NCBI GenBank assembly: GCA_050330055.1 | Contig: JBHJOF010000078.1 | Location: 21,300 to 85,299 of the forward strand | Origin: Kiloniellales bacterium | GTDB lineage: Bacteria; Pseudomonadota; Alphaproteobacteria; Kiloniellales; JAKSDN01 | Direction of reading: 5' to 3' | DNA length: 64,000 nucleotides | Shown here: piece by piece, positions 1 to 64,000 of the stretch | Position numbering within the stretch: position 1 is the first letter of the stretch | Layout of the letters: each line of letters opens with the position of its first letter | Made by a program: the position numbers and the translations under genes | Notes under the pieces: generated by a model | What the model was told of the DNA's origin: nothing | The model's input: the letters and a program-made list of their open reading frames with translations, nothing else | Databases searched by the model: none

Positions 1-760
1 AGGACTTCGTGACCTTCACCTTCACGAGATCGGCGATCGACTTGCCGGCGCAAAGCACCACGCGCTTGCCGCGGAAGCTCGCGCCCTCGGCGACGACCAG
101 CTTTTCGCTGAAGGCATCGCGGATCTCCCGCACCCGCTGTCCGGTGCGCACCTGCAGGCCGTTGCCGAGGGCCGCGGCCAGGAGATCCTGCAGCAGCATG
201 CGGCTGTTGACCGTGAAGTCGGTGCTTTCGACCTCGAGGAAGCGCTGCCGATCGGTCAGCTGCTCGCGGAACATTGCCCAGATGGCGGGCCTGCGCCCCT
301 CCTTGAACTCGTCGACGATGCCGGCCCGCCGCCGCCGCCAATCATGCCGGGCGATGCGCTCAATGAGGAAGCGCGAGCGCGCCGTGCAGGCGGTCCAAAG
401 GGGATTGAAGCGGCGGTTGCGATAGCGGAAGCGGATATAGTTGGGCTCGAACCAGCCCTGATCGCCAAGGGCGAGGCCCTGCTCGGTGGGCAGGGCATTC
501 ACGCGCGGAAAGCACCCGTAGTATTCCAGAAGGTCATCGATCGCGCCCAGCAGGTACTTCATGGTGATGAGCCGGTCCGGGACCAGCGTGTAGAGACAGC
601 CGGTGTGAATCCACTCGTGCAGGTCGCCTGAGGCCTCGCCAGCCAGTTGCTCGCCTTGCTCCAGGAGCAGCACCGAATGGCCCTCGCGAGTCAGGATTTC
701 GGCAATGGCGATGCCCGCGATGCCGCCGCCGACAACGATCCATTCATACGTCGCTGCCAT
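1..760 (-). CDS. FAD-dependent oxidoreductase (partial; C-terminus lies beyond the left window edge)
   Basis: Reverse-strand reading from the ATG at 760-758 gives MAATYEWIVVGGGIAGIAIAEILTREGHSVLLLEQGE..., an N-terminal GxGxxG FAD/Rossmann motif. The frame stays open to position 1, so it is missing from the start-to-stop ORF track. Confidence 0.7.
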   Translation of the reverse strand, partial: MAATYEWIVVGGGIAGIAIAEILTREGHSVLLLEQGEQLAGEASGDLHEWIHTGCLYTLVPDRLITMKYLLGAIDDLLEYYGCFPRVNALPTEQGLALGDQGWFEPNYIRFRYRNRRFNPLWTACTARSRFLIERIARHDWRRRRAGIVDEFKEGRRPAIWAMFREQLTDRQRFLEVESTDFTVNSRMLLQDLLAAALGNGLQVRTGQRVREIRDAFSEKLVVAEGASFRGKRVVLCAGKSIADLVKVKVTKS

Positions 761-830
761 GTCTCCTCACCCTGACGTTCCGATGCCGACGGCTCTCCAC
801 CCTGCCTAATGCCCTCCTGGCTCGGCTGGG

Positions 831-1982
831 TCAAGCGCTCCGCAGCACCTCGTTGACGGCGTTGATCACCTGCGCGACCTGGGCCTCAGTAAGTCCGGAG
901 AACATCGGCAAACACAGGTGCCGCGCACAGATATCCTCGGACAGCGGCAGGGGCCGCGTCACCAGTTCCCTGAACACCGGCTGGCGCTGGATGGGCTCCT
1001 CGTACACCTCTCCGCCCAGGATCACGCCATAGACCTCGCGCAACTTCTGCTTTACGGCCAGTCGATCGATCGGCCGCCGGGGCATTACGATATACTTGTA
1101 ATAGTTGCATACGCCACCCTTGGGGACCCGCAAGGGCTCGACCAGATCGGAATCCGCGAAGGCATCGTCGTAGACGGCGGCCGCGCGACGCCGGGACTCC
1201 AGCATCTCCGGCAGGCGCTCCAGATGCCGCAGCCCGATCACCGCGTGCGGCTCCGACAGGCGCCAGTTGTAGCCATGGCGCACGTGAAAGTTCTGGGTAA
1301 AGCCGGCCTTGCCCTGGTCGCGATAGATGCGCGCCTCCTCGGCGACCTTGTCGTCGTCTGTGACGATCATGCCGCCTTCCCCGCTCGTCATGACCTTCGT
1401 GGGGTAGAAGCTGAAAGCGCCGGCGATGCCGAAGGTGCCCGCGGCCTTGCCGTTGTGGAACGAGCCGTGAGCGTGCGCCGCGTCCTCGACCAGCCACAGG
1501 CCACGGCGGTCGGCGACGTCTCGAAGCTCGGCCATGCGGCGCGACAGGAGACCGCCGATATGCACCACCACCGCTCCAGCAGTACCGGGCGTGAGGCACC
1601 GCTCCAGCTCTTCCGGCGACGTGCCGAGCGAGTCCGGATCGCTGTCCATCAGCACCGGACGCCCGCCGGCGCGCAGTACCGGCGCCACCGTGGCGTAATT
1701 GGTGTTGGCCGGCACCAGTACGTCCCGGCCTTCGATGCCCAGGGCGCGAAAGATGATCTCGAGTGCCGAGGTGCCGCTGCTCACGGCCACCGCGTGCCTG
1801 GCACTCACATAGTCTGCGAAGCGCTGTTCGAACTGCTCGCCGAACGGCCCGAGGGTCAGACGGCCGCCGGCCAGCACTTCCTGGATGCGGTCGGCAATCC
1901 ACTGCCGGTCCTCGGCAGTGAAGTCTATGCGTGCCGGGGGCACCACGGTCTCGGCTACGGGCTTGGCTTTCACGTCGTTCAT
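831..1982 (-). CDS. DegT/DnrJ/EryC1/StrS-family PLP-dependent (sugar) aminotransferase
   Basis: 383-aa ORF with typical family blocks (AVSSGTSALEI, VEDAAHAHG, FSFYPTKVMTSGEGGMIVT). Its start overlaps the upstream gene's stop by 4 nt (1979-1982). Confidence 0.9.
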   Translation of the reverse strand: MNDVKAKPVAETVVPPARIDFTAEDRQWIADRIQEVLAGGRLTLGPFGEQFEQRFADYVSARHAVAVSSGTSALEIIFRALGIEGRDVLVPANTNYATVAPVLRAGGRPVLMDSDPDSLGTSPEELERCLTPGTAGAVVVHIGGLLSRRMAELRDVADRRGLWLVEDAAHAHGSFHNGKAAGTFGIAGAFSFYPTKVMTSGEGGMIVTDDDKVAEEARIYRDQGKAGFTQNFHVRHGYNWRLSEPHAVIGLRHLERLPEMLESRRRAAAVYDDAFADSDLVEPLRVPKGGVCNYYKYIVMPRRPIDRLAVKQKLREVYGVILGGEVYEEPIQRQPVFRELVTRPLPLSEDICARHLCLPMFSGLTEAQVAQVINAVNEVLRSA

Positions 1983-3061
1983 GGTGTCGAACGTCCTTCT
2001 ACTAGCTTAGCGGCTTTCTCCGGTACGGTTCGGGCGGCATCGGCGGCCGGCGCGCGGCTGCCGCGGCCCCAGCGCCACAGCCTGCGGGCCTCGCACCATT
2101 GCCAGGCGAGGATGCCGGGAATGCCGAAAGCCAGCTCTCGCACACGCCGTGTCAGCGCCAGCGCCAGCGCGGCCTCGGGAGGCAAGGACAGCAGCATCCC
2201 GAGAGCCAGGAAGCCGCCTTCCTGGACTCCGAGGGCGCCCGGGATCAGGAAGGCCGCGGTGCGCACAGCCTGCACCAGGCTCTCGATGAGGAGAGCCTCC
2301 AGCAGGGACACGGGATAGCCCAACAGCCAGAGGGCCAGCCATACCTCGAAAGTGCCCAGCACCCATGCAGCGGACAGCCAAAAGGCGCTGCGCAGGACGT
2401 CCTTGCGCCGAGCGTAGATGCGTCGGTTCTCCCGATCCAGGGCCTCGGCGCCGTCCACCAGCCTCGCGTCGAGAGGGCCCACGACGCGCTGCAGCAGCCG
2501 CGTCACTCCCCCGAAGAGGCCGCGCTGCTGGACCAGATAGAAGCCGCCGATCAGGAGCGCGCTGACCGGGATCACCAGGGCCAGCAGCAACAGGGGCCCG
2601 TCGCCCGTGACGTAGGCAGCCAGCAGGACGAGGCCGAACAGCGTGAACCCGATCAGGGTAACGACCGTGAGGGTGATATCGGCTACAAGGCTGGCAGCCA
2701 CCACCGCTGCAGGCATGCCGAGTGTCCTAAACAGCCGGATTCGGACGAGGTCACCGCCGACCTGCGCCACCGGCAACAGGTTGTCGACCGCCTCGCCGAT
2801 CCAGCGTCCCCATAGCATGGTGCGAAACCCCGGCCGGTGGGCAGGGTCGATGAGGTAGCGCCAGCCCAACGCCTCGGCGCCCATGGGCACGATGTGGGCG
2901 GCGGCGATCAGCGGCAAGCCCCAGCCGGCCACGGCCAGCGCTGCGGCCACCTCTCCTAGGCCGTGGTAGCCGACCAACAGGACGAACGCCGCGAGGCCTG
3001 CCAGAAAGGCGATCCATGTGACGCGTTTGAGATGCAGGGCGTGCACGCCGACCTTCTCCAC
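1979..3061 (-). CDS. Polytopic membrane protein, lysylphosphatidylglycerol-synthase-TM / flippase-like (HpnL-like, UPF0104)
   Basis: 360-aa ORF that is hydrophobic throughout. The C-terminal block IPGALGVQEGGF is typical of the flippase-like family. It abuts the deacetylase gene (3062). Confidence 0.7.
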   Translation of the reverse strand: MEKVGVHALHLKRVTWIAFLAGLAAFVLLVGYHGLGEVAAALAVAGWGLPLIAAAHIVPMGAEALGWRYLIDPAHRPGFRTMLWGRWIGEAVDNLLPVAQVGGDLVRIRLFRTLGMPAAVVAASLVADITLTVVTLIGFTLFGLVLLAAYVTGDGPLLLLALVIPVSALLIGGFYLVQQRGLFGGVTRLLQRVVGPLDARLVDGAEALDRENRRIYARRKDVLRSAFWLSAAWVLGTFEVWLALWLLGYPVSLLEALLIESLVQAVRTAAFLIPGALGVQEGGFLALGMLLSLPPEAALALALTRRVRELAFGIPGILAWQWCEARRLWRWGRGSRAPAADAARTVPEKAAKLVEGRSTP

Positions 3062-3925
3062 TCAGGCCGCCGCCAGCAGGTCGGTGAACCCGCCCAGCCG
3101 CACCGAGCGGCTGGCCAGGATCTCGCGCACCTGCGGGCTTAGCAGAGCGTGGAATTCGGCCTCTCCCCGGTAACCGGGCATCTCCCGATCCACCGCTGCG
3201 GAGCAGTAGGCCGTGGGATGCAGGTAGATCTCGCTCACCCCCTCGGGCAGCCGATCGATCAGGCGCAGCAGAAGCTGCTCGTCCATGCCGCCGGAATCGA
3301 AGAGGCCGAACACCCGGTCGTTGGCGCGCAGGCGCGCGAAACGCAAGCGCAGGCGCATGAGGGCGAGCCAGGGCAGCAGCCCCAGGGTGGCGCCGAGGCG
3401 TAGGGGAAGGTCCCGACGCGCCGCACGCCAGGAGACCAAGGGCGGCTCGTAGGGGATGCGGACAGGCGGGCAGCCGAAGCGCCGCGCCACCTGCACGATG
3501 ATGGCGAAGACCGTCGGATGGACGTGCATGTGATTGTGGGCATTGACGTGATCGAGGGGCAGGCCGGTGGCCCGAAAGGCCTCGAACTGTGCCGCGATCT
3601 CCGCCCTCAATTGGCGCCGCGCCGCCGGGCTGGCGAAGTAGCGCAGTCCGCTTGCCACTAGATCGCGGCGAAAGCACCCGTCATCGCCCACCAGCGCCGG
3701 CACCTGGTCCGGCGGCAGCAGCGGGCGCCCATCTACCACGACCACATGCAATCCGACTCGCAGACCCTGCATTCGGCGGGCCCGCTCCACGGCGTCGGCG
3801 CAAGCGGCGCCGGCCACCATGAGGCTGGCCGCGCTTAGGACGCCGTCGCGGTGGGCCAGTTCCACCGCCTCGTTGATCGCGGGATCGAGGCCGAAGTCAT
3901 CGGCTGTGACGATGAGCGCTCTCAT
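3062..3925 (-). CDS. YdjC/ChbG/HpnK-family carbohydrate deacetylase
   Basis: The track ORF 3062..4279 was trimmed to the internal start MRALIVTADDFGLDPAINEAV... (the family's DDFG motif). This ATG at 3925 overlaps the upstream GT stop by 4 nt (ATGA). HVNAHNHMHVHP is a metal-site-like block. Confidence 0.8.
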   Translation of the reverse strand: MRALIVTADDFGLDPAINEAVELAHRDGVLSAASLMVAGAACADAVERARRMQGLRVGLHVVVVDGRPLLPPDQVPALVGDDGCFRRDLVASGLRYFASPAARRQLRAEIAAQFEAFRATGLPLDHVNAHNHMHVHPTVFAIIVQVARRFGCPPVRIPYEPPLVSWRAARRDLPLRLGATLGLLPWLALMRLRLRFARLRANDRVFGLFDSGGMDEQLLLRLIDRLPEGVSEIYLHPTAYCSAAVDREMPGYRGEAEFHALLSPQVREILASRSVRLGGFTDLLAAA

Positions 3926-5076
3926 GCAGGGCGGGGCACGATGCGGCCATCGCGGGTAAGCTCGAATTCGTGGTCGCGCCACACGAACCTGCGCTTGCCC
4001 AGCGCCAGGCACCAAAACACCAAGCCCGCCGCGTCGCGCAGCGGCAGCAGCCACAGGGCACGGAGTCCCGCGCTGTCTCCGAACAGCGCGGCCGTTCCCG
4101 CTGCAGTGCCAAGGCGCACCGCCAGGGTCGCCGCAAGGACGGCGAGCCCCAGAGGATCGAAGAGACGCAGGGCGGCGTAGAGCAGGGCAAAAGGCAGGGC
4201 ACGGGTCAGCACCGAGGCGACGAAGCCTGCCGGGCGGGCCGCTCGGGTGTTCTGGTCCCAGTAGACCTGGTGACGCCACCAGCTTGCCGGCCCATTGAGG
4301 TCAACGGTGAGATCCACGAAATAGGGCACCAGCACCATGCGCTGGCCGCGTTGCAGGATGCGCCGGCCCAGCTCGTAGTCCTCGACAAGGTAGTCGGCCA
4401 GCGACTCCAAGCCGCCTACCGCCTCGAGGGTGCGCCGGTGCAGGGCGACGGAGGCCCCCAGGCACAAGCCGCTGGCGCCGGTCTGGTAGGCGAACACGCT
4501 GCTGGGAACGAAGTCGGCGTTGTAGGTGAGCAGCTCGAGCTGCTCGTACCAGGAGCGGGCGTCGGCTCCCTTGTAGAGCGTACAGGCGTAACCCATCTCG
4601 GGGTCCCGAAGCGGCGCGACGATGGACTTGAGGTAACCGGGAGGCGTGAACACGTCGCTGTCGCTGATTACGAGAACCTCGTGCCGGGCAGCAGACAGCG
4701 CGTTCTGAAGGTTTTGCACCTTCCCGTTCACCACCGGCTCGCTCTGCGCCGCAACCACCGTTACCCGCCGCGAGCCGTAGTCCCTCTCCATACGGCGCAA
4801 CAGCGGCAGAGCCGGATCGTCCAGGCGTTGCACGGAGAGCACCACCTGATAGTCCGGATAGTCCTGCGTGCAGGCGCTGCGGAGATTGCGCTCCAGCTCG
4901 CGCTCCAGGCCATAGATCGGCTTGAGGATGGTGACCGGCGGCGTGTGAGCCTCTGCCTCGGCGTGTGCCGTTGCGCGGCGGAAGAACATCAGGGCCGTCA
5001 CCAGGGAAGCCAGATAGAAGAGCGCGCCCCCCAGCACGGGAACCAGCAGCACTGCTTCGACAAGGCTCCAGCTCAT
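3922..5076 (-). CDS. Family-2 glycosyltransferase, HpnI-like / ceramide-glucosyltransferase-like (Glyco_transf_21-type)
   Basis: 384-aa ORF with an N-terminal TM segment, VTILKPIYG, ISDSD (DxD-like), a WRHQVYW (Q/RxxRW-like) block and C-terminal TM helices. Confidence 0.8.
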   Translation of the reverse strand: MSWSLVEAVLLVPVLGGALFYLASLVTALMFFRRATAHAEAEAHTPPVTILKPIYGLERELERNLRSACTQDYPDYQVVLSVQRLDDPALPLLRRMERDYGSRRVTVVAAQSEPVVNGKVQNLQNALSAARHEVLVISDSDVFTPPGYLKSIVAPLRDPEMGYACTLYKGADARSWYEQLELLTYNADFVPSSVFAYQTGASGLCLGASVALHRRTLEAVGGLESLADYLVEDYELGRRILQRGQRMVLVPYFVDLTVDLNGPASWWRHQVYWDQNTRAARPAGFVASVLTRALPFALLYAALRLFDPLGLAVLAATLAVRLGTAAGTAALFGDSAGLRALWLLPLRDAAGLVFWCLALGKRRFVWRDHEFELTRDGRIVPRPA

Positions 5077-5107
5077 GCGGCGCGCCCTATCGGTCTGCCC
5101 GGACCGT

Positions 5108-6247
5108 TCAAAACTTCAGCAGCCACGGCAGCTGCTCCAATACCGAATGCACGGACCCCAGGTTGCCCTTGCGAGTCAGCGCCGCAGCGCCGTCTCGCAG
5201 CCGGCCGCGCTTGAAAGCCTGATAGGCATCGTGCACCGAAGTTCCAATGTGTTGCATGACGCTGGAATCGCGGTAGCAGTCGATCATGCACTTGGTGCAG
5301 CCGTCGCGGACCCGCTGGGAACCGTCGAAGTCCTTGATGTGGCACATCGGGCGGTCCCAGTTGTGGCAGCGCCACAGATCCAGGTTCCAGTCAAGGTAGA
5401 AATACTGAAAGCCGCCCAGGCAGGGGAAGCGCTGCTCCTCGCCGCGCAGGTAGCGCTGCATCTCCTCCAGGGAGGACGCCGGATTGACCACATGAATACG
5501 CTTCTTGACGTCCTTGACCTTCTGGAAAGCCTGGAGCAGCTCCGCGCCGGAGTAGTTCACCAAGTCAGATTCCGAGAAGCTCAGGAAGTTGGAGTGCAAC
5601 TCGGTGAGGGGGTAGGAGAAGGTGACCGCCTTGAAGCCCAGAGACTTCAGAAAATCCGGCAAGGCCTCGTAGTCCACCAGGCGGCTCATGGTGACCGAGG
5701 CAGTGGAGTGCAGGCGCAGATCGTCGATGATGGCGTTGGCCTTGCGGATGCGCTCGCACACGCCGGGCAAGCCCCGGTTCTGCTCGTGCGCCTCGGCGTC
5801 GGCCGCGTCTATGGAGATGATGAAGCTGGAGAGGCCCGCCGCAGCCAGCTCGCGGATGCGGTGGGGCTTGAGCAGGCCGGCGTTGGTCACCAGCATCACC
5901 TTCATGCCCAGACCGCTGGCGCGCTGCACGATCTCCTCGATGTTCGGGTGCAGCATGGGCTCGCCGCCGGTCAGCACGAGGTAGCGCACCGCGTTTCGAT
6001 AGAGGATGTCGATGGCCTCCAGGGCGCCCTCGCGCTCCACGTACTGCCAATCCTTGCGCGGCAGCTTGTCCAGCGCGAAGCCGCAGAATCCGCAGCGGGC
6101 GTTGCACACGTTGTTGAGAGCAAACTGGCAGAATCCCGGCCCGCCCTCCTCTAGCAGCAGACGCAGGGTGCCACGACCGTCCCGCGGCATTGGCCGATGA
6201 TCGGCACTTTCAGGGCAAGCACCCTCTCTCAGCGCAGCTTCGAGCAT
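5108..6247 (-). CDS. Radical SAM enzyme with Cys-rich (SPASM/twitch-like) C-terminal region
   Basis: CNARCGFCGF is a CxxxCxxC motif, followed by LTGGEPML. The C-terminus is Cys-rich (CLGG...WRCHNW...MCHI...DGCTKCMIDC). The start is uncertain: 6247 (MLEAAL) or 6190 (MPRDG). The track's 6382 start is probably too long. Confidence 0.8.
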   Translation of the reverse strand: MLEAALREGACPESADHRPMPRDGRGTLRLLLEEGGPGFCQFALNNVCNARCGFCGFALDKLPRKDWQYVEREGALEAIDILYRNAVRYLVLTGGEPMLHPNIEEIVQRASGLGMKVMLVTNAGLLKPHRIRELAAAGLSSFIISIDAADAEAHEQNRGLPGVCERIRKANAIIDDLRLHSTASVTMSRLVDYEALPDFLKSLGFKAVTFSYPLTELHSNFLSFSESDLVNYSGAELLQAFQKVKDVKKRIHVVNPASSLEEMQRYLRGEEQRFPCLGGFQYFYLDWNLDLWRCHNWDRPMCHIKDFDGSQRVRDGCTKCMIDCYRDSSVMQHIGTSVHDAYQAFKRGRLRDGAAALTRKGNLGSVHSVLEQLPWLLKF

Positions 6248-6999
6248 TCTCGCGAGTATCCCTCGTCTTGCCCGGCTCCGGGCCTGTGGGCGGCGCGTCT
6301 GCACCGGCTCCGCCGGGGCGGATCGGGCGCGGACTGCAGCTTCATCGAACCTACTCGACCAGATGCGCAGAGACAACATCAACTGGTCTCAGTGGGCTCC
6401 CGGGTCTCTGAGGCCGGACGCCCGGCGCACCCTCGCGGGCGGGTTCCGATCATCAGGTATCCATACATCGGCCGTGCATCCAGGGATATCGAGGAACGCC
6501 GGGACCGGGCTCCGGTCACCAGGCCGACGATGCGCCGATGCTGCCTTTGCCGCGGTCCAGGGCGCGCGTCGCATGGCTGATTCCGGCAGAGCAGCATTCT
6601 GCGCCATGTTTTCTAGATCGTCGTTCAGCGGGGCGTTGCCAAGGGGCTCGTTGGTGCACAGGACTTGACCAGCCATGTGGCGGTTTCGAACGGCTGGATG
6701 CAGCTTATCGAGAGCAAAGCAAGGACCCCACCCAGTAGGTTCCGGCGGCTGCGGGCGCCCGCAACCAATTGTGACGGAAAGCCCCGTAGCGTCAACAGGT
6801 TACAGGGCCCCCCTTTTCACTGGAATCCAATCCCAGAGAAATCAATCACCTACCCTCGTAGGTCCAAATCACCCGCAACCAACTGCTTCGCCGGTGTGCA
6901 CCGCTCCCTCTCGTGCATGCGGAGCATCGACGTCCGATTCGGCCGCTTCGGAGGAGGGGGTGGAAGCTCCGGGAAGCAAGCGCCCGCGAGGCGGTTTCC

Positions 7000-7204
7000 C
7001 TAGTACCTGGAATCGCAAATGGGTGTTACGTGGCACCGGCCCTCATGCTTCGACAAGCTCAGCATGAGGCTTCGACAGGCTCAGCATGAGGGCCTCATCC
7101 TGAGCCTGCCTGCGCGAAGCCCCATGGCGCCATCGGGCTTCGCTTCGGCGAAGGCAGGTCGAAGGATGGGGCCCGACTCACGCTATTGCGATAGCTGGTA
7201 CTAG
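7000..7204 (+). mobile_element. MITE-like element copy A (205 bp), terminal inverted repeats CTAGTACC...GGTACTAG
   Basis: It is the reverse complement of 30633-30765 apart from a few substitutions and two insertions: a 22-bp tandem duplication of CTTCGACARGCTCAGCATGAGG and a ~50-bp nested palindrome (CCTGCGCGAAGCCC...GGGCTTCGC...GCAGG). The core is the FDKLSMR/LSLSKHE-type repeat. It has no coding capacity. Confidence 0.7.
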
Positions 7205-7414
7205 TGGCGCAAGGTCGTCACACGGGAACCGCCAGCGAACAGCGGTAACGGTGGCTGCGAGCCCGGGAACTGAACCTGCGGACCCTCGCCTGACTCCGAA
7301 TGATCAGAGTGCGCCGATTTCGGTAAAGCGGGTATCGGGTCCGCGACCAACAATAGGCGCCTTCCCGGATTCCCCCAAGGCGTCGGGAGTTTCGCTTTAC
7401 TCCGGTCTCCGCCC

Positions 7415-9259
7415 CTAGTCGACGATGTGGTAGACGGGAGCCTTCTCCATCTCCCACGTGCCGGAATGCCGGTCGTAGCGGGAGAGGGTGAAGCAGTGCC
7501 AATCGGTATCGTCGAGCTTCGGATGATCGGCCCGATAGTAGTAGCCCGGCCAGCGGGTTTCCTGGCGGAACAGGGTGTGCTGCGTGACGGACTCCGAGGC
7601 GAGGACCCGGTGGTGAAGCTCCCATGCCCGCTGTAGCTGATGAAGGTCCTCCGCACCGAGATGGTCGAGGTCCTCCTTCAGCATGCCGAGCAGCTCGAGC
7701 GCCCGGTTCAGCATCCATTCGTTGGTCGTGTAGTGGGAGCCGATTCCGCCGACGTACTCATCCATCAGCTTCTCGAGGCGCTGCAGACCATGGAGCGGCA
7801 GGATGTAGCTCGGCGAAACGGTTCCCGCGACGATCTCATTGCGGCCGACTCTGAAGGTCTCCAAGGGCTGGTAGACGACCTTTCTCAGATCTTCGTACTC
7901 GGCTTCGCTGAGTTGCGGCCGCTCGCCGCCCAGGTCGTTCACGTAGTTGACCGCCGCCTTGCCGGCGATGCGGCCCTCGGTGAAGGAGCCGGAGGAGAAC
8001 TTGTGGGCGGTGCCGCCGATGGTGTCGCCGGCGCCGAACAGCCCGTCGACGGTCATCATGCGGTTGTAGCCCCACTGGTAATCCGACGGGGCGTAGTCCG
8101 CCGGCCCGCTCGCCCAGGCGCCGGAACAGGTGGCATGGGAGCCCATGACGTAGGGTTCGGAGGTCGTGAGCTCGGGATTAATGTGCTTGGGGTCGATGTT
8201 CTGTGAGGCCCAGACCACCGCCTGCCCGATCGTCATGCCGAGAAAGTTCTCCCAGCCGACGGTCTCCTTGTGCGGATCCTGGAAGGCTTCCTTGGTCACC
8301 ATGCGGATCGGGCCGCGGCCGGCTTTGACCTCCTCCAGAATGGCGTGGTTCCGCAGGCAGGTCGGCACCGGGTGCCGGTCGATGTAATCCCCGACCAGAT
8401 TCTTGGTGTGCTCGTACCAGGTGGACTCGTACTCCTCGCCATATACGTTTTCGGTATAGGTCTTGAGGTGCAGGAAGTAGGCGCCGACCGGGCCGTAGCC
8501 GTCCTTGAAGCGGGTCAGGACGATACGGTTCTCCATCTGGGTCATCTTGGCGCCGGCCAGGATCGGCAAGGCGTAGGCGGAAGCGCTGCTCCAGGGCGCG
8601 TACCACGTGCGCCCCATGCCCTCGCCGACCGCGCGCGGCTTGAAGATGTGCGACGCGCCGCCGGCGCAGACAATGACGGCCTTGCCGCGGAACACGTAGA
8701 AGTCCCCGGTGCGGACGTTGAAGCCGACGGCCCCGGCAACCCGGTTGATCTTGGTCTTGTCCATCAGCAGGTGGGTGACCATGATCCGGTTGTAGACCTC
8801 GGTGGCCGCCTTGCGGGCGGCCTCGGCGACGATCGGCTTGTAGCTCTCGCCGTGGATCATGATCTGCCACTTGCCTTCCCGCTGGTAGCGCCCGGTCGCC
8901 GGGTCGCGCATGATGGGAAGGCCCCACTCCTCGAACTTGTGCACCGTGGAGTCGACGTGCCGGGCGATGTCGTAGCCGAGGTCCTCGCGCACCAGGCCCA
9001 TGAGATCGTTCCGGGCGTAGCGGACATGGTCCTCGGGCTGGTTCTCGTTCCACTGCATGCCCATGTAGCAATTGATCGCATAGAGCCCCTGGGCGACGGC
9101 GCCGCTGCGCTCGATATTCGCCTTCTCGACACAGACGATCTTGAGGTCGCGTCCCCAGTAGCGGGATTCATAGGTGGCCCCGCAGCCGGCCATGCCGCCG
9201 CCGATGACGAGGATGTCCGAATCGACGAAAATCGTCTTCCTGCGCGAGAACAGACCCAT
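7415..9259 (-). CDS. aprA: Adenylylsulfate (APS) reductase alpha subunit
   Basis: 614-aa flavoprotein with DILVIGGGMAGCGA at the N-terminus. Length and blocks are typical of AprA. Its start overlaps the aprB stop by 1 nt (TGATG). Confidence 0.93.
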   Translation of the reverse strand: MGLFSRRKTIFVDSDILVIGGGMAGCGATYESRYWGRDLKIVCVEKANIERSGAVAQGLYAINCYMGMQWNENQPEDHVRYARNDLMGLVREDLGYDIARHVDSTVHKFEEWGLPIMRDPATGRYQREGKWQIMIHGESYKPIVAEAARKAATEVYNRIMVTHLLMDKTKINRVAGAVGFNVRTGDFYVFRGKAVIVCAGGASHIFKPRAVGEGMGRTWYAPWSSASAYALPILAGAKMTQMENRIVLTRFKDGYGPVGAYFLHLKTYTENVYGEEYESTWYEHTKNLVGDYIDRHPVPTCLRNHAILEEVKAGRGPIRMVTKEAFQDPHKETVGWENFLGMTIGQAVVWASQNIDPKHINPELTTSEPYVMGSHATCSGAWASGPADYAPSDYQWGYNRMMTVDGLFGAGDTIGGTAHKFSSGSFTEGRIAGKAAVNYVNDLGGERPQLSEAEYEDLRKVVYQPLETFRVGRNEIVAGTVSPSYILPLHGLQRLEKLMDEYVGGIGSHYTTNEWMLNRALELLGMLKEDLDHLGAEDLHQLQRAWELHHRVLASESVTQHTLFRQETRWPGYYYRADHPKLDDTDWHCFTLSRYDRHSGTWEMEKAPVYHIVD

Positions 9260-9720
9260 CAGACCAGTCCTTGCTTGAGTCTATCCGGAGTCAATGCGGG
9301 CAGCTTATCGATGTTGAGTGCGTCCGGCTCGTGCGCGAGCTCCTGGGCCTTGAAAGCAGCAGGGCTCGGCGCCTCATATTCGGACGGCGACTTGATCGAT
9401 CCCCATGGCGTGGTGCGGATCGGAGAGACGAAATTCTTCTCGCGGCCGTCCCGGAACTTGATCTTCCAGGAAATCGTGCCCTTCTCGTCCTCGCGAAGCA
9501 CCCGAACGCTGTGGCCCAAGGGGGCGAAGTCGGCATAGCCGCGTACGTCAATCGCATTCTGCGGACAGGCCTTTACGCAGGAGTAGCATTCCCAGCACAT
9601 GTTGGGTTCGATGTTGTAGGCGCGGCGATAGGTCGTATCGATGTGCATGATGTCGGACGGGCAGATATCGACGCAATGTCCGCAGCCGTCGCAGCGAGTC
9701 ATGTAGACGAATGTCGGCAT
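9259..9720 (-). CDS. aprB: Adenylylsulfate reductase beta subunit (two [4Fe-4S] clusters)
   Basis: 153 aa starting MPTFVYMTRCDGCGHCVDICPSD, then CWECYSCVKACP, followed by the long AprB-type C-terminal tail. Confidence 0.93.
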   Translation of the reverse strand: MPTFVYMTRCDGCGHCVDICPSDIMHIDTTYRRAYNIEPNMCWECYSCVKACPQNAIDVRGYADFAPLGHSVRVLREDEKGTISWKIKFRDGREKNFVSPIRTTPWGSIKSPSEYEAPSPAAFKAQELAHEPDALNIDKLPALTPDRLKQGLV

Positions 9721-9775
9721 GATGTTCCGTTATCTCCCGTATCAAAACCAAGTCAGTCGGCGCATGGCGGGCCGG

Positions 9776-10561
9776 CTAGTAGTGTCGGGGCAGCCGGCGG
9801 GCGCTGCCGAGAATTTCGGGCTTGTCGGCTGGGCGTGGCAGGTTGCTTCTTGATTCGTTCGCCTCCGCCACGCGCTTCTGCAAGGCCGCCGCAGGCTTGA
9901 AGAACATGTGAGAAAACTTGGACCAAGGAACGGATCCAAAGAGCACGGTCGTGGCGATGAGGTACAAAGCGAGAAACACGGTCGTCCACCTGCTGTCAGC
10001 AGCCTGCAGCAAGGCCCAGATCAGGCCGAGCGTCGCGCTTGCCAGCAGCGAGAGGATGAACAGGTCGGCGCGAACGACGCGGAATGGCGAATTGCCCTCG
10101 GCGGCGACGTCGACTCGAATGAAGAACCAGAACCAGTATCCGCCGACACAGACCATCAGGGCGCCGATGTACCACAGCATTGGCAGGATAGCGGGCGTGG
10201 CGCTGGCCGTCGTCGGGTAGCCGAACACCATGATGACCGTCGTGATGACGTAGGCCAGGAACCCATACATGGTCAGGAGATGCGCGATCCGTCGCCGCGG
10301 ATTGCAGAACTCGCCGGACGTCGCAACGTCGACCGCGGCGGTTTGGATAGCCAGGCTCACCATGGTCCCGCCGCCGACTTCCCGGCTCCCTTTTCGCTTG
10401 GCGTTTCGCCAGTTGTCGAAGAAGTACCTGGCGCTCCCCTTGTGCACGATGTCGTACAGCGTGCCACCGGCGACCAGAAGGATCATGACGAGGACATAGG
10501 CCTGTATGACCCAGGGCGCTAAGGACGCAGAGAGCTCGGCGAAGGGATTGCTGGTGCCCAT
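9776..10561 (-). CDS. aprM: APS reductase membrane anchor AprM (NarI/HdrE-like, about 5 TM)
   Basis: 261-aa polytopic protein directly upstream of aprBA. The aprMBA order is that of sulfur-oxidiser-type APS reductases, where AprM takes the place of QmoABC. Confidence 0.75.
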   Translation of the reverse strand: MGTSNPFAELSASLAPWVIQAYVLVMILLVAGGTLYDIVHKGSARYFFDNWRNAKRKGSREVGGGTMVSLAIQTAAVDVATSGEFCNPRRRIAHLLTMYGFLAYVITTVIMVFGYPTTASATPAILPMLWYIGALMVCVGGYWFWFFIRVDVAAEGNSPFRVVRADLFILSLLASATLGLIWALLQAADSRWTTVFLALYLIATTVLFGSVPWSKFSHMFFKPAAALQKRVAEANESRSNLPRPADKPEILGSARRLPRHY

Positions 10562-10768
10562 CGATACTACCCGATTGTTTGCCTGGCATAGTTATTGCGA
10601 CAGCTGAGGGGGCGGCTGGCAACCTGGCTCTGCGTCGCCGCCACGCCCATCGATCCAGCCGAGCAAGGTTGACCGTGCCCCTCGTATCCATGGCGATTGC
10701 CGGACACCGCGCGGATTGCGCCATCGGCCGCCGTCGAAGTGATTGCAGACATGCAAGAGGACTCGGGT

Positions 10769-10782
10769 CGATCCGCGGATCG
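10769..10782. promoter_or_regulatory. Perfect 14-bp palindrome CGATCCGCGGATCG in the aprM upstream region
   Basis: Read directly from the sequence, 208-221 bp upstream of the aprM ATG. Its function is unknown. Confidence 0.2.
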
Positions 10783-11182
10783 GCCACCGGCGCATTCGTC
10801 CGGATCGGACCAAGGCAGCATAGTTCAGTTTCCCCCCGCCGCATCTCTATCTATCTTGAACCTGGCCGATTGGCTCATTGATTATTATGATGGCTCGTTT
10901 ACTGCGTCCTATCAACGCCTATTAGTGGGCGAAAACATGTTCCGTTTCAATGCGATATGAAGGACTCGGCGGCGCGCTGACGAGGCTTGGCGGCGCAATG
11001 CGCAGGTTGCTGTGTGCGTCCCAGACGGAGGTGTCGAGCAGAGCAATGGGAAAGCGGGCTCCTCGCGCCGCGGCTTCGACAATGCATGGCTGCAATGATG
11101 CAATACATCGTCCCAACTACGTTGCTTCGCGGTGCTTCGGGAGGGGAGCCGCGCCGCTCCGCTGCGTCGCCGGATCTGCGCA

Positions 11183-11761
11183 TTAATAGTGATAGGTGGG
11201 CGGATCGACGCGGGGATGGAGCGGCAGATCGTGCCTCGCCAGATATTCGTGGGTTTCTTCCCGGCTCCAGCCGCTCAAGGGGTCGACCCGGAGCATCCGG
11301 CCCTCCTGGATCAATCGCGGCGTCGGAGCTTTCGGATAGGGCGCATGATAGGCGGCACTGATCCAGCACTCGAAACCTGCGAGCGACCTGTTCAGGTGCA
11401 CTTTGGTCTCGATCGTTCCGCCGCCCCAGATATCCGACAGAAGTTCCTCATAGTGGTCCTGATCGTTCGGAGCCATGTCGGCTTCGTCAGGTCCGGGATC
11501 GCGGATATCCGTCAGGCCGAGACGCCGAACGATCTGAGCGCGGTACTGGACGCTCTGCGGATACACGTAGGGCGCATGGCAGAATATGACCGGCACGGCG
11601 CGATCGATCTCGGCGGTCATCATTAGCACGGCCACGCTGCGTGCGCGCAGCGAGCTGGTCACTATGCATTGGCGCGGAAAGACGTCGATCAGGAGATGGC
11701 GCAATAGTGCCGATGCAGTCAGCTCTGCGGTCTCCCCCTGCAACTCCTCCACACGCAACAT
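11183..11761 (-). CDS. PAPS-reductase-fold (CysH-like) protein, degenerate, lacking the C-terminal catalytic Cys motif
   Basis: 192 aa. The layout resembles CysH (..IVTSSLRARSVAVLMM..PVIFCHAPYVYPQS..WISAAY..RVDPLSGWSREETHEYLARHDLPLHP). The protein ends about 10 residues after the LPxHP block, with no ECG(L/I)H or CC...CxxC tail. Confidence 0.6.
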   Translation of the reverse strand: MLRVEELQGETAELTASALLRHLLIDVFPRQCIVTSSLRARSVAVLMMTAEIDRAVPVIFCHAPYVYPQSVQYRAQIVRRLGLTDIRDPGPDEADMAPNDQDHYEELLSDIWGGGTIETKVHLNRSLAGFECWISAAYHAPYPKAPTPRLIQEGRMLRVDPLSGWSREETHEYLARHDLPLHPRVDPPTYHY

Positions 11762-11817
11762 TTTTGCTCCCGACGTACTTTTCGTGTCGGGCCAATCCGC
11801 TGATCGACCGCTCCATC

Positions 11818-11839
11818 TATATGATAATTAAAATATATT
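11818..11839. promoter_or_regulatory. 22-nt almost pure A/T tract (TATATGATAATTAAAATATATT) in the divergent cysH-like/sat promoter region
   Basis: It is the only strongly AT-rich patch in the 279-bp divergent intergenic region (11762-12040), so it is a likely shared promoter/UP or operator region. Confidence 0.3.
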
Positions 11840-12040
11840 GGGCGGTCACCAGGTTTTGTGTATCACTGCCGTTGGCAGTCGCGGTCTGGATCAAGTTCGA
11901 GGCCCGCCGGGAGTTCGGCTGGGTTTGGCCCGGATCTGCCATCTGCGGGTCCGTTATGGACCTGGTGTTCCTGGCCGTGCTCGAGACTGGGAGCGGTCGT
12001 CCAGCGACGCTCGAGAAGCCAGGCAGGGAGATGTCCAAGG

Positions 12041-13213
12041 ATGTCCATTCTGGTTCCGCCTCATGGCGGCGGCGCGCTAAGACCCTTGCTGCTTCCCAGA
12101 ACGGAGCGCGCCGACGAGCTCAAACGGGCTGAGAAGCTCACGAAGGTTCCCCTGAGCAGCCGTGAGGTCTCGGACCTGCTCATGCTTGCGATGGGCGCCT
12201 ACACTCCGCTTGATGGCTTCATGGGGAAGCAGGATTGGCAGAGCTGCTGCACTGACATGACGACAAGCGAAGGAACGTTCTGGCCTATACCCATAACGCT
12301 GTCCTGCGCCGAGGATATCGCCGGCGCAATCGGCATCGGTGACGAGGTCGCGCTGGTCGACGCGGCGAGCGGAGAAATCCTCGCGATCCAAACGGTGTCC
12401 GAAAAATATAGCATCGACCGCGAACTCGAATGCAAGGAGGTGTTCCGCACCACCGACACGGCCCATCCCGGCGTCCAGAAGGTCATGGAGCAGCCGCCGG
12501 TCAATCTGGCAGGGCCCATCGTGGCGCTGTCGGAGAGTCACTTCCCCGAGACCTACAACGGGCTCTATCACCGGCCAGCCGAAACCAGGGCGATGTTCGA
12601 GGCAAATGGATGGTCGACGGTGGCGGCGTTCCAGACCCGAAATCCGATGCACCGGAGCCACGAGTACTTGGCGAAGCTCGCCATAGAGGTATGTGACGGC
12701 GTGCTCATCCATCAAGTGCTTGGCGCATTGAAGCAGGGCGATATTCCAGCGCATGTCAGAGTGAACGCGATCAATGCGTTGGTCGAGAACTATTTCGCAC
12801 CTGGCACGGTGATCCAGGCCGGCTACCCGATCGAAATGCGCTATGCTGGTCCGCGCGAGGCCTTGCTCCACGCCGTGTTTCGCCAAAACTTCGGCTGCAC
12901 GCACCTTGTGGTTGGTCGCGACCATGCTGGGGTGGGGGACTACTACGGACCGTTCGATGCACATCATATCTTCGACACGCTTCCCGCCGGCAGCATGGAG
13001 ATCCGGCCGATAAAAGTCGACGTCACGTTCTTCTGCTACAAGTGCGAAGGCATGGCGACTGGCAAGACCTGTCCGCACGGCGCGGAGGATCGGCTCACGA
13101 TATCCGGCACGCGGCTACGCGAGATGTTTGCCGGCAGAGAAGCCATTCCAAAGGAGTTCAGCCGCAGAGAGGTGATCGCGGTGCTGCAAGCCTACTACGA
13201 CAGCCTTGGCTGA
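12041..13213 (+). CDS. sat: Sulfate adenylyltransferase (ATP sulfurylase), homo-oligomeric Sat type
   Basis: The track ORF was trimmed to [10 protein letters not shown]..., with AAGGA immediately before the ATG at 12041. Diagnostic blocks: [30 protein letters not shown], and the C-terminal CxxC...CPH zinc-ribbon-like part. Confidence 0.93.
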
Positions 13214-13221
13214 CGCAAAAC

Positions 13222-13974
13222 ATGATCATCGCCCAGATCAGCGACACCCACATCCTGGCCAAGTCGTCTGGCGAGGCGGTGGGCGCGAGCCGTGCCGAGA
13301 ACCTCAGGCGATGTGTCGCCGACATCAACCGACAGCGGGTCGACGTCGTGCTGCACACGGGAGACAGCGTGCATCAGAGCTCGGCGGAAGAGTACGTCCA
13401 TCTGCGTGAGCTCCTGGCGGAGCTGCGGGCACCGTTGTTCATGGTTCCCGGCAATCGCGACGGGCATGACGCGCTGCGCGCCGCCTTCGGCGACCTCTCA
13501 TATCTGCCGCTCAACGGTGATCTTCATTACGCGATCGAGGACCATCCGGTTCGACTCGTCGCGCTTGATTCCGTGGCGGCGGGAGAGCGGAAGGGCGTGT
13601 TCTGCGAGCGACGGCTCGCTTGGCTGCGGGGGACGCTGGCGAAGGAACCCAATCGGCCGACGATTCTATTCATCCATCACCCGCCTTTCGATATCGATCC
13701 CCACTATGTGGGCGGCTACCGCCGGCAGCAGGACGCGGAGGCGCTGGCGCGGCTGGTCGAAGATCATTCGCAGGTCGTACGGCTGCTGTGCGGGCACGTT
13801 CATTGTTCGCACCGTGAGCCCTGGGCGGGGACCGTTGCCACGACCATGCCCAGCGTCGCTGTGGATCTGCGAAAGGGCGTCGATGCGGCAGTCGGGGAAG
13901 CACCCTTGTACCTGCTGCATGTCACCGCATGCGACGGTAGCCTGGTAAGTTACGAGCGAGTCGTGACCCACTGA
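13222..13974 (+). CDS. Calcineurin-like metallophosphoesterase (CpdA/GpdQ class-III phosphodiesterase-like)
   Basis: Trimmed to MIIAQISDTHIL..., 8 nt after the sat stop. Motifs: DTH, HTGD, PGNRD (Arg where GNHD is usual), FIHHPP, CGHVHC. Confidence 0.85.
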   Translation: MIIAQISDTHILAKSSGEAVGASRAENLRRCVADINRQRVDVVLHTGDSVHQSSAEEYVHLRELLAELRAPLFMVPGNRDGHDALRAAFGDLSYLPLNGDLHYAIEDHPVRLVALDSVAAGERKGVFCERRLAWLRGTLAKEPNRPTILFIHHPPFDIDPHYVGGYRRQQDAEALARLVEDHSQVVRLLCGHVHCSHREPWAGTVATTMPSVAVDLRKGVDAAVGEAPLYLLHVTACDGSLVSYERVVTH

Positions 13975-14061
13975 TAGTTTCTACCGGCCGCTTAGCCTCA
14001 TGGCATCGGCTTGCCTGGCGAGAGTCAAGTGCAAGGGTTTCGGCCCCAGCCGCCGGGGTGA

Positions 14062-14262
14062 CTATGTGCCGGGGTAAGGTTTCGTGCGGCGCTGGCCACA
14101 ACGGCGAGCCAAGGCCACGGCGCCGAGGAACAGCAGGACCACTAGCGGGCCGGACAGGAGGTTGAGCAGCCTTACGGTCTGACCCAGTACGTTCGCCTCC
14201 TTGTATGACACCTGGCGCGCCGCCAGCCCAAGCCCGAGCGCAGAGATGATCGGCGATCTCAT
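14062..14262 (-). CDS. Small hydrophobic protein (66 aa), hypothetical
   Basis: Strong SD (AAGGAGG, 7 nt before the ATG). One clear hydrophobic segment (LLSGPLVVLLFLGAVALA). No recognisable family. Confidence 0.35.
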   Translation of the reverse strand: MRSPIISALGLGLAARQVSYKEANVLGQTVRLLNLLSGPLVVLLFLGAVALARRCGQRRTKPYPGT

Positions 14263-14679
14263 CGCAGGCCCTCCTTTGTGGTCACCTCCTGACCGCCAAG
14301 AGGTGCAACCGCGGGGACCGTCTCCAAGCTAGTGGACCGTCGTCCAGGAGACTGAATGCGTTGAATGAAACGCCCTGCAGACACCGATTGCCATATGCCA
14401 ACGGGACAGCCTGCAGATATCAGCCTGTGCACATCGCTGGGGCGTCCGTTGCTGGGATTTGAGCTCGATCAAATCCTACAGGTGAGTGCCGTCACCGTCG
14501 AGAATGCGTACGCAACTTTGCATAGCGGGGAGGTGAGGCATCCTTCCGAAATCGAGTTTGAGAAACCTCGATGCTTGCGCGGCATCGGGTCCGCTTCCCA
14601 GAGCATCGCAACCCTCGGGCAGCAATGATTGAATCGAATCCCTGGCCGAGCATTCGAGGGGCGTGTTGACCCGGCCCAA

Positions 14680-14693
14680 TTGACATAGATCAA
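14680..14693. promoter_or_regulatory. CRP/FNR-family box TTGAC-ATAG-ATCAA
   Basis: 9 of 10 match to TTGAT-N4-ATCAA, about 80 bp upstream of the ATG at 14774. A weaker second site, TTGATCGCGATCCG, lies 6 nt downstream. Confidence 0.4.
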
Positions 14694-14773
14694 CGCGGTT
14701 TGATCGCGATCCGCTTTAAGCTTGTTTTGTAGTGAACTGGGCTGACTGTAGTTGATGGGTGGAGGAGACGACG

Positions 14774-15304
14774 ATGGTGCATCTTGCGGAGTTCGCCAGG
14801 CGAGTGTTGGCCGCCGAGGTCGAAACCCGCCTCAAGGCCGAGACGCCGCATTGGCTTCTCGAACGCGACTCGCTCGAGCGCAGATACCACACCGCGAGCT
14901 GGAAGCGCACTGTCATGGTGATCAACACCGCGTTGGCAGGGGTTAAGCAGGTCTTTTGCGACGACCCGCTTCTGCATCCCCTGGGGCGCGCCTCGGACAG
15001 CGCCATCGACGAGGCCCTAATGGCGCGCGGATTGGAGCGGGCGGACCTCTTCACGCCGGGAACGACTCTCGCGCCGCACCGTCACCGGCTCGCCGCCATG
15101 CTGGCCATCCAAGGCTTGTCGCCAAGGGATGTCGTGGCGGATCACTGGCCGGCACTCAAGACCGCGGATCACCGCTGTGCCTACTGCGCCAACAGCAAGC
15201 GCTGCGAAAGCTGGCTGAAATGGGGTTGCCCGAACGATGCGCCTCGCATGTTCTGCCCGAGTGCTGCCGCATTCGAGCAGATCAAGGCGAGCACGGTCCA
15301 CTAA
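14774..15304 (+). CDS. Cys-rich hypothetical protein (C-terminal half resembles the DUF6455 pattern C-x2-C-x5-C-x2-WL)
   Basis: The start was moved to the ATG at 14774 (GGAGGAG sits 6 nt upstream). The motif is HRCAYCANSKRCESWLKWGC. The family name is from memory only. Confidence 0.45.
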   Translation: MVHLAEFARRVLAAEVETRLKAETPHWLLERDSLERRYHTASWKRTVMVINTALAGVKQVFCDDPLLHPLGRASDSAIDEALMARGLERADLFTPGTTLAPHRHRLAAMLAIQGLSPRDVVADHWPALKTADHRCAYCANSKRCESWLKWGCPNDAPRMFCPSAAAFEQIKASTVH

Positions 15305-15569
15305 GCTGCTCGTTTCGGTCATTGAGGTCGAGCAGGCCGAGATTCCCGCGACTGGCTCTGGCTATGTTTCGCCCTCTGTATCCACAGTCTGGCGCGTTCG
15401 AAAAGAACCAGGAATGCTTGCGTTTCAGCCAACTGTGAGCGCTAACCCCCGACCAGGGAGATACCCCACCTGCCGTCCCGCTCGATAGCAATGAATGACC
15501 CGCCTCGGTCATGCATCGTGCGACTGCTCGGCGACAGGGTTGCTGCTGAAAACCGGTCGATATCTTCCC

Positions 15570-17528
15570 TCAATCGTTGCCGTTCCCGCGCTCGCCGCCG
15601 GGGTTCCCGGTCTCGGCAACGACCACCGAATTACGGGGGCGATTCTGGTGCCATTCCCAAACCCACACCGCCCCGCCCAGCACCAAGCCCACGCCCATCA
15701 GATCGGCCCGGTCCAGCGCGCCCGCGGTCAGCAGGACGAAGCCGCTGACGGCGAGCACGATCCGCTCGTAAACCCTGAGCGGTCTGACGAGCCACCCCCA
15801 GAAAGCGGCCGCCAGCATCGTAAGGCCGGCCAAGACCCCGAGAAACGCGAAGAGCATCGGCAGGCTGATCTTCGGGAACTCAAGAAGCACAGGGTTTAAA
15901 ATGAAGACGTACGGGACGGCGAGCGCGACGAACGCGAGCCTCAGCGCGCGACCGCACACCTGCCAGAAGTCGGCTCCGGCGATCCGGGAGGCGGCCTGGG
16001 CGGTGATGGCGATCGGCGGCATCAGGGTGGCGAAGACCGCGAAATAGTAGATGAACATGTGCGACGCCACGGGGTCGAAGCCGATCTCCACTAGGTACGG
16101 CGCCAGGGCCAGCGCCATGAGGATGTAGGCGGCGGCCTCGATGATGGCGAGGCCGGTGACAAGCGTGCAGAGCATGACGAGCGGCAGCGCTATGATCAAT
16201 ATTTGGCCGACCGGGCTGATGATGAGATTGGTCGCAAGGTTCACCCCGAAGCCCGTCGTCATGGCCGTCTGGGACACCGGGCCGATGACTGCCAGGAGCA
16301 AGCCCAGGGTCGCGCAGGTCTTGGCCCCGTCGAGCAGACCCAGAAATATCTCGCGAACCGGCGGGCGGTACTTGCCCTGGATCAGCAGCGCTGCGGCCGT
16401 CGCTCCGATGAGGGCCCAGAACCCGGCCAGCTTCGCGGTGTAGAACAACAAAAGGAACGTGGCCAGAATTCCGATGCCGATCAGGAAGGTGGGGAAGCAT
16501 CGGGCCACCAGGTTCCAGTCGACCCGCTCTTTCACGCGCGGGAAGCCGGACACGCGGGCGTTGAAGTAAATCCCGAGGCCGACTCCAGCATAGTAGAGAA
16601 TGGCTGGAATCGTGGCCGCGAGCGCCACCTGGATGTACGGCATGTTCAGGAAGAATGCCATGACGAAGGCGCCGAGGCCCATGATGGGAGGCATGATGAG
16701 GGCCCCCGCCGAGGCCGAGGACTCGACGGCGGCGGCCATCGCGGGTGGCAGGCCCTGTTTTTTCATCATCGGAATGGTGACCCGGCCCGTGATGATCACG
16801 TTCGCCACGGCCTGGCCGACCATCGTCCCGACGGTGGCGCTCCCGATCAGCGCGGGGTAGGCCGCCCCGCCGCTGATCCGTTGGCCCACCGCCTTGCCAA
16901 ACTCGAGCAGCGCGCTGACCGTGCCGGTCCTGGCCAGCACCGCGCTGAGCAGCAGCACGTAAAAGATCACGTCGGTCGTAAGCGGTATCAGCCAGTAGGT
17001 CCCGAAAACGGGATGCATCGTCGTATAGCTCAGGACCCAGCCGAGCCCGTAATCCTGGTGCCCCCAGAAACCGGGCAGAATGTGCCCGAACAGGAAGTAG
17101 CCGACGGCGAGCACGACGAAACCGACCAGGACCTTCCCCCAGACGTAGTAGCCGGCGATACAGAGCGCGATCAGAGCGCTGACACCGACCACCTTGTCCA
17201 CCGGGTTCAGCAGCCCCACCTCGGTCTCCAGGCGCAGGACGTTCGCATGAACGTAAGCTGCCGAGAACACGCCGGCGACCAAGGCGAAGGTGAGGAGGGC
17301 AAACTTTACGGTGAGGGATAGCCGGGAGCGCTCGTTGTCCTCTCTCAGGGTCTCCGCCATGTGCATCAGGATCGCCATTGAGAAGACGGCGCCGAAAAAG
17401 CTCGCGAAATGCTCCGATACCCCGAGGAGCGGGTGCCAGACGATGAACAACTGGTAGACGACCAGCAGCCCGGCCTCGACGTTCACGATCATGTCGATGA
17501 TCCGCGCCGCCTTTTCCCTTGGCGTCAT
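15570..17528 (-). CDS. TRAP transporter fused permease (4TM/12TM fusion, TAXI-type system)
   Basis: 652-aa protein that is hydrophobic throughout. Size and architecture match the fused DctQM-type permeases that pair with TAXI receptors. Confidence 0.88.
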   Translation of the reverse strand: MTPREKAARIIDMIVNVEAGLLVVYQLFIVWHPLLGVSEHFASFFGAVFSMAILMHMAETLREDNERSRLSLTVKFALLTFALVAGVFSAAYVHANVLRLETEVGLLNPVDKVVGVSALIALCIAGYYVWGKVLVGFVVLAVGYFLFGHILPGFWGHQDYGLGWVLSYTTMHPVFGTYWLIPLTTDVIFYVLLLSAVLARTGTVSALLEFGKAVGQRISGGAAYPALIGSATVGTMVGQAVANVIITGRVTIPMMKKQGLPPAMAAAVESSASAGALIMPPIMGLGAFVMAFFLNMPYIQVALAATIPAILYYAGVGLGIYFNARVSGFPRVKERVDWNLVARCFPTFLIGIGILATFLLLFYTAKLAGFWALIGATAAALLIQGKYRPPVREIFLGLLDGAKTCATLGLLLAVIGPVSQTAMTTGFGVNLATNLIISPVGQILIIALPLVMLCTLVTGLAIIEAAAYILMALALAPYLVEIGFDPVASHMFIYYFAVFATLMPPIAITAQAASRIAGADFWQVCGRALRLAFVALAVPYVFILNPVLLEFPKISLPMLFAFLGVLAGLTMLAAAFWGWLVRPLRVYERIVLAVSGFVLLTAGALDRADLMGVGLVLGGAVWVWEWHQNRPRNSVVVAETGNPGGERGNGND

Positions 17529-17635
17529 GACGAGCTGCCCCCCGCTGATCCGATTATTCCCATTGTGTCAATCGCCGTCGGCCACATCCGGTGAGCTTGC
17601 GCAGGTGTATAAGGCTTCCAAGGCTTCTCGCCTCG

Positions 17636-17672
17636 GCCGGGGCCTGCCTTGGTGACGAAGGCAAGCCCCGGC
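17636..17672 (-). other. Intercistronic GC-rich hairpin (15-bp stem incl. one G-U, 7-nt loop) between the TAXI receptor and permease genes
   Basis: GCCGGGGCCTGCCTT-ggtgacg-AAGGCAAGCCCCGGC, read directly. There is no U-tract, so it is more likely an mRNA stabiliser or attenuator than a terminator. Confidence 0.5.
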
Positions 17673-17760
17673 TTCGGCGAGTGCCGTCGACTCGTCGGGA
17701 AAGAGCAGGCAATCTCTTCCTCGCTTTTGCGCTCCCGAAGAACAAATCGTCAGGTCAGCC

Positions 17761-18843
17761 CTACTCGCCCACCGCGACGGGCTTCCAGATCTTTTCCGGC
17801 GGCCACATGTCGGCTTCCACGAAGGCCTTCTTCGCGCCCGGATGGATGTTGTCCTTGTACGTCCAGTCGAAAGCGAAGGGCGAGACCATCGTCTGAGGAG
17901 TCCAGAGTTGGCCGATAGTGCTCATCGCGCCGGCTTTGGGTCCGATCTCGATGAACGCCTTGGTCAGCTCGTAGGCCAACTCCTCCGGGAAGTCCTTGTG
18001 CACGCTCCGGGTGCCGATGTCCGCAAAGATATTGAACGGCTCGGGTTGATTGGGCAGCGTGTTGGGTGGGAGCTCAACGGAGTACAACGGTACGCCGGTA
18101 TCCTTGACGAGCTTGTTAATGATGTCCGGCGGCCACTCCAGCATGTGGTAGCTCCTGCCCGAGGCGGCGATCCGCGTCACGGTGGGACCGACCTGGATCT
18201 TCGTTACTGGCGGCACGTTCACGTTGCACGACAGCATCGCGGCCTTGACCTTGCCGTCGAAGAGCGCATCCAGCGCCTTCACCGGTCCGAGGCTTTGGAG
18301 CGGTGCGTTGTCGTAAGTCATCCCGTATGCTTTATCGAGCACGAAGGACAGGAGACCGCCCCAGTGGGTCTGCGTCTTGAGGCCAACGCCGATCGGCTGT
18401 CCCTTGAGGTCTTCGACCTTCTTGATGTTTTCATCAAACGTGACAAGCCAGACTTGCCCGAGCATGTATTCCCCAAAGAGGTGGAGAAAGTCGTCGCACG
18501 GCAGCGGCTCGGGGAAGAAGGGCTTGTAGGCGTTCTCGGCGAGATATATGGCCCCGGTCGAGGAGCCGAAGGTTGCGGTCTTCTGCAGGTTCTTGTCCGT
18601 CGCCATGACCTTCAGGTTGTGCACGTAGCCGCCGGTTTCCTGCTGCACGGGCCGCAGCCACTCGTGGTTCTGGGCGACGAAGCGGTCGAAGATGATGAAA
18701 CCCTCCCAGCCGCCGCCCAGCGGATACTGGAGGAAGGGCACCCGCACCTCATCACGTGCGGCTAGGCGAGCCGGCCAGGCCCCGACGGCCAAGGGCGCCG
18801 CCGCCAGTGCCATCTTGGTTACCTGTCTGCGTGTGTACCTCAT
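17761..18843 (-). CDS. TAXI-family TRAP transporter solute-binding protein (Tat/Sec signal)
   Basis: The start was moved to MRYTRRQVTKMALAAAPLAVGAWPARLAA (GGAGG sits 8 nt upstream). Size and sequence style fit the TAXI (immunogenic-protein) receptor family. Confidence 0.8.
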   Translation of the reverse strand: MRYTRRQVTKMALAAAPLAVGAWPARLAARDEVRVPFLQYPLGGGWEGFIIFDRFVAQNHEWLRPVQQETGGYVHNLKVMATDKNLQKTATFGSSTGAIYLAENAYKPFFPEPLPCDDFLHLFGEYMLGQVWLVTFDENIKKVEDLKGQPIGVGLKTQTHWGGLLSFVLDKAYGMTYDNAPLQSLGPVKALDALFDGKVKAAMLSCNVNVPPVTKIQVGPTVTRIAASGRSYHMLEWPPDIINKLVKDTGVPLYSVELPPNTLPNQPEPFNIFADIGTRSVHKDFPEELAYELTKAFIEIGPKAGAMSTIGQLWTPQTMVSPFAFDWTYKDNIHPGAKKAFVEADMWPPEKIWKPVAVGE

Positions 18844-19012
18844 TTTCGTCACCTCCTAGTGAGATCCGTATTCAGGATACGACGGCGGGTTCACGCCAAT
18901 CGGGCGAGGCGCCCTGCAGGCCGATCTGGAACTCAACCGTTGAGCGCTTGGACAGGAGCTTCTTCCAAAGCTCCCTGCCTTTAATCACGCCGCCCGACCT
19001 GGATTCGGTGAA

Positions 19013-19156
19013 TTAGGGCTGATAGACGACCGTCTGCTCGACGGGGTCCCCGACGTTTCCATACCTTTGCGCCGCGGCCGGCTAAACCGCGCAAACGGCA
19101 GCGCCTCCCAAAAGGAATACGCTAACGCAAAGGATCCTGTTCAATTTCATTGGCAT
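19013..19156 (-). pseudogene. Mini-ORF with very strong SD encoding a signal-peptide-like 24-mer, then an in-frame TAG, then 22 more sense codons to a TAA
   Basis: GGGAGGAAACC-ATG, then MPMKLNRILCVSVFLLGGAAVCAV-TAG-PAAAQRYGNVGDPVEQTVVYQP-TAA, read from the reverse strand. The TAG is at 19084-19082. Confidence 0.3.
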
Positions 19157-19802
19157 GGTTTCCTCCCTTTGTTCTTCTGTCGCCGGACTAGCGGTCTTGT
19201 TGTCGCCGGGATGTTGTGCTCGGATCACCTTTCGTCGATCGCGTTTCGGCTGCTGGACGCACGCTTTGCGCCGCTTCTACATCCGCCCGCAACATTGCGC
19301 GCAGCATGTGGCAATATGGCGCAGCGCCATCAGAGTAGTTCAATAGATGCTTGTATAACAGGCAAGTACGCTACGGCGCTTTTGTAAATTCGTTCTTTCT
19401 GATGATTCCATACGCACCGGCTATGGCTGTAACGGGAGCAGCAATAAGTGGTTGCCGAGGCTGGTTCGGCCGCGGGCCAGCAAGGCCCGCCGGGCGGGCC
19501 GAGGCGTGCGCCGGCGATATGGCGCCGGCAGGCCGCGCCGCCGACTGCCGCTCCCATCTATCACCCGATAAATACTTTCGATTTTACCTGACAGGGCGAC
19601 TTGCTGATGGTTCCCATAGAAGGCCCTGCTTGCGGCGCGACGATGCTGGCGGCGCTCGCCCTGTTGGTATGCCAGCTGGCGCCTGCAACCCTGGCAGGAG
19701 CCGACCGCAGCCGGGTGGAAGATCGGCCCGGGCGGCGGGCGGCCGAGGCATCCTGAACTCGAGGCATCTTGAACTGAGGACTCTGCACCAAGGAGATGGG
19801 CG

Positions 19803-21038
19803 ATGGCCAGGACAGCGAAGCAGTGGAATCGCAAGCCTGACTTGAACGCGGTCGAGTATGTCGATAGCCGAATCTACACCGATGAGGCGATCTTCGAGCA
19901 GGAGCTCGAGAAGATCTGGAAGAGGACCTGGGTCCTGGCCTGCCACGAGTCCGAGCTCCCGGCGGCCTACGACTTCCGGACCATGACGATCGCCCGCGAG
20001 CCGATCGTCATCTGCCGCGGCGAGGACGAGAAGGTGCGCGCCTTCCTCAACGTCTGCCCGCACCGGGCGAACCTGATCGTGCGGGCGCCGGCCGGCAGCT
20101 TCGCCGTCGGCGAGCCCTCCGGCAATCCCAAGCGCATGACCTGCATGTTCCATGGCTGGCAGTTCAGCATGAAGGGCGAATGCACCGAGATCACCCGCAT
20201 GAAGCAGGGCTACCAGGAGCGGCTCGGCAAGGACGACGTCAGCCTGCGCGAGCTGCGTTGCGAGGTAGGATACGGCGGTTTCGTCTGGGTCACCCTGGAT
20301 GACGAAGCGATGTCACTCAGGGACTTCGTCGGCTCTTCGCTCGACTTCCTGATGACCGAGCTGGAGAGCGAGCCGCTCGAGGTCTTCCACTATCACAAGT
20401 CGATCATCGACTCGAACTACAAGCTGTGGCACGACACCAACAGCGAATTCTACCACGACTACATGCACTACCATAACCGGGTCACCAGCATGATGCAGCC
20501 CGGCTACTTCGACCGAAAATACACCGCTTTTGCCAACGGCCATGCCTCGGTCGGCTCGATGGAGGTGAGGTACGACGCCTACCACGGCTTCCAGAGCCGC
20601 GACCTGTCGTTCCCGGGCATGCCGCGCAACGGCTGGAAGATGGTCGACATGTTCCCCGGTTATACCTACAACCTGCGCGGCTCCTCCCTGCGCATCGACA
20701 CCATGACGCCAATCAGCGCCAACAAGGTCATGATCGAGTTCCGCGGCCTCGGCCTCAAGAAGGACACTCCGGAAGAGCGACGCCAGCGCATCCGGGACCA
20801 CAACACCATCTGGGGTCCCTTCGGCCGCAACCTGCACGAGGATCTGCTCGGCATCACCGGTCAGGGCGTGGCCATGCGTCCGCACCAGGAGACGCGCTAC
20901 GTGCTGCACGGGCGGCACGAGGACAACACGATTCACGACGAGATCGGCATGCGCCACTACTACGAGGAATGGAGCCGCCGGATGGGAATCTCGCCGATCG
21001 ATCCGGCCGTGAAGCTGGCAAGCGCCGCGGCGGAATAA
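19803..21038 (+). CDS. msmA: Rieske non-haem-iron oxygenase large subunit, methanesulfonate monooxygenase MsmA-like
   Basis: 411 aa with AAGGAG 7 nt upstream. The Rieske motif is CPH-(26 aa)-CMFH (nt 20055-20153), the unusually long spacer reported for MsmA. A mononuclear Fe region is present (NSEFYHDYMHYH). Confidence 0.8.
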   Translation: MARTAKQWNRKPDLNAVEYVDSRIYTDEAIFEQELEKIWKRTWVLACHESELPAAYDFRTMTIAREPIVICRGEDEKVRAFLNVCPHRANLIVRAPAGSFAVGEPSGNPKRMTCMFHGWQFSMKGECTEITRMKQGYQERLGKDDVSLRELRCEVGYGGFVWVTLDDEAMSLRDFVGSSLDFLMTELESEPLEVFHYHKSIIDSNYKLWHDTNSEFYHDYMHYHNRVTSMMQPGYFDRKYTAFANGHASVGSMEVRYDAYHGFQSRDLSFPGMPRNGWKMVDMFPGYTYNLRGSSLRIDTMTPISANKVMIEFRGLGLKKDTPEERRQRIRDHNTIWGPFGRNLHEDLLGITGQGVAMRPHQETRYVLHGRHEDNTIHDEIGMRHYYEEWSRRMGISPIDPAVKLASAAAE

Positions 21039-21100
21039 GGCGCGAGACCCCTGGGCTCGCCGGTGGCGGCCGGTCCGGAGTCAGTTGGGAGGACACGAAA

Positions 21101-21601
21101 GTGGCTAAGAATGGCGCGGACCTGGAGTCGTCGGTTAGGGACTTGATCTATCGCTCCGTCGTCCTGATGGACGGACAGCAGGTCACCGAATGGCTCGAAG
21201 CGCTCTGCACGCCCGACTTCGAGTACCTGATCACCGCCTATAGCCATGAGATCAGGCGCGAGCAGGAATGGTTCCATGGCCGGCGCGACGAGCTGCTCGA
21301 CGTCGTCAAGATGATGCCCTACCACAACACCGACCACTCGCCCTTCACCCGGCATGTCAGCGTCTACACGGTCGACATCGACGAGTCGGGTAAGACCGCC
21401 GAGGCGATCAGCTCGCTGGTCGTCTATCAGAACATGTTCGACGGCATCAACTCGCACCTCGATTCGGGCGAGACGCGCCTGTTCTGCTCCGGCAAGTACT
21501 ACGACCGGGTGAGCCTGGAGGGCGATCGGCCGCGCCTGCTGCAGCGCAATGTCAGGCTGGATACCCGGCGCCTCGACAAGGGCTCGCATTTTCTCCTGTG
21601 A
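21101..21601 (+). CDS. msmB: Oxygenase small (beta) subunit, MsmB-like
   Basis: GTG start with GGAGGA 8 nt upstream, 166 aa (~19 kDa). The position and NTF2-like beta-subunit size match MsmB. Confidence 0.7.
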   Translation: MAKNGADLESSVRDLIYRSVVLMDGQQVTEWLEALCTPDFEYLITAYSHEIRREQEWFHGRRDELLDVVKMMPYHNTDHSPFTRHVSVYTVDIDESGKTAEAISSLVVYQNMFDGINSHLDSGETRLFCSGKYYDRVSLEGDRPRLLQRNVRLDTRRLDKGSHFLL

Positions 21602-21645
21602 GGTCGGTGGGGCCAAAATTCGAAGAGGGAGCGGAAACGTCCTTT

Positions 21646-21981
21646 ATGGGTTGGAAATACGTTTGCAAGGCCGATGAGCTGCAGGATCGCGGCCTGAAGC
21701 AGTTCGAGGTCGAGGGCGTGCCGATCCTGTTGGCGCGCCTGGGTGATGACTTCTTCGCCTACCCGCCGCTCTGCCCGCACCAGGAGGAGGTGCTGGCCGT
21801 CTCCGGCGTATGCGACGGCTCCACGCTCACCTGCACCAAACACCTCTGGCAGTGGGATATGCGCACCGGAAGCGAGATCGGATTGGCGGAAAAGCCGCTG
21901 CTCATGTACCAGGTGCGGCAGGACGGCAACGACGTCTCCGTCCTGATAGAGCAGGAGCTGAAGTATGACTATGACGATTGA
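21646..21981 (+). CDS. msmC: Rieske-type [2Fe-2S] ferredoxin, MsmC-like
   Basis: MGWKYVCKADEL..., with CPH at LCPHQEE and C-x2-H at CTKHLW. An alternative GTG start at 21598 overlaps the msmB stop. Confidence 0.78.
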   Translation: MGWKYVCKADELQDRGLKQFEVEGVPILLARLGDDFFAYPPLCPHQEEVLAVSGVCDGSTLTCTKHLWQWDMRTGSEIGLAEKPLLMYQVRQDGNDVSVLIEQELKYDYDD

Positions 21982-22131
21982 TCCGGCGGCGATGGCGTCG
22001 CTGGCGAGGCACTAGAACCCGGATGCGACGACGCTGGCGCCCTGCACGGAACGGCAGGCGCCCTCGCGGAGGTTCTGCAGCAATCACTCTCGCCCGCGCG
22101 GCGATTCCGCAGGGAGGCTGGAGGAGAGGCC

Positions 22132-23211
22132 ATGAAGGCCGTGGATGCCAGGCGCGGTGAACCGGCGATGAAGATCCGGGCCCGCACCAAGGAAGGCGAC
22201 TTCGCCTTCTCCTGCGAGCCGGGTGAGCGGATTCTCTACGCCGGCCTGCGTAACGGCGTGCCTCTGCCGTACGAATGCGCGACCGGCACCTGCGGCACCT
22301 GCAAAGCGCGCGGCAATGGCGCTGCGATCGACGAGCTGTGGCGCGAGGCGCCGGGCCGCTCCTTCCTCAAGCCGGAGCGCGGCGAGTTCCTGATGTGCCA
22401 GTCGGTCAGCGGCGGAAGCTGCGAGATCGAGGTGCCGGCCCGGTTGCAGCAGGCGCCGATGGCGGCCATCACGCCCGACTACCGCCGCGGCCGGATCAGC
22501 GGCATCCGGCGCTTGACCCACGACGTCATTTTCTTCGAGCTCGGCCTCGAGCGGACGATGCGCTACCACCCCGGCCAGTTCGTGGTGATGCGGGCGCCGG
22601 GCGTCGAGGGCTTTCGCGCCTACTCGATGGTCAATCACGAAGCGGAGACCGATTTTCTGCAGTTCGTGGTCAAGCGCAAGCCTCATGGCGCCTTCTGCGA
22701 CTGGCTGTTCGGCTGGCCCGCCGAGGGCACGGAGGTCGAAATATTCGGGCCGCTCGGCCGCGCCGTGTTCGACCCGGCGGAGGGCAAGAACCTGCTGGCG
22801 ATCGCCGGCGGATCGGGCATTGCCGGCATCATGGCGATCCTGGCCCGGGCCCGGCAAGGCGGCTACTTCGCCGCGCATAAGGGGGCCGTCTTCTTCGGCG
22901 TGCGTGGCTTGGCCGACGGCTTCTTCCTGGACGAGCTCGCTGACCACGTGGCCGCGGCGGCGGGGAACTTGAGCGTCACGGTCGCGCTCTCGCACGAAGA
23001 CCCGCCCGGCGGCGCGTACCCGGGCTATCCGAGTCTCGCCGCGGCCAGCGGCTTCGTGCATGTCGTGGCCGCCCAGAGCATTGCCCGGCATAGGGACAAT
23101 GCCGTCGCCTTTGTCGCCGGTCCACCGCCCATGGTCGATGGCGCCCTGCGTATGCTGATCATCGAGGCGCGCCTGCCGGCGGGCGACATCCGCTACGACA
23201 AGTTCGGCTGA
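22132..23211 (+). CDS. msmD: Plant-type [2Fe-2S] ferredoxin-NAD(P)H reductase component, MsmD-like
   Basis: N-terminal CATGTCGTC...C ferredoxin motif, an FNR-like flavin block (RAYSM), and an NAD block (LLAIAGGSGIAG). GGAGGAG sits 5 nt upstream of the ATG. Confidence 0.85.
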   Translation: MKAVDARRGEPAMKIRARTKEGDFAFSCEPGERILYAGLRNGVPLPYECATGTCGTCKARGNGAAIDELWREAPGRSFLKPERGEFLMCQSVSGGSCEIEVPARLQQAPMAAITPDYRRGRISGIRRLTHDVIFFELGLERTMRYHPGQFVVMRAPGVEGFRAYSMVNHEAETDFLQFVVKRKPHGAFCDWLFGWPAEGTEVEIFGPLGRAVFDPAEGKNLLAIAGGSGIAGIMAILARARQGGYFAAHKGAVFFGVRGLADGFFLDELADHVAAAAGNLSVTVALSHEDPPGGAYPGYPSLAAASGFVHVVAAQSIARHRDNAVAFVAGPPPMVDGALRMLIIEARLPAGDIRYDKFG

Positions 23212-23227
23212 TGCACGGAGACGTGAG

Positions 23228-23674
23228 ATGGTTGACAGTGCCGACTTGACCGAGCGCCTGCAGAGGGCCGACTTCCTGCGCGACGTATCACCCGCCAGCC
23301 TCGCCAAGATCGCGCGCATCGCCGAGCGCGAGAGCTTCGCCGAGGGCGATGCGATCTATCAGCTCGGCGATCCGGCCGAGGACCTCTTCATCGTCGAGTC
23401 GGGCCGTATCCGCTTCGCGCTCGGCGTCGGCAACCGCGGCGGGACCAGTGGCTCGGTCATTTCCCAGGGCCAGGTGGTCGGCTGGGCCGCCGTGCTCGAG
23501 GACCAGCCGCGCCTGCTGGCCACGGCCGTTTGCCTCGAGGACTCCCAGGTCATCCGGATCAACGGCGCCAAGCTGCTCGCCGTCTTCGACCACGATACGA
23601 CCTCGGGCTATGCGGTGATGCGGCGCCTCGCCACCATGATCGCGCACGACCTGACCGAGGTGCTGACTGCTTGA
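23228..23674 (+). CDS. Stand-alone cyclic-nucleotide-binding (CAP effector) domain protein, no DNA-binding domain
   Basis: 148 aa, starting 16 nt after msmD. Typical blocks FAEGDAIYQLGDPAEDLFIVESGRIRF and GQVVGW.. are present. It ends before any HTH. Confidence 0.78.
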   Translation: MVDSADLTERLQRADFLRDVSPASLAKIARIAERESFAEGDAIYQLGDPAEDLFIVESGRIRFALGVGNRGGTSGSVISQGQVVGWAAVLEDQPRLLATAVCLEDSQVIRINGAKLLAVFDHDTTSGYAVMRRLATMIAHDLTEVLTA

Positions 23675-24121
23675 GCGCCGCGTCCGACCGCCGCCGGCCT
23701 ACAGTCGGATGTCTCACGACGGTGTGATGATGCAGTCCGGCGCGTCGATACCTAGCGTCAATGAAACAATATTGAGCATGAAATTGACGCTTCCTCGCTT
23801 CCCTAGCACGCTTTGTCGTTCGCTGGTGACGGTGGGGACTGCGGCCACGCCCGTGGCGGATGGGCAACGGGCAGGGCGGCCGTCCTTAGACCCAAATGTC
23901 AACTTCCATCGATAACAGTCGATGATGAATCGTCCGGCCACGACAATCGGGCCCATAAACGGGGTCCGCGACACTAGGGAGGGACAAATATGGGCGCAGG
24001 GTTTGGCCCTGATGCGTACGACGAAAAAACCCGTCGCATGATTCAGGGGATGATCGAAGCCGAGCAGCAGGCACTCGCCGCACGCAAGGCCGAGCTCGAG
24101 GACTGCGAGTGCAAGGAGGGC

Positions 24122-25384
24122 ATGTTTCCCAATCCGGGCCGGCGCGGCCTCCTGATGGGAGCGGCTGCCCTGGGCGGTGCGCTCTTGGCCGGGCGCGCGG
24201 CGCAGGCGGATGCGCCGCCCGGCGCCATCGAGTATCCCGAGCTGCCGGATCCGACCAAGGCACTGGGCCGGCCGGTCAATGCCAACGGCGGCTATGGAAC
24301 GCGCGCGCAGTTCGAATCCGAGGTGCGCTGGCGTTTCCCGACGGCCACCGAGGAAACCTCCTGGACCATGACGCCGCTCGACAAGAGCCAGGGCATCATC
24401 ACGCCGTCCGGACTGCACTTCGAGCGCCATCACGGCGGCGTGCCGGTGATTGATCCGGCCAAGCACAGGCTGCTGGTGCACGGCGTGGTGAAGCAGCCCA
24501 AGATGTTCACCATGGCCGATCTGAAGCGCTATCCCTCGGTCTCGCGCATGTACTTCATCGAGTGCTCGGGCAACGGCCTGACGGAATGGAGCAAGCCGAC
24601 ACTGAAGACGGTGCAGGGTACGCATGGGCTGACCAGCACCTCGGAGTGGACCGGGATTCAGCTTTCGACCATTCTTGCCGAATGCGGCCTGCAGGACGGT
24701 GCCGCCTGGGTCCTGGCCGAGGGCGCCGACGCAGCGGTCATGACCCGCAGCATTCCGCTCGACAAGTGCATGGGTGATGCCATTCTGGCCTTCGGCCAGA
24801 ACGGCGAGATGCTGCGGCCCGAGCAGGGCTATCCGCTGCGCCTGCTGCTGCCGGGCTGGGAAGGCAACACGCACATCAAGTGGCTGCGCCGCCTCGAAGT
24901 CAGCGACAAGCCCTTCATGAGCCGCGAGGAGACCTCCAAGTACACGGACCTGCTGGCCGACGGCAAGGCGCGGCAGTTCTCCTTCACCATGGAGGCCAAG
25001 TCGGTCATCAACTTCCCGTCGGGCGAAATGAAGCTGCCCGGACCGGGCTTCTACGAGATTACCGGCCTCGGCTGGTCCGGGCGCGGCCGGGTCGAGCGCG
25101 TCGAGGTCTCGACGGATGGGGGCAAGTCGTGGGGCGTGGCTTCGCTGCAGGACCCCATCATGCCGATCTGCCACACGCGCTTCCGCTTCCCCTGGGTGTG
25201 GGACGGGCAGCCGACCGTGCTGCAGAGCCGTTGCACTGACGAGACGGGCTACGTGCAGCCGACCTTGAAGCAGTTGGTCGAGGTGCGCGGCCTGAACGGC
25301 CCGATCGGCTCGATCTATCACCTGAACGCCATCCAGAGCTGGGCGGTGGCAAGCGATGGGAGCGTCAGCAATGTCCACGGGTAA
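24122..25384 (+). CDS. Molybdopterin sulfite dehydrogenase catalytic subunit (SoxC/SorA-like), Tat-exported
   Basis: Tat signal GRRGLLMGAAALGGALLAGRAAQA. Family blocks: FERHHGG, YFIECSGNG, GYPLRLLLPGWEGN, and a C-terminal dimerisation domain. The start was chosen at 24122 (AAGGAGG 3 nt upstream). An in-frame alternative at 23990 also has a strong SD. Confidence 0.88.
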   Translation: MFPNPGRRGLLMGAAALGGALLAGRAAQADAPPGAIEYPELPDPTKALGRPVNANGGYGTRAQFESEVRWRFPTATEETSWTMTPLDKSQGIITPSGLHFERHHGGVPVIDPAKHRLLVHGVVKQPKMFTMADLKRYPSVSRMYFIECSGNGLTEWSKPTLKTVQGTHGLTSTSEWTGIQLSTILAECGLQDGAAWVLAEGADAAVMTRSIPLDKCMGDAILAFGQNGEMLRPEQGYPLRLLLPGWEGNTHIKWLRRLEVSDKPFMSREETSKYTDLLADGKARQFSFTMEAKSVINFPSGEMKLPGPGFYEITGLGWSGRGRVERVEVSTDGGKSWGVASLQDPIMPICHTRFRFPWVWDGQPTVLQSRCTDETGYVQPTLKQLVEVRGLNGPIGSIYHLNAIQSWAVASDGSVSNVHG

Positions 25385-25946
25385 GATGAAGCTGGGCCTG
25401 ACCGCGCTTGTCGCTGGCTTGGCCCTGGGTGCCAGTCACGCCTGGTCGGGTGGCGGCTATCAGGTCACCTATGGTTTCGGCCAGCCGGCGAGCGAGGCCG
25501 AAATCGCCGCCCTGGCGATCGCGATTCCGCCTGACGGCGAGCACCTGCCGCCGGGCAGCGGCACCTGGGAACAGGGTAAGCAGGTTTACGTCGAGAAGTG
25601 CGCGGCCTGCCATGGCGAGCAACTCGAGGGCGTGAAGGAGACCGGCGGCGATCCCCTGATCGGCGGCCGTGGCTCGCTCGACAGCGGCAGCCCGAAGAAG
25701 ACGGTCGAGAGCTTCTGGCCCTATGCCACAACGGTATTCGATTTCGTGCGCCGGGCCATGCCCTTCGCCGAGCCGGGCTCGCTCACCGACGACGAGGTCT
25801 ATGCCGTGACAGCCTACATTCTCGCCGAGGGCGACATCATCGCCAAGGACCAGATGATGAACGCGGAGACGCTGCCCAAGGTGCAGATGCCGAACCGGGA
25901 CGGCTTCATCCCGGATCCTCGGCCGGACGTCTTCAACTACAACTAA
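25371..25946 (+). CDS. Mono-haem cytochrome c subunit of the sulfite dehydrogenase (SoxD/SorB-like)
   Basis: Signal peptide MSTGKMKLGLTALVAGLALGASHA and a single CAACH haem motif. It overlaps the end of the Mo-subunit gene. Confidence 0.85.
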   Translation: MSTGKMKLGLTALVAGLALGASHAWSGGGYQVTYGFGQPASEAEIAALAIAIPPDGEHLPPGSGTWEQGKQVYVEKCAACHGEQLEGVKETGGDPLIGGRGSLDSGSPKKTVESFWPYATTVFDFVRRAMPFAEPGSLTDDEVYAVTAYILAEGDIIAKDQMMNAETLPKVQMPNRDGFIPDPRPDVFNYN

Positions 25947-25997
25947 GCTGGGCTGGAAGAGAGGCCCGTCCTCCCACTGGGTTCATCGAACTGAAAA

Positions 25998-26035
25998 GGG
26001 GCGGCTCCACGAAAGAGCCGCCCCGCCCTTTTTTT
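25998..26035 (+). terminator. Rho-independent terminator after the sulfite dehydrogenase genes
   Basis: GGGGCGGCTC-cacgaaa-GAGCCGCCCC followed by GCCCTTTTTTT. Confidence 0.85.
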
Positions 26036-26056
26036 GACGTCGCACGCCGCGCTAGA

Positions 26057-26209
26057 GCAAAGTCCGTTCACGCGTGATCACCGTACAGGTCCTCATGCTT
26101 CGACAGGCTCAGCATGAGGGGCTTGTGCTGATCCAGCACAAGCCCTCCTCACCCTGAGCTTGTCGAAGGGTGAGGAACGCTACGCCGATATAATCTGAGC
26201 GGACTATGC
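26057..26209. repeat. Second MITE-like element sharing the CATGCTTCGACAGGCTCAGCATGAGG / CTGAGCTTGTCGAAGG core but with different termini
   Basis: The ends form an imperfect inverted repeat: GCAAAGTCCGTTCA at the left end and TGAGCGGACTATGC at the right end. It sits exactly between the terminator and the stop of the convergent panB-like gene. Confidence 0.5.
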
Positions 26210-26210
26210 A

Positions 26211-27107
26211 CTATTCGGCGGCAGTGCCGAGCTGCTTCAGCTTCGAGCCCCACTTCATCTGCTCAGCGAATTTGCGCAGCTCGTCGGCCGACATGTAGAC
26301 GGTATGCTCAGGTCCGGGATAAGTGCGGCTGCGAACGTCGTCCATGTAGCGCGTGATCACGTCTTCCATGATCGGGATCAGGTCGGTGTAGATCTTGGAG
26401 TGGCGCGGTACGTGCTCTTCCCAGAGATGGAACAGGTCAGAGCTGATGATGTGCACGCCATGCGCCTTGTTGCCGGCGCCCAAGCTGATGACCGGTACCG
26501 GCAGGGTCTCGGTCAGGTACTCGCAGACCTCCTCGGTCGTCACCTCGCAGAGGATCGAGAAGCAGCCGGCGTCGACCATGGCCAGCGCATCATCGATCAG
26601 CTCCTTGGCCCGGTCCGAGGTCTTGCCCTGTGCCACGAAGCCGCCGAGCTGCGGCATGCGCATCGGCGTGATACCGATGTGTCCCTGGACCGGGATGCCG
26701 GCCTTGACGATCGCCTCGATGTTCCGGGCGTGGTGCTGGTTGCCCTCACACTTCATCACTTCCGCGTTGGCCTCGTGGCAGAAGCGGCCGGCGTTCTCGA
26801 CCGCCTGCTCCGGCGAGATGTGGAAGCTCCAGTAGGGCATGTCGACCATGCGCAGGCCGTATTTGCTGCCGCGGTCGATCGCTTTCGACATCATCATGAC
26901 CTCGTCGAAGCTGACCGTCACCGTGCTCTGGTGGCCGAACAGGATCATGCCGCCGGTGTCCGACACGCAGAGGATGTCCATGCCGAGCCGGTCGGCGACC
27001 ACCGCGGTGCGATAGTCGTAGACCGCCATCTGGGTGATCGCCTCGCCCTCGTGCATCTTCTTCATGAGGCTGTTGATCGTGACTTTCTTTCTTTTCGTTT
27101 CGGCCAT
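26211..27107 (-). CDS. 3-methyl-2-oxobutanoate hydroxymethyltransferase family protein (PanB-like paralogue, longer C-terminus)
   Basis: Trimmed to MAETKRKK... (GGGAGGA 5 nt upstream). PanB-type blocks: ILCVSDTGGM, VDMPYWSF, KCEG, PVQGHIGITPM. It is 298 aa, versus the roughly 265-275 aa I recall for canonical PanB. Confidence 0.8.
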   Translation of the reverse strand: MAETKRKKVTINSLMKKMHEGEAITQMAVYDYRTAVVADRLGMDILCVSDTGGMILFGHQSTVTVSFDEVMMMSKAIDRGSKYGLRMVDMPYWSFHISPEQAVENAGRFCHEANAEVMKCEGNQHHARNIEAIVKAGIPVQGHIGITPMRMPQLGGFVAQGKTSDRAKELIDDALAMVDAGCFSILCEVTTEEVCEYLTETLPVPVISLGAGNKAHGVHIISSDLFHLWEEHVPRHSKIYTDLIPIMEDVITRYMDDVRSRTYPGPEHTVYMSADELRKFAEQMKWGSKLKQLGTAAE

Positions 27108-27368
27108 GGTGTCCTCCCTGGCGTGTCCGCACGAGATGCTTTGCACGGCCGACTGCAGGCGTATCGTCCCGGCGTGGCCGGCCATGGTTGTCAGCAAAGA
27201 AAGATAGGCAGAAACTATAAAAGCTTCGGCTCTTTCTTGCCATTATTAAGAAAACTATCTAGACGACACTACATCAACTGGCGCAGAGAGAACAACTCCC
27301 CTGCTTATATTTATTGACTATAGTTCGTTCACTGGAGACTATTAAGCGGCCAGCCTGTGAGATGGGCG

Positions 27369-28394
27369 TCAGAGGGGGCGCCAGTCAGCGCTCCAGTCGC
27401 CCCGGGGCCGCCGCTTCTCGGTGTCGTAGAACGGCAGAGGCACGACCTCCAGGTCCCGGAACAGTCCGCAGGAGTCCGAGAGACGACGACCTGTCTGGGC
27501 ATCGGCTGGAAGGACGTAGCCGAGAGCCAGAACGCCGTTGGCGAGCGGGCTCCAGCAGGCCGAGGTGATGGCGATGCAGCCGGGCTCCTGAGGCGGGCTC
27601 AAGGTTTTGGGTGGCTGCCACAGCAGGGGCCGTTCGTCGGCTGCGCGGCGGACGCAGACCAGGCGCATTTGCGGCGCTGCAGCGGCCGGACTCGCGAACT
27701 GCGCCAAGCCCGCTTCCTCGGCGGTGACCGGCAAGGCGAACTCGTTGACGAAGAGCGCCAGGCCCGCCTCGATGCGCAGACGGTCGGCTGCTGCGACGCC
27801 GGCCGGCCGGGCCCGCTCGGCCAGCTGCGCCCAAACCGCTTCGGCCTGCGCGCGCGGCAGCACCAGCTCGAAGCCGCGTTCGCCGCTGTAGCCCAGCCGG
27901 CCGACCCGGCAGGACACGCCGGCCACCTCGGCCTCGCCGTGGCCGAAGTAGGGGAGGCGAGACAGACGTTCGAGGTCCGCCAATCCCTCGAGCGCGCGCA
28001 GGGCGTTCGGTCCCTGCAGGGCATAGATGGCGGTATCCTCGGTCAGATCTTCGAAGCTGTCGGTGCGCGCCAGCTCTGCCAGCTCTGCGAGATCGGTGGG
28101 CCGGCCGGTCATGACCTCGAAGCTACCGTCGCCCAGGTTCCAGATCGTCAGGTCGGATACGAGCGAGCCGTCCGGACGGGCGTGCAGCGCGTAGGCGATG
28201 CGTCCGGGTGCCAGCCGATCGAAGGATCGCTTGGTGAAGCCGCTCAGGACGGCGGCGGCGTGCGTCCCGGTGATGCGTGCCCGCGCGACGAAGGAGAAGT
28301 CGAACAGGGCGCAGTCGTTGCGGCAGGCCGCGGCCTCGCCGTCGGGGTCGCCGTAGTCGGCGACGAAGCGGCGTCCGAAGGGCAGGGCCGCCAT
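27369..28394 (-). CDS. GcvT-family aminomethyltransferase / folate-binding protein
   Basis: Trimmed to MAALPFGRRF... (ATG at 28394, 5 nt after the tauE-family stop). Blocks: ALFDFSFVARARITG and RLGYSGERGFELVLP. Confidence 0.82.
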   Translation of the reverse strand: MAALPFGRRFVADYGDPDGEAAACRNDCALFDFSFVARARITGTHAAAVLSGFTKRSFDRLAPGRIAYALHARPDGSLVSDLTIWNLGDGSFEVMTGRPTDLAELAELARTDSFEDLTEDTAIYALQGPNALRALEGLADLERLSRLPYFGHGEAEVAGVSCRVGRLGYSGERGFELVLPRAQAEAVWAQLAERARPAGVAAADRLRIEAGLALFVNEFALPVTAEEAGLAQFASPAAAAPQMRLVCVRRAADERPLLWQPPKTLSPPQEPGCIAITSACWSPLANGVLALGYVLPADAQTGRRLSDSCGLFRDLEVVPLPFYDTEKRRPRGDWSADWRPL

Positions 28395-28399
28395 GCCGC

Positions 28400-29161
28400 T
28401 CAGCCGCCGATCAGGCGCCAGCCGATCTGCACGAGCAGCCAGAGGCCGACCAGGATCAGGACCTGCGCCACGATGCGTCGCAGCAGCGCGAGCGGCAGCT
28501 TGTGCGCGAGCTGTGCGCCGATCGCCGAGCCCAGTGCGAGCCCGGTGGCAATCGTCGCGCCCAGCACCAGGTCGAGGCTGCCGTAGATCAGGTTTCCGGC
28601 CGTCGCCAGCGCGGCTATCGGCAGCTGGATCGCCTGGCTCAGTCCGATCGCGGTCAGGATCGGCAGCTCGAGCCAGATCAGCAGCGGCACCAGCACCAGG
28701 GGGCCGCCGGTTCCACTTAGCGCCGAGGCGAAGCCGGTGACGGCGCCGGTGGCCAGCAGCCAGGGGCGGGCGAAGCCGGACTCCGATCCATCCTTCTTCG
28801 CCTCGGGTCGCCAGGCGCGGATGCCCGCCATCAGGATCAGCGCCGCGATGACGAGCTCGAGCAGCGTCGCGTTCACGACGTTGCTCGCCCAGGAGCCGGC
28901 AAAGGCGGCCGGCATGGCGCCGGCGCAAAGCCAGATCGCCATGGGCCAGCGGATCGAGCCGTGCCGCGCGAAGATCACCGCGCCGATCAGGCCGGTCAAG
29001 AGATAGCTGAACATGGCGGCGGCGATCGCGGTGCGGATGTCGATGCCGCCCAGGTAGATCAGGGTCGGCACCAGCAACACGCCGCCGATCCCTATGCAGC
29101 CGATCAGCCCACCGACAAGGATGGCGAAAAGTGCAAGCGCCAGGAGCGCGGCCGTGGTCAT
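28400..29161 (-). CDS. TauE/SafE-family (DUF81) sulfite/sulfonate exporter
   Basis: 253 aa, about 7-8 TM, with the internally duplicated Gly-rich pattern typical of the family (GIGGVLLVP ... GTGGPLVLVP). Confidence 0.82.
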   Translation of the reverse strand: MTTAALLALALFAILVGGLIGCIGIGGVLLVPTLIYLGGIDIRTAIAAAMFSYLLTGLIGAVIFARHGSIRWPMAIWLCAGAMPAAFAGSWASNVVNATLLELVIAALILMAGIRAWRPEAKKDGSESGFARPWLLATGAVTGFASALSGTGGPLVLVPLLIWLELPILTAIGLSQAIQLPIAALATAGNLIYGSLDLVLGATIATGLALGSAIGAQLAHKLPLALLRRIVAQVLILVGLWLLVQIGWRLIGG

Positions 29162-29268
29162 GGCGAGCGCGTGGCCGCCCGCTTCTTCACCAGGCGATGC
29201 GGCTCATCCTGTCGGCCTGTGGATGCCGCCTGGCAGCGATATTCTTCACGCCAGGCGGCTTGATTTTG

Positions 29269-29283
29269 ATAGAGAAAGGCTAT
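29269..29283. promoter_or_regulatory. LysR-type T-N11-A box ATAG-N7-CTAT
   Basis: ATAGAGAAAGGCTAT lies in the 223-bp divergent region between the tauE-family gene and the LysR gene. Confidence 0.4.
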
Positions 29284-29384
29284 TGAAAGTGCCATGATAG
29301 CCGAACTGTAAGCGGCTGGAGAAGACACCCTAAATCTAGCCGCTGCCGACAACAAAAACTAAGAAAAACGTCAGGAGGGAAGCC

Positions 29385-30335
29385 ATGTTTTTCAGGCAGT
29401 TCGAGTATCTTGTTGCGGTGATAGAGGAGCAACACTTCGGGCGTGCGGCGGAGCGCTGCCACGTCTCGCAGCCAAGCCTGTCGAACGGCATCAAGCAGCT
29501 CGAGTTGGAGCTCGGCGTCCCGATCTTTCGCCGCGGGCAGCGCCTGCATGGCTTGACGGCGGAAGGCAAGCGGGTCGCCGAATGGGCGCGGCGGGTGCTG
29601 GCTCACCGCGACGCCATGCGCGACGAGCTGGCGGCCATGCACGAAAACCTGCAGGGCAACCTGCGCCTCGGCGCCATGCCGACCTGCTCGCCAGTGCTGC
29701 CGCTCTTCATCAGGCTGCTGCAGGAGCATCACCCCGGAGTGCGCGCCGACATTCAGTTCATCGGCATCGAGGCCATGAAAGTCGGCCTCAGCAACTACTC
29801 GCTTGACGTCGGCTTCACCTATCTGAACGAGGACGATCTGCAGCGCTGCAAGACGTTGCCTGTCTACGTCGAGCGGCTAAGCCTGCTGGTGCCTGACAAC
29901 GAGAGATTTCACGACCGCACCTCGGTCACTTGGCGTGAGGCCGTCGAGTTGCCGCTCGCCCTACTGCGCAGCTCGATGCATGAGCGCCACATCTTCGACG
30001 CGACCTTCAAGAAGGTCGGCGCCCGTCCTCGGCCGAACGTCGAATCGGAATCGATCCTGCACCTCATGTTCCACGTCATGTTCGGCCAGCTCTCGGCCAT
30101 CGTACCGGCGCACTTCGCGCTGCTGCCTGGAGCCTTCCCGGGCACCCGCGTGCTCGACCTGGTCGAGCCGGTGATCTCCCGCGAGGTCGGCCTGGTCTGG
30201 GCCGAGGGCGATCCCACCATGCCCATGGCCAAGGTCATGGTTTCCATCGTCGAGGAAGCGCGCAAGTCCGGCGAGCTGCAGCGCCGCCTGGGCGAGTTCG
30301 CCATCGGCAACGAGGTCGAGGCGATCCCCGCATAG
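29385..30335 (+). CDS. LysR-family transcriptional regulator
   Basis: N-terminal wHTH (FRQFEYLVAVIEEQHFGRAAERCHVSQPSLSNGIKQLE) plus a LysR substrate-binding domain. It is divergent from the tauE/gcvT-like operon. Confidence 0.9.
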   Translation: MFFRQFEYLVAVIEEQHFGRAAERCHVSQPSLSNGIKQLELELGVPIFRRGQRLHGLTAEGKRVAEWARRVLAHRDAMRDELAAMHENLQGNLRLGAMPTCSPVLPLFIRLLQEHHPGVRADIQFIGIEAMKVGLSNYSLDVGFTYLNEDDLQRCKTLPVYVERLSLLVPDNERFHDRTSVTWREAVELPLALLRSSMHERHIFDATFKKVGARPRPNVESESILHLMFHVMFGQLSAIVPAHFALLPGAFPGTRVLDLVEPVISREVGLVWAEGDPTMPMAKVMVSIVEEARKSGELQRRLGEFAIGNEVEAIPA

Positions 30336-30632
30336 CACCGCAGACCCCTCTGGGGCGTTGATTTGAGATAGATCAATGACGATCCGAGGCGGCTGAGCGA
30401 GCTTGGCAGCCTGGCACGGGCTGCGAGCCGCAGCACCATGGATGGGGTGCAAACCAATGGAAACGATGCGTAGCAAAGTCGCAAAACCGGCCTGCTTGTC
30501 TGCGAGCGAGGCAGGTTGCGCGCAATGCAGTGCAGCCTATTCCTGCTACGACCGGCGCATGGGCCGGCAGCATCTCTTGTCGGCGCCGATTGCGCTGATA
30601 CTGTTGCTGATCATCGGTATCGCCAGCCAAGT

Positions 30633-30765
30633 CTAGTACCAGCTATCGCAATAGCGTGAGTCGGACCCCATCCTTCGACAGGCTCAGGATGAGGCCCTCA
30701 TGCTGAGCTTGTCGAAGTATGAGGGCCGGTGCCGCGTAGCACCCATTTGTGATTCCCGGTACTAG
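30633..30765 (-). mobile_element. MITE-like element copy B (133 bp), inverted relative to copy A
   Basis: Same termini (CTAGTACC...GGTACTAG). Its reverse complement aligns by eye with 7000-7204 along its whole length, minus the two insertions. Confidence 0.7.
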
Positions 30766-31258
30766 TATAACTGATAGTCTGGCAAGTCGGTTCAATTCAG
30801 CCCACAGCCATCAACTCGCTGCGAAGCACAAGAGATCGGCAATGCGGGGGACCAATGCGTTGCCGAGCACAGTCACAGCCAAGGTGCTGTGTCATGCGAC
30901 TATGAGCTGGATGGTCCGGACGGGCGCCTCGCTACAAAAGTGATGGCCTTCGGGGGCAACCAAATCGCTTAGTCGAGCTTCTTAAAGGTACCTCGCCTTA
31001 GCGCAGCCGGTACCGGGTCGTAGCCGCCTTGCAGCAGGCAGTGGGCGACGTGGCACTTCATTTGCACCCAATGTGCTTCAGTGAAGCCGCGTCCTGAGCC
31101 GTTTCCAAGTAAATGATGCTGGCGAGGGGCCGGACGTGCCGGGCAGAGCCGTCGGCAAGTTGAGCTCAACCCGGCGCACGGCTGCAAGCAAGCCGCCATT
31201 CAGTAATTCACACTTTTGGTATGTAGAGAGAGCTCCGCTCGCCGCAGGGCGCTGAGCG

Positions 31259-32176
31259 TCAGGCGTGATCGAGTTCTTCGAGGCGCTGGCCGACCCTTGC
31301 TATGCGAGCCACGACGTGGGCGAGCGCGGCCTGCGCTTCGGTTTGCGTGGCTTCATCGGGAGGGGCGGCCAGCAGGGTCTCCAGGATCTCGGACAGGCGC
31401 TCAAGCGCGCCTTGCGCGGCGAGGAGAAGCGGTTGCGGCGTATCGACTTTGCGAAGTTTGACCGGGTGCACCTTGCCATCCACCGAGGCCGCACGCGCCT
31501 CAGCCAGGCCGGCGAGCTCGGCCAGCAGCGCCGCGCTAGCTGCATCGCCAAGATCCGCCAGGCGTCGCGCCAGCCCCCGGTGGGCCAGCGCGATCGCTCG
31601 CTCGTAGTCAGCGATCACCTCGACGAGCTGCTCCCTGCTGTCGATACGCCGGGGCGGCCGGAGCGCGGTGTCGCCTTCACGCTCACGTCGCCAAGCGGTG
31701 CGTCGCCAGGTCCGCAAGAGCGCGGCGTGGTGCAGCTCCTCGCGCGCCAGGATCTCGGCCTCGGCCGCCAGCTTCGGGTCGTCTGCCCGGGCGGCTAGAT
31801 AGCTGTAGAAAGCAAAGGCGCGCTGCTCGTTGTCGACGGCAATTGCGAGCGCTCGGACCGGCGTCAGCAGCGCACTCGCCGCCGCCTCGTCCCAGGTCCG
31901 CGCCAGGTCAGGCGGCAGGCGCCAGGCGAAGGTGCCGGTCGGCGGCAGGGCCTCGCCCAACCCCTGTGCCCAACGCTCGACCGCATCGATGTGCCGCCCT
32001 TCCTCGGCCGCCAGCGCCCGGAAAGTCTCCGCCGTCTCGTCCTCGCCGCGGCGCGCCATCTCTGCGGCCAGCCAGTCGTAGCGCCGCACCGCTTCAGTCT
32101 CGATGGAACAGGCAATACCGACCAGCTCGGCCAGGCTGGCGAGTGCTGTTTCCGGGTCTCTGGTCAGAGGAGCCAT
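31259..32176 (-). CDS. Ferritin-like / rubrerythrin-type di-iron four-helix-bundle protein with long C-terminal helical extension
   Basis: 305 aa. It carries the E...ExxH...E...ExxH pattern (IETEAVRRY, AAEEGRH, VDNEQRAFAFY, AREELHH). It is divergent from nosR. Confidence 0.55.
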   Translation of the reverse strand: MAPLTRDPETALASLAELVGIACSIETEAVRRYDWLAAEMARRGEDETAETFRALAAEEGRHIDAVERWAQGLGEALPPTGTFAWRLPPDLARTWDEAAASALLTPVRALAIAVDNEQRAFAFYSYLAARADDPKLAAEAEILAREELHHAALLRTWRRTAWRREREGDTALRPPRRIDSREQLVEVIADYERAIALAHRGLARRLADLGDAASAALLAELAGLAEARAASVDGKVHPVKLRKVDTPQPLLLAAQGALERLSEILETLLAAPPDEATQTEAQAALAHVVARIARVGQRLEELDHA

Positions 32177-32257
32177 GGATCGCCCCGGTTTGAATCGACA
32201 AGTTGCACGGGATTGCCGATTTTCTTAGCATACTATCAAAATCCGATAAGCGGCAGG

Positions 32258-32271
32258 TTGATCCAGCGCAA
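32258..32271. promoter_or_regulatory. FNR/DNR/NNR-type half-degenerate box TTGAT-CCAG-CGCAA
   Basis: The TTG-N8-CAA core is intact, 84 bp upstream of the nosR ATG. Confidence 0.3.
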
Positions 32272-32354
32272 AGAAGCCTGTTCCCGGACGGGCAATCTCT
32301 TGCGCATGGCCACCATCCCGGGGATGCCCGAAGGCGCACAGGGCCCAGGGCACT

Positions 32355-34604
32355 ATGAGCATCGACCGGATATCGCGGACCGGCACACGGCCGAGGGGCG
32401 CCATGGCTGATGCGCGAGCGATGCTTGCGGCAGTGCTGCTGCTGCTCTCCGGTCCGACTGCCCTCGCCCAGTCGCCGCCGCGACTTGCCGACTTCCTGGC
32501 AGGGCTCGATCCGGCGGCCATTGTGCCCGGGGCCGAGCGCTTCGGGACGCCGGAGGGGCAGCCGCCCGTTGCGCCGGCCCTGCAGGCCGGCCAGGTCGTA
32601 GGCTACGCCTACCTGACCTCGGACGTGGTCGGAACTGCCGGCTACTCCGGCAAGCCCATCGACGTTGTCGTCGGCCTCGACCCGAAGGGCACCATCGTCG
32701 GCGCCAAGCTGGTCGAGCACCACGAGCCGATCGTCCTCATCGGCATTCCCGAGAAGCGGATGGTCGACTACCTGTCCGGCTTCGTCGGCTTCAATCCGCT
32801 GGACGCCGCCGCCAAGGGCGAAGCCGCGCCCAACGTCGACATCGTGTCGGGCGCTACGGTCACGGTGCTGGTGATCGGCGACAGCCTGACGCGCTCGGCC
32901 GGCCGCATTGCTCGGCGCCTGCTCGGCGACGCAGCCGGGCGCCAGGTCGCGAGCGCCCGGCGCGAGGTCGATCCGGCGGCGGGGGAGGTCGCCGACTGGG
33001 AGGCGCTGCTCGGCAATGGAGCCATCCGCCGCCTGCAAGTCACCGTCGGACGGGTAAACGACGCCTTCGCGCAATCGGGCGACGAAGAAGCCGCCAGGCG
33101 TCCGGAACGCGGCGATCCTGAAGCTGGCTTCGTCGATCTCCATGTGGCGCTTGCTTCGCAGCCGGCGATCGGCCGGAGCCTGCTCGGCGAAGACGGCTTC
33201 GCGTGGCTGCAGCAGCGGCTGGCGCCCGACCAGGCGGCGATCCTGGTCATGGGCGAGGGCCGTTACTCCTTCAAAGGCTCGGGCTACGTGCGCGGCGGCA
33301 TATTCGACCGCATCGAGGTCACGCAAGGCACCGAGACGATCCGCTTTCGCGACAAGCAGCACGAGCGCATCGGTCGACTCGCCGCCGAAGGTGCCCCCCG
33401 GTTCAAGGAGATCTCGCTCTTCGTCGTGCCGCAGGAGGCGCAGTTCGAACCGGCCGAGCCCTGGACACTTCGGCTGCTGGTGCAGCGGTCGACCGGGGCG
33501 CTGACCAAGGCCTTCACGAGCTTTGCGCTCGACTACCTGCTGCCCGAGGCCTACGTGCGCGTGGAGCCGGCCGCTGCAGCCACAGCCGCCACGCCCGAGA
33601 TGACCGGCGTTGCGGAGTTGGAGGAGCCGGCGCTTTGGCAGCGCATCTGGCGCAGCAAGATCGCGGCCATCGCCGTCCTGGTAGTCATGCTGCTGGTGCT
33701 GACCGCGATCTTCTTCTTCCAGGACCTGCTGGTGAAGCATGAGAAACTCTACGACCGCATGCGTCTCGCCTATCTCGCCGTGACGCTGGTCTGGCTCGGC
33801 TGGGTCGCCCAGGCGCAGCTCTCGGTAGTCAACGTGCTGGCCTTCACCAATGCGCTGCGGACCGACTTCCAGTGGTCCTATTTCCTGATGGACCCGCTGA
33901 TCTTCATCCTCTGGTTCTCGGTCGCCGCGGCGCTGCTGTTCTGGGGCCGCGGGCCGTTCTGCGGCTGGCTTTGCCCATTCGGCGCCTTGCAGGAGCTGAC
34001 GAACAGGGCCGCGCGCGCCTGCCGCGTTCCGCAGGTCAAGGTGCCGTGGGGGCTGCACGAGCGGCTCTGGCCGATCAAATATGTGATCTTTCTCGTGCTC
34101 TTCGGCGTCTCGCTGGGCTCGCTCGCGCTGGCCGAGATACTGGCCGAGGTCGAGCCCTTCAAGACCGCGATCATCCTCAAGTTCCTGCGCGAGTGGTGGT
34201 TCGTCGCCTTCGCCGGCGCGCTTATCACCGCCGGCCTTTTCATCGAGCGCTTCTTCTGCCGCTATCTCTGTCCGCTTGGGGCGGCGCTGGCGATTCCGGG
34301 GCGCCTTCGCATGTTCGACTGGCTGAAGCGCTATCGCGAGTGCGGCAACCCCTGCATGCGCTGCTACAACGAATGCCCGGTCGGGGCGATCCACCCCGAA
34401 GGGCACATCAACCCGAACGAATGCATCTCCTGCCTGCACTGCCAGGTGCTCTATCACCACGACCGCAAGTGTCCAGTCGTGATCCAGCGCCGGCTGAAGC
34501 GGGAGAAGAGGGAGGCCCTGGCCTCTCCCTCGATGCGCCCGAGTGGGCGCGACGCTGCTCGATCCAAGGCCGCGCATGAGAAGGCGGCGGCGCTCGTGAA
34601 GTGA
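32355..34604 (+). CDS. nosR: NosR, membrane-bound FMN/Fe-S regulator and electron donor for N2O reductase
   Basis: 749 aa: signal/TM, a periplasmic FMN-binding-type domain, TM helices with CPFGALQE / CRYLCPLGA motifs, and C-terminal ferredoxin-like CxxCxxxCP clusters. Confidence 0.9.
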   Translation: MSIDRISRTGTRPRGAMADARAMLAAVLLLLSGPTALAQSPPRLADFLAGLDPAAIVPGAERFGTPEGQPPVAPALQAGQVVGYAYLTSDVVGTAGYSGKPIDVVVGLDPKGTIVGAKLVEHHEPIVLIGIPEKRMVDYLSGFVGFNPLDAAAKGEAAPNVDIVSGATVTVLVIGDSLTRSAGRIARRLLGDAAGRQVASARREVDPAAGEVADWEALLGNGAIRRLQVTVGRVNDAFAQSGDEEAARRPERGDPEAGFVDLHVALASQPAIGRSLLGEDGFAWLQQRLAPDQAAILVMGEGRYSFKGSGYVRGGIFDRIEVTQGTETIRFRDKQHERIGRLAAEGAPRFKEISLFVVPQEAQFEPAEPWTLRLLVQRSTGALTKAFTSFALDYLLPEAYVRVEPAAAATAATPEMTGVAELEEPALWQRIWRSKIAAIAVLVVMLLVLTAIFFFQDLLVKHEKLYDRMRLAYLAVTLVWLGWVAQAQLSVVNVLAFTNALRTDFQWSYFLMDPLIFILWFSVAAALLFWGRGPFCGWLCPFGALQELTNRAARACRVPQVKVPWGLHERLWPIKYVIFLVLFGVSLGSLALAEILAEVEPFKTAIILKFLREWWFVAFAGALITAGLFIERFFCRYLCPLGAALAIPGRLRMFDWLKRYRECGNPCMRCYNECPVGAIHPEGHINPNECISCLHCQVLYHHDRKCPVVIQRRLKREKREALASPSMRPSGRDAARSKAAHEKAAALVK

Positions 34605-34659
34605 TGGGAAACCGCAGCCGAAGCCAATCGACCGAGCACTTTGAAAAGGAAGTGGAACC

Positions 34660-36582
34660 ATGACCAAGCTAAAGCGAGAGGGAATACCCTTCAGCCGGCG
34701 CCAGCTCCTGGGCGGTACGGCGAAAGCCGCCGCGTTGGCCGGCCTGGCCGGAGCCTCCGGCGTTGGGGGTGCGGCGCTCGCGCCCGCGCGGCCCGCCAGC
34801 GCCGCCGAGGCGGCGCTGGTAGGCCCCGGCGAACTGGACGAGTACTACGTCTTCTTCTCGAGCGGCCAGACCGGCGAGCTGCGCATCGTCGGCCTGCCGT
34901 CCATGCGCGAGCTGATGCGCGTGCCGGTGTTCAATCGCTGCAGTGCCACGGGCTGGGGCCAGACCAACGAGAGCCTGAAGGTCCTGACCGAAGGACTGCT
35001 GCCAGAGACGCGGGCCTTCCTCGAGAAGCGGGGCGGCACCTACATGAACGGCGACCTGCATCACCCGCACATGTCGTTCACCGACGGCACCTACGACGGT
35101 CGTTACATCTTCATGAACGACAAGGCGAACACCCGCGTCGCCCGCGTGCGTGGCGACGTCATGAAGTGCGACAAGATCATCGAGCTGCCAAATCAGGTGA
35201 CGGTGCACGGCCTGCGCCTGCAGAAGTACCCCAAGACCGGTTACGTCTACTGCAACGGCGAGTATCGCGTGCCCTTGCCAAACGATGGCCAGGTGCTCGA
35301 CGAGCCGGAGAAGTACAGCTGCATCTTCACTGCCCTCGACGGCGAGACCATGACGGTCGCCTGGCAGGTGTTAGTTGACGGCAACCTCGACAACGTCGAT
35401 TCCGACTACCAGGGAAAGTACTGCTTCGCGACCTGCTACAACTCCGAGGAAGGCGTTACTCTGGCCGAGACGACTGCGGCGGAGCAAGACTGGGTCGTCG
35501 TGTTCAACCTCAAGCGAATCGAGGAGGCGGTTGCCAGGGGCGAAGCTCAGATGCTGAACGGCGTTCCGGTGGTCGATGGCCGCAAGGGCTCGCCCTTTAC
35601 CCGCTACATTCCGATCCCCAACAGCCCGCATGGCATCAATACGGCGCCGGACGGCATCCACGTCGTGGCAAACGGCAAGCTCTCGCCGACGGTTTCGGTC
35701 ATGGATGTCCGCCGGCTGGACGACCTCTTCGACGACAAGATCGCACCACGCGACGTGATCGTCGCTGAGCCGGAGCTCGGGCTGGGCCCGCTGCACACGG
35801 CCTTCGACGGCCGCGGCAACGCATTCACGACCCTGTTCATCGACAGCCAGATCTGCAAGTGGTCGATCGACAAGGCGATCCGCCAGTTCAACGGCGAGGA
35901 CGTTGACCCGATCATCCAGAAGCTCGACGTGCACTACCAGCCGGGCCACAACCACTCGTCAATGGGACAGACCAAGGAGGCGGACGGCAAGTGGCTGCTT
36001 TCGCTCAACAAGTTCTCGAAGGATCGCTTCCTCAACGTGGGCCCGCTCAAGCCGGAGAACGATCAGCTGATCGACATCTCCGGCGACGAGATGGTGATCG
36101 TGCACGACGGGCCGAGCTTTGCCGAGCCGCACGATGCCACCATCGTGCATAGCTCCAAGGTCCATCCGGTGCACGTCTGGGACCGCAACGATCCCATTTT
36201 CGAGGATGCGCGCAAGCAGGCCGAGGCCGACGGCGTGGATCTCGAGATCGCGGCTGACGTGATCCGCGATGCGAATGACCCGAACAAGGTCAGGGTCTAC
36301 ATGCACTCGGTTGCGCCGGCCTTCAGCCTTGAGCAGTTCACCGTCAAGCAAGGCGATGAAGTAACCGTCTACATCACCAACATAGACGACGTGGAGGACC
36401 TGACCCACGGCTTCACCATCATCGACTACGGCATCGCCATGGAAGTCGGGCCACAGGCGACCGCCTCGGTCACCTTCACCGCCGACCGGCCGGGCGTCCA
36501 CTGGTACTATTGCCAGTGGTTCTGCCACGCGCTCCACATGGAGATGTCGGGACGCATGCTGGTGGAACCACGCGCGGTCTAG
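34660..36582 (+). CDS. nosZ: Nitrous-oxide reductase, clade I (Tat-dependent)
   Basis: Tat signal [17 protein letters not shown], a seven-bladed propeller region, and a C-terminal CuA motif (HGF...[12 protein letters not shown]). Confidence 0.96.
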
Positions 36583-36587
36583 GGGCG

Positions 36588-37862
36588 ATGCGCGTGGTGC
36601 TTCGTTGTTGCCTGGCCGCCGCCGCCGTGGCCCTGGCCGCGGCGGCGCCGCTGGGCGCCGCCGAGATCACTCTGGCGCCCGGCGACGACCTGCGGCAAGC
36701 GGTCGCGGCCGCGGCCGAGGGCGACAGCATCGTGCTGCGATCCGGCCTTCACTACGGGCCGCTCGTCATCGACAAGCCGCTCACCCTGCGCGGCGAGGAT
36801 GGCGCCGTCATCGAGGGCGGCGGCCGCGGCAGCGTGATCACGCTGACCGCGGCCGACGTTCGCATCGAGGGGCTGACGATCCGCGGCTCCGGCAAGGATC
36901 TGCCGGCCATGGACTCGGGCGTCCTGGCGACCAGGACGGCGCCACGGGCCGTGATCGTCGACAACGATTTCGACGGCAACCTCTTCGGCGTCTACCTGCA
37001 CGGCGCCGCGGACTCGCTCGTCCAGGGCAACCGCGTGCGTGGCCGCCGGGACGTGCGCCTCTCGGAGGCAGGCAACGGCGTCTCGATCTGGAACGCGCCT
37101 GGCGCCCGGGTGGTGGGCAACGACATCGGCCAGGTGCGCGACGGAATCTTCGTCAACGTCAGCAAGCGGAACCTCTTCGAGGGCAACCGCTTCGCCGAAC
37201 TGCGTTTTGCCATCCATTATATGTATACGCACGACAGCAAGGTAATCGGCAACCGGTCGAGCGGCAATCACGTCGGCTGGGCGATCATGTACTCTGACAG
37301 GCTGGAGATTCGCGACAATGTCAGCATTGGCGACCGCGACCATGGATTGCTGCTCAACTACGCGAACCGCTCCGAGATCACCGGCAACGTCGTCAAGGGC
37401 GGGCGCCAGAAGTGCCTCTTCATCTACAACGCGCACGGCAACCTGATCGAGGGCAACTGGTTCGAGGGCTGCCCAATCGGCATCCACTTCACCGCCGGGT
37501 CGGAGCGCAACCGCGTTACCGGCAATGCCTTCATCGGCAACCGGACCCAGGTGAAGTACGTCGGCACGCGCTTCGTCGAGTGGAGCCACGAGGGTCGCGG
37601 CAACTACTGGAGCGACAATCCCGCCTTCGACCTCGACGGCGACGGCCTGGCCGACCGTCCATACCGCCCGAACGACGTGATGGACGAGATCCTGTGGCGC
37701 TATCCGCAGGCCAAGCTGCTGCTCAACAGCCCGGCGGTGTCGGTGCTGCGCCACGTCCAAGCGCGCTTTCCCGCGCTCTATCCCGGCGGCGTGACCGACA
37801 CGGCGCCGCTCATGCGGCCGCCGCAGGTGGCGCCGACCCTGATCGAAGAAGGCGGAACATGA
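36588..37862 (+). CDS. nosD: NosD, periplasmic beta-helix N2O-reductase maturation protein
   Basis: Trimmed to MRVVLRCCLAAAAVALAAAAPLGA (signal peptide). It shows repetitive parallel beta-helix repeats (..GN.I.GN..). Confidence 0.9.
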   Translation: MRVVLRCCLAAAAVALAAAAPLGAAEITLAPGDDLRQAVAAAAEGDSIVLRSGLHYGPLVIDKPLTLRGEDGAVIEGGGRGSVITLTAADVRIEGLTIRGSGKDLPAMDSGVLATRTAPRAVIVDNDFDGNLFGVYLHGAADSLVQGNRVRGRRDVRLSEAGNGVSIWNAPGARVVGNDIGQVRDGIFVNVSKRNLFEGNRFAELRFAIHYMYTHDSKVIGNRSSGNHVGWAIMYSDRLEIRDNVSIGDRDHGLLLNYANRSEITGNVVKGGRQKCLFIYNAHGNLIEGNWFEGCPIGIHFTAGSERNRVTGNAFIGNRTQVKYVGTRFVEWSHEGRGNYWSDNPAFDLDGDGLADRPYRPNDVMDEILWRYPQAKLLLNSPAVSVLRHVQARFPALYPGGVTDTAPLMRPPQVAPTLIEEGGT

Positions 37863-38782
37863 GCGAGGTGGTGAGCCTGCAGTCGGCGAGCAAGCGCTAC
37901 GGCCGGATCGTGGCGCTGGAGGACGCGACCGTGATCCTGCGGCCGGGCGAGACCGTGGCCCTGGTCGGTCACAACGGCGCCGGCAAGACCACCCTGATGA
38001 AGCTGGTGCTCGGGCTGGTGCGGCCGAGCGCCGGCAGCGTGCGGGTCTTCGGCGAAGACCCGGCCGGCTCGCTCGGGGCGGAGGTCCGGCGGCGAGTCGG
38101 CTTTCTGCCGGAAAGCGTTGCCTTCCACGACGCCATGACCGGGCGCGAGCTGCTCGGCTTCTACGCCGGCCTCAAGGGCAGCGCGCGGGCGGCCAACCGC
38201 GAGCTGCTCGATCGCGTTGGCCTGGCCGCCGCGGCCGACCGCCGGGTCGCCACCTATTCCAAGGGCATGCGCCAGCGCCTCGGCCTGGCCCAGGCCCTGC
38301 TCGGCGAGCCCGGTCTGCTGCTGCTCGACGAGCCGACCTCGGGCCTCGATCCCGAATCGCGGGCCCAGGTCTACGAGACCATCGACGGCCTGCGCCGGCG
38401 CAACGCGACCGTGCTGGTCTCGACCCACGCCCTGGCCGAGATTGAGCACCACGTCGACCGGGTGGCGCTGCTGCACCGCGGACGGCTGCTCGCGCTCGGC
38501 CCCATCGGCGCGCTGCGCGAGGCGGCGGCGCTGCCGCTCACCGTGCGACTCACGGTCAAGACCTGCACCACCGAAACGGTGCTGGCTCAGATTGGCGACT
38601 GCGCCACCATGCTCGAACGAGACAGCGCCAGCCTGCTGCTCGCCGTCGAGCCGTCGAGCAAGCTGGCGTTCCTCGAACAGCTGGGCCGCCTGCGGCCGTG
38701 GCTGGCCGACGTCGAGATCGAGACGCCAGGCCTGACGGAGCTCTATCGCCACCTGGTCAGCCAGAGGGAGACCGCACCATGA
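37859..38782 (+). CDS. nosF: NosF, ABC ATPase of the NosDFY complex
   Basis: ATGA overlap with nosD. Walker A (GHNGAGKTT), the signature (YSKGMRQRL) and Walker B (LLLLDEP) are present. Confidence 0.9.
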   Translation: MSEVVSLQSASKRYGRIVALEDATVILRPGETVALVGHNGAGKTTLMKLVLGLVRPSAGSVRVFGEDPAGSLGAEVRRRVGFLPESVAFHDAMTGRELLGFYAGLKGSARAANRELLDRVGLAAAADRRVATYSKGMRQRLGLAQALLGEPGLLLLDEPTSGLDPESRAQVYETIDGLRRRNATVLVSTHALAEIEHHVDRVALLHRGRLLALGPIGALREAAALPLTVRLTVKTCTTETVLAQIGDCATMLERDSASLLLAVEPSSKLAFLEQLGRLRPWLADVEIETPGLTELYRHLVSQRETAP

Positions 38783-39599
38783 CCGCGCCGCTGGTGGTTG
38801 CCGCGCAGGAGCTGCAGGCCGGCCTGCGCAACAAGTGGGTGGTCGCCACGACTCTGCTGCCGCACTCGCGCTCAGCCTGGCGCTGCTCGGCAGTGCGCCG
38901 ACCGGCACGCTGGGCGCCGATCCGCTGGCGGTCGTGGTCGTCAGCCTCGCCAGCCTGAGCATCTTCCTGGTGCCGTTGATCGCCCTGCTGCTCTCCTTCG
39001 ACGCGGTCGTCGGCGAGGCCGAGCGGGGCACGCTGCTGCTTCTGCTCGCCTACCCGCTGGCGCGCTGGCAGATCGTCGTCGGCAAGTTTCTCGGCCACGC
39101 GGCAATCCTGGCTCTTGCGATCGTGCTGGGCTACGGCGTCGTCGCCGTCGCGCTGCTGGCCAAGGAGACGACAGTGGAGGCCTGGAGCGCCTTTGCCCTG
39201 TTGATCGCCAGCTCGATCCTGCTCGGCGCGGCCTTTCTCGCGCTGGGTGCGCTGTCTAGCGTTGTCGTGCGGGAACGCGCCACGGCGGCAGGGCTTGCGG
39301 TGGCGCTGTGGCTGCTGTTCGTGCTGATCTACGATTCGGCGCTGCTTGGCCTGTTGGTCGCCGACCAGGGCCGGATGATGACTCCGCCGGTGCTGGACGC
39401 CCTGCTGTTGCTCAATCCGGCCGACGCCTACCGCCTGCTCAACCTAGCCGGCGACGAGGCGGTCGCGACCCTGGCCGGCATGGCCGGTCCCGGCGAGGCC
39501 GGGCGCCTGCCACGGGGGCTGCTTTTGGCCTCTCTTACCGGCTGGATCGTCGTGCCCCTGGGCCTCGCCATCATCGTGTTCGCAAGGAGGCAGCCATGA
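38779..39599 (+). pseudogene. nosY: nosY (ABC-2 permease) interrupted by an apparent 1-nt deletion / -1 frameshift near 38857-38860
   Basis: The N-terminus MTAPLVVAAQELQAGLRNKWVVATTLL is in the frame of 38779, whose ATG overlaps the nosF stop. The rest (AALALSLALLGSAPTG...LIALLLSFDAVVGE...) is in the frame of ORF 38835..39599. The span is 821 nt, which is 822 minus 1. Confidence 0.8.
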
Positions 39600-40180
39600 G
39601 ACTGCGCCAAGCCACCCTGGCACTGGTTCTTGCCGCCACGCTGGCCGCCTGCGGTGAGGAGCAGGAGGTCGCCGAGCGTCCGGCTCCCTTGGAGCCGGGC
39701 CGGGAGGCGATCGGTCACTACTGCGGCATGATGGTCGTCGAGCATGCCGGCCCCAAGGGCCAGATCTTCCTGAAGGGCGAGGCGGAGCCGGTCTGGTTCA
39801 CCTCGGTGCGCGATACGCTGGCCTTCACGATGCTGCCGGAGGAACCCAAGGATATCGCCGCGATTTACGTGAACGACATGGCCAAGGCCCAGAGCTGGGA
39901 TCAGCCGGAGCCGGGCATGTGGGTAGAAGCGCGCGGTGCCGTTTTCGTTGTCGGCAGCGACGCGCGCGGCGGCATGGGCGCGCCCGAGGCGGTGCCCTTC
40001 TCGGACATGCAAGCCGCTGAGCGCTTCAAGGCGGAGCACGGCGGCCTGATTCACGCCTTCGGCCACATACCCGGGGACTTCATTCTGGGACCGGGGGACG
40101 CGCAGGACGCGGCGCAACCGGGAGCCGGGCAGGGAGACGGGCACGGCCAAGGCGGCAGTGGGTCGCACAGCAATGACTGA
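39596..40180 (+). CDS. nosL: NosL, copper-chaperone lipoprotein
   Basis: Trimmed to MRLRQATLALVLAATLAAC (lipobox LAAC). ATGA overlap with nosY. The tail is Gly/His-rich. Confidence 0.85.
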   Translation: MRLRQATLALVLAATLAACGEEQEVAERPAPLEPGREAIGHYCGMMVVEHAGPKGQIFLKGEAEPVWFTSVRDTLAFTMLPEEPKDIAAIYVNDMAKAQSWDQPEPGMWVEARGAVFVVGSDARGGMGAPEAVPFSDMQAAERFKAEHGGLIHAFGHIPGDFILGPGDAQDAAQPGAGQGDGHGQGGSGSHSND

Positions 40181-41165
40181 GGCGCGGGGCATTCTGCTGC
40201 CGCGGCGGCGCTTCATCGCCATCGCCGGCGTTGCGGCCGGTTGCGCGGCCATGGGGCCCGCAGCGCCAGCGGCCGCACCGATCCACCGCTGGCACGGCAC
40301 GGCGCTTGGCTCCTCGGCTTCGATCCAGCTCCTGCACCCTGAACCGGAGGCGGCACGCGTCCTGATCGAGCAGGCGGTCGCCGAGATGGCCCGCCTCGAG
40401 CGCATCTTCAGCCTCTATCGCAGCGAGTCCGATCTCTCGCGTCTCAACCGCGGCGGTATGATCGAAGCGCCGCCGCTGGCGCTGGTCGAGCTGCTGGCGC
40501 GGGCCGCCGAGGTAAGCCGCGTGACCGACGGCGTCTTCGATGTCACGATCCAGCCACTCTGGCGGCGCTTTGCGGTGCATTTCTCGCGCGACGAGGCGGC
40601 GCCATCCGGGCCCGTGATCGACGACGTTTTGCCGCTGGTCGATTGGCGCGCCCTTGACATTACGCCCGAACGCATAGCCTTCCGGCAGCCGGGCATGGCC
40701 GTCACTCTCAACGGCATCGCCCAGGGCTTTGTTACCGACCGTGTGGCCGAGCTGTTTGGCCGCAACGGGGTGGATCATGTGCTGCTCGACCTCGGCGAAA
40801 TCCGCGCTTGCGGGCAGGCTCCCGCTGGCCGGCCCTGGCGCGTTGGCATTGCCGATCCTCTGCAGCCGGCGGAGATCATCGGGCGCCTCGACCTGGCCAG
40901 CCGCGCCGTGGCGACGTCTGGCGGATACGGCACGCTGTTCGATGCGTCCGGCCGCTTCAGCCATCTCATCGATCCACGAAGCGGACGGACGGCACCGGCG
41001 GCGCGCAGCGTTACCGTAACCGCCGCCGACGCGACCACGGCCGATGCCTATTCGACGGCCTTCGCGCTGATGGATGAGCCTGCCATCGCTGCAGTTGCGA
41101 GGGGCTTCCCTGATTTGACGGTTCATGTTGCTTGCGGAGCGGGCCTCAAGCAGCTCTCAGCTTGA
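40173..41165 (+). CDS. nosX: NosX / ApbE-family FAD:protein FMN transferase, Tat signal
   Basis: MTEARGILLPRRRFIAIAGVAAG (twin-Arg). ApbE blocks are present (DVTIQPLW, LNGIAQG, ATSGGY). Confidence 0.85.
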   Translation: MTEARGILLPRRRFIAIAGVAAGCAAMGPAAPAAAPIHRWHGTALGSSASIQLLHPEPEAARVLIEQAVAEMARLERIFSLYRSESDLSRLNRGGMIEAPPLALVELLARAAEVSRVTDGVFDVTIQPLWRRFAVHFSRDEAAPSGPVIDDVLPLVDWRALDITPERIAFRQPGMAVTLNGIAQGFVTDRVAELFGRNGVDHVLLDLGEIRACGQAPAGRPWRVGIADPLQPAEIIGRLDLASRAVATSGGYGTLFDASGRFSHLIDPRSGRTAPAARSVTVTAADATTADAYSTAFALMDEPAIAAVARGFPDLTVHVACGAGLKQLSA

Positions 41166-41835
41166 GGAGCGTCAAGTTCAGTCCGGCACGACGAGCAAGC
41201 GCTCGGAGCGACTCTTTGCCGTCTACACCGCATTCCCTGTCCAGCTATGGTGCTGAGCCGCAGATTCGGCCGCGCCGGACGCTTCCGGTTCGATTCGATA
41301 AGATCGGCGAATTCGCTGGAGCGCTCCCGGACGTTGAGCGAGATGAGCCAGGCATCCTAGTCGGATATACGCCAGCTGCGATCTCCAGACCCACTCAACA
41401 AGCGTTCCCTCCGGCATGTACAGGTGCATGGCGGGCAGATCCCTGAACACGAAACCAGCGATGGCGTAGGTGATCGCGGCTAGGAGTTTCACAACGATGA
41501 TACGTCGGCTGCCAATGAACCATTGCACAATGCTCTCATATGCCGGTACCTGTCCTAGATGGACCCTTCATCCGGTCGGATCCTTGGGCGATTGAGGTGT
41601 CTCCACGGCATCGAGGAACCGAATTGCGGCGCAGTCTCGTCGACAATATTGTTGAAAATCCCTGTGGGATTGATCAGACTTTGGCCAAGGAGACGGGTTG
41701 TGAGATAGCCGCCGGGGCTTCGCCCGGCCTGGGTATCGACAAGCTGTTGGTGCGCAGGAGACGACTTGGCCCGCGCTAGCGGCAGAGTTGAGTGGCTCGA
41801 TCGCCAGCCCTGGCTTGTGATCATCACTTAGGCAA

Positions 41836-42516
41836 GTGACGCGAATGGTAGCGAACAATGGTCTTGGCGAAGTGGTCGGCCACCTCGAGGAGGACATCGT
41901 TTTCGGCCGGCGCCGGCCGCGCGAGCGGCTCATCGAGGAAGACCTGGTCGCCGAGTTCGGCGCCAAGAAGCACGTGGTGCGCCAGGCTCTGGCCGAGCTG
42001 GAGCGCATGGGCCTGGTCGAGCGCAAGCGCAACAAGGGCGCCTGCGTGCGCGACTACTCACCCGAGGACGTGCAGCAAATCTTTGCAGTCCGCGAACTGC
42101 TGGAGGCCGAGGCGGCCCGGCAGATTCCGCTGCCCGCTCCCAAGGCCTTGATTGACTCCTTGACCGCGATCTACCGCGAGCACAGCGAGGCCGTGGACTC
42201 GAACGACCTGGCCAGGGCCTTTCGCGTCAACATCCGCTTCCACCAGACGCTGTTCGGCGCCTGCGGTAACCCCTACCTGGTCGAGGCGATCAACACCTTC
42301 GCCTTCAAGAGCCACGCCGTGCGCTCCTACTCGCTGGCCAAGCCGGACCTGCTGCGCAACGCGCGCAAGGAGCACGCCGCCATGATCGACGCGCTCAAGA
42401 AGGGTGGGCGCGAGCGCCTGGTCGATCTCTGCATCGCCCACCTGAAACCGCCGGTGAAGGCCTATATCGACGCCTACGAGCAGATCTTCGGCCCGGCCCT
42501 GCGGCGCAGCGCCTAG
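41836..42516 (+). CDS. GntR-family (FadR/FCD subfamily) transcriptional regulator
   Basis: wHTH (LIEEDLVAEFGAKKHVVRQALAELERMGLVERKRNKG) plus a C-terminal all-helical FCD domain. Confidence 0.85.
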   Translation: MTRMVANNGLGEVVGHLEEDIVFGRRRPRERLIEEDLVAEFGAKKHVVRQALAELERMGLVERKRNKGACVRDYSPEDVQQIFAVRELLEAEAARQIPLPAPKALIDSLTAIYREHSEAVDSNDLARAFRVNIRFHQTLFGACGNPYLVEAINTFAFKSHAVRSYSLAKPDLLRNARKEHAAMIDALKKGGRERLVDLCIAHLKPPVKAYIDAYEQIFGPALRRSA

Positions 42517-43415
42517 GCTCCCAGCGGCCGCGCGTCGAAGCGGTAGAGATCGGCCGGGTTGTCGACCAGAATCCGACGGATCAGGGCTTCATCCTCGAAC
42601 CAGACTCCCAGCGCGTCGAGCAGGTCGCCGTCGTTCGGCATGGGCCCGCGCGCCTCGGGGCCGGGGCCGCCGATGTCGGGGTGCGGCCAGTCCGTGCCCC
42701 AGACCAGGCGCTGCGGCGCCACCGCGGCGAGCGCTCGGGCGAAGGGCTGCGCCTTGGGGTAAGGAAAGCCCGAGTAGTCGAAGCGATAGGGGCAGAGCTT
42801 GACCCAGGTGCGGCCGGCCTCGACGAGGCGTAGCAGGCTGCGGAAGCCCAGCTGTTCCGTCCCCTGATTCTCGTCCATGTGGCCCAGGTGATCGATCACC
42901 AGGGGCACCGGCAGGGCCTGCAAGCGCGCCTCGATATCCGGCAGGATGCCGCCGCGCAAGTAGATCTGAGCGTGCCAGTCGATCGACGCTGCCTTCGCCG
43001 CCAGGCTCTCCAATGCATCGAGCGAGGTGCTGCCGCCGGTGTGAATCAGATTGAAGCGCAGGCCACGGAAGCCGGCAGCGTCCAGCCGCTTGAGCTCATG
43101 TGCGCCGATGCCGGGGTCGACCACCGCGACGCCGCGTGCGCGGCCGGCCATACGGGCGATGGCGTCTTCCGTGCAGCCGTTGTCGGAGCCATAGACGCTC
43201 GGCTGCACGATCACGGCGCGCTCGATGCCCAGGATGCCGAGCATTCGCAGGAAGTCGTCGAGCGGCGCGTCAGGCGGCGTGTAAAGTCGCTCGGGGCTGT
43301 AGGGAAAGCGCGCCGCCGGCCCGAACACGTGGTTGTGGCAGTCGCAGGCCTTGGGCGGCGCCTTGAGCGTCGGCGTGTGGGGGTTCGGGTCCGGGCCGGG
43401 AATCGGTCTGGTCAT
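42513..43415 (-). CDS. Amidohydrolase_2 family lactonase (LigI / sugar-lactonase-like)
   Basis: 300 aa. It has the CDCHNHVFGP motif, later VIDHLGH and WGTDWPHP blocks, which are typical of LigI-type lactone hydrolases. Confidence 0.78.
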   Translation of the reverse strand: MTRPIPGPDPNPHTPTLKAPPKACDCHNHVFGPAARFPYSPERLYTPPDAPLDDFLRMLGILGIERAVIVQPSVYGSDNGCTEDAIARMAGRARGVAVVDPGIGAHELKRLDAAGFRGLRFNLIHTGGSTSLDALESLAAKAASIDWHAQIYLRGGILPDIEARLQALPVPLVIDHLGHMDENQGTEQLGFRSLLRLVEAGRTWVKLCPYRFDYSGFPYPKAQPFARALAAVAPQRLVWGTDWPHPDIGGPGPEARGPMPNDGDLLDALGVWFEDEALIRRILVDNPADLYRFDARPLGA

Positions 43416-43437
43416 GCTCTTGGCAATGGTTGGAGAT

Positions 43438-44565
43438 TTAGACGATCGGCGCGCGCGGCAGGGCGCGAGTCGTGCGCGGGTCGAAGAGGTGGCAGGCGCC
43501 GAGATCGAGGTAGAGGTCGATCACATCGTCGGGACGCACCGGCGCGAAGCGGCTGACTCGCGCGGTGATGTCCTTGTCACAGCCCTCGCAGCTGAGCACT
43601 AGGATGGTCTCGGCGCCGAGCGGCTCGACCGATTCGACCCGCGCGCGCACGGCGGCGAAGCGCGAAGAGCCTGCGTCCGGGTGCGCCAGGTAGAGGTCCT
43701 CCGGCCGGATGCCGAAGACCACGGCGCCACTGTCGCCCTGCGGCAGGCTGCTGGCCCTGTGCCGCGGCAACTCGAGATCGCGGCCGAAAATCTGCAGCCG
43801 GACCGCACCGTCCGCGCCGCCGATGCCGTGGGCGCTCATCAGATTGGTCGGCGGGCTGCCGATGAAGGAGGCGACGAAGGTATCGGAGGGGTTCTCGTAG
43901 ACCTCGAGCGGCGCGCCGATCTGCACGATTCGCCCATCGCGCATGACGCAGATCCGCGTGCCCATGGTCATGGCTTCCACCTGGTCGTGCGTCACGTAGA
44001 TCATGGTCGCCTGGAGGCGCTGGTACTGGCGGATCAGCTCGCTGCGTGTATGTGTGCGCAGCGCGGCGTCCAGGTTCGACAGCGGCTCGTCGAACAGGAA
44101 GACCTTGGGGTCGCGGACGATGGCGCGGCCCAACGCCACCCGCTGGCGCTGGCCACCAGAGAGCGCGGCGGGCTTGCGCTCGAGCAGCTCGGTCAGGCCG
44201 AGCGTCTCGGCGACGCGGGTTACCCGCGCCCTCGTCTCCGCGGCGGGAAAGCCGCGCCGCCGCAAACCGAAAGCGAGGTTGTTGCGCACCGTCATGTGCG
44301 GATAGAGCGCGTAAGACTGGAACACCATGGCGATGTCACGATCCTTGGCCGGAACCCGGTTCATCGCCTTGCCATCGATCCTGAGCGTGCCCTCTGTAAT
44401 CGACTCGAGCCCGGCAATCATGCGCAGGGTGGTCGACTTGCCGCAGCCCGAGGGGCCGAGCAGCACCATGAACTCGCCATCGGCGATGGTCAGAGAGATG
44501 TCGTCGACCGCGACCGGGCCGCTGCCGAAGCGCTTGGTGATGTGCTCGAGCTCGACGACGGCCAT
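43438..44565 (-). CDS. Carbohydrate (CUT1) ABC transporter ATP-binding protein (MalK/UgpC-like)
   Basis: Walker A (GPSGCGKST), LSGGQRQRVA and FLFDEPLSNLD are present, plus a C-terminal regulatory TOBE-like domain. Confidence 0.9.
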   Translation of the reverse strand: MAVVELEHITKRFGSGPVAVDDISLTIADGEFMVLLGPSGCGKSTTLRMIAGLESITEGTLRIDGKAMNRVPAKDRDIAMVFQSYALYPHMTVRNNLAFGLRRRGFPAAETRARVTRVAETLGLTELLERKPAALSGGQRQRVALGRAIVRDPKVFLFDEPLSNLDAALRTHTRSELIRQYQRLQATMIYVTHDQVEAMTMGTRICVMRDGRIVQIGAPLEVYENPSDTFVASFIGSPPTNLMSAHGIGGADGAVRLQIFGRDLELPRHRASSLPQGDSGAVVFGIRPEDLYLAHPDAGSSRFAAVRARVESVEPLGAETILVLSCEGCDKDITARVSRFAPVRPDDVIDLYLDLGACHLFDPRTTRALPRAPIV

Positions 44566-44593
44566 CAGGCGATCTCCTGATTCGCGCCGGTGG

Positions 44594-45418
44594 TCACTTG
44601 ATCGCCCCCGCGGTCATGCCCTGGATGACCTTCTCGGAGAAGAAAACGTAGGCGACTATGATGGGTATGACGGCGATCATGAGGCCCGTTGCTAGCATCC
44701 CGGTGTCGTCCAGGTGGTCGCCCATGAAGCGCTGGATGCCGAGCGGCAGGGTCCGCTTCGAGTCATCGACCAGCAGAACCACGGCGAAGAGGAACTCGTT
44801 CCAGATGTAGATGGTGTTGAGGATGACGGTGGTCGCGATCGCCGGCAGGCCGATCGGCAGGGTGATGCGCCAGAAGATCTCGAAGTCGGAGTAGCCGTCG
44901 ATCCGCGCGGCGTCGAAGAGGTCCTGCGGCAGGCGGGCGAAGAAGCCCTCCAAGATATAGACCGTCAGCGGCATCTGCATCGATACGTAGACCAGGATCA
45001 GACCGATGTGGCGGTCGTAGAGGCCGTACTGCACCAGGAGCTGAAAGATGCCGATGATGGTGATCTGCGGCGGCAGGATAATGGTGCTGAAGATCAGGAA
45101 CAGGATCAGCCGGTTGCCGGGGAAGCGATAGCGCGCCAGGCAATGCGCCGCCATGGCGCCGCAGATCGACAGGATGGCGACCGAGGTGACGGTAACCACG
45201 GTCGAGTTCCAGAAATAGGTCTCATAGTTCGAGTTGAACCAGGCCTCGCCGTACTTCCACCAGTGGAACTGCTCCGGCAGGGCGTAGGGATCGGCCGAGA
45301 TCTCCGAGGTCGTGCGCAGCGACATGATCGCCACCCAGACGAAGGGCCCCGCGGCGAAGGCGGTATAGAGCGCCAGCACGCTGAGCAGCACCGAGCGGAC
45401 GATGACCCGCTGCGTCAT
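44594..45418 (-). CDS. Carbohydrate ABC transporter permease (MalG-like)
   Basis: Trimmed to MTQRVIVRSVLL.... The EAA-type loop DAARIDGYSDFEIFWRITLP is present. Confidence 0.9.
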   Translation of the reverse strand: MTQRVIVRSVLLSVLALYTAFAAGPFVWVAIMSLRTTSEISADPYALPEQFHWWKYGEAWFNSNYETYFWNSTVVTVTSVAILSICGAMAAHCLARYRFPGNRLILFLIFSTIILPPQITIIGIFQLLVQYGLYDRHIGLILVYVSMQMPLTVYILEGFFARLPQDLFDAARIDGYSDFEIFWRITLPIGLPAIATTVILNTIYIWNEFLFAVVLLVDDSKRTLPLGIQRFMGDHLDDTGMLATGLMIAVIPIIVAYVFFSEKVIQGMTAGAIK

Positions 45419-45420
45419 GG

Positions 45421-46380
45421 CTAGTATTCCAGCCGGTCGCCGCGGCGGAACAGCCACGACAGCAGCAGCACCAGGGTCATGACGACGATGAAGGAGACCA
45501 CGGCGATCGCCGAGGGATAGCCGAGATCGAAGGTGTCCCACTGAAAGGCGCGCTTGTAGGTGTAGGTCGAGAGCGTCTCGGTGGCCCAGAGAGGCCCACC
45601 CTTGGTCATGATCCAGACCAGGTCGAAGACCTTCATCTTGCCGATGAAGGCGAGGATCAAGAGATTGACCAGGGTGATGCGAATCATCGGGATCTTGACG
45701 TGGATGAGCTTTGCGAACCAGCCGCAGTTGTCGAGCTCGGCCGCCTCGATCACCTCGCTCGGCAGCGAGTGCAGGGCGGCCAGGCAAATCACCATGTGGA
45801 AGCCGACCCACTTCCAGGCGTCGACCAGGATGACCGCCCAGAGCGCCGTGTCCGGCCGTCCGAGCCAGACCTCGGTCCAGCTTTCCAGGCCGAGCCCGCG
45901 CAGCAGCGCGTTCACCACGCCCCAGTCGTAGTTGTAGATCCACATCCAGATGACGCCGACCACCACGTAGGAGATCAGCACCGGCGAGAACCAGGCGACG
46001 CGGAAGAAGCGGGCAAAGGGTATTTTGGTGTAGAGGCAGGTCGCCAGCAGCAGTCCGAGGATCACGTCGACAATGGGCGCGACCGTGGCCCAGATGAAGG
46101 TGTTGACCACCGCCTTGTTAAAGATGCGGTCGCCCGTCAGGAGCTCGATGTAGTTGGCGATGCCGACGAACTCATCCGGCTGATGCGGCCGGATCAGGTG
46201 GATCGAGTTGTAGAAGGTCTTGAGGACCGGATAGGCGGTGAACAGCAGATAGAGCAGCAGGGTAGGCGCCAGGAACGCCATGATGACGCCCCAGCTGTTG
46301 GCTCTGAATTCCTCCTGCAAGCGCGCCCAAAGACTCCGACTGAGGGAGACGGCGTCTTTCGTCTGCGTGACTTGGGCCAT
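45421..46380 (-). CDS. Carbohydrate ABC transporter permease (MalF-like)
   Basis: 319 aa, 6 TM, with the EAA loop EAAELDNCGWFAKLIHVKIP. Confidence 0.9.
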   Translation of the reverse strand: MAQVTQTKDAVSLSRSLWARLQEEFRANSWGVIMAFLAPTLLLYLLFTAYPVLKTFYNSIHLIRPHQPDEFVGIANYIELLTGDRIFNKAVVNTFIWATVAPIVDVILGLLLATCLYTKIPFARFFRVAWFSPVLISYVVVGVIWMWIYNYDWGVVNALLRGLGLESWTEVWLGRPDTALWAVILVDAWKWVGFHMVICLAALHSLPSEVIEAAELDNCGWFAKLIHVKIPMIRITLVNLLILAFIGKMKVFDLVWIMTKGGPLWATETLSTYTYKRAFQWDTFDLGYPSAIAVVSFIVVMTLVLLLSWLFRRGDRLEY

Positions 46381-46411
46381 GGCGGGCAGCGTCGCGTCAG
46401 AGAGTCAAGCC

Positions 46412-46442
46412 GAGGGACGGACGCGGATGGCGCCCGTCCCTC
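46412..46442 (-). other. Intercistronic hairpin after the binding-protein gene (9-bp GC-rich stem)
   Basis: GAGGGACGG-N13-CCGTCCCTC, read directly. No U-tract. Confidence 0.4.
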
Positions 46443-46475
46443 ATGGTATCATGAAGCCCAAACAGTGGGGCCAAC

Positions 46476-47798
46476 TCAGCCGTTGTAGCAGGCAGCCTCC
46501 ATCGTCTCGATCGCCTCTTCCGGGCCCATCAGGCCGGCCGGAAAGGCCGCATTCAGCACCTGGATGTAGGTCTCCTTGCAGCCCCCCTTGATGAAGTCGA
46601 TCGGCGTGCCAAGGAAGAACTCGCGGCCCTGGCTGCGCTCCGCCATCTCGGCGAAGTAGCTGGCGTGCTCACCGCTGAAGCCGCCTGAGGCATCGACCTT
46701 GACACCCGTCGCGACCTTGGTCTTCTCCATCCACAGCTTGCCCATCTCGGGGCGAGTCATGATGTCGAGGAATTTGGCGACCAGCTCGGGCTGCTTGGTG
46801 GCAGCGTTGACGGCGTAGGTGCCGGCGACGCCGATCGTCTTACAGTCGTTGCAGGCGCCGCCGTCCATAGCGGGAAACTGCATGATGCCGAGCGGGAAGT
46901 CCTTGGGCTGGCCGCCCTTGTCCGGCGGGTTGAAGGCGCGGCTCGAGTACCAGCTACCGAGCGGGAAGGTGAGGCCGCCGGGCTTTGTGTGGAAGTAGTA
47001 GTGCGACTCGCCGAGCTTCAGAGTGGTGAAGGTCTTGGGATAGGCTCCGGCGTCGATCACCTGCTTCATGTAGTCGAAGACTTCGACGATGCGCGGGTCC
47101 TTGAACGACAGCTCGCCGGCCCAGAGCTTGGCATAATCCTCCCGACCAATCTTGCGCAGCAACAGCTCGTGCAGCAGGTAGGAACCCGGATAGGGCCGGT
47201 CGCCGATACCCTGGACTACCGGCATGATGCCCATCTCGCTGGCGGCCTTGACCACGTTGAGAAGCTCGGCCTGGGTCAGCTGGTAGTCGGGCTCCAGGCT
47301 GGCGCCGGTCTTGTCCAGGACCTTCGCCATTAGTTCCTTGTTGTAGTAGAGCTCGACGGTAAAGGCCTGCATCCCGAGACCGTAGACCTTGCCGTCGCGG
47401 GTCCAGGCCTCCTTGGCGAAGCCCTCGATGCGATCGAGGTCGACCAGATCGTCGATCGGGCGCACGAAACCGCTGTCGACGAACTGCATGCGGTCGGGCT
47501 CGAGATAAATGACGTCCGGGCCCTCGCCCGCCGGCAGGGCCGTCGTCTCGGCGGCGAAGAGCGCCTGCTTCTCGTAGAAGGTGATGTCCAGCGTCGCGCC
47601 GGGGTTCTCCTTGGCGAAGATGGCTTTCGTTTCTTCGAAGTACTCGCGTACGCCCTGATGATCGGCGAAATGGCTCCAGACCGTGAGCGTTTCAGCGGCT
47701 GCCGGCCCGGGAACCGAAATCAGCAGGCCCGAGACGGCCCCCGATAGGCTGATCGTGACCGCCGCGGCGAAAGCACGAAGTGTCGGTTTCGCATTCAT
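46476..47798 (-). CDS. Extracellular solute-binding protein (family 1, sugar ABC)
   Basis: Trimmed to MNAKPTLRAFAAAVTISLSGAVSG..PAAAETL (signal peptide). Size and composition are typical of CUT1 receptors. Confidence 0.85.
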   Translation of the reverse strand: MNAKPTLRAFAAAVTISLSGAVSGLLISVPGPAAAETLTVWSHFADHQGVREYFEETKAIFAKENPGATLDITFYEKQALFAAETTALPAGEGPDVIYLEPDRMQFVDSGFVRPIDDLVDLDRIEGFAKEAWTRDGKVYGLGMQAFTVELYYNKELMAKVLDKTGASLEPDYQLTQAELLNVVKAASEMGIMPVVQGIGDRPYPGSYLLHELLLRKIGREDYAKLWAGELSFKDPRIVEVFDYMKQVIDAGAYPKTFTTLKLGESHYYFHTKPGGLTFPLGSWYSSRAFNPPDKGGQPKDFPLGIMQFPAMDGGACNDCKTIGVAGTYAVNAATKQPELVAKFLDIMTRPEMGKLWMEKTKVATGVKVDASGGFSGEHASYFAEMAERSQGREFFLGTPIDFIKGGCKETYIQVLNAAFPAGLMGPEEAIETMEAACYNG

Positions 47799-47935
47799 CT
47801 GGCAGGCCCTCCCCAATGATCGACGTTCGTTGTTGGCAGCGCGGCCGGTCCGGCCCGCTACGGTTCTCGCGACCGGCAGTATGAAAGCTCCGGAAAAATT
47901 GTCAATGATTTCGTCAACTATCTTTCCGGCTAAGC

Positions 47936-48250
47936 TCAAGGCACCTCCACATCGAGGTCGAGGATCAGGAACGACCAGGACTTGCCGTGCGAATCGAGGT
48001 TGAGGGAGCTGTTCACGCCGCCTTCGATGGCATCGTGCAGCACGAAGTTGAGGCCGTGAATCCGGTCCAGGTCGTAGCGCTCGACCGAACCGCGGAACAG
48101 CCTGGGATAGGCCTGCTTGATGCGCTCCGGCGTGAGCTGCGCCTTCAGCAGCTCGTAGTGCTGCGGATCGTAGACCCAGACCGAAACGTTTGAGATGTTG
48201 CCCTTGTCACCGGCGCGGGCATGGGCGATCTCGCGCAGCTTGACGCGCAT
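47936..48250 (-). CDS. Small AtuA C-terminal-like protein (DUF4387-type)
   Basis: Trimmed to MRVKLREIAHARAGDKGNISNVSVWVYD... (104 aa). It starts 2 nt after the DUF1446 gene stop. The family name is from memory. Confidence 0.6.
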   Translation of the reverse strand: MRVKLREIAHARAGDKGNISNVSVWVYDPQHYELLKAQLTPERIKQAYPRLFRGSVERYDLDRIHGLNFVLHDAIEGGVNSSLNLDSHGKSWSFLILDLDVEVP

Positions 48251-48252
48251 GA

Positions 48253-49590
48253 TCAGGCCTCCAGCACTTCGGTCTGCGCGTGGATCAGGTCGCGCGCGAC
48301 GAAGGCGGACTGGGTTATCACCTTGGGCGTGATCTGGCCACGGAAGCCGCCGCCGCCTGCCGGGCCGCAGCAGAGCAGCGACTCGACTTCCCAAAGGGCA
48401 GTTTCCACGGCCTCCCGCTCGAGATCCTGGTAGGTCGCGAAGACCCTGACGTCCTGGGTGTCGCTGCTGCGCTCGATAGCGGTGGCGTGGATCGAGTTGA
48501 GCCCGATCAGGTCGACGCGCAGTCGGCCGGACAGCTTGTGCAGCCTGGTGATGCGTTCGCGCAGGATCTCGCGCGCCAGGGTGGCCCGGCCCTGCGCGCC
48601 GGGGCCGGAATAGCTGATGCCGGCCTCGCCCTGGAAGCCACCGTCGAAGCCGACCGTGACCTTGAGGCGATCCGGTCGCTCACGCCCGCGCGCGCCGGAA
48701 AGGCGCACCCGATCGCGGCCGTCCTGGTGCAGCTCGACGCCAGAAAAGTCCGCGGTCACGTCGGGCGTCAGGTAGGCCGCGGGATCATGTACCTCGTAGA
48801 CGAGTTGCTCTTTCACCGTGTGCAAGGTGACGCAGCCGCCGGCCTCGGCCAGCTTGGTCACCACCAGCCCGCCCTCGGCGTCGATTTCGGCCAGGGGATA
48901 GCCGCAGTGGGCCAGATCAGGCACGCTTTTGTAGGGTGGATCGGCGAAGTATCCGCCGGTCACCTGCATGCCGCATTCCAAGAGGTGGCCCATCAGCGTG
49001 CCGGCCGCCAGACGGTCCCAGTCGTCCAGGCGCCAGCCGTAGTGCCGCACTACCGGCGCCATGAAGAGCGAGGGATCGGCGAAGCGGCCGGTAATGACCA
49101 CGTCCGCATCGCTCTCGATCGCCGGCAGGAGGTGCTCGACGCCGAGGTAGGCGTCGGCCCCGACCACCTTGCGGCCGACCTCGCCGATGGACTTGCCCAG
49201 CTCGGGCAGCTCCCAATCCGACGACAGGGACGCCGTGATGTCGTCGCCCAGGACGAAGGCGACCTTGAGGTCGGGGAGCTGCAGATCGCGGGCGACCGCG
49301 ATGCAGGCGGCAGCTGCAGCCCGGGGATTGGCCGCGCCCATGTTGGTGACGATGCGCGTCCCGCTCCGCCTGCAGATCGGCAGCAGCGCACGCATGCGCC
49401 GCTTCAGCAAGCTGTTGTAGCCGCGCTCCGGGTCGAGCATGCGGTCGCGATGGCCGAAGGCCAGGGTGCGCTCGCCGACGCACTCGAAGACGAGATAGGC
49501 GACCCGCCCGCTGGCCGCGAGGGCGCAGGCCGGATCGAGCCGGTCGGCCGAGAAACCGGCGCCGCAGCCTATGGCGATGGATGAGGACAT
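48253..49590 (-). CDS. Acyclic-terpene-utilisation AtuA-like protein (DUF1446)
   Basis: 445 aa, MSSSIAIGCGAGFSADRLDPA...YLVFECVGERTLA..., the conserved N-terminus of DUF1446 proteins. Confidence 0.75.
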   Translation of the reverse strand: MSSSIAIGCGAGFSADRLDPACALAASGRVAYLVFECVGERTLAFGHRDRMLDPERGYNSLLKRRMRALLPICRRSGTRIVTNMGAANPRAAAAACIAVARDLQLPDLKVAFVLGDDITASLSSDWELPELGKSIGEVGRKVVGADAYLGVEHLLPAIESDADVVITGRFADPSLFMAPVVRHYGWRLDDWDRLAAGTLMGHLLECGMQVTGGYFADPPYKSVPDLAHCGYPLAEIDAEGGLVVTKLAEAGGCVTLHTVKEQLVYEVHDPAAYLTPDVTADFSGVELHQDGRDRVRLSGARGRERPDRLKVTVGFDGGFQGEAGISYSGPGAQGRATLAREILRERITRLHKLSGRLRVDLIGLNSIHATAIERSSDTQDVRVFATYQDLEREAVETALWEVESLLCCGPAGGGGFRGQITPKVITQSAFVARDLIHAQTEVLEA

Positions 49591-49675
49591 GGGCGCACCC
49601 TTCCAGACCCCGGTGAGAGGCGGCTATCCTGCCATCGCCGGGCCGGCGGGCCGATACCGAGCGGTGACCGCAATA

Positions 49676-49690
49676 GACAACCGGATTGTC
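49676..49690. promoter_or_regulatory. Perfect inverted repeat GACAA-CCGGA-TTGTC (GntR/FadR-type operator candidate)
   Basis: It lies in the divergent region between the DUF1446 gene and the dehydratase gene. A further TTGTCAAT...TTGAC sits just downstream. Confidence 0.35.
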
Positions 49691-49818
49691 GCCTATATTG
49701 TCAATTATCAGGTTGACGGCCCATCGCGGGGCGGTCAGGCTTGCGTCCGACGGTTGTCCGCCCGCGCCGGCGCGTGCGGTGGGTCCTTGGGTGCGCGGTT
49801 GGGGGCAGTGGAACGTCC

Positions 49819-51540
49819 ATGGCGAAATCAGGTCGCAGCGGACTGAGGACCAATCTCACAAGCTACGGTGACGAGGCTTTCTCGCTGTTCCTGCGCAAGG
49901 CCTTCATCAAGGCAATGGGCTATTCCGACGACGCGCTCGATCGGCCGATCGTCGGAATCGCCAACACCGCCAGCGGCTTCAATGCCTGTCACCAGACCGT
50001 GCCGCTCCTGGTCGAGGCGGTGAAGCGCGGCGTGATGCAGGCCGGCGGCCTGGCCATCGACTTTCCCACCATCTCGCTGCACGAATCCTTCGCCCACCCG
50101 ACCTCCATGCTCTATCGCAACCTCATGGCGATGGACACCGAGGAGATGCTGACGGCTCAGCCGATGGATGCGGTGGTGCTGATCGGCGGCTGCGACAAGA
50201 CCGTACCGGCGCAGCTGATGGCGGCGGCCAGCGCCAACATCCCGACGATCATGGAGGTCGTCGGTCCCATGATCACCGGCAGCCATCGCGGCGAGCGCCT
50301 GGGCGCCTGCACCGACTGCCGCCGTTTCTGGGGCAGGTACCGCGGCGGCGAGATCGACGACAAGGAGATCGAGGAGATCAGCGGCCGTCTGGCGCCCAGC
50401 GCCGGCACCTGCATGGTCATGGGCACCGCCAGCACCATGGCCTGTGTCACCGAGGCGCTCGGCATGATGCTGCCGGGCGGGGCCTGCGTGCCGGCGGTAC
50501 TGGCCGATCGCCTGCGCCACGCCGAGGCGAGCGGCCGGCGCGCCGTGGCCCTGGCCGCGGCCAAGCTGCTGCCGGCGCAGATCATGACGCCCGAGGCCTT
50601 CTCGAACGCGCTGCGCGTGTTGCTGGCGATCGGCGGCTCGACCAACGCGCTGATCCACCTGACGGCGGTCGCCGGTCGGCGCGGCATTCGCATCGACCTG
50701 GAATCGCTCGACCGCATGAGCCGCGAGACTCCGGTCCTGGTCGACCTCAAGCCTTCCGGGACGCAATACATGGAGGATCTGCACCGCGCCGGCGGACTGG
50801 CGCCGATTCTGCGCGAGCTCAAGGAGCTGCTGCACCTGGATTGCTTGACGGTCAGCGGGCGGACGTTGGGCGCGGAGATCGAGGCGGCGCAGGCGGCCTG
50901 GGAGCAGTCGGTCATCCGGCCGAAGGACGCGCCGGTTCATCAGCAGGGCGGCTTGGCCGTGCTTTTTGGCAACCTCGCCCCGCGTGGTGCGATCATCAAG
51001 CAATCGAGCGCAGCGCCGGAGCTGCAGATCCATGAAGGCCGCGCCGTGGTCTTCGACTCCCTGGATGACCTGGCGGCAAGAATCGACGACCCCGCCCTCG
51101 ATGTGGCGGCGGAGGACGTGCTGGTGCTGCGCAATGCCGGGCCCAAGGGCGCACCCGGCATGCCGGAGGCGGGTTACATTCCGATTCCGAGGAAGCTCGC
51201 GCTGCAAGGCGTGCGTGACATGGTTCGCATCAGCGACGCGCGCATGAGCGGCACCGCTTTCGGCACGGTGGTGCTGCACGTCACGCCCGAGGCGGCGATC
51301 GGCGGACCCTTGGCGCGGGTCCGCAGCGGCGACCGCATTCGCCTGGACGTACCGAAACGTCTCCTCGATTTGCTGGTCGAGCCCGAAGAGCTGGCCGTGC
51401 GGCCGGTCGCCCCGGAGCCGGATCACGGTATCGCACGAGGCTACAAGCGCCTTCATCTCGATCATATCCTGCAGGCCGACGAGGGCTGCGACCTGGATTT
51501 TCTGGTGGCCGCGCCGACATCATTCTCTCCGCTCTACTAG
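49819..51540 (+). CDS. IlvD/Edd-family dehydratase (sugar-acid dehydratase-like)
   Basis: Trimmed to MAKSGRSGLRTNLTSYGD.... Family blocks: IGIANTASGFNACH, LIGGCDKTVP, SAGTCMVMGTASTM, RMSGTAFG. Confidence 0.9.
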   Translation: MAKSGRSGLRTNLTSYGDEAFSLFLRKAFIKAMGYSDDALDRPIVGIANTASGFNACHQTVPLLVEAVKRGVMQAGGLAIDFPTISLHESFAHPTSMLYRNLMAMDTEEMLTAQPMDAVVLIGGCDKTVPAQLMAAASANIPTIMEVVGPMITGSHRGERLGACTDCRRFWGRYRGGEIDDKEIEEISGRLAPSAGTCMVMGTASTMACVTEALGMMLPGGACVPAVLADRLRHAEASGRRAVALAAAKLLPAQIMTPEAFSNALRVLLAIGGSTNALIHLTAVAGRRGIRIDLESLDRMSRETPVLVDLKPSGTQYMEDLHRAGGLAPILRELKELLHLDCLTVSGRTLGAEIEAAQAAWEQSVIRPKDAPVHQQGGLAVLFGNLAPRGAIIKQSSAAPELQIHEGRAVVFDSLDDLAARIDDPALDVAAEDVLVLRNAGPKGAPGMPEAGYIPIPRKLALQGVRDMVRISDARMSGTAFGTVVLHVTPEAAIGGPLARVRSGDRIRLDVPKRLLDLLVEPEELAVRPVAPEPDHGIARGYKRLHLDHILQADEGCDLDFLVAAPTSFSPLY

Positions 51541-51675
51541 ATAGCGGACAATAGCAGCGCTGGACATCTCCCCTATGAGCCAAGTTCGGCGACTGCTGCC
51601 CTTGTCGACACAAATGCGTGCCTCTTGCCATGACGGTCTTGCCGAGCGCACCCTGGCGCCGCCGGGGATGCCGCA

Positions 51676-52155
51676 TCAAGACCGCTTGGCCGCCAGATCG
51701 GGCCGGTAGGTGGCAATGTCGCCGTACTCGACGAACTCCAGCACATTGCCCTCTGGGTCCCGCGCGAAGGCGAGATAGGTCGCAGGGCGCACCTCGATCC
51801 CCTCGTCGCCGGTCAGCAGCTCGACGCCGGCCTCCTTCAGGCGGTCGATCATCGCCTGCAGATCGTCGACGATGAAGGTGAAGTAGGCCGCATTGCGGCG
51901 GTCCAGAATCCATCGGGTCGGTGCCGAGCTGTCCGGCGGGCTTTTCGGCTGCAGCAGCTTCAGGCGCTCGCCCCAGGGAGTCTGGATGCGGACGACCCGA
52001 TAGCCGGAGCCCGACAAGGCAGCTTGCTGCGCCTTGGCCGGCGGCACCTCGACGTCGCTCACCAGCTCGCAGCCGAGCGTGCCGGTGTAGAATGCGAGCA
52101 GCCGGTCGAGATTCTGACAGCAGATGCCGACCTCGAGCGGCGCAACCATCTTCAT
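51676..52155 (-). CDS. VOC/glyoxalase-family protein
   Basis: Trimmed to MKMVAPLEVGICCQNLDRLLAFY... (GGGAG 7 nt upstream). It has the paired beta-alpha-beta-beta-beta style and ends ..FARDPEGNVLEFVE. Confidence 0.72.
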   Translation of the reverse strand: MKMVAPLEVGICCQNLDRLLAFYTGTLGCELVSDVEVPPAKAQQAALSGSGYRVVRIQTPWGERLKLLQPKSPPDSSAPTRWILDRRNAAYFTFIVDDLQAMIDRLKEAGVELLTGDEGIEVRPATYLAFARDPEGNVLEFVEYGDIATYRPDLAAKRS

Positions 52156-52174
52156 CGCAATACTCCCAGGCCCG

Positions 52175-54361
52175 TCATGCGGCAAGCGGCCGCCCTTTGT
52201 CGGCCATCACACGTTTCAGGCCGGCCTCGATTTCCTCGACGCCGGCGAAGGCGGCGCGCTCAAGCACCTTCGACACGCTGGGCGAGGCCTCGCCGCCGTG
52301 CACCCGTTGCACCGGCTGGTCGAGCCAGTCAAAGAAGCGCCGGTGGATCTCGTCGCCGAGCAGCGTGCCGTAGGATGTGCCGATCGCGCCCTGCTCTACG
52401 ACCAGCACATTGTTGGTCTTGCGGATGCTGCGGCCGATGGTGCCCCAGTCGAGACTGGCCCGGTCCAGAGAGCGCAGGTCGACGACCTCGGCGTCGAGGC
52501 CCAGGCGCTCGACCGCTTCGAGCGTCCGCTGCACCATGGAAAGGTAGGTCAGCACGGTCACTTCGCTGCCAGCGCGCGCCACTGACGCCCGGCCGATCGG
52601 GATGTGATAGTCCAGGTCGTCCACCGGCGCCGGCCCGGTGCTGTTGTAGAGATCGACGTGCTCCAGCACCAGGACCGGATCCTTGCAGGCCAGGGCGCTG
52701 TTCATGAGACCAACGTAGTCGAAGGGCGTCGAGGGCGCGACGATGCGCCAGCCGGGGCTGGTGGCGAAGATGCCGGTCGGATCCATGGAATGCTGCGAGC
52801 CATAGCCGGTGCCCATCGCCACCTTGGTACGCAGCACCAGCGGCATGTTGCTGTCGCCGCCGAACATGTGACGGGCCTTGGCGATCTGGTTGAACACCTG
52901 GTCCGCGGCGACCCACATGAAGTCGGGATACATGAATTCGACGACCGGCTTGTAGCGCCCGTCCATGGCGACGCCGCCGGCCAGGCCGGCGAAGGCGTTC
53001 TCACTGATCGGCGTGCCCAGGATGCGGTCGGGGAAGTCCTGGCTCAGCCCGCGCGTCGCACTGTTGGTGCCGCCGCGCAGGCGGTGAATGTCCTCGCCCA
53101 GGACGAAGATGGAGGGATCGGTTTCCATCCGCCGGTGCATGACCTCTGCCACCAGATCGATGAACTTCCGCTCCTCGACCTTGCCGGTGAAGCTCGACAG
53201 CTCGGCAGTGCGCAGTCCCTCGAGCTCCGACAGGTCGCCGCGCACGCCGTAGTCGCGAAAATCCGGGCTGGGCCAGAGCGCGTCGCGGATCTTACGCTTG
53301 TTGGCCGCCGGCTCGGTCAGCGCGTCGACCGCGCGCGCCATGGCGGCCTGGGCGCGCGAGCGCAGCGCGTCGACCTGCGCCTTGTCGATCACACCGCGGC
53401 CGATCATCTCGCGCGCCACCTGGTCCAGCGGATCGCGGCTGCGCCAAGCCGCTTCCTCTTCCTTCGTGCGGTAACCGAAGGCGCTGCCCGGCATCGGGCC
53501 GCTTTGATGGAAGAAGCGATAGACCTCGGCCTCGATGATGGTCGGACCCCTGCCGGCGCGCATGTGCGCCAGCGCCTGATCCATCGCCAGCTTGACCGCC
53601 AGCAGGTCCATGCCGTCGACGCGCCAGGCCGGGATCTTGAAGGCCTGGCCGCGTGACGACAGGCGCGGCTCGGCCGTTGACTCGTCGACCGTGGTGGCCA
53701 CGGCATAGAGGTTGTTCTCGATGAAGAAGCAGAGCGGCAGATCCCAGGCCGCGGCCAGGTTCATGGTCTCCAGCACCGAGCCGATGTTGACCGCCCCGTC
53801 GCCGAAGTAGCTCACCACCACGTCGCCAGTGCCGGCCCGCTTGTGGCTCCAGGCGGCGCCGGCCGCCATCGGCACGCCGCCGCCGACGATGGCATTGGTG
53901 CCGAGCACGCCGGCCTCCGCCCAGCGCAGGTGCATGGAGCCGCCGCGGCCTTTGCAGAAGCCCTGGGCGAGCCCCATGATCTCGGCCAGGGTCTTCTGCA
54001 GCAGCACCTGCACCTCGTCGGGCAGCTCGACCGCCGGATCGAGCCCCTGCTGCGCCAGATAGCAGAGCGACTTGGCGAGGAACTGGTGGTGGCCCCGGTG
54101 CGAGCCGTTGACCTGGTCAGAGCGGCGCAGCGGCGTGATCGAGCCCACGGCGCCGCCCTCCTGCCCGATACTGGAGTGCGCGGGCCCATGCACCAGCCCT
54201 TCGCCCACCAGCATGAGAACTGCCTCCTCGAAAGCGCGGATCAGATGCAGGTTGGTCAGCATGGCACCCAACAGCCGCGGCTCCGCGGCGGCCCAGTCTT
54301 CGCGGGTGCTGCGCAGCTCCACCCAGGGCGCCTCGCTGTGCAATGGCTTGCTCTGCGGCAT
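52175..54361 (-). CDS. Fused thiamine-diphosphate-dependent dehydrogenase E1 alpha-beta (728 aa)
   Basis: Trimmed to MPQSKPLHSEAPW.... The N-terminal half is E1-alpha-like (GQEGGAVG, GRGGSMH, YFGDGAVNIG..NLAA). The C-terminal half is E1-beta/transketolase-like (GEDI..GGTN, PISENAFAGLAGG, LVLEHV). Confidence 0.85.
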   Translation of the reverse strand: MPQSKPLHSEAPWVELRSTREDWAAAEPRLLGAMLTNLHLIRAFEEAVLMLVGEGLVHGPAHSSIGQEGGAVGSITPLRRSDQVNGSHRGHHQFLAKSLCYLAQQGLDPAVELPDEVQVLLQKTLAEIMGLAQGFCKGRGGSMHLRWAEAGVLGTNAIVGGGVPMAAGAAWSHKRAGTGDVVVSYFGDGAVNIGSVLETMNLAAAWDLPLCFFIENNLYAVATTVDESTAEPRLSSRGQAFKIPAWRVDGMDLLAVKLAMDQALAHMRAGRGPTIIEAEVYRFFHQSGPMPGSAFGYRTKEEEAAWRSRDPLDQVAREMIGRGVIDKAQVDALRSRAQAAMARAVDALTEPAANKRKIRDALWPSPDFRDYGVRGDLSELEGLRTAELSSFTGKVEERKFIDLVAEVMHRRMETDPSIFVLGEDIHRLRGGTNSATRGLSQDFPDRILGTPISENAFAGLAGGVAMDGRYKPVVEFMYPDFMWVAADQVFNQIAKARHMFGGDSNMPLVLRTKVAMGTGYGSQHSMDPTGIFATSPGWRIVAPSTPFDYVGLMNSALACKDPVLVLEHVDLYNSTGPAPVDDLDYHIPIGRASVARAGSEVTVLTYLSMVQRTLEAVERLGLDAEVVDLRSLDRASLDWGTIGRSIRKTNNVLVVEQGAIGTSYGTLLGDEIHRRFFDWLDQPVQRVHGGEASPSVSKVLERAAFAGVEEIEAGLKRVMADKGRPLAA

Positions 54362-54381
54362 GGCAGCGTCCTCGATCTCCG

Positions 54382-55212
54382 TCAAACGTATCCATAGGCG
54401 GACCAGCCGCCGTCGATGCCGATCACCTGACCGGTGATGTAGCGGGCGCGGTCGGAGGCCAGGAAGAGCGCCAGGTCGGCGACCTCCTCGACGCTGCCCA
54501 GGCGGCCCTGCGGGGTGCGGCGGACGAGCTGGTCCTCGCTGATCCGGCCGGCCTCCACCAGGCGCCCCACCAGGTCGGTCTTGATGTAGCCGGGCGCCAG
54601 CGCGTTGACTCGGAGGCCGTGCCGCGCCCATTCGATGGCCAGCGCCTTGGACATCATCGCCACGCCGCCCTTGGTCGTGCAGTAGGCGAGGCGCTCGGGC
54701 GCCGCGACCACGCCGTACATCGAGGCGATGTTGAGGATGCAGCCCTGGCCCTGCGCCATCATCCGCGTGGCCGCCGCCTTGGCGCAGAGGAAGACGCCGG
54801 TCAGGTTGACGTCCAGGGTCCTCTGCCAGTCCTCGAGCGACAGCTCCAGGGTCGGCTGGTTCATGGCGATGCCGGCGTTGTTGATCAGTATGTCGAGACC
54901 GCCCCATTCGCGGTCGAGCGTTGCGAAGACGGTGTCCACCGCCGCCGCGTCCGCCACCGAGCCCGGCAGCGCCACGGCCTGGGCACCGGCCTGATGTTGG
55001 ACCGCCGCCAACGCGCTATCCAGCGTCTCGCCCGCGAGGTCGTTAAGCCCGACGCGGCAACCCTGGTCGGCGAAGGCGCGGGCCATGCCGAGCCCGAGGC
55101 CCGCCGCCGCGCCGGTGATCAGCACGCGCCGCCCTTCAAGGTCGGGATAGCGCGCGCCGGCAGGGCTGGCCAGCGCCGTCCGGTCCGGGCTCGTGCTGTC
55201 GGCTACCGTCAT
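54382..55212 (-). CDS. Short-chain dehydrogenase/reductase
   Basis: Trimmed to MTVADS.... TGAAAGLG, NNAG and the YCTTK (YxxxK) motif are present. ATGA overlap with the upstream ABC ATPase gene. Confidence 0.9.
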   Translation of the reverse strand: MTVADSTSPDRTALASPAGARYPDLEGRRVLITGAAAGLGLGMARAFADQGCRVGLNDLAGETLDSALAAVQHQAGAQAVALPGSVADAAAVDTVFATLDREWGGLDILINNAGIAMNQPTLELSLEDWQRTLDVNLTGVFLCAKAAATRMMAQGQGCILNIASMYGVVAAPERLAYCTTKGGVAMMSKALAIEWARHGLRVNALAPGYIKTDLVGRLVEAGRISEDQLVRRTPQGRLGSVEEVADLALFLASDRARYITGQVIGIDGGWSAYGYV

Positions 55213-55916
55213 GAAACCTCCAGCCAGTCGCGCCGGATGTCCGGCCGTTCGCGCAGCGCCTCGGGCGGGCCGGAGAAGACGATCTCGCCGTGTCCCATGA
55301 CGAAGATGCGCTGGGCGACCTTGAGGGCGATGGTCAGCTTTTGCTCGACCAGCACCACCGCCACGCCGCGGCGCTGGATGTCGAGGATCACCTCCAGGAC
55401 GACCTCGACGATCTTGGGCGCCAGCCCCTCGGTCGGCTCGTCGATCAGCAGCACCTTCGGGTTGCCGAGCAGCGAGCGGCATATGGTCAGCATCTGCTGC
55501 TCGCCGCCGGAGAGATTGCCGGCCCGCATGTCGCGGCGCTCCTTGAGGCGCGGGAAGTAGCGGTACATGTCCTCCTGCGTCCAGCCGGTCGCTCCTGCCG
55601 GCGCGGGCTGCACGCCCATGTCCAGGTTCTCCGCCACGCTGAGATTGGGAAACACCAGCCGCTCTTCCGGCACGTAGCCGAGGCCGGCGCGGGCGACGGC
55701 ATAGGGCCTTTGCCCGGTCAACTCGCGGCCGGCCAGGCGCACGTGCCCCTGGCTTGGCGGCACCAGTCCCATGATCGCCTTCAGGGTAGTCGAGCGTCCC
55801 GATCCATTGCGCCCGAGCAGGCTGAGAATGGCGCCTTCCTCGACGCTGAGGTCGACGCCGTGCAGGATGTGGCTCTTGCCGTAGTGGGCGTGCAGGCCTT
55901 CCACTTCGAGAAGCAT
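55209..55916 (-). CDS. Branched-chain-amino-acid-type (HAAT) ABC transporter ATP-binding protein, LivF-like
   Basis: GRNGSGRST, LSGGEQQML and LLIDEPTEGLAP. Confidence 0.9.
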   Translation of the reverse strand: MLLEVEGLHAHYGKSHILHGVDLSVEEGAILSLLGRNGSGRSTTLKAIMGLVPPSQGHVRLAGRELTGQRPYAVARAGLGYVPEERLVFPNLSVAENLDMGVQPAPAGATGWTQEDMYRYFPRLKERRDMRAGNLSGGEQQMLTICRSLLGNPKVLLIDEPTEGLAPKIVEVVLEVILDIQRRGVAVVLVEQKLTIALKVAQRIFVMGHGEIVFSGPPEALRERPDIRRDWLEVS

Positions 55917-56671
55917 CAGGCGACCTCCTCGCCGAGATAGGCTTCCTGAACCTCGCGGTTGTTGCGGATCTCGTCGGGCGTACCGGTCGCGAGAATGTTG
56001 CCGTAGACCAGCACCGATATGCGGTCGCAGAGACTGAAGACTACGCTCATGTCGTGCTCCACGACGAGCAGGGTCTTGCCTTGGGTTACCTCGCGGATCA
56101 GCTCGACCGAACGGTCGGTTTCCTCCCGCGACATGCCGGAGGTCGGCTCGTCCAGCAGGATGACTTCGGCGCCCGTGGCCAGGGTCATGCCAATCTCCAG
56201 CGCGCGCTGCTCCGAATAGGTGAGGTCGCCGGCCGGGTCCCGGGACCTGTGGGCCAGGCGCACGCGCACCAGGATCTCCTCGGTTTCGCGATTGACGGCC
56301 GAAAGCCGGGAGACCGGGCGGAACAGGGCATAGCGGATGCCGTGCCGCGCCATGACGCCGATGCGCAGGTTCTCGAACACCGACAACCGGTGAAAGATGT
56401 TGGTAATCTGGAAGGAGCGCGACAGGCCGCGGCGGTTGATCTGGTGCGGCGGCAGGCCCGAGATGCGCTGCCCGCGCAGGCGAATCTCGCCGGCGGTCGG
56501 CGAGAACATGCCGGAGATCAGGTTGAAGAGCGTCGACTTGCCGGCGCCATTGGGCCCGATGACGGCATGACGCTCCCCCGGGGCGACCTTGAGGTTGACT
56601 CCGTTCATGACGACGAGCGGCCCGAAGGCCATGCCGAGGTTGTGCAGCTCAAGCAGGGGCGTCGCGGCCAT
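55916..56671 (-). CDS. HAAT ABC transporter ATP-binding protein, LivG-like
   Basis: GPNGAGKST, YSEQRALEI and ILLDEPTSGM. Confidence 0.9.
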   Translation of the reverse strand: MAATPLLELHNLGMAFGPLVVMNGVNLKVAPGERHAVIGPNGAGKSTLFNLISGMFSPTAGEIRLRGQRISGLPPHQINRRGLSRSFQITNIFHRLSVFENLRIGVMARHGIRYALFRPVSRLSAVNRETEEILVRVRLAHRSRDPAGDLTYSEQRALEIGMTLATGAEVILLDEPTSGMSREETDRSVELIREVTQGKTLLVVEHDMSVVFSLCDRISVLVYGNILATGTPDEIRNNREVQEAYLGEEVA

Positions 56672-56675
56672 GGTA

Positions 56676-57962
56676 CTAGGCTCCCTGCGGCTGTTCGAGC
56701 TCGGGCTTGAAGCGCTCCGCCTCGGCGCGCTCCAGCACGCGGTCCCAGACGGCGCGCAGCCGCGTCCTTGCCCGCGGCAGGAGCAGGCCGCCGAGGCCGG
56801 CGAGCAGCACCGGGACGATCCAGGTCAAAGGACTGAAAGGTGCCCACTGAGCGCCGAAGAGCGTGAAGGGCGGGAAGCCCATGTCGGCCTGGCGGCGTGC
56901 CACAAGGTACCCCGGGGAGAACAGCACGTCGAAGGCTTCGATCATGAAGACCGCCGCGCCGGCGAGGCAGAGGCCGGATAGTAAGGACAAGAGGTAGGGC
57001 AGGGCCAGCTCGTGCCCGCGCAGACGCCTCCAGTGCGCGATATGAACCTGGACCACCCCGCCGATGCCATGCGGCGCGTAGAGCATGACCAGCACGAAAA
57101 TGAGGCCCTGATAGAGCAGCCAGGAGCGCGTCACGTCGGAGACCAGCGAGGCGAAGAGGGTGAAGATGCTGGCTCCGATGATCGGCCCGAAGAAGACGGT
57201 CGAGCCGCCGACGAAGGTGTGCAGCACCACCTGGGCGGAGATATGGGTCGAGAACAGCGTGTAGTTCGCGGTCTCGTTGGAGATCGCAAGGAGGGCGCCG
57301 GCGACGCCGGAGAACATGGCCGAGACCGCGAAGATGATGACCTTGGTGGTATGTGCGTTGTAGCCCAGGAAACGGACGCGCTGCTCGTTGTCGCGCAGTG
57401 CCAGCGTCAGTCGCCCGAAGGGCGTGCGCGTATAGCCCCACAGCAGGGCGATGCTGCCCACGGTCCAGGCCAGGGCCAGATAGTAGACCTCCAGCGAGGA
57501 GCCGAAAGTGAAGCCGGCCCAGGGCAGGCGCATTGATGACAGGCCAGCCTCGCCGCCGAACAGGCCCTGCCAGTGGGGGGCGAGGGAATGCAGCAGTTCG
57601 GCGATGGCCAGCGTAACGAGCGCGAAGTACACGCCGGAGCGTATGGTCGCGAAATAGCCTGTGACGGCGCCCACCAGGAAGGCACAGAGCGCACCGGCCA
57701 GCGGCAGGAGCGGTGTTGGAAAGGGGACCAGCTGATCCTCGATCACCAGCATGAGGTGAAGCGTGGCGAAGGCACCGACACTGAAAAACGCTGCGTGTCC
57801 GAAGGACAGCAGGCCGGCCTGGCCGATCAGCAGGTTGAAGGCTACCGCGAAGAGCGACGCGATCAACATGTTCGTCATCGCGTTCTGCAGACCGATGTGG
57901 AGGAACGGGGGAACTGCCAGCAGAATGGCAAGAAGCACGGCGATTGCTGCAAGTCGCGCCAT
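56676..57962 (-). CDS. HAAT ABC transporter permease, LivM-like
   Basis: 428-aa polytopic protein with the GQAGLLSFGHAAF block typical of LivM. Confidence 0.88.
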   Translation of the reverse strand: MARLAAIAVLLAILLAVPPFLHIGLQNAMTNMLIASLFAVAFNLLIGQAGLLSFGHAAFFSVGAFATLHLMLVIEDQLVPFPTPLLPLAGALCAFLVGAVTGYFATIRSGVYFALVTLAIAELLHSLAPHWQGLFGGEAGLSSMRLPWAGFTFGSSLEVYYLALAWTVGSIALLWGYTRTPFGRLTLALRDNEQRVRFLGYNAHTTKVIIFAVSAMFSGVAGALLAISNETANYTLFSTHISAQVVLHTFVGGSTVFFGPIIGASIFTLFASLVSDVTRSWLLYQGLIFVLVMLYAPHGIGGVVQVHIAHWRRLRGHELALPYLLSLLSGLCLAGAAVFMIEAFDVLFSPGYLVARRQADMGFPPFTLFGAQWAPFSPLTWIVPVLLAGLGGLLLPRARTRLRAVWDRVLERAEAERFKPELEQPQGA

Positions 57963-57977
57963 GGCCGGCCCCCGCTC

Positions 57978-58919
57978 TCAGTTGCGCTCGCCCATGAGGC
58001 CGGCCGGGCGGACCAGCAGCACGATGAGCATCAGCAGGAACGGCACGGTTCCGGAGATGGAGGAGAGGGTGAGCGTGAAGAGCCCGCCTATGTCGCGGGC
58101 CCAACTGCCCAACCCGACCCAGTCGAGCGCGCCGGCCAGCGACCAGTCGAGCCCGACGGCGAAGGAGCTGAACAGGCCGATCATGAGGGCCGCGAGCAGC
58201 GAGCCTTCCAGCGAGCCCAGGCCGCCCACAACGACGACGACGAAGACGATCACGCCGAGCTCGAGCGCCATGTTTGGATTGGTCGGGAAGAAGGCGCCGG
58301 CCACAGCGCCGCCCAGTCCGGCCAGGGCCGCGCCGGTGCCGAAGACGCCCATGAAGACCAAGGGCACGTTGTGGCCGAGAGCTTCGGCCATGGTCGGCAG
58401 GCGCTCGGCCGCGCGGACCACTAGGCCGGCGCGGGTGCGCGAGAGCAGCAAGTAGAGGATGACGAACATGCCGACCGCCACCATGCCGATGAACAGGCGG
58501 TAGAAGGGGTAGTTCGTGCCGAAGATGGTGAAAGCCGGAAAGCGCAAGTAGTCCGGCATGGCGTAGTTGACGGGGAAGTCGCCGTAGAAGAGCTTGATGA
58601 CCTCCTCGAAGATGAAGGCAAGCCCGAAGGTCAGCAGCAGCTCGTGGGCGTGCCCGTACCTATGCACGCGGCGCAGCAGATAGCGCTCCACCAGAATGCC
58701 CAGCAGGCCGACGAAAAGTGGCGCCAGCAGCAGGCCGACCCAGAAGTCGACCAAGGTCGTGATGGTATAGGCGATGTAGGCGCCCAGCATGTAGAAGCTG
58801 GCGTGCGCGAAGTTGAGCACGCCCATCATGCCGAAGATGAGCGTCAGCCCGGACGACACCATGAAGAGGAGCAGCCCGTAGATAACGCCGTTCAATATGG
58901 ATATGACATAGAATTCCAT
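57978..58919 (-). CDS. HAAT ABC transporter permease, LivH-like
   Basis: 313-aa polytopic protein with the GVLNFAHASFYMLGAY block typical of LivH. Confidence 0.88.
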   Translation of the reverse strand: MEFYVISILNGVIYGLLLFMVSSGLTLIFGMMGVLNFAHASFYMLGAYIAYTITTLVDFWVGLLLAPLFVGLLGILVERYLLRRVHRYGHAHELLLTFGLAFIFEEVIKLFYGDFPVNYAMPDYLRFPAFTIFGTNYPFYRLFIGMVAVGMFVILYLLLSRTRAGLVVRAAERLPTMAEALGHNVPLVFMGVFGTGAALAGLGGAVAGAFFPTNPNMALELGVIVFVVVVVGGLGSLEGSLLAALMIGLFSSFAVGLDWSLAGALDWVGLGSWARDIGGLFTLTLSSISGTVPFLLMLIVLLVRPAGLMGERN

Positions 58920-59000
58920 TGCCGGCGCGCTCTCCAGTGCGGTTGGCTGCCTGCGGGACGCCGAGACTCGGTCGCCGACGACGCCGATCGGGGGCGGTGC

Positions 59001-59031
59001 GGCCGGGCGTGCCGTCGGGGCGCGCCCGGCC
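59001..59031 (-). other. Intercistronic hairpin after the binding-protein gene (9-bp GC stem)
   Basis: GGCCGGGCG-N13-CGCCCGGCC, read directly. Confidence 0.4.
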
Positions 59032-59043
59032 AGGTCCGTCGAA

Positions 59044-60285
59044 TCAGGACGGCCGCTTCATGCTGCAGGAGTCCTGCACCGGGTAGATCGCATCGGCGCC
59101 GGGGACAACCTTGACGACCCCGAAGCCCATGTTGGTGTCGTCCACCGGATACTTGGGATCCTTGACGACCTGGGAGACCACCACCGGCAGGATCGCCTGG
59201 TGATCCTCGCCACGGATGCTGATGGGACCGATCGGCGTATCGATCGAGGCTTCCTCCAGCGCCTGTGCGATCTCCGTCGTCTTGATCTCGGCGCCGCCGA
59301 AGTCGATTTTTTCCAGCGCAGCGCGCAGCATGCGAATGGCATTGACCGTCTGCGGCTCGATGTAGACCGGCAGATGGCCGGTCTTCCCCTTGTAGTCGTC
59401 CGGGAAGTCGGAATCGTCGGCCGCGATATTATAGGTATGCGCTAGATAGTGGCCGACGGCGGTCTCGCCGGCATTGGCGATGTTGCCGACCTGGTCGAGG
59501 AAGGTGGTGCCGAAGCGCACCTTAAGTCCGGCGTCACCCGCCGCCTTCATGAGCAGCAGCAGGTCGTTGGACCAGTTGCCGGTGATGACGGTGTCCGGTT
59601 TGGCATCCTTTATCTTCGCGACGAAGGGCGCGAAGTCCTGGATCTTGTTCACCTCGTGCAGCACCTTCTCGACCACCTCGTAATCGCCCGGTTGAGCGGC
59701 GTCGACGATGGCCGCCTCCATGTCGGTGCCCCAGGAGTAGTTCTGGTTGATCGAGTAGACCCGCGAGCCGAGATCGCCTGATTCCTTCATGGCGTCGACC
59801 AGGGCGTTGACCCGCATCGGTGCCGTGGTCGTGAAGCGGAAGTGGTAGAAGTGGCATTTGTCGCCGGTGAGCTCGAGCGCTTCGGCGCCGAGATTCAGGT
59901 ACATGATCTCGTTGCCGGGATTGCGCAGGTTGTGCTTGCGCACGTCCTCGGTGACCTGGCCGGCGATGGCCGAGGAGGCACCCTGCAGGACGATGTGCAC
60001 GCCGTCGGCAACCGCCTGCTTGAACTTGTCGGCCGCGCCGGTCGTGCCGCCGGCATTGTCGTATTCGATCACCTCGATCGGCGCGCCGTTGAAGCCGCCC
60101 TTCGCATTGATGTCGTCGACCACGTACTTCGCGGCCGTGGCAAAGAGCCTGCCGGTCGAAGTCTGGGCGCCGGAGAGCGACTCGATGATGCCGATTTTCA
60201 GGGATTCCGCTTGCACCGATCCGGCGGACAGGCCAAGCGTGACGACGGCCAGGCTCGCGGCAAGGCCAAAGACTCTGCGCTTCAT
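59044..60285 (-). CDS. Periplasmic ligand-binding protein, type-I PBP (LivK/amide/aromatic-acid-type)
   Basis: 413 aa. Signal peptide MKRRVFGLAASLAVVTLGLSAGSVQA, then ESLKIGIIESLSG.... Confidence 0.88.
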   Translation of the reverse strand: MKRRVFGLAASLAVVTLGLSAGSVQAESLKIGIIESLSGAQTSTGRLFATAAKYVVDDINAKGGFNGAPIEVIEYDNAGGTTGAADKFKQAVADGVHIVLQGASSAIAGQVTEDVRKHNLRNPGNEIMYLNLGAEALELTGDKCHFYHFRFTTTAPMRVNALVDAMKESGDLGSRVYSINQNYSWGTDMEAAIVDAAQPGDYEVVEKVLHEVNKIQDFAPFVAKIKDAKPDTVITGNWSNDLLLLMKAAGDAGLKVRFGTTFLDQVGNIANAGETAVGHYLAHTYNIAADDSDFPDDYKGKTGHLPVYIEPQTVNAIRMLRAALEKIDFGGAEIKTTEIAQALEEASIDTPIGPISIRGEDHQAILPVVVSQVVKDPKYPVDDTNMGFGVVKVVPGADAIYPVQDSCSMKRPS

Positions 60286-60358
60286 CTGTATCCTCCCACT
60301 TGTTTGCTCAAGGTTTGCATTGACTTAGTCCATTCCGATCTGCGCTCGATGGGCCCGG

Positions 60359-61195
60359 TCATCGCGTCGGGCCCGCTATGGCCGCTTCCCGCTGAGCCTT
60401 CGCCATGGGCACGGCTCCTATGAAATCGGCCAGAAGGCGTACCTGGGCATCGAGCATGTGGCGCCCGTGGTGCAGGCTGCAGCCGCATTGCGCCGCACGG
60501 GCCAGCAGCGCTGTGGTCTCGGGTTTCATGATCACCTCGGCCACGATCATCTCCGGCGTCAGTTTGTCCGCCGCGAGCGGCAGCGGATCGTCTGCCCGAA
60601 GGCCGAGGGACGTTGCGTTGATGATCAGCTCATGGTTGCCCGGCTCCGCCGGGCCGGCACGCACGTCGCAGGCCGGGAAGGGCTGCTTGACCTTTGCCGC
60701 AAGGGCCTCGGCCTTTGCCGCCGTGCGGTTGGCGATGGTCAGGCCCACGCAGCCTTGCGCGGCCAGGGCAAAGGCGATGGCCGAGGCGGCGCCGCCGGCG
60801 CCCACTAGCAGCACGCGCCGTCCCGCCGGGTCGTACCCTTGCCGCAGCAGGCCTTCGACGAAGCCCCGGCCGTCGAACATGTCGCAGTGCATGCGGCCAT
60901 CGGCATCGCGCCGCACGGCGTTGGCCGCACCGACCTGTCGGGCCGCGGCGCCGACGTGGTCACAGAGAGCCAGAATCGCGGATTTGTGCGGCAGGGTGAC
61001 CACCAGACCGCCCAGGTTGCGCAGGCGGCGCAGTCCGCCCCAGACGGCCTCCAGGTCGTCTGCTTTCACGTGCAGGGGCACCAGCACCGCGTCGGCGCCA
61101 TGACTCGCGAAGTAGGCGTTCATGACCTCGGGCGTGCGCACGTGCCCGACCGGATCGGCGAGGATTCCGAATAGCTTGGTCTGGCCGGTGATCAT
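60359..61195 (-). CDS. Shikimate/quinate dehydrogenase-family protein (AroE-like)
   Basis: 278 aa. FGILADPVGHVRTPEVMN, VTLPHK, and the Rossmann block LLVGAGGAASAIA. Confidence 0.82.
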   Translation of the reverse strand: MITGQTKLFGILADPVGHVRTPEVMNAYFASHGADAVLVPLHVKADDLEAVWGGLRRLRNLGGLVVTLPHKSAILALCDHVGAAARQVGAANAVRRDADGRMHCDMFDGRGFVEGLLRQGYDPAGRRVLLVGAGGAASAIAFALAAQGCVGLTIANRTAAKAEALAAKVKQPFPACDVRAGPAEPGNHELIINATSLGLRADDPLPLAADKLTPEMIVAEVIMKPETTALLARAAQCGCSLHHGRHMLDAQVRLLADFIGAVPMAKAQREAAIAGPTR

Positions 61196-61280
61196 CTCTA
61201 GCGCCTAGAGCGTCTCCCTGGTGGCGGCTTCCTGGCCGGCACCCCGTTTTCATTGTCGCCCTTTTTTAGCAGGTTATATG

Positions 61281-61293
61281 CTTGTCTGACAAG
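61281..61293. promoter_or_regulatory. Perfect palindrome CTTGTC-T-GACAAG (matches the FadR/GntR consensus t.GT.N.AC.a)
   Basis: It lies in the divergent promoter region between the AroE-like gene and the SDR/GntR genes, about 90 bp upstream of the SDR ATG. Confidence 0.45.
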
Positions 61294-61384
61294 TAGCTTT
61301 CGCCTAGGCTACGGTGCAAAAGACGCAGTCGGCCTCGTCCGCGCTGATCTTGGCGCCGTGCAGCGGCGGCTCTCGGGAGGAAAG

Positions 61385-62125
61385 ATGTTCAGCTTCCAAG
61401 GCAAGGTGCTGGTGCTGACTGGCGCTAACGGCGGGATCACCCGCGCGATCGCGCGCACTTTCTTCGAGCTGGGCGCCAATCTCCTGCTCACAGACGTGGA
61501 GGAGGCCGGGATTGCAGCCTTCGCAGAGGAGCTGGACTCGAAGGGCGAGAGGGTCGTCTCGCTCAGGCATGACGCGCGCAGATCCGAGGACGCGCAGTTC
61601 CTGGCCGGGCTCTGCCGACAGCGATTCGGCGGCGCCGACTTCCTGGTGACTGGCGCCGGTCTCTATCGCGACCAGCTGGTCGAAAGCATGTCGGACGAGC
61701 AGTGGCGCGAGACCATCGCTATCAACCTGGACGGCGTCTTTTACAGCTGCCGTGCCCTCATTCCGCTGCTGCGCGACGGCGGTGCGATTGTAAACATCGC
61801 CTCGATGGCCGGCCATCGCGGTAGCTATCAGCATGCCCACTACGCGGCGGCGAAGGGCGCAGTGCTCAGCTTTTCCCGGTCTCTGGCCCTGGAGCTGGCC
61901 CCCCGTATCCGAGTCAATACGGTCTCGCCGGGGCTCATCGACACGCCGTTGATCAAGCCGCTGCTGGCGGCCAAGGGCGACGAGCTGATCCGCTCGACGC
62001 CACTGAAGCGGTTGGGAACACCGGACGAGGTGGCCCGCGTGATCGCCTTCCTCTGCAGTGACTGGGCAAGCTTCGTGAACGGTGAGTCGGTGCATATCAA
62101 TGGCGGGCTCTATATTGTGAGTTAG
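61385..62125 (+). CDS. Short-chain dehydrogenase/reductase
   Basis: Trimmed to MFSFQGKVLVLTGANGGITRAIA.... The YAAAK (YxxxK) motif and the PGLIDTP block are present. Confidence 0.9.
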   Translation: MFSFQGKVLVLTGANGGITRAIARTFFELGANLLLTDVEEAGIAAFAEELDSKGERVVSLRHDARRSEDAQFLAGLCRQRFGGADFLVTGAGLYRDQLVESMSDEQWRETIAINLDGVFYSCRALIPLLRDGGAIVNIASMAGHRGSYQHAHYAAAKGAVLSFSRSLALELAPRIRVNTVSPGLIDTPLIKPLLAAKGDELIRSTPLKRLGTPDEVARVIAFLCSDWASFVNGESVHINGGLYIVS

Positions 62126-62150
62126 CACGGTTGCGGGAGCGAGTCGGCCA

Positions 62151-62909
62151 ATGGCCTCAGAATTTTCCTCTACGGGCAAGCTGAAGCGGGCGCCGGCCAT
62201 GCCGGACGAGATCGCGAAGCTGCTGCGCGGCGAGATCTACAGGGGCACTCTGAAGCCCGGCGACCGCCTGCCCACTGAGCAACAGCTCTGCCAGATGTTC
62301 GGCGTGAGCCGGCCGGTCATACGGGAGGCCATCTCGCGGCTCAAGTACGGCGGCGTGCTCGAGTCGTTTCAGGGCCGGGGCGTCTTCGTCTCGCAGAGCG
62401 GCGAGGAGTCGCTGTTCCGCCTGGATGACCCCGATCTCGACAATAAGAAGGAGCTGGAGCACATCCTCGAGCTTCTGGTCGCAGTCGAGGTCGCGGCGAC
62501 GGGCATGGCGGCGGCGCGGCGCTCGAAGCGCCAGCTTCAAGCCATCAACGCGGCCCTGAATGACATGGCCAGCGCGATCGAGCAGGGGCGGAGCGGCGTG
62601 GACGAGGATGTCCGGTTTCATGGCGAGATCGTCGAAGCGACCGGCAATCCCTTCTTTATCGCGTTCATTGGCTTCCTGGAGAACCGAGTGCGCAACCTGA
62701 TACGCGCGGCGCGCACCAACACGGCCCGCTTCGAGGGGCTCGCCTACGAGGTCCAGAAGGAGCACGTGGCCATCTACGAGGCGATCGCCGCCGGCGATCC
62801 AGAGCTGGCCAAGGCAGCCGCGGAAAAACATCTGCGCAATGCAGCCGCGCGGCTGCAACTCTATCGGAAAGGGGACTCACGACCCCGTACCGCGATCAGG
62901 CAAGCCTGA
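62151..62909 (+). CDS. GntR-family (FadR/FCD) transcriptional regulator
   Basis: wHTH (LPTEQQLCQMFGVSRPVIREAISRLKYGGVLESFQGRG) plus an FCD domain. The start could instead be 62199. Confidence 0.88.
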   Translation: MASEFSSTGKLKRAPAMPDEIAKLLRGEIYRGTLKPGDRLPTEQQLCQMFGVSRPVIREAISRLKYGGVLESFQGRGVFVSQSGEESLFRLDDPDLDNKKELEHILELLVAVEVAATGMAAARRSKRQLQAINAALNDMASAIEQGRSGVDEDVRFHGEIVEATGNPFFIAFIGFLENRVRNLIRAARTNTARFEGLAYEVQKEHVAIYEAIAAGDPELAKAAAEKHLRNAAARLQLYRKGDSRPRTAIRQA

Positions 62910-63085
62910 GTCCACGAAGCGGCGGCTCGATGGTGTGCTCTTTGCGAGGTCCAGCGCCCCATGGCCATGCTCGGGGCATCACCATCGAACAATCTCCCAA
63001 ACCAGCATCTGTCCAGGAGCATCGCTCGAGCCTCTACGTCTGGAAATCTCTCAAGACAGTGCGTCCTATCCGCTCGACCAACGCC

Positions 63086-64000
63086 CTAGGGATGGGACGC
63101 GGTGACTAGGGACGGGACGCGCTGGGCCTCCGCAATGCTCCAGAGCGTCTCCATCATGCGGTCGATCTCGGCTTCCGACAGGGCCGCGCCGGCGGCGGCC
63201 AGCATGCGCGCCTTGCAGTCGATCTCGGCGCGCGAGAGGGTGTTTCCCGGATCGCCCTTGGGCTCGTCGACCCGGCCGGCGAGGCTTCGCCCGTCGCGCG
63301 TCCGGACCGTGACCTTGCCGATCCAGCGCGCCGGATAGGCCGCATCCACCTCGGCATCCAGTTCCATGGTCACGCGGTCGAGGAAGGCGAGCGCCGCCTC
63401 GTCCTCGAGCACGCCGGCGAAGTCGCCAAGCCCTGCGCTGCGGTGCGCGGCGATCAGGCCGAGCGCCGCCGGCATCGAGAACTTTGCTTGGTGCACGCTC
63501 CGGGGGTTGGTCACCGGGCCCAGCACGTCGATCGCGCCCTGATGCACGTGGGCGGTGATCGAGGCGATGTCGTCCGGCCTCAGGTCATGTGCCGTGACCA
63601 CCTGCAGCAGCGCATCGGCCGCCGGATGGGTGTGGCGGCAGGAGGCGTGGTACTTGAACGAGGTCTCCAGCAGGGCCCAGCGCGTACCCAGGCGGTCGGT
63701 CAGCCTGGCCGGGTCGGCGTCCCCGGACATGCCGGCGGCCAGGCCCTGGGCGCCTTCCAGGATGCGGCCCGCGCCGGTGAAGCCGTCCTTCGCCAGATAG
63801 GCCGCGAGCAGGCCGTCGGCCGCTGCCTTTGCCGTGTGCAGCTGCTTGGAATCGGCGGCGTCGCGCAGAAACTCCCAGAGCCCGGCCGACTGCGTGCCGG
63901 CGGAGCCGAAGGCATGCAGCATGGCCCGCGCGTCGAGCCCGAGTAGCCGGCCCGTGGCCGCTGCGGCGGCGAAGGTGCCGGCGGTGCCCGTGGTGTGGAA
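63086..64000 (-). CDS. MmgE/PrpD-family protein (partial; N-terminus beyond the right window edge)
   Basis: C-terminal PrpD-type blocks are present (KYHASCRHTHPAADA, HQAKFSMPAALG). The frame remains open upstream of the track's internal Met to position 64000. Confidence 0.82.
   Translation of the reverse strand, partial: FHTTGTAGTFAAAAATGRLLGLDARAMLHAFGSAGTQSAGLWEFLRDAADSKQLHTAKAAADGLLAAYLAKDGFTGAGRILEGAQGLAAGMSGDADPARLTDRLGTRWALLETSFKYHASCRHTHPAADALLQVVTAHDLRPDDIASITAHVHQGAIDVLGPVTNPRSVHQAKFSMPAALGLIAAHRSAGLGDFAGVLEDEAALAFLDRVTMELDAEVDAAYPARWIGKVTVRTRDGRSLAGRVDEPKGDPGNTLSRAEIDCKARMLAAAGAALSEAEIDRMMETLWSIAEAQRVPSLVTASHP

Follow-up and report, generated by a model that had tools for sequence, protein, structure and literature searches.

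The msm locus of 'Candidatus Filomicrobium marinum' strain Y (GenBank KM879220; 20.3 kb) carries genes for LysR, TauE/SafE, GcvT, 3-methyl-2-oxobutanoate hydroxymethyltransferase, SoxC and SoxD proteins beside msmEFGH-msmABCD (Henriques & De Marco 2015, PMC4433239, Table 1). In Methylosulfonomonas methylovora M2 and the P0003 locus the monooxygenase genes run in the order A-B-C-D, divergent from an ABC importer with an NMT1-type binding protein; P0003 has tauE downstream, and the 15.7 kb retrieved for the classical msm locus contain no apr/sat, SoxCD or folate enzyme gene. A plasmid-borne msm region, on pMNOD01 of Methylobacterium nodulans ORS 2060 (NC_011892.1), combines a long-spacer MsmA and then msmBCD with TauE, a molybdenum oxidoreductase, a cytochrome c and an MFS transporter; it lacks apr/sat and TAXI-TRAP genes and lies between full-length insertion sequences, one of which is IS630-like and has C-TA-G...C-TA-G ends.

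The window (the whole stretch of DNA analysed, 64 kb) contains a 23,428-bp block (7205-30632) bracketed by two MITEs. The block shares with strain Y the msmABCD genes, a long-spacer MsmA and the accessory set of LysR, TauE/SafE, GcvT-like, PanB-like, SoxC and SoxD genes, with nearly equal gene sizes (tauE is 762 bp in both), although soxCD is inverted relative to tauE-gcvT-panB. Strain Y has the MsmEFGH ABC importer and further ABC genes where the window has a TAXI-TRAP system, and the list of genes for strain Y lacks aprMBA, sat, TAXI-TRAP and cNMP-binding genes, with no report of MITEs at its flanks. Like M. methylovora M2 and P0003, the window has the monooxygenase order A-B-C-D, divergent from the importer. 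We propose to read the block as a variant form of the published msm cluster, a supra-operon on the chromosome that serves the catabolism of methanesulfonate (MSA), and consider this proposal as a whole, with the mechanism and the reading of the MITEs given below, quite likely. The original prediction for this DNA, a coherent methanesulfonate-to-sulfate cluster with both sulfite routes and a TauE exporter, is supported, and HMM searches of the ORFs confirmed nearly every one of its gene calls at the family level.

The most similar architecture found is that of metagenome contig Ga0209399_10000446 (L017), where 11 kb likewise contain msmA for a long-spacer MsmA with a TAXI gene divergent from it, msmD followed by a cNMP-binding gene, aprM-aprB-aprA (AprA 90% identical) and a GcvT-like gene. 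It differs in module order, in an MsmA only 63% identical to that of the window and in having no MITE; sat, SoxCD, PanB-like and TauE genes were not seen in the 12 kb retrieved. The original prediction held that msmABCD had not been reported as one unit with APS reductase, Sat, a TAXI-TRAP importer and tetrahydrofolate enzymes. For the folate enzymes this does not hold, as their association with msm is published (PMC4433239); it stands for TAXI-TRAP and for aprMBA/sat, neither of which was found linked to msm in the literature searched. The TAXI-TRAP and aprMBA linkages recur in other metagenomic clusters, that of aprMBA in the one contig L017, with gene order shuffled, and therefore belong to a lineage-wide variant of the msm cluster rather than being a property of this island. 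Most of the cluster is already published, and the importer type is the differing, previously unlinked part.

The oxygenase

The monooxygenase genes are as follows.

19803..21038, + strand: msmA, methanesulfonate monooxygenase hydroxylase alpha subunit (Rieske CPH-X26-CMFH)
21101..21601, + strand: msmB, hydroxylase beta subunit (SnoaL_4 / Ring_hydroxyl_B; operon position)
21646..21981, + strand: msmC, Rieske-type ferredoxin (PF00355; CPH-X17-CTKH)
22132..23211, + strand: msmD, Fer2-FAD-NAD reductase (PF00111, PF00970, PF00175)

A 26-residue Rieske spacer defines MsmA in the literature and is present in every proven MSA degrader (PMC4433239). Judged by its sequence the window oxygenase is of the true MsmA type: it groups with MsmA, having this spacer and 82% identity to the MsmA of the classical msmEFGH-msmABCD-tauE locus (P0003), with msmBCD downstream. 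The msmABCD-like assignment is confirmed at the family level, and a position outside MsmA, raised beforehand as grounds for refutation, was not found. Identity to the pMNOD01 MsmA is 62.7%.

The importer

Two genes encode the transport system, and the predicted TAXI-TRAP importer is present.

15570..17528, - strand: TRAP transporter fused permease of the type partnering TAXI binding proteins (TIGR02123, 361 bits against a cut-off of 321)
17761..18843, - strand: divergent solute-binding protein of the TAXI family and putative receptor for methanesulfonate (PF16868 above cut-off)

A structure model of the binding protein (pLDDT 88) was compared with known structures using Foldseek, and the top seven matches (entries or chains) all belong to solved TAXI binding proteins, with target-normalised TM scores of 0.74-0.81 at 16-17% identity; phmmer gave no match between the window protein and the solved TAXI binding proteins at E<=0.01. 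At the level of the model, the TAXI fold of this protein is confirmed. The solved proteins compared (Thermus thermophilus 1US4/8U79; Vibrio cholerae VC0430 8S4J/9IBO and VCA0144 9IBP; Ehrlichia chaffeensis 4DDD) share the fold and are likewise partnered by a fused TRAP permease, but glutamate is the ligand of all those in the fold search for which one is known, whereas the context in the window points to a sulfonate. Homologues with 64-75% identity adjoin msm genes in seven of the nine informative metagenome loci (those with at least 1 kb of upstream sequence); in one locus without an msm gene (L011), TauE-FTHFS-TauE-Crp lies upstream of the TAXI gene. We propose that the divergent TAXI-TRAP importer stands in for MsmEFGH in this cluster, and that it imports MSA is on balance probable.

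Sulfite oxidation and export

Genes for two routes of sulfite oxidation and for an exporter were identified, together with four further genes.

7415..9259, - strand: aprA, adenylylsulfate reductase alpha subunit (TIGR02061, 956 bits against a cut-off of 642)
9259..9720, - strand: aprB, adenylylsulfate reductase beta subunit (TIGR02060, 201 bits against a cut-off of 136; PF12139)
9776..10561, - strand: AprM-like membrane anchor (about five hydrophobic segments; weak similarity to the QmoC/TcuB membrane domain)
11183..11761, - strand: PAPS-reductase-like protein, 192 aa (PF01507; PRK02090 positions 15-200 of 244, below cut-off)
12041..13213, + strand: sat, sulfate adenylyltransferase (ATP sulfurylase) (NF003166, 497 bits against a cut-off of 387; start as in the gene call in L001)
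13222..13974, + strand: CpdA/SpdA-like metallophosphoesterase, directly 3' of sat (PF00149; NF008359 below cut-off)
14062..14262, - strand: 66-aa ORF with one hydrophobic segment (no family match)
14774..15304, + strand: 176-aa ORF (sub-threshold matches only)
23990..25384, + strand: SoxC-type molybdenum sulfite dehydrogenase (TIGR04555, 581 bits against a cut-off of 420)
25371..25946, + strand: SoxD-like mono-haem cytochrome c (one CAACH motif; signal peptide)
28400..29161, - strand: TauE/SafE sulfite exporter family protein (PF01925, 131 bits)

AprA, AprB and Sat pass curated cut-offs and an AprM-like anchor is present, in agreement with the predicted aprMBA-sat route; the anchor has an 80% identical homologue adjoining aprBA in L017. 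The AprM-type anchor, together with the gene context, suggests that AprBA and Sat run oxidatively. The predicted Tat-exported SoxCD/SorAB-like enzyme is also borne out: the SoxC-type protein carries a twin-arginine signal (GRRGLLMGAAALGGALLAGRAAQA), with a true start probably near residue 45, and has the mono-haem cytochrome c as partner. The TauE/SafE exporter is present as predicted. The PAPS-reductase-like gene, the metallophosphoesterase gene and the two small ORFs were missing from the original prediction; the PAPS-reductase-like protein is truncated, with a short C-terminus and no cysteine near that end, and its gene is possibly a remnant.

Folate enzymes and regulators

26211..27185, - strand: PanB-like 5,10-methylene-THF:2-oxoacid hydroxymethyltransferase paralogue (PF02548; TIGR00222, 211 bits against a cut-off of 208)
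27369..28394, - strand: GcvT-family folate-binding protein (PF01571)
23228..23674, + strand: lone cNMP-binding-domain protein, 148 aa, no HTH (domain match; conserved context)
29385..30335, + strand: LysR-family regulator, divergent from the tauE operon (PF00126, PF03466)

All four were predicted and are confirmed, the folate proteins at the family level. PanB-like homologues (70-78% identical) occur in other msm clusters, and the lone cNMP-binding gene is kept next to msmD or msmC in clusters of both the TAXI and the MFS type. GcvT itself was rejected for the product of 27369..28394, which falls below the equivalog cut-offs. The predicted CRP/FNR box is a weak candidate: TTGAT-N4-ATCAA occurs three times, each with one mismatch (at 14459, 14680 and 30363), against about 0.8 expected by chance by our own calculation.

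Proposed pathway and its alternatives

In the pathway that we propose, the divergent TAXI-TRAP system would bring MSA into the cell, where MsmABCD, a three-component Rieske monooxygenase, would hydroxylate it to a product that collapses to formaldehyde and sulfite; the family assignment for this step comes from the present analysis and the chemistry from the literature. The conserved GcvT-like and PanB-like folate enzymes may take the C1 unit. Sulfite could be oxidized in the cytoplasm to APS by AprBA, anchored by AprM, with Sat converting APS to sulfate and ATP; alternatively, TauE would export it for oxidation by the Tat-exported SoxCD-type dehydrogenase in the periplasm. The LysR regulator, and possibly also the conserved lone cNMP-binding protein, would control expression.

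The oxygenase and importer might instead act on another sulfonate, such as a short alkanesulfonate, the cluster being a general sulfite-yielding desulfonation unit. Members of the same TAXI clade (67-75% identical) are paired in three loci (L013, L019 and L023) with MsmA-like proteins that have a short, 17-residue spacer, a type for which activity on MSA is unproven (PMC4433239), and more distant TAXI relatives adjoin genes that typify C2-sulfonate pathways: TauD- or TPP-type genes (the latter with an Xsc-like domain architecture) together with TauE genes. The long spacer of the window MsmA and its identity to the classical enzyme argue against this reading, as do the conserved partners, which are C1/folate enzymes (GcvT-like and PanB-like; FolD and FTHFS in relatives) with no C2 enzymes, and we regard it as improbable. 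That aprMBA-sat is an unrelated neighbour inside the bracket, serving assimilatory or reductive sulfate activation outside the MSA pathway, is very improbable. The 9.3-15.3 kb sub-region has lower coding density and lower GC3 (0.74-0.82) and holds the truncated PAPS-reductase-like gene and orphan ORFs, and sat was seen in no other msm locus retrieved; against this, L017 has aprABM immediately next to gcvT-like-cNMP-msmDCBA, the Stellaceae loci have a homologue of aprM at their edge, some 9 kb away from msmA, and AprM-type AprBA is the form reported in sulfur oxidizers and marine heterotrophs. The SAR116 precedent counts in the same direction, since a role in sulfite oxidation has been proposed there for aprABM and sat and some SAR116 genera also have msmA (PMC8547437).

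The MITE bracket

7000..7204, + strand: MITE copy L, 205 bp (imperfect TIRs of about 26 nt, no ORF)
30633..30765, - strand: MITE copy R, 133 bp (opposite in orientation to copy L; C-TA-...-TA-G ends as in copy L)
26085-26134, no strand assigned: palindromic REP-like fragment, a third but incomplete copy of the palindrome module inside the MITE

Two inverted, near-identical copies of one TIR element had been predicted at these positions. They are there: global alignment gives 127/133 identities (95.5%) at shared positions, and the two insertions (22 nt and 50 nt) are both in copy L. A degenerate 26-nt TIR pattern matches exactly four times in the 64-kb window, at the four MITE ends (0 expected in 100 shuffles). 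Copy L has the termini C-TA-[GTACC...GGTAC]-TA-G, each copy has its own TA within CTAG, and the end architecture is that of the IS630-like ISMno19; these are IS630-style MITE copies that target CTAG and duplicate TA. The flanks are functionally unrelated to the block, as predicted, with hopanoid genes hpnL/K/I on the left and rubrerythrin-nosRZ on the right.

The original prediction of a self-contained, possibly mobilisable island fared less well, the bracket being its one positive piece of evidence. Most likely, each of the two MITEs inserted separately into a long intergenic gap at one edge of the cluster; they mark the cluster boundaries, and movement of the block by them is unproven. As a composite, the 23.8 kb from the outer end of L to that of R would be one mobilisable unit, moved by way of its two outermost TIRs, which form a valid inverted pair, by a transposase of the IS630 family whose gene lies elsewhere; in another variant, the 133-bp inverted repeats would invert the block by homologous recombination. 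Both copies lie at exactly the two functional boundaries (chance about 1-10% under a naive, post hoc model) despite 11 unoccupied intergenic CTAG sites in window positions 1-36.6 kb, ten of them inside the block, so that some link between MITE and block history is possible; msm clusters are, moreover, mosaic and patchy in distribution, and the msm-tauE-sulfite dehydrogenase module of pMNOD01 lies between IS630-like and IS66 elements. The MITE-bounded composites compared here mostly carry resistance cargo of a few kilobases, with diagnostic target duplications or several insertion contexts. In TIME-COMPs (PMC13367494), MITEAba12 (PMC6382973) and MITE-flanked integron mobilisation units (PMC3575428), two non-autonomous TIR copies likewise flank cargo, which the first two are documented to move, but here the cargo is 23.4 kb, one context is known, and the TA duplication within CTAG is uninformative, fitting two independent IS630-type insertions as well as one composite. 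No transposase or integrase gene is present in the 64-kb window, the MITE is absent from all related clusters examined, in which gene order is shuffled, and a search of one genome for each of 185,579 species found a single related TIR, with no cognate IS found in plasmids. Codon usage is native, block and neighbouring genes being indistinguishable (GC3, p=0.99; synonymous-codon likelihood, p=0.34), with G+C slightly lower in block genes (0.643 against 0.670 outside, p=0.004). The only other copy of the locus, on a second MAG contig, is from a 99.96% identical strain, has an identical copy R and runs through it into the same right flank. On this evidence a composite is unlikely, and separate insertions are preferred. 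The palindrome fragment at 26085-26134 sits between the convergent soxD and panB-like genes, and Logan contig L002 terminates within it.

Gene content of the block

The block between the two MITE copies (7205-30632; 23,428 bp) contains 21 genes. These were defined by a GC3-guided choice of open reading frames together with the gene calls on an identical MAG contig, and were assigned to families using Pfam and NCBIfam. The gene assignments of the original prediction proved essentially right, and the best-supported reading is that the block is a native-looking methanesulfonate catabolic supra-operon, a variant of a known cluster. Dimethylsulfide that is oxidised in the atmosphere gives methanesulfonate as a major product, and of the organisms that degrade it only a few have understood genetics.

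Features of the block and its flanks (scores in bits, with model cut-offs in brackets).
Left flank: hopanoid side-chain genes HpnL, HpnK and HpnI, above cut-off
7000-7204: MITE copy L, 205 bp
Block: aprA, TIGR02061 above cut-off
Block: aprB, TIGR02060 above cut-off
Block: AprM-like membrane protein, about five hydrophobic segments, weak similarity to QmoC/TcuB membrane domains; the libraries used include no dedicated AprM model
Block: sat (ATP sulfurylase), NF003166 above cut-off
Block: CpdA-like metallophosphoesterase
Block: PAPS-reductase-like protein, C-terminally short
Block: two orphan ORFs
15570-17528 (-): fused TRAP permease (Q-M, TAXI-associated), directly downstream of the binding-protein gene, TIGR02123, 361 (321)
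17761-18843 (-): TAXI-family binding protein, PF16868, 56 (27)
19803-23211 (+): msmABCD in the order A-B-C-D; domain matches to Rieske alpha, beta, Rieske ferredoxin and Fer2-FAD-NAD reductase
23228-23674: cNMP-binding-domain-only protein, 148 residues, no HTH
Block: SoxC, TIGR04555, 581 (420), twin-arginine signal GRRGLLMG...AQA with a hydrophobic stretch between
Block, downstream of soxC: mono-haem cytochrome c, signal peptide and one CXXCH motif
Block: PanB paralogue, GcvT-family folate-binding protein, TauE/SafE, LysR regulator
30633-30765: MITE copy R, 133 bp, inverted
31259-32176: rubrerythrin-like gene, divergent from nosR-nosZ (32355-36582), right flank

In the pathway that we propose, methanesulfonate would enter through the TAXI-TRAP system and its C-S bond would be cleaved by MsmABCD, for which the family membership comes from this analysis and the chemistry from the literature. 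C1 handling would fall to the two conserved folate enzymes, one GcvT-like and one PanB-like. Sulfite could be removed in the cytoplasm by AprBA/AprM and Sat with a yield of ATP, or alternatively be exported by TauE to the periplasmic SoxCD; the families of both branches are assigned by profile matches and their directions are putative.

GC3 is at its lowest in the block (0.74-0.76) at 11183-13974, a sub-region that also has long gaps without coding sequence and would fit a junction between modules. It includes the PAPS-reductase-like ORF, which is without the C-terminal part that houses the catalytic cysteine in CysH. The CpdA/SpdA-like metallophosphoesterase gene follows sat by 8 bp. The predicted CRP/FNR box did not hold up, as only one-mismatch sites are present, at about the frequency that we calculate for chance, and no riboswitches or other RNAs were matched in the window by Rfam at gathering thresholds. 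In the right flank, the arrangement of a rubrerythrin/ferritin-like gene divergent from nosR is seen also in Tistlia consotensis and in a TARA Oceans contig (L026 and L028); this comparison showed that the rubrerythrin gene belongs to the nos cluster, which is the sole inference taken from these two loci.

Comparison with published clusters

A 20.3-kb segment of Filomicrobium (Henriques & De Marco 2015, Table 1, PMC4433239) encodes LysR, TauE/SafE, a glycine-cleavage T-like protein, 3-methyl-2-oxobutanoate hydroxymethyltransferase, SoxC and SoxD, and after these come ABC transporter genes, msmHGFE and msmABCD. In the block, the 11 kb on the right (msmABCD to lysR) has the same accessory set, with near-equal gene sizes, and is thus already published as such; the claim that THF enzymes were unreported with msm is contradicted by that table. 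The importers differ, being MsmEFGH in Filomicrobium and TAXI-TRAP in the window. Plasmid pMNOD01 of Methylobacterium nodulans ORS 2060 (NC_011892.1, 89843-119069) carries a long-spacer msmABCD-tauE-Mo oxidoreductase-cytochrome c module, located between the IS630-like ISMno19 and two copies of IS66 and next to fdhF and an MFS transporter gene; its MsmA is labelled in RefSeq only as 'aromatic ring-hydroxylating dioxygenase subunit alpha'.

What sets the block apart from the published clusters is the TAXI-TRAP importer and the presence of aprMBA-sat beside msm. The literature searched yielded nothing that ties methanesulfonate to TAXI/TRAP transport, nor any report of msm with apr/sat as one unit. 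A study of SAR116 describes msm and apr/sat gene sets in the same genera, not as a cluster (PMC8547437).

A divergent TAXI-TRAP importer

The binding protein scores 55 bits against TIGR02122, below the cut-off of 84, and has no phmmer match among the solved structures of the PDB. A structural model built from 32 homologues has a mean pLDDT of 88, and its seven best Foldseek matches all come from solved TAXI binding proteins (whole entries or single chains; TM 0.74-0.81, 16-17% identity), with the sulfonate-binding proteins TauA and SsuA ranked far behind. Because PF16868 and the modelled fold match TAXI while the TIGR02122 score and the sequence identity are low, we assign the protein, on its predicted structure, as a divergent member of the TAXI family.

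A homologue search with this subfamily returned 43 protein clusters, all of metagenome or MAG origin, and a scan of JGI metagenomes identified 14 loci with homologues 64-75% identical to the TAXI protein. The block proteins were mapped onto these loci, nine of which are informative in having at least 1 kb of upstream sequence. In seven of the nine (L013, L014, L016, L017, L018, L019 and L023) the TAXI gene is adjoined by msm genes and by a lone cNMP-binding gene; the latter is also seen in a tenth locus, L024, on a very short contig. Locus L011 has no msm gene in its 14 kb, and upstream of its TAXI gene are genes for TauE, formate-THF ligase, a second TauE and a Crp regulator. From the conserved gene neighbourhood we lean towards methanesulfonate as the substrate that the TAXI-TRAP system would import. 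If so, this would be the first sulfonate-specific TAXI system, and a better environmental marker than msmE for degraders that are now missed.

Distant relatives of the TAXI protein (40-56% identical) show no msm linkage. One is encoded in a TAXI-TRAP-TauD-TPP-enzyme row, and the contig of another also carries genes for TauE, a TPP enzyme and Pta. Among these relatives, those in the loci L031 (Ga0394879_0007134) and L033 (k141_309119), at 40-54% identity, lie near genes of the TauD family, a TPP-type enzyme (Xsc-like by domain architecture), TauE and Pta. This proximity to TauD, TPP-enzyme, TauE and Pta genes hints that the TAXI clade may serve sulfonates more generally.

Two types of MsmA-like oxygenase

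MsmA is defined by a spacer of 26 residues in the Rieske motif CXH-Xn-CXXH, compared with 16-18 in other oxygenases, and the long spacer is present in all proven methanesulfonate degraders (PMC4433239). The MsmA of the window has CPH-X26-CMFH at residue 85, and the same spacer length is found in the loci L004, L008, L017 and L030 (M. nodulans pMNOD01). Its closest matches other than itself share 89% and 82% identity with it; the protein at 82%, named methanesulfonate monooxygenase large subunit by JGI, is from a metagenomic msmEFGH-msmABCD-tauE locus of the classical type. With this spacer, and with msmBCD in the operon, we assign the oxygenase to the MsmA type, and its description as msmABCD-like is upheld. 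A search for a solved MsmA structure found none.

MsmA-like oxygenases with a spacer of 17 residues and the gene order A-B-D-C are encoded in three of the TAXI loci, L013 (3336-4511), L019 (2613-3788) and L023 (2-1120). All three occur with TAXI proteins (67-72% identical) of the clade that accompanies the long-spacer enzymes, and in L013 and L019 the SoxCD, TauE, GcvT-like and PanB-like partners are likewise shared with the long-spacer clusters. These shared genes suggest that the short-spacer proteins may likewise act on a C1 sulfonate. Use of methanesulfonate by the short-spacer type is an open question in the field (PMC4433239), and the association of one TAXI clade with both spacer types makes it directly testable. 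Of the leads from the block, the most useful are the clade of TAXI-TRAP importers and its occurrence with both types of MsmA.

Apparent modular composition of msm clusters

The metagenomic locus L017 (Ga0209399_10000446) contains aprA (90% identical)-aprB-aprM, a GcvT-like gene, a cNMP-binding gene and msmDCBA, with the TAXI gene divergent. Loci from Stellaceae have an aprM homologue at the edge and genes for LysR, FolD, a PanB-like protein, TauE and an MFS transporter, together with msmABC and cNMP-msmD. Gene order varies in every related locus and the identities are mosaic: the MsmA of the window is 82% identical to that of an ABC-type cluster and 58-63% identical to those of TAXI-type clusters, whereas the TAXI proteins of the latter match that of the window at 67-75%. 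The shuffled order and the discordant identities make the cluster look modular, with importer, oxygenase, sulfite sinks and C1 enzymes as exchangeable parts. Across the window and its metagenomic relatives, the msm oxygenase is combined with interchangeable importers (ABC, MFS or TAXI-TRAP) and interchangeable sulfite sinks, and one divergent TAXI clade is repeatedly tied to msm clusters. None of the related msm clusters retrieved carries the MITE.

The lone cNMP-binding protein (about 145-157 aa, no HTH) is encoded next to msmD or msmC in TAXI- and MFS-type clusters (window 23228-23674; L008, 13315-13788; L013, 6447-6842; L017, 5290-5700; L019, 5654-6010), and is absent from the classical ABC-type cluster, Filomicrobium and M. 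nodulans. It may act as a dedicated regulator or serve as an accessory subunit.

Structure and target sites of the MITE copies

The predicted pair of inverted MITE copies is real. A repeat search of the window joins 7000-7204 to 30633-30765 by three collinear inverted segments, and global alignment gives 127 identical positions of 133 (95.5%), with copy L having insertions of 22 and 50 nt relative to copy R. Each has imperfect TIRs of about 26 nt (20 of 26 positions matching; sequence GTACC(N)GGAATCGCAAATGGGTG) and is predicted to fold as a long hairpin; neither contains an ORF with a family match. A degenerate pattern of the 26-nt termini has exactly four matches in the 64 kb, which are the four element ends, and none is expected from shuffled sequence.

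CTAG is the insertion target of IS630-family elements, with duplication of TA. Both copies end as C-TA-[GTACC...GGTAC]-TA-G, as does the sole available end in the Stellaceae MAG (L003), and each is thus consistent, by its sequence, with an insertion of its own at CTAG. In their short non-coding form, their TIRs and their ends, the two copies fit a MITE of IS630/Tc1-mariner style. The annotated ISMno19 has the same end architecture with C-TA-G ends, and was rejected as the parent IS since its TIR sequences have no homology to those of the MITE. The TIR pattern was scanned against one genome per species (185,579 species, a set that does not include the source genome) and gave one related, partial match, in the Stellaceae MAG; plasmids yielded no match to the pattern or a cognate IS.

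Possible mobility of the block

The boldest reading of the possibly mobilisable island takes the 23.8 kb between the outer TIRs as a putative MITE-bounded composite, which would be moved in trans by an IS630-family transposase or flipped via the 133-bp inverted repeats; the whole pathway from methanesulfonate to sulfate would then be a cassette, including the first sulfonate-specific TAXI-TRAP importer. MITE-bounded composites have been documented (PMC13367494, PMC6382973), so the block would extend a known kind, with a catabolic cargo far larger than any other known for one. We consider this quite improbable, and favour a native-looking supra-operon. The location of both copies in the two boundary gaps has a naive post hoc chance of 1/78 if all intergenic CTAG sites are counted and about 1/10 if only sites outside operons are, which is suggestive but not compelling. 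CTAG is strongly under-represented in the window (47 sites, with about 204 expected from base composition), which restricts the targets open to an IS630-type element; of the 11 unoccupied intergenic CTAG sites at 1-36.6 kb, 10 are within the block. The TA duplication is uninformative here, because each copy has its own C-TA...TA-G and two separate insertions would look the same as a single composite event.

Other features weigh against recent movement. No transposase, integrase or conjugation genes were found across the 64-kb window, nor a credible tRNA attachment site. In codon usage the block genes match the other 29 genes (GC3, p=0.99; synonymous-codon likelihood, p=0.34), and a foreign origin by composition was dropped on this basis, the sole difference being a slightly lower total G+C (0.643 compared with 0.670, p=0.004). 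The only second copy comes from a strain that is 99.96% identical, where it occupies the same locus. The bracket of the predicted island is real and its mobility stays putative: the MITE copies delimit the cluster, and nothing shows that they move it. Until movement is shown, the bracket carries less weight.

The other copy is in a second MAG (GCA_964470315.1), with nine mismatches in 21.2 kb. Its 23,633-bp contig spans approximately 8919-32551 of the window and crosses copy R into the same right flank; since it reads through the right-hand MITE, it is not the island alone from an assembly broken at the MITEs. Exact look-ups of the two flank proteins gave no record, and the nearest homologues of the flanking rubrerythrin, all on contigs of 2 kb, do not exceed 78% identity. 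ARAGORN calls a tRNA-Ser(GGA) at 39149-39233, inside the ORF of a nos-cluster ABC permease (38835-39599), which is probably spurious because Rfam at its gathering threshold gives no tRNA there. A palindromic fragment at 26085-26134 (GGTCCTCATGCTTCGACAGGCTCAGCATGAGGGGC), located where soxD and the panB-like gene converge, shares the internal module of the MITE. One Logan metagenome contig from this strain terminates inside the fragment, and the sub-repeat may therefore be a multi-copy, REP-like element of the genome.

What the first reader, a model, noticed from the sequence alone, without database searches (positions are those of the whole stretch)
19803..23211. Four-component oxygenase with the MsmA hallmark Rieske motif C-x-H-x26-C-x2-H
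The large subunit reads CPH-RANLIVRAPAGSFAVGEPSGNPKRMT-CMFH. I counted exactly 26 residues between the two Cys/His pairs (nt 20055-20153). Ring-hydroxylating oxygenases normally have 16-18. The 26-residue spacer was reported as the peculiarity of methanesulfonate monooxygenase MsmA. The gene order also matches msmABCD: large subunit, ~19-kDa small subunit, Rieske ferredoxin, then a [2Fe-2S]-FNR reductase. Such operons are usually annotated only as generic aromatic-ring-hydroxylating dioxygenases.
Basis: partly seen in the sequence, partly recalled or inferred. Interest (0 to 1): 0.6.

Follow-up and report, generated by a model that had tools for sequence, protein, structure and literature searches.

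The report
Methanesulfonate monooxygenase operon with swapped transporter
This is a genuine four-gene methanesulfonate monooxygenase operon (msmABCD), labelled in GenBank only as a generic aromatic dioxygenase; the enzyme is an ordinary family member, but its usual ABC importer has been replaced by a TAXI-TRAP transporter, leaving a dead stub of the old gene.

Summary
ORF 19803-21038 encodes a 411-aa Rieske oxygenase alpha subunit with C-P-H-x26-C-M-F-H at nt 20055-20153. It is followed by a 19-kDa beta subunit, a Rieske ferredoxin and a Fer2-FAD-NAD reductase.

All 119 relatives carrying the 26-residue spacer form one clade, and JGI names many of them methanesulfonate monooxygenase. Every protein at 45% identity or less has 16-19 residues.

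The operon sits in a sulfite and C1 island: SoxCD, TauE, AprBA-AprM, Sat, a GcvT-like and a PanB-like gene, and a LysR regulator. This accessory set matches the proven degrader Filomicrobium strain Y.

Only an msmE stub remains (18908-19156, two in-frame stops). A TAXI-TRAP pair follows it directly. Close homologues of that binding protein are rare and lay beside msm or sulfite-handling genes in all 7 contexts examined. This makes it a candidate for the "alternative MSA transporter" the literature has asked for.

Verdict: the enzyme is a new member of a known kind. The transporter swap is a modest, testable novelty. No biochemistry was possible, and the Methylosulfonomonas M2 reference sequence could not be obtained.

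The parts
19803..21038 (+). msmA: hydroxylase alpha subunit, 411 aa, 47.8 kDa. Rieske ligands C85, H87, C114, H117 with a 26-residue spacer (nt 20055-20153). The 9-residue insertion is A95-G103 (nt 20085-20111). Probable Fe ligands are H218, H222 and D379; the probable bridging carboxylate is E215.
   Evidence: Rieske 61 bits; Ring_hydroxyl_A 27.6 bits; C85, H87, C114, H117, H218, H222 and D379 invariant in 103 sequences; E215 in at least 90%; inside the n=26 clade; AlphaFold pLDDT 89.7.
21101..21601 (+). msmB: hydroxylase beta subunit, 166 aa, 19.3 kDa. Start is GTG with a GGGAGG ribosome-binding site. The longer ATG 20969 start would overlap msmA and is unlikely.
   Evidence: SnoaL_4, Ring_hydroxyl_B; tblastn matches in 80 loci begin near this start.
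21598..21981 (+). msmC: Rieske-type [2Fe-2S] ferredoxin (CPH-x17-CTKH). The start is either GTG 21598, overlapping the msmB stop, or ATG 21646. Homologues align from 21646.
22132..23211 (+). msmD: NADH-dependent reductase with a plant-type [2Fe-2S] domain plus FAD- and NAD-binding domains. 359 aa, or 347 aa if it starts at 22168.
   Evidence: (MmoC/BenC-like).
18908..19156 (-). msmE pseudogene stub. It keeps the ribosome-binding site, the ATG, the signal peptide and residues 12-87 of a 393-aa MsmE. It has two in-frame stop codons. The rest of msmEFGH is gone.
   Evidence: tblastn with MsmE of L001: 49% identity over 76 aa, E = 3e-15; the L001 query genes are NMT1-type binding protein, permease, ATPase, permease.
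17761..18843 (-). TAXI-family TRAP solute-binding protein (360 aa, RR-containing signal peptide). It starts 64 bp after the msmE stub, on the same strand. Candidate methanesulfonate-binding protein.
   Evidence: NMT1_3 56 bits; TIGR02122 54.7 bits, below its cut-off of 84.35; only 44 cluster representatives in the database; homologues beside msm genes; top fold matches are all TAXI binding proteins, TM 0.74-0.83, 16-18% identity.
15570..17528 (-). TRAP transporter fused permease (DctQM-type), 652 aa, partner of the TAXI binding protein.
   Evidence: (TIGR02123 361 bits, above its cut-off of 320.65).
23228..23674 (+). Protein made of a cyclic-nucleotide-binding domain only (148 aa), directly after msmD. 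It is a conserved partner of the operon and is fused to MsmC in the n=17 sister clade.
23990..25384 (+). SoxC-type molybdopterin sulfite dehydrogenase with a Tat-like signal peptide.
   Evidence: (TIGR04555 580.8 bits, above its cut-off of 420).
25356..25946 (+). SoxD-like cytochrome c, the likely electron acceptor of SoxC.
   Evidence: (co-located with msm in several loci); PMC4433239 Table 1.
26211..27197 (-). PanB-like (ketopantoate hydroxymethyltransferase family) paralogue, presumed to handle a C1/methylene-tetrahydrofolate step.
   Evidence: (72-87% identical across Alpha- and Gammaproteobacterial msm loci).
27369..28391 (-). GcvT-like folate-binding aminomethyltransferase, presumed to capture formaldehyde on tetrahydrofolate. 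The start codon is approximate.
   Evidence: GCV_T 174 bits.
28400..29161 (-). TauE/SafE sulfite exporter.
29385..30335 (+). LysR-family regulator, divergent from the TauE-GcvT-PanB genes.
7415..10561 (-). aprM-like membrane anchor (9776-10561), aprB (9259-9720) and aprA (7415-9259): adenylyl-sulfate reductase, the cytoplasmic sulfite-to-APS route.
   Evidence: (TIGR02061 956 bits; TIGR02060 201 bits).
11858..13213 (+). sat: sulfate adenylyltransferase (APS to sulfate plus ATP).

Best explanation
The block 19803-23211 is an msmABCD operon encoding methanesulfonate monooxygenase (MSAMO), a three-component Rieske non-haem-iron oxygenase built from four polypeptides.

Mechanism, inferred from the family:
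- NADH reduces MsmD (FAD, then its plant-type [2Fe-2S] cluster).
- MsmD reduces the Rieske ferredoxin MsmC.
- MsmC reduces the Rieske cluster of MsmA.
- That cluster feeds the mononuclear iron of the MsmAB hydroxylase (H218, H222, D379).
- O2 is activated there and the methyl group of CH3SO3- is hydroxylated. Hydroxymethanesulfonate then falls apart into formaldehyde and sulfite.

The surrounding 23 kb supplies the rest of the pathway, inferred from gene content.
- Sulfite is either exported by TauE and oxidised in the periplasm by SoxCD, or oxidised in the cytoplasm through AprBA/AprM and Sat, which yields ATP.
- The C1 unit is probably taken onto tetrahydrofolate by the GcvT-like protein, with a PanB-like partner.
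- A LysR regulator and a small cNMP-binding protein probably regulate the system.

Uptake differs from the described system. The divergent msmEFGH ABC importer was lost, and a 5' msmE stub with two stop codons remains. A TAXI-TRAP binding protein plus fused permease now sits directly behind that stub on the same strand. It probably uses the old msmE promoter and probably imports methanesulfonate.

Shown here: the motif, domains, clade membership, synteny, the stub, and the recurrence of the TAXI genes beside msm genes. Inferred: the substrate, the chemistry, the transporter's ligand, and its co-transcription.

The confidence of 0.85 refers to the enzyme assignment (MSAMO). For the TAXI-TRAP pair as the methanesulfonate importer I put it at about 0.6.
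For: - Motif and component sizes match the purified M2 enzyme. Sizes here are 47.8 / 19.3 / 12.7-14.4 / 37-39 kDa. M2 values are 48 / 20 / 16 / 38 kDa (PMC4433239, Introduction).
- Close relatives at 61-82% identity are named methanesulfonate monooxygenase large subunit by JGI. 119 of the 120 best hits carry the 26-residue spacer.
- The n=26 proteins form a single clade containing the window's protein. The nearest outgroups have n=17.
- The clade includes sequences from Filomicrobium, Hyphomicrobium and Methylobacterium, genera with proven MSA degraders (PMC4433239).
- The Rieske ligands and the putative iron ligands (H218, H222, D379) are invariant across 103 homologues. H218 aligns with the His at position 224 of PDB chain 1uli_A.
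- The A-B-C-D order recurs in the 80 related loci, together with PanB-like, GcvT-like, TauE, LysR, SoxCD and AprBA/Sat genes. This is the same accessory set as in Filomicrobium strain Y (PMC4433239, Table 1).
- SoxC, AprA, AprB, Sat and the TRAP permease pass their curated NCBIfam cut-offs.
- For the transporter:
  - The msmE stub scores E = 3e-15.
  - The nearest relative, L001 (82% identical MsmA), still has an intact divergent msmEFGH.
  - Seven contexts of TAXI homologues at 64% identity or more were examined. Five lie beside msmA-type genes (L081, L082, L085, L090, L091). One lies beside GcvT-TauE-cNMP-PanB (L084). One lies beside TauE (L092).
  - Homologues at 50-56% identity are not msm-linked.
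  - The literature states that transporters other than MsmE must exist (PMC5068391, Abstract and Discussion).
Against: - No biochemistry was done.
- The reference MsmA-D sequences of Methylosulfonomonas methylovora M2 or Marinosulfonomonas could not be retrieved, so no direct pairwise identity is available.
- Identity to sequences from genera with proven degraders is only 61-65%.
- Variovorax sp. WS11 carries msmABCD with the same x26 motif yet did not grow on methane- or ethanesulfonate (PMC7143210). The motif therefore does not guarantee growth.
- The n=17 sister clade shares the TAXI-TRAP, Apr and Sox context. The spacer may mark a lineage rather than a specificity.
- No serine-cycle or other methylotrophy genes were seen among the window genes scanned.
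- For the transporter, the evidence is association only. All solved ligand-bound TAXI proteins among the matches bind glutamate. 0 of 80 GTDB loci carry this TAXI beside msmA.
Confidence: 0.85

Rival explanations
1. The enzyme is a short-chain sulfonate monooxygenase of the MsmA clade, but its physiological substrate is not methanesulfonate. It could be ethane- or propanesulfonate, or another small sulfonate delivered by the TAXI-TRAP system.
For: The window's protein sits in a small subclade (P0001-P0008) separate from the sequences of cultured degraders. Its transporter differs from the MSA-linked MsmEFGH. The related n=17 clade with the same transporter has no known substrate. From memory, unverified here: the M2 enzyme also accepts C2-C4 alkanesulfonates.
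Against: A remnant of msmE shows that the locus descends from a canonical msm locus. The GcvT-like and PanB-like genes, and FolD in L081, point to a C1 product, that is formaldehyde from a methyl sulfonate. The spacer sequence is nearly identical to that of the whole clade.
Confidence: 0.1
2. The operon is what GenBank calls it: an aromatic ring-hydroxylating dioxygenase.
For: NCBI's name for the identical protein. Pfam Rieske and Ring_hydroxyl_A domains are present. The fold resembles terephthalate, biphenyl and naphthalene dioxygenases.
Against: All NCBIfam aromatic equivalogs are far below their cut-offs (116 bits or less against 600-830). PDB sequence matches cover mainly the N-terminal Rieske half, at about 99 bits. 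Structural neighbours are only 19-23% identical. No dihydrodiol dehydrogenase or ring-cleavage gene was found in the roughly 23 kb around the operon; the neighbours are sulfite and C1 genes instead. The spacer is 26 residues, not 16-18.
Confidence: 0.02
3. The enzyme is MSAMO, but the TAXI-TRAP pair is unrelated to it. It imports something else, and methanesulfonate enters through a transporter encoded elsewhere in the genome.
For: Only 64 kb of the genome is visible. The solved ligand-bound TAXI proteins among the matches bind glutamate. Other msm loci sit next to MFS transporters or none (PMC7143210). In Variovorax WS11, msmEFGH homologues lie elsewhere in the genome (PMC7143210).
Against: The TAXI gene occupies exactly the position and strand of the lost msmE, 64 bp after its stub. 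All 7 examined contexts of close homologues carry msm-cluster genes, in two different MsmA clades and in two different arrangements, divergent and co-directional. The subfamily is very small, about 30 cluster representatives at 64% identity or more.
Confidence: 0.3
4. The operon is functional MSAMO but does not support methylotrophic growth. It serves energy gain from sulfite oxidation, sulfur supply, or co-metabolism.
For: Variovorax WS11 with an x26 msmABCD did not grow on MSA (PMC7143210). No serine-cycle or RuMP genes were seen among the window genes scanned. Two sulfite-oxidising routes are present, one of which yields ATP.
Against: Folate-linked C1 genes are tightly associated with the operon. 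The rest of the genome is not visible. This rival concerns physiology only and is compatible with the enzyme assignment.
Confidence: 0.3

Closest known systems
Methanesulfonate monooxygenase MsmABCD of Methylosulfonomonas methylovora M2 (also Marinosulfonomonas TR3)
   Same: Four components in the same order and of the same sizes. The CXH-X26-CXXH Rieske motif is present in the alpha subunit. A transporter operon is transcribed divergently upstream of msmA (PMC4433239).
   Different: The upstream transporter is TAXI-TRAP, not the ABC system MsmEFGH, of which only a stub remains. The alpha subunit belongs to a separate subclade, 61-65% identical to sequences from degrader genera. Direct identity to M2 was not measured.
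msm region of 'Candidatus Filomicrobium marinum' strain Y (KM879220)
   Same: msmABCD plus LysR, TauE, GcvT-like, PanB-like, SoxC and SoxD within about 20 kb (PMC4433239 Table 1, compared).
   Different: Filomicrobium keeps msmEFGH and has further ABC genes. The window adds AprBA/AprM, Sat and a cNMP-binding protein, and uses TAXI-TRAP.
n=17 'MsmA-like' sister clade (P0103, loci L082 and L085; probably the short-spacer type the literature notes in Methylibium and Methyloversatilis)
   Same: 55-63% identical alpha subunit. Same TAXI-TRAP family, with Apr or Sox neighbours and the cNMP domain.
   Different: It lacks the 9-residue insertion. The gene order is A-B-D-(C fused to cNMP)-TAXI-TRAP. 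No member has been linked to growth on MSA (PMC4433239).
TAXI-TRAP transporters with solved binding proteins (Thermus TtGluBP 1us4/8u79; Vibrio cholerae VC0430 8s4j/9ibo)
   Same: Same fold (TM 0.80-0.83 normalised to the target) and a fused DctQM-type permease.
   Different: Only 16-18% identical, with no match by sequence search. The known ligand is glutamate, whereas here the gene context predicts a sulfonate.
FMNH2-dependent alkanesulfonate monooxygenases MsuD/SsuD
   Same: They also convert methanesulfonate to sulfite and formaldehyde (PMC8234197).
   Different: They are unrelated two-component flavin enzymes used for sulfur scavenging, with no Rieske or iron centre. None was seen in this locus.
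Terephthalate dioxygenase TPADO, salicylate 5-hydroxylase NagGH and carnitine oxygenase CntA (nearest solved structures)
   Same: Rieske domain plus catalytic domain fold (Foldseek E about 1e-28, TM 0.7-0.84).
   Different: 19-23% identity, spacer of 16-18 residues, different substrates.

Membership tests
Methanesulfonate monooxygenase (MsmABCD) | Alpha subunit with the Rieske motif CXH-X26-CXXH | tested here: met
   CPH-x26-CMFH, aa 85-117. The 9-residue insertion relative to n=17 relatives is shown.
Methanesulfonate monooxygenase (MsmABCD) | Alpha subunit falls in the clade of x26 sequences, apart from other Rieske oxygenases | tested here: met
   The 119 n=26 proteins are monophyletic in a neighbour-joining tree and the window's protein is nested inside. 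Everything at 45% identity or less has n=16-19. The tree is NJ only, with no bootstrap.
Methanesulfonate monooxygenase (MsmABCD) | High pairwise similarity to the biochemically characterised M2 (or TR3) MsmA-D | not tested
   The reference sequences could not be obtained: the paper is not held and the sequences were not among the named hits. The only proxy is 61-65% identity to MsmA of Filomicrobium, Hyphomicrobium and Methylobacterium genomes.
Methanesulfonate monooxygenase (MsmABCD) | Four components: alpha, beta, Rieske ferredoxin and [2Fe-2S]-flavin reductase, encoded as msmABCD | tested here: met
   The order is conserved in related loci.
Methanesulfonate monooxygenase (MsmABCD) | Intact 2-His-1-carboxylate iron site and Rieske ligands | tested here: met
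   C85, H87, C114, H117, H218, H222 and D379 are invariant in 103 homologues. H218 aligns with His224 of PDB 1uli_A. Assigning these residues as iron ligands rests on family knowledge.
Methanesulfonate monooxygenase (MsmABCD) | Adjacent, divergently transcribed msmEFGH ABC importer (typical of the locus, not of the enzyme) | tested here: not met
   only a 76-codon msmE stub with two stop codons remains, and no MsmF or MsmH homologue is in the window. 48 of 80 related loci have an MsmE-like gene next to msmA, in nearly all cases with msmF, G and H.
Methanesulfonate monooxygenase (MsmABCD) | NADH-dependent release of sulfite and formaldehyde from methanesulfonate | not testable with these tools
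   Needs an enzyme assay.
TAXI-type TRAP transporter | TAXI-fold periplasmic binding protein | tested here: met
   Pfam NMT1_3 56.4 bits, above its cut-off of 27. The seven best Foldseek matches are all TAXI-type binding proteins or structures with the same fold. TIGR02122 scores only 54.7 bits, below its cut-off of 84.35, so this is a divergent member.
TAXI-type TRAP transporter | Fused DctQM-type membrane component encoded next to the binding protein | tested here: met
   TIGR02123 TRAP_fused 361.3 bits, above its cut-off of 320.65.
TAXI-type TRAP transporter | Ligand identity (methanesulfonate proposed) | not testable with these tools
   Only genomic association is available.
Aromatic ring-hydroxylating dioxygenase (the GenBank label) | Match to a curated aromatic dioxygenase alpha-subunit model above its cut-off; spacer of 16-18 residues; neighbouring dihydrodiol dehydrogenase or ring-cleavage genes | tested here: not met
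   best 115.6 bits against a cut-off of 830; n=26; neighbours are sulfite and C1 genes.

The most novel reading that the evidence does not exclude
The TAXI-TRAP pair (15570-18843) is a methanesulfonate importer. To my knowledge that would be the first TAXI-type TRAP system assigned to a sulfonate, and it would be the 'alternative MSA transporter' that amplicon surveys inferred but never identified. It displaced msmEFGH in situ and moves as a cassette between the x26 MsmA clade and its x17 sister clade. That in turn would imply that the x17 enzymes also act on methanesulfonate, so the 26-residue spacer would not be the specificity determinant it is taken to be.
Probability: 0.45. Interest if true: 0.55.

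Novelty: new member of a known kind. Interest (0 to 1): 0.35.

Why it matters
Methanesulfonate is a major atmospheric oxidation product of dimethylsulfide, and MSAMO is the known route by which bacteria use it as a carbon and energy source.

Three practical points follow.

1. NCBI names this protein, and many relatives, as a generic aromatic dioxygenase. NCBIfam has no MsmA model: the best hits are far below their cut-offs. Genome surveys that rely on those names will therefore miss MSA degraders. At least 581 stretches in the collection of GTDB species-representative genomes encode a relative. A simple rule would fix this: the x26 motif plus clade membership.

2. msmE has been used as an environmental marker and was found unreliable (PMC5068391). 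This locus shows one concrete reason, replacement of msmEFGH by TAXI-TRAP, and provides a candidate gene to test.

3. The tight linkage with SoxCD, AprBA/Sat, TauE, and the GcvT-like and PanB-like genes outlines a complete and testable route from MSA to sulfate and to a folate-bound C1 unit.

Tried and rejected
- **M2 or TR3 reference sequences.** De Marco 1999 is not held, by PubMed id or by PMC id. The supplements of PMC4433239 hold only tables. A third database search, seeded with the Methylobacterium nodulans plasmid MsmA, returned no hit named for Methylosulfonomonas.
- **A solved MSAMO structure.** None was found by sequence or by fold.
- **Promoter and terminator scan of 18800-19850.** There was no sigma-70-like site and one terminator-like hairpin, no more than expected by chance. 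This was uninformative.
- **An msmE stub in other TAXI-linked loci (L081, L090, L091, L092).** None was detected at E below 1e-3. The scar is so far specific to this window.
- **Other copies of msmE, F or H in the window.** There are none. The only hits are generic ABC ATPase matches to MsmG.
- **Literature on MSA with TAXI or TRAP.** No paper links them.
- **Spurious ORFs.** The long ORFs that the ORF listing reports inside 18853-19802 (for example 19351-19845 and 19421-19834) and those antisense to msmA-D are artefacts of high G+C content. They were rejected because they fail the GC3/GC2 coding-bias filter, or overlap the msmE stub.
- **ATG 20969 as the msmB start.** It overlaps msmA by 70 nt and homologue alignments do not cover that extension, so GTG 21101 is preferred.

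Full report
**Observation**

The ORF 19803-21038 (+) encodes 411 aa. Its only Rieske-type motif is CPH-RANLIVRAPAGSFAVGEPSGNPKRMT-CMFH, at aa 85-117 and nt 20055-20153, with exactly 26 residues between the two ligand pairs. Compared with the n=17 relative P0103 and with BphA1 of PDB 1uli, the extra length is a single 9-residue insertion, A95-G103.

Three genes follow:
- A beta subunit. GTG 21101, preceded by GGGAGG, gives 166 aa and 19.3 kDa. Domains are SnoaL_4 and Ring_hydroxyl_B.
- A Rieske ferredoxin, 21598 or 21646 to 21981, with its own spacer of 17.
- A Fer2-FAD-NAD reductase, 22132-23211.

The calculated masses are 47.8, 19.3, 12.7-14.4 and 37-39 kDa. The purified Methylosulfonomonas enzyme has 48, 20, 16 and 38 kDa (PMC4433239, Introduction).

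**Is it MsmA or just another Rieske oxygenase?**

- The identical protein exists in GenBank in a Kiloniellales MAG, named 'aromatic ring-hydroxylating dioxygenase subunit alpha'. Relatives at 61-82% identity (609-824 bits) are repeatedly named 'methanesulfonate monooxygenase large subunit' by JGI.
- By contrast, the best solved Rieske oxygenase scores about 99 bits, mostly over the N-terminal half. NCBIfam's aromatic equivalogs reach 116 bits at most against cut-offs of 600-830.
- NCBIfam has no model that this protein reaches at its cut-off, which explains the generic name.
- An AlphaFold model (pLDDT 89.7) finds terephthalate dioxygenase, NagGH and CntA as nearest structures, at only 19-23% identity. 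I found no solved MSAMO.

**Is the 26-residue spacer specific?**

- Among the 120 best hits, 119 have n=26 and one (P0103) has n=17.
- I ran an exhaustive HMMER search of 1.84 billion cluster representatives. n=26 appears only in proteins at roughly 50% identity or more. All proteins at 45% identity or less with a recognisable motif have 16-19 residues.
- In a neighbour-joining tree of 183 sequences, 119 n=26 proteins form one clade with the window's protein nested inside (subclade P0001-P0008). The immediate sister is a small n=17 group (P0103, P0124, P0131, P0145). Next come n=17 proteins at about 40% identity.
- The x26 clade reaches down to 53% identity in Burkholderia sp. RPE67 plasmid p3. 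There the depositors call the genes methanesulfonate monooxygenase.
- The literature gives the same rule: 26 residues in every strain shown to grow on MSA, 16-18 in other oxygenases (PMC4433239).

One gap remains. I could not obtain the M2 or TR3 reference sequences, so no direct identity figure exists. The proxy is 61-65% identity to MsmA in Filomicrobium, Hyphomicrobium and Methylobacterium genomes.

**Surroundings**

The operon lies in a 23-kb sulfur and C1 island:
- aprA 7415-9259, aprB 9259-9720 and an AprM/QmoC-like anchor 9776-10561, all on the minus strand.
- sat 11858-13213.
- A TRAP fused permease 15570-17528 and a TAXI binding protein 17761-18843, both on the minus strand.
- msmABCD.
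- A 148-aa cNMP-binding protein 23228-23674.
- SoxC 23990-25384 (TIGR04555 581 bits, Tat-like signal) and SoxD 25356-25946.
- On the minus strand, a PanB-like gene 26211-27197, a GcvT-like gene 27369-28391 and TauE 28400-29161.
- A divergent LysR regulator 29385-30335.

LysR-TauE-GcvT-PanB-SoxC-SoxD is the accessory set listed beside msm in the proven degrader Filomicrobium strain Y (PMC4433239, Table 1). In 80 related loci from GTDB genomes these genes recur next to msmABCD, and AprBA/Sat recurs in several. This context fits an enzyme that releases sulfite and a C1 unit. It does not fit aromatic catabolism.

- The described system has a divergently transcribed ABC importer, msmEFGH. An MsmE-like gene is present in 48 of the 80 loci, in nearly all of them with msmF, G and H. 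These include the closest relative, L001 (82% identical MsmA), where the four genes are an NMT1-type binding protein, a permease, an ATPase and a permease.
- In the window, the 950-bp 'intergenic' stretch upstream of msmA contains a relic of msmE at 18908-19156 (-). It keeps the ribosome-binding site, the ATG, the signal peptide and residues 12-87 of 393. Identity is 49% and E = 3e-15. Two in-frame stop codons interrupt it, and nothing beyond residue 87 remains.
- No MsmF or MsmH homologue is in the window.
- Sixty-four bases after the relic, on the same strand, the TAXI gene begins with its own AGGAGG.
- The simplest reading is an in-situ replacement of msmEFGH by a TAXI-TRAP cassette that now sits behind the old msmE promoter. 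Co-transcription is inferred, not shown.

**Is the TAXI-TRAP pair connected with MSA?**

- The binding protein belongs to a very small subfamily. There are 44 cluster representatives in a 5.8-billion-protein collection, about 30 of them at 64% identity or more.
- I read seven distinct contexts of those close homologues. All seven carry msm-cluster genes:
  - L081, L090 and L091: divergent from an x26 msmA.
  - L082 and L085: downstream of an x17 msmA-like operon.
  - L084: next to GcvT-TauE-cNMP-PanB.
  - L092: next to TauE.
- Two homologues at 50-56% identity are in unrelated carboxylase/IclR contexts.
- The protein has no solved relative by sequence. Its model (pLDDT 88.6) matches the solved TAXI-type binding proteins at TM 0.74-0.83 and 16-18% identity. 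Those solved with a ligand hold glutamate.
- The permease passes the TRAP_fused cut-off.
- Henriques and De Marco concluded that transporters alternative to MsmE must exist at sea (PMC5068391). I found no paper linking MSA with TAXI or TRAP.
- Other msm loci carry MFS transporters instead (PMC7143210). The uptake module is evidently interchangeable, and TAXI-TRAP is a further, apparently undescribed, option.
- This remains guilt by association.

**Mechanism**

The following is established for the family and inferred here. NADH reduces MsmD, which reduces MsmC, which reduces the MsmA Rieske cluster. That cluster feeds the mononuclear iron. H218, H222 and D379 are invariant in 103 homologues and E215 is conserved in at least 90%. 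H218 aligns with the His at position 224 of 1uli_A.

Hydroxylation of the methyl group gives hydroxymethanesulfonate, which decomposes to formaldehyde and sulfite. Sulfite then has three outlets encoded here: TauE export followed by periplasmic SoxCD, or cytoplasmic AprBA plus Sat with ATP gain. The GcvT-like folate-binding protein probably traps the C1 unit. The role of the PanB-like protein is unknown.

**Caveats**

- Variovorax WS11 has an x26 msmABCD but did not grow on MSA (PMC7143210).
- The x17 sister clade shares the transporter, Apr or Sox neighbours and the cNMP domain. The spacer may therefore mark a lineage rather than determine specificity.
- No methylotrophy genes were seen among the window genes scanned.
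- The tree is neighbour-joining without bootstrap support.

**Verdict**

The enzyme is a new member of a well-known family that is widespread: at least 581 matching stretches in GTDB species genomes. One annotation pipeline already recognises it. The surprise value is therefore low. The added value is the documented transporter replacement, with its msmE scar, and a concrete candidate for an MSA-specific TAXI-TRAP system.

Noticed in passing
window 23228-23674 (+); L082 6653-7384; L085 2917-3648: A 148-aa protein made only of a cyclic-nucleotide-binding domain follows msmD. It recurs next to msmD in about 17 of 80 related loci. In the x17 sister clade it is fused to the Rieske ferredoxin MsmC (243 aa, Rieske + cNMP_binding). 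This is a Rosetta-stone hint of a functional link with the electron-transfer chain. Its role is unknown.
   Followed up: partly
window 26211-27197 (-): The PanB-like gene is 72-87% identical across Alpha- and Gammaproteobacterial msm loci. It is thus better conserved than MsmA itself (61-70%). It only just reaches the TIGR00222 panB cut-off (210.6 against 207.55) and misses that of NF001452. It looks like a dedicated paralogue of the MSA pathway rather than a pantothenate-synthesis gene.
   Followed up: partly
L082 3902-11290; L085 218-6815; protein P0103: A sister clade of MsmA lacks the 9-residue insertion (CPHRGNTILYDPSGNAKRMTCIFH, n=17). Its gene order is A-B-D-(C::cNMP)-TAXI-TRAP. It sits next to AprBA (L082) or a SoxD fragment (L085). 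With the same context as the x26 clade, it may also be a sulfonate oxygenase.
   Followed up: partly
L081 2627-3532: In one TAXI-linked x26 locus, a FolD gene (methylene-tetrahydrofolate dehydrogenase/cyclohydrolase) is inserted between msmC and msmD. This supports a folate-linked fate for the formaldehyde.
   Followed up: no
window 7415-13213: An oxidative-type aprBA with an AprM/QmoC-like anchor, plus sat, lies 2-8 kb beyond the TRAP genes. The same Apr genes sit next to msm genes in L002, L005, L008, L014, L082 and L090.
   Followed up: partly
window 15098-15301 (+); L082 11447-11785; L084 3399-3722; L091 6484-6813: A small Cys-rich DUF6455-like ORF follows the TRAP permease in several TAXI loci. 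In the window, a weak homologue lies convergent to the permease. Function unknown.
   Followed up: no
window 32262-36582 (+): nosR (NF046105, 844 bits, below its cut-off of 1000) and nosZ (nitrous-oxide reductase propeller and cupredoxin domains) lie just downstream of the island. The organism probably reduces N2O.
   Followed up: no
L088 (Burkholderia sp. RPE67 plasmid p3), L089 (Methylobacterium nodulans pMNOD01): x26 msm operons occur on plasmids, 5 of the 7 matching plasmids being classed conjugative. They sit next to MFS transporters rather than msmEFGH, and IS66 elements lie nearby in pMNOD01. Both the operon and its uptake module appear mobile.
   Followed up: partly
L082 13025-17849: The same metagenomic contig carries a second, more distant TAXI-TRAP pair (33-35% identity) with a HAD hydrolase and a Crp-family regulator.
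   Followed up: no
protein P0343: Another Kiloniellales MAG encodes an MsmA from a different subclade, 74% identical to the M. nodulans protein. msm genes within this order are therefore not monophyletic.
   Followed up: no

Follow-up and report, generated by a model that had tools for sequence, protein, structure and literature searches.

In Filomicrobium sp. Y, the msm region that Henriques and De Marco described in 2015 (KM879220) carries lysR, tauE, 'gcvT', 'panB', soxC and soxD genes beside msmEFGH and msmABCD (PMC4433239). These genes were listed there from annotation only and were assigned to 'reactions linked to methylotrophic pathways' (PMC4433239); the pairing of a sulfite exporter with two folate-type enzymes, which an earlier note on the present DNA did not know as established, had thus been recorded as a gene set, but as annotation only. 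No biochemistry of the GcvT-like or the PanB-like enzyme was found in the literature searched. The purified methanesulfonate (MSA) monooxygenase, MSAMO, was reported to need only its four components to produce formaldehyde and sulfite (PMC4433239). The adduct of formaldehyde and bisulfite, hydroxymethanesulfonate (HMS), dissociates slowly (43 s-1 for the high-pH form only; Kd ∼0.2 mM) (PMC6459274).

In the degradation of taurine, sulfoacetate and alkanesulfonates, sulfite is set free in the cytoplasm, carried out by an exporter of the TauE/SafE family and oxidised by a molybdenum sulfite dehydrogenase in the periplasm (discussed in PMC4433239). Formaldehyde condenses spontaneously with tetrahydrofolate (THF) at a rate too slow for growth, no dedicated THF equivalent of the formaldehyde-activating enzyme Fae had been identified, and a two-step PanB route has been explicitly proposed as a possible catalyst of this condensation (PMC7073904). 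The folate domains of trimethylamine N-oxide (TMAO) demethylase (Tdm), dimethylglycine oxidase/dehydrogenase and sarcosine oxidase alpha share the GcvT fold and convert formaldehyde or an iminium from a neighbouring site to 5,10-methylene-THF; in Tdm, the GcvT-like domain was reported to form methylene-THF out of formaldehyde that is channelled to it (PMC13619132). Here we analyse four genes for lysR, TauE, a GcvT-like and a PanB-like protein, which we consider, with a probability of about 55%, to form a conserved product-handling module of MSA catabolism in which the C1 unit would be captured on THF and sulfite exported.

Organization of the locus and its regulatory regions

The four genes lie in a 64,000-nucleotide stretch (the window), together with genes for MSA oxidation, sulfite oxidation and transport:

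15570-18852, minus strand: TAXI-type TRAP transporter, putative methanesulfonate importer (Pfam DctM, NMT1_3; TIGR02122 TRAP_TAXI); fused permease 15570-17528, binding protein 17761-18852
19803-23211, plus strand: msmABCD-like methanesulfonate monooxygenase (Pfam; MsmA Rieske motif); alpha 19803-21038, beta 20969-21601, ferredoxin 21598-21981, reductase 22132-23211
23228-23674, plus strand: small cNMP-binding protein after the msm genes (Pfam)
23990-25384, plus strand: SoxC-type molybdenum sulfite dehydrogenase, periplasmic (TIGR04555; Pfam Oxidored_molyb, Mo-co_dimer)
25356-25946, plus strand: cytochrome c partner of SoxC, periplasmic (Pfam Cytochrom_C)
25998-26024, both strands: bidirectional terminator-like hairpin between the convergent cytochrome c and PanB-like genes
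26211-27107, minus strand: PanB-like protein, 298 aa (Pfam Pantoate_transf)
27108-27368, minus strand: 261-nt spacer that separates the GcvT-like stop codon from the ATG of the PanB-like gene and holds promoter-like sites as well as another ATAG-N7-CTAT dyad
27204-27218: second ATAG-N7-CTAT dyad, in the spacer 5' of the PanB-like gene
27369-28394, minus strand: stand-alone GcvT-like protein, 341 aa (Pfam GCV_T)
28400-29161, minus strand: tauE, TauE/SafE-family membrane protein, putative sulfite exporter (Pfam TauE)
29269-29283: perfect ATAG-N7-CTAT dyad, candidate LysR box, in the lysR/tauE intergenic region
29385-30335, plus strand, divergent from tauE: lysR, LysR-type transcriptional regulator (Pfam HTH_1, LysR_substrate)

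The oxygenase to which the earlier note alluded is real. Its MsmA carries the diagnostic Rieske motif CXH-X26-CXXH, which is conserved in all MsmA sequences examined by PMC4433239, and is 59-71% identical to the MsmA homologues of related loci. From the position of its genes we infer that the TAXI-TRAP transporter imports MSA; the same pair is found 5' of msmA in locus L115. Filomicrobium sp. Y has an ABC transporter in place of the TAXI-TRAP system, and across loci the importer type differs (TRAP, ABC, MFS) while TauE is unchanged. A second difference is that the soxCD genes are co-directional in Filomicrobium sp. Y and convergent in the window. SoxC scores 581 bits against TIGR04555 (sulfite_DH_soxC, cutoff 420) and has a twin-arginine motif, GRRGLL. 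TauE matches the full Pfam profile at 131 bits; L115 has no tauE gene and has aprBA instead. The function of the TauE family is itself inferred in the literature, and this weighs against the product-handling reading.

The earlier note described a LysR-controlled operon. The genes stand as described, their order being that of the minus strand, and the tauE stop codon TGA is indeed followed after 5 nt (GCGGC) by the GcvT-like ATG, the median gap in related loci being 3 nt. This proximity of exporter and folate enzyme genes distinguishes the locus from the taurine-type systems, as does its substrate, a C1 sulfonate whose carbon would leave as formaldehyde. A single operon is too strong a term because the spacer before the PanB-like gene, unlike the tauE-GcvT gap, holds promoter-like sites and is conserved: it contains two sigma-70-like sites (0.5 expected), a spacer of 79-356 nt (median 184 nt) precedes the PanB-like gene in 88/88 related loci, and TTGAC occurs in 80/89 spacers. 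The spacer, which the note called AT-rich, has 51% G+C compared with ∼65% for the window; GGGAGG precedes the PanB-like ATG (27107), and no Rfam match was found in the 261 nt.

The best NCBIfam match of the LysR protein is CynR, at 157 bits below the cutoff of 277, and its median identity to the regulators of related loci is 61%. ATAG-N7-CTAT, a dyad of the T-N11-A type, has two exact copies in the 64 kb (0.06 expected), located only 5' of tauE and 5' of the PanB-like gene. The copy upstream of tauE is a putative binding site of LysR. The dyad recurs in the equivalent intergenic region of 13/75 loci; the copy 5' of the PanB-like gene was found in 0/98 other loci.

A stand-alone GcvT-like protein close to T-proteins and Tdm

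The GcvT-like protein, which has a 100% identical counterpart in a 'Kiloniellales bacterium' MAG, matches Pfam GCV_T at 174 bits but falls below the cutoff of all NCBIfam GcvT, DmdA, LigM and Tdm models. It shares the three-domain fold of the glycine cleavage T-protein (GcvT, EC 2.1.2.10), and its AF2 model (pLDDT 89.7) is a high-confidence GcvT fold with Foldseek TM scores of ∼0.8 to GcvT and DMGDH. In a profile search of the PDB, T-proteins (150-152 bits) and the C-domain of TMAO demethylase (130 bits) align across its full length. The folate-site motifs are kept, with Asp81, the Glu of GYxGE and Arg207 aligned to those of T-proteins, which are its best sequence and structure matches. Modules of the Tdm type are joined, by fusion or assembly, to the enzyme that produces the formaldehyde; the GcvT-like protein stands alone.

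Public records annotate the GcvT-like and PanB-like genes as a genuine T-protein and a genuine pantothenate PanB, which would be neighbours of the msm genes either fortuitously or so that folate supply is co-regulated. We regard this housekeeping explanation as very unlikely. The GcvT-like protein scores 112-138 bits against the curated GcvT models (cutoffs 236-459) and lacks ∼16 N-terminal residues of T-proteins; in the E. coli T-protein the N-terminus is required for binding the H-protein. No GcvH homologue was found in the window or in 164 loci, and the gene is encoded beside a sulfite exporter and a sulfonate oxygenase with neither gcvH nor gcvP nearby.

GcvT-fold methyltransferases such as DmdA, LigM and DesA exist, and the GcvT-like protein gives weak matches to their models, as expected if it demethylated a methylated sulfonate or sulfonium compound on THF independently of the oxygenase. 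This activity, proposed for a methylated sulfonate as one option in the earlier note, is highly improbable: the protein reaches 46, 42 and 25 bits where the cutoffs are 410, 800 and 580, and in the PDB profile search DmdA (67 bits) and LigM (37 bits) come far behind T-proteins and Tdm. The gene is moreover tied to msmABCD, whose oxygenase already oxidises the single methyl group of the substrate.

The note had also raised the identity of a YgfZ-type Fe-S assembly factor. Several 2Fe-2S clusters in the oxygenase system and an invariant cysteine (C24) in the family would fit a YgfZ/IBA57-type protein that keeps the Fe-S clusters intact in the Rieske oxygenase and in its ferredoxin and reductase, with no role in C1 carriage, but this is extremely unlikely. 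We found no YgfZ match in the PDB profile search (E≤1e-5) or in NCBIfam, and Foldseek placed YgfZ and IBA57 (TM 0.53-0.65) far below the T-proteins. The sequence carries the T-protein motif GRLGYSGERGFE in place of the YgfZ signature. On the NCBIfam, PDB profile and Foldseek results this candidate was set aside.

A remodelled PanB-like protein

The PanB-like protein matches the full Pfam Pantoate_transf profile at 270 bits. It is longer than the canonical enzyme, as had been noticed from the sequence (298 aa; E. coli PanB has 264 aa), and most of the difference is a conserved C-terminal tail of ∼28 aa; its AF2 model is poor. The PanB-like enzyme belongs to the isocitrate-lyase/PEP-mutase superfamily, and we know of no structure of a PanB folate site. 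The catalytic hexad of ketopantoate hydroxymethyltransferase (PanB, EC 2.1.2.11), six strictly conserved charged residues, is invariant (in E. coli numbering, D45, D84, K112, E114, H136 and E181), which leads us to expect chemistry of the Mg2+-enolate or retro-aldol kind at a hydroxymethyl carbon. All four pocket motifs (as given in PMC13488298) are altered: LVGDS to CVSDT, HLGLTPQS to HIGITPMR, IGIGAG to ISLGAG and DGQILVMHD to HGVHIISSD. Q142, D209 and Q211, highly conserved in canonical PanB, are replaced.

A housekeeping role in pantothenate synthesis would be consistent with the score against the TIGR00222 equivalog model, which is just passed (211.2, cutoff 207.55), but NF001452 is not reached (247, cutoff 272). 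The protein is 33-38% identical to canonical PanBs (∼33% for the clade), below the 42% that these share with each other. It belongs to a tight and discrete clade common to Alpha- and Gammaproteobacteria, whose members are ∼85% identical to each other; the protein is 84-94% identical within it, with an identity gap from ∼80% down to 47%. Every locus seen has the gene beside msm, tauE or sox genes. A relative with 46% identity (P0246) has a tauE gene following it. In a general inspection of the surrounding genes, none of the pantothenate pathway was noticed.

The intact hexad and remodelled pocket are also what would be expected of a changed 2-oxoacid. In a linear C1 assimilation route, the GcvT-like enzyme would make 5,10-methylene-THF from MSA-derived formaldehyde and the PanB-like enzyme would use it to add a hydroxymethyl group to some 2-oxoacid in place of 2-oxoisovalerate (pyruvate, for instance, giving 4-hydroxy-2-oxobutanoate), sending the carbon to biosynthesis. 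Free formaldehyde and 2-oxoacids other than the canonical one are reported as substrates of PanB enzymes (aldolase papers; Sugantino et al.), and the PanB-like gene comes next to the GcvT-like gene in 75/80 genomes. We nevertheless think this route rather unlikely. The replacement of Q142, D209 and Q211 is unexpected if the methylene-THF half-reaction is unchanged, we noticed no aminotransferase, reductase or other product-processing enzyme in the conserved surroundings, and methylene-THF is already consumed by serine-cycle or FolD routes. Operons of the order tauE-panB-like-msmABCD, divergent from lysR and with no GcvT-like gene, also argue against it.

Conservation with msmABCD and a proposed route for formaldehyde and sulfite

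We surveyed 80 species-level genomes anchored on the GcvT-like gene and loci anchored on MsmA, including 22 metagenome loci of at least 15 kb. In Alpha- and Gammaproteobacteria alike, the four genes accompany msmABCD together with a SoxCD-type sulfite dehydrogenase. They co-occur with msmABCD in more than 100 surveyed loci, and hundreds of further relatives were detected; the gene set is widely conserved and not peculiar to this genome. Around the GcvT-like gene, tauE directly precedes it in 68/80 genomes, lysR is divergent in 77/80, msmA lies within 10 kb in 54/80 and SoxC is present in 37/80. Among the 22 long MsmA-anchored loci, 16 have the PanB-like gene, the GcvT-like gene or both. In the same survey, a divergent lineage (L159) still has the trio.

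The two enzymes, which the note treated as one unit, can occur apart: in the MsmA-anchored survey the PanB-like gene occurs without the GcvT-like gene in six loci and the reverse in one. Both were absent from the retrieved stretch of several long msmA loci (L096, L113, L121, L142 and L148). Since the enzymes are found singly and some long loci have neither, the module is not obligatory or can be encoded elsewhere. Of the two, the PanB-like gene is present more constantly and is better conserved, and its product is the most conserved protein of the cluster (median identity 82% in related loci, compared with 62% for MsmA). A folD gene adjoins the module in L083 and lies within the retrieved stretch in 11/80 MsmA-anchored loci.

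The homology and synteny show that GCV_T-fold, PanB-fold, TauE and LysR proteins co-occur with MsmABCD. Under the product-handling reading, MsmABCD would convert MSA to HMS. With its remodelled pocket, the PanB-like enzyme would handle the hydroxymethyl unit by retro-aldol or hydroxymethyl-transfer chemistry; its most probable reaction is cleavage of HMS (or the trapping of formaldehyde), with sulfite released. The GcvT-like enzyme would join the C1 unit to THF, as do the domains of Tdm, dimethylglycine oxidase and sarcosine oxidase, giving 5,10-methylene-THF for FolD or the serine cycle. TauE would pass sulfite to the periplasm for oxidation by the SoxCD-type dehydrogenase, and LysR would switch on both the tauE-gcvT-like unit and, from a promoter of its own, the panB-like gene. 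Either enzyme may act on HMS, and the PanB-like enzyme may or may not use folate.

Two folate-type enzymes for one C1 unit are not parsimonious, which weighs against this scheme. An HMS-cleaving enzyme may also be unnecessary, because the four MSAMO components alone have been reported to give formaldehyde and sulfite. In favour of the scheme, HMS dissociates slowly: with a pKa of ∼11.7 for its hydroxyl, the rate of the high-pH form gives a half-life of minutes at pH 7.5. The trap for formaldehyde or HMS with sulfite export that the earlier note suggested is the best fit to the comparative evidence (synteny, folD, and similarity to GcvT and Tdm) and, as a genomic inference, is partly supported.

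The module most likely disposes of formaldehyde and sulfite, the two toxic products of the oxygenase. Its proposed role resembles that of Fae, an enzyme that loads formaldehyde onto a C1 carrier of the pterin type (PMC7073904), but Fae is tetrahydromethanopterin-dependent and has an unrelated fold. The enzymes of the module may include a long-sought catalyst for formaldehyde loading onto folate.

Gene set and surroundings

The four genes singled out in the earlier note, encoding a TauE, a GcvT-like protein, a PanB-like protein and a LysR regulator, are all present, and Pfam scores each of the four proteins strongly. The described layout stands for the genes, the 5-nt gap and the 261-nt spacer, which at 51% G+C in a window of ~65% is AT-rich as stated; the strand had to be corrected, as the genes run on the minus strand.

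Gene set
26211-27107, minus: PanB-like gene, GGGAGG before the ATG
261 nt between the PanB-like and GcvT-like genes: spacer, 51% G+C
27369-28394, minus: GcvT-like gene, begins 5 nt past the tauE stop
28400-29161, minus: tauE
29385-30335, plus: lysR, divergent

These genes close an island of sulfur and C1 functions.

Island genes
7415-9259: aprA
9259-9720: aprB
9776-10561: 261-aa protein without assigned identity
11183-11761: PAPS-reductase-like gene
11858-13213: sat
15570-18852: TAXI-TRAP transporter, divergent from msmA, putative methanesulfonate importer
19803-23211, plus: Rieske oxygenase alpha and beta subunits, Rieske ferredoxin and reductase (msmABCD-like, by Pfam)
23228-23674: small cyclic-nucleotide-binding (cNMP-binding) protein, after msmD
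23990-25946: molybdenum sulfite dehydrogenase of SoxC type, bearing a twin-arginine signal, and its cytochrome c
25998-26024: GC-rich hairpin flanked on either side by T-runs, where the cytochrome c and PanB-like genes converge

MsmA, the 411-aa alpha subunit, carries at residues 85-117 the Rieske motif CXH-X26-CXXH with its 26-residue spacer, the form conserved in the MsmA sequences examined in PMC4433239. The 148-aa protein after msmD is hardly more than its cNMP-binding domain, and its homologues are found after or next to msmD in 15 of 80 genome loci and in many metagenome loci. The hairpin at 25998-26024 is likely a bidirectional terminator. With aprBA and sat, a cytoplasmic route from sulfite to sulfate, lying beside the msm island, the organism appears to oxidise sulfite in both the cytoplasm and the periplasm. 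The GcvT-like protein is 100% identical to an NCBI protein from a metagenome-assembled genome (MAG) named 'Kiloniellales bacterium'. Downstream of lysR lie nitrous oxide reductase genes (nosR, nosZ, nosD, an ABC-2 permease and apbE, 32355-41165), as well as a rubrerythrin-like ORF (31259-32176, minus) which shares part of its span with an ORF on the plus strand whose codon bias is similar.

The same gene set was described by Henriques and De Marco in Filomicrobium sp. Y, where genes annotated as LysR, TauE, 'glycine cleavage T', '3-methyl-2-oxobutanoate hydroxymethyltransferase', SoxC and SoxD lie beside msmEFGH and msmABCD, and where the enzymes are described only as 'reactions linked to methylotrophic pathways' (PMC4433239). 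In the literature searched we found this 2015 annotation and no functional test of the GcvT-like or PanB-like genes.

Conservation and regulation of the module

We surveyed one genome per species for relatives of the GcvT-like protein (n = 564) and analysed the best 80 loci by searching their ORFs with the window proteins. All 80 are from MAGs of Alpha- and Gammaproteobacteria, including Xanthobacteraceae, Pseudolabrys, Hyphomicrobiaceae, Methyloligellaceae, Arenicellales and Chromatiales. The pairing of tauE with the GcvT-like gene, for which the earlier note had proposed such a survey, recurs in most of them.

Table. Neighbours of the GcvT-like gene in the 80 best loci
PanB-like gene directly downstream: 75/80
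tauE directly upstream: 68/80
Divergent lysR: 77/80
msmA within 10 kb: 54/80
SoxC: 37/80

The missing cases are mostly contig ends or, as in Filomicrobium, loci with a transporter operon between the module and msm. The gap between tauE and the GcvT-like gene has a median of 3 nt in the related loci. A reciprocal survey of metagenome contigs, anchored on MsmA, yielded 22 loci 15 kb or longer, and in 16 of these there is a PanB-like or GcvT-like gene (14 PanB-like, 11 GcvT-like, 9 both); one further locus terminates in lysR-tauE, and some long msmA loci have neither enzyme gene within the stretch fetched. The association is thus a real and strongly conserved accessory module of methanesulfonate catabolism, noticed earlier only as annotation.

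Within the module the PanB-like gene is the steadier enzyme. Six MsmA-anchored loci have it without a GcvT-like gene, and a GcvT-less variant is arranged as a lysR divergent from tauE-panB-like-msmABCD (surveyed loci L144, L149, L154, L162 and L164; also L112, L133 and L155), in several of which the PanB-like gene lies upstream of msmA at a distance of 27-40 nt. We found no compensating changes in the PanB-like proteins of these clusters, whose signature motifs are identical. The converse occurs in L115, where a GcvT-like gene is present and the PanB-like gene and tauE are absent; here the next ORFs after msmABCD, the cNMP-binding gene and the GcvT-like gene are of 261, 153 and 614 aa, and their assignment to the aprBA region is by size and order only. 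In the divergent lineage L159 the PanB-like, TauE and GcvT-like genes are still together. The folD gene lies within the fetched stretch in 11 of 80 MsmA-anchored loci and adjoins the cluster in L083. Xanthobacteraceae-type clusters also encode, between msmD and lysR, a 239-aa protein (7358-8077 in L083) that matches no Pfam family. It occurs in 46 of 84 genome and 17 of 80 metagenome loci but not in the window, and may represent a further uncharacterised pathway component.

The importer near msmABCD changes with lineage. The window and L115 have TAXI-TRAP, L084 and Filomicrobium an ABC system of the msmEFGH type, and L083, L087, L110 and L134 MFS transporters. On this gene content the putative methanesulfonate uptake system is a non-orthologous replacement around a constant catabolic core. 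TauE, a polytopic membrane protein with a nearly complete domain (PF01925, 131 bits, positions 1-236 of 237), stays constant while the importer type changes, which argues that it is not the methanesulfonate importer; it is a putative sulfite exporter.

The divergent LysR has HTH_1 and LysR_substrate domains, and a T-N11-A dyad is found in the intergenic region. The perfect form, ATAG-N7-CTAT, occurs exactly twice in the 64 kb (0.06 expected).

Dyad copies
29269-29283: lysR/tauE intergenic region
27204-27218: ~97 nt upstream of the PanB-like start
19410-19424: upstream of msmA, one mismatch

Of 75 loci, 13 have the dyad between lysR and tauE; upstream of the PanB-like gene the exact form occurs in none of 98 other loci, so that the second copy is either specific to the window or the box differs by lineage. 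A spacer before the PanB-like gene is always present in the related loci (79-356 nt, median 184). TTGAC occurs in 80 of 89 spacers between the GcvT-like and PanB-like genes (L006-L137), and in 15 of the 89 it is followed after 14-22 nt by a GCCCCAT(G/A)G-like box. The recurrence of spacer and TTGAC suggests that in most lineages the PanB-like gene probably has a dedicated promoter. An Rfam scan of 25900-30500 at a permissive threshold left the 261-nt spacer without a match to any riboswitch or other known RNA.

Divergence of the GcvT-like and PanB-like proteins

The GcvT-like protein has the GCV_T fold (PF01571, 174 bits), and its C-terminal barrel scores slightly under the cutoff (PF08669, 22.7 bits). 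It falls under the curated cutoff of every NCBIfam model, both those for GcvT (TIGR00528, 112 vs 236 bits; NF001567, 138 vs 300; NF010093, 114 vs 459) and those for DmdA (46 vs 410), LigM (25 vs 580) and DesA (42 vs 800). Along its whole length it aligns only with GcvT-type NCBIfam models and with the C-terminal domain of the trimethylamine N-oxide (TMAO) demethylase, TDM (model NF053776, positions 421-762, to residues 20-331). A profile of the family, the relatives of the 341-aa window protein, was used to rank PDB sequences, with residues 441-788 of TDM aligned.

Table. PDB profile search with the GcvT-like family
T-proteins 1woo and 1yx2: 152 and 150 bits
TMAO demethylase 9q59: 130 bits
Human T-protein: 123 bits
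Dimethylglycine oxidase: 94 bits
Sarcosine oxidase alpha: 84 bits
DmdA: 67 bits
LigM: 37 bits

The AF2 model of the protein (pLDDT 89.7) gave Foldseek matches at TM ~0.8 to 1woo, 1yx2 and 1wsr, in the order of the profile ranking. The DmdA scores contradict a DmdA-like demethylase. A YgfZ-type Fe-S assembly factor, which the earlier note had allowed for, is likewise contradicted: YgfZ was matched neither in NCBIfam nor in the PDB profile search, and in Foldseek the YgfZ-type structures 1vly and 1nrk align at TM 0.61-0.65 with E values of 1e-12 to 1e-13 vs 1e-24 for T-proteins.

Three residues, D81, E172 (the glutamate of GYxGE) and R207, do not vary among 26 members of the family and line up with the T-proteins of T. 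maritima and B. subtilis. We take them to be the folate-site residues of T-proteins, the catalytic Asp, the Glu of GYTGE and the Arg of LRxEAG, and on their invariance the protein is expected to bind folate. At its start, family residues 11-12 align to T-protein residues 28-31, so that ~16 N-terminal residues are absent; in the E. coli T-protein the N-terminal region is required for association with the H-protein. No GcvH homologue was found in the window or 164 loci with an approximate E. coli probe sequence, searched without a positive control. The sub-cutoff scores, the missing N-terminus, the lack of GcvH and the lack of a YgfZ match argue that the protein is neither a glycine-cleavage T-protein nor YgfZ.

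The THF (tetrahydrofolate) domains of TDM, dimethylglycine oxidase and sarcosine oxidase resemble the GcvT-like protein over its full length. They differ in being fused to or assembled with a formaldehyde-producing catalytic domain, whereas the window protein stands alone, and no fused form is found among the 120 homologues listed (327-372 aa). The folate module of TDM captures formaldehyde (PMC13619132), and the GcvT-like protein is, as judged from these alignments, a stand-alone folate module of that kind.

The PanB-like protein has the full-length Pantoate_transf fold (PF02548, 270 bits, profile positions 1-258 of 259). Of the PanB equivalog models, it exceeds TIGR00222 by 3.6 bits (211.2 vs 207.55) and falls under NF001452 (247.4 vs 272). 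It is longer than canonical PanB, as the earlier note observed: of its 298 aa, a conserved C-terminal tail accounts for most of the excess over E. coli PanB. The six strictly conserved charged residues of the active site listed in PMC13488298 (D45/46, D84, K112, E114, H136 and E181) are invariant in 61 members of the msm-linked clade, and all four pocket motifs from the same source are altered, clade-invariantly: LVGDS to CVSDT, HLGLTPQS to HIGITPMR, IPVIGIGAG to VPVISLGAG and DGQILVMHD to HGVHIISSD. The canonical G44 (96%), Q142 (95%) and Q211 (89%) are replaced in the clade, and G220 is His. A linear route in which the PanB-like protein would consume methylene-THF to build a hydroxymethyl-2-oxoacid is a less probable alternative. 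An AF2 model from a clade-only alignment reached pLDDT 56, too poor for a fold search or an analysis of the pocket.

A neighbour-joining tree, the phylogeny proposed in the earlier note, places the PanB-like protein in a monophyletic clade with a long stem, apart from canonical PanBs; identity is 85% within the clade, 33% between the clade and canonical PanBs and 42% among canonical PanBs. The protein is 35-38% identical to solved PanBs and plasmid-borne panB genes. In a library clustered at 50% identity we found one full-length representative of the clade (84%) and two relatives at 46-47%, with all others at most 41%. The PanB-like protein is the most conserved of the cluster, with a median identity to the window copy of 82% (SoxC 66%, MsmA 62%, TauE 51%, GcvT-like 47%). 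Clade members are 84-94% identical to it across Alpha- and Gammaproteobacteria; the neighbouring GcvT-like proteins are ~47-50% identical. No msm-type copy was found on plasmids, where the 649 matching records are all ordinary panB at <60% identity, and no second panB in the 64-kb window or the 164 loci, which are loci and not whole genomes. Housekeeping roles for the pair are contradicted by the sub-cutoff GcvT scores, the lack of GcvH and the distinct PanB-like clade.

The two relatives at 46-47% identity lie in different settings. tauE comes after the gene for P0246 (L081), a protein in which D84 and K112 are lost, and the gene for P0247 (L082) lies between MFS transporter and Crp-type regulator genes. 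The latter is also ~4.5 kb from an SBP56-family (methanethiol-oxidase-like) gene, a single case and a weak lead.

A candidate route from methanesulfonate to folate

Methanesulfonate is one of the main products of dimethylsulfide oxidation in the atmosphere, and bacteria that break it down recycle its sulfur and carbon. The pathway is drawn with a single enzyme, after which formaldehyde and sulfite come off in a 'spontaneous' release. Its first product would be hydroxymethanesulfonate (HMS), the formaldehyde-bisulfite adduct, whose hydroxyl pKa is ~11.7. HMS has a dissociation constant of ~0.2 mM above the bisulfite pKa, and its high-pH form breaks down at 43 s-1 (PMC6459274). Combined with the pKa, this rate gives a decay of ~3e-3 s-1 at pH 7.5, a half-life of minutes. 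A rough estimate of our own, which assumes ~2.3 ml of cell water per g dry weight, puts the HMS needed for a flux of 1-10 mmol per g dry weight per hour at tens to hundreds of millimolar. Cleavage would then be completed either by the oxygenase or by another enzyme. The reaction by which formaldehyde condenses spontaneously with THF has been measured in vivo, with a doubling time of weeks concluded, and a two-step PanB route, in which formaldehyde and 2-oxoisovalerate form ketopantoate before transfer to THF, was named as a conceivable catalyst (PMC7073904). The half-life of HMS and this slow loading make the 'spontaneous' release doubtful.

The module would fit both gaps, the cleavage of HMS and the loading of formaldehyde onto THF. 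After hydroxylation of methanesulfonate to HMS, the PanB-like protein would act as a retro-aldol-type enzyme with a remodelled pocket on a hydroxymethyl-X substrate, and the GcvT-like folate module would yield methylene-THF; the exporter and the periplasmic dehydrogenase would draw sulfite off and so block re-formation of the adduct. Of the two enzymes, the PanB-like one is our preferred candidate for acting on HMS, since it is the more constant and conserved partner, can share an operon with msmA and has a relative that also pairs with tauE; this is the least secure step. The specific reading, in which the PanB-like protein is a dedicated HMS-cleaving enzyme (a Mg2+-dependent HMS lyase, or an HMS:THF hydroxymethyltransferase releasing sulfite) and the GcvT-like protein a THF-dependent formaldehyde-activating enzyme, is tentative, with a probability of roughly 0.3. 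More broadly, two divergent members of known enzyme families likely serve to capture C1 units on folate and to resolve the pair of formaldehyde and sulfite.

A folate-family and aldolase-family pair tied to the oxygenase genes offers concrete candidates for both missing catalysts. If the proposed route is true, the module would supply the missing enzymatic link from a formaldehyde-releasing oxygenase to the folate C1 pool, and breakage of the C-S bond in methanesulfonate catabolism would not be simply spontaneous. Confirmation would extend the PanB family by a new activity, provide an enzyme sought after in synthetic C1-assimilation projects, and correct the many database entries that name these genes gcvT and panB.
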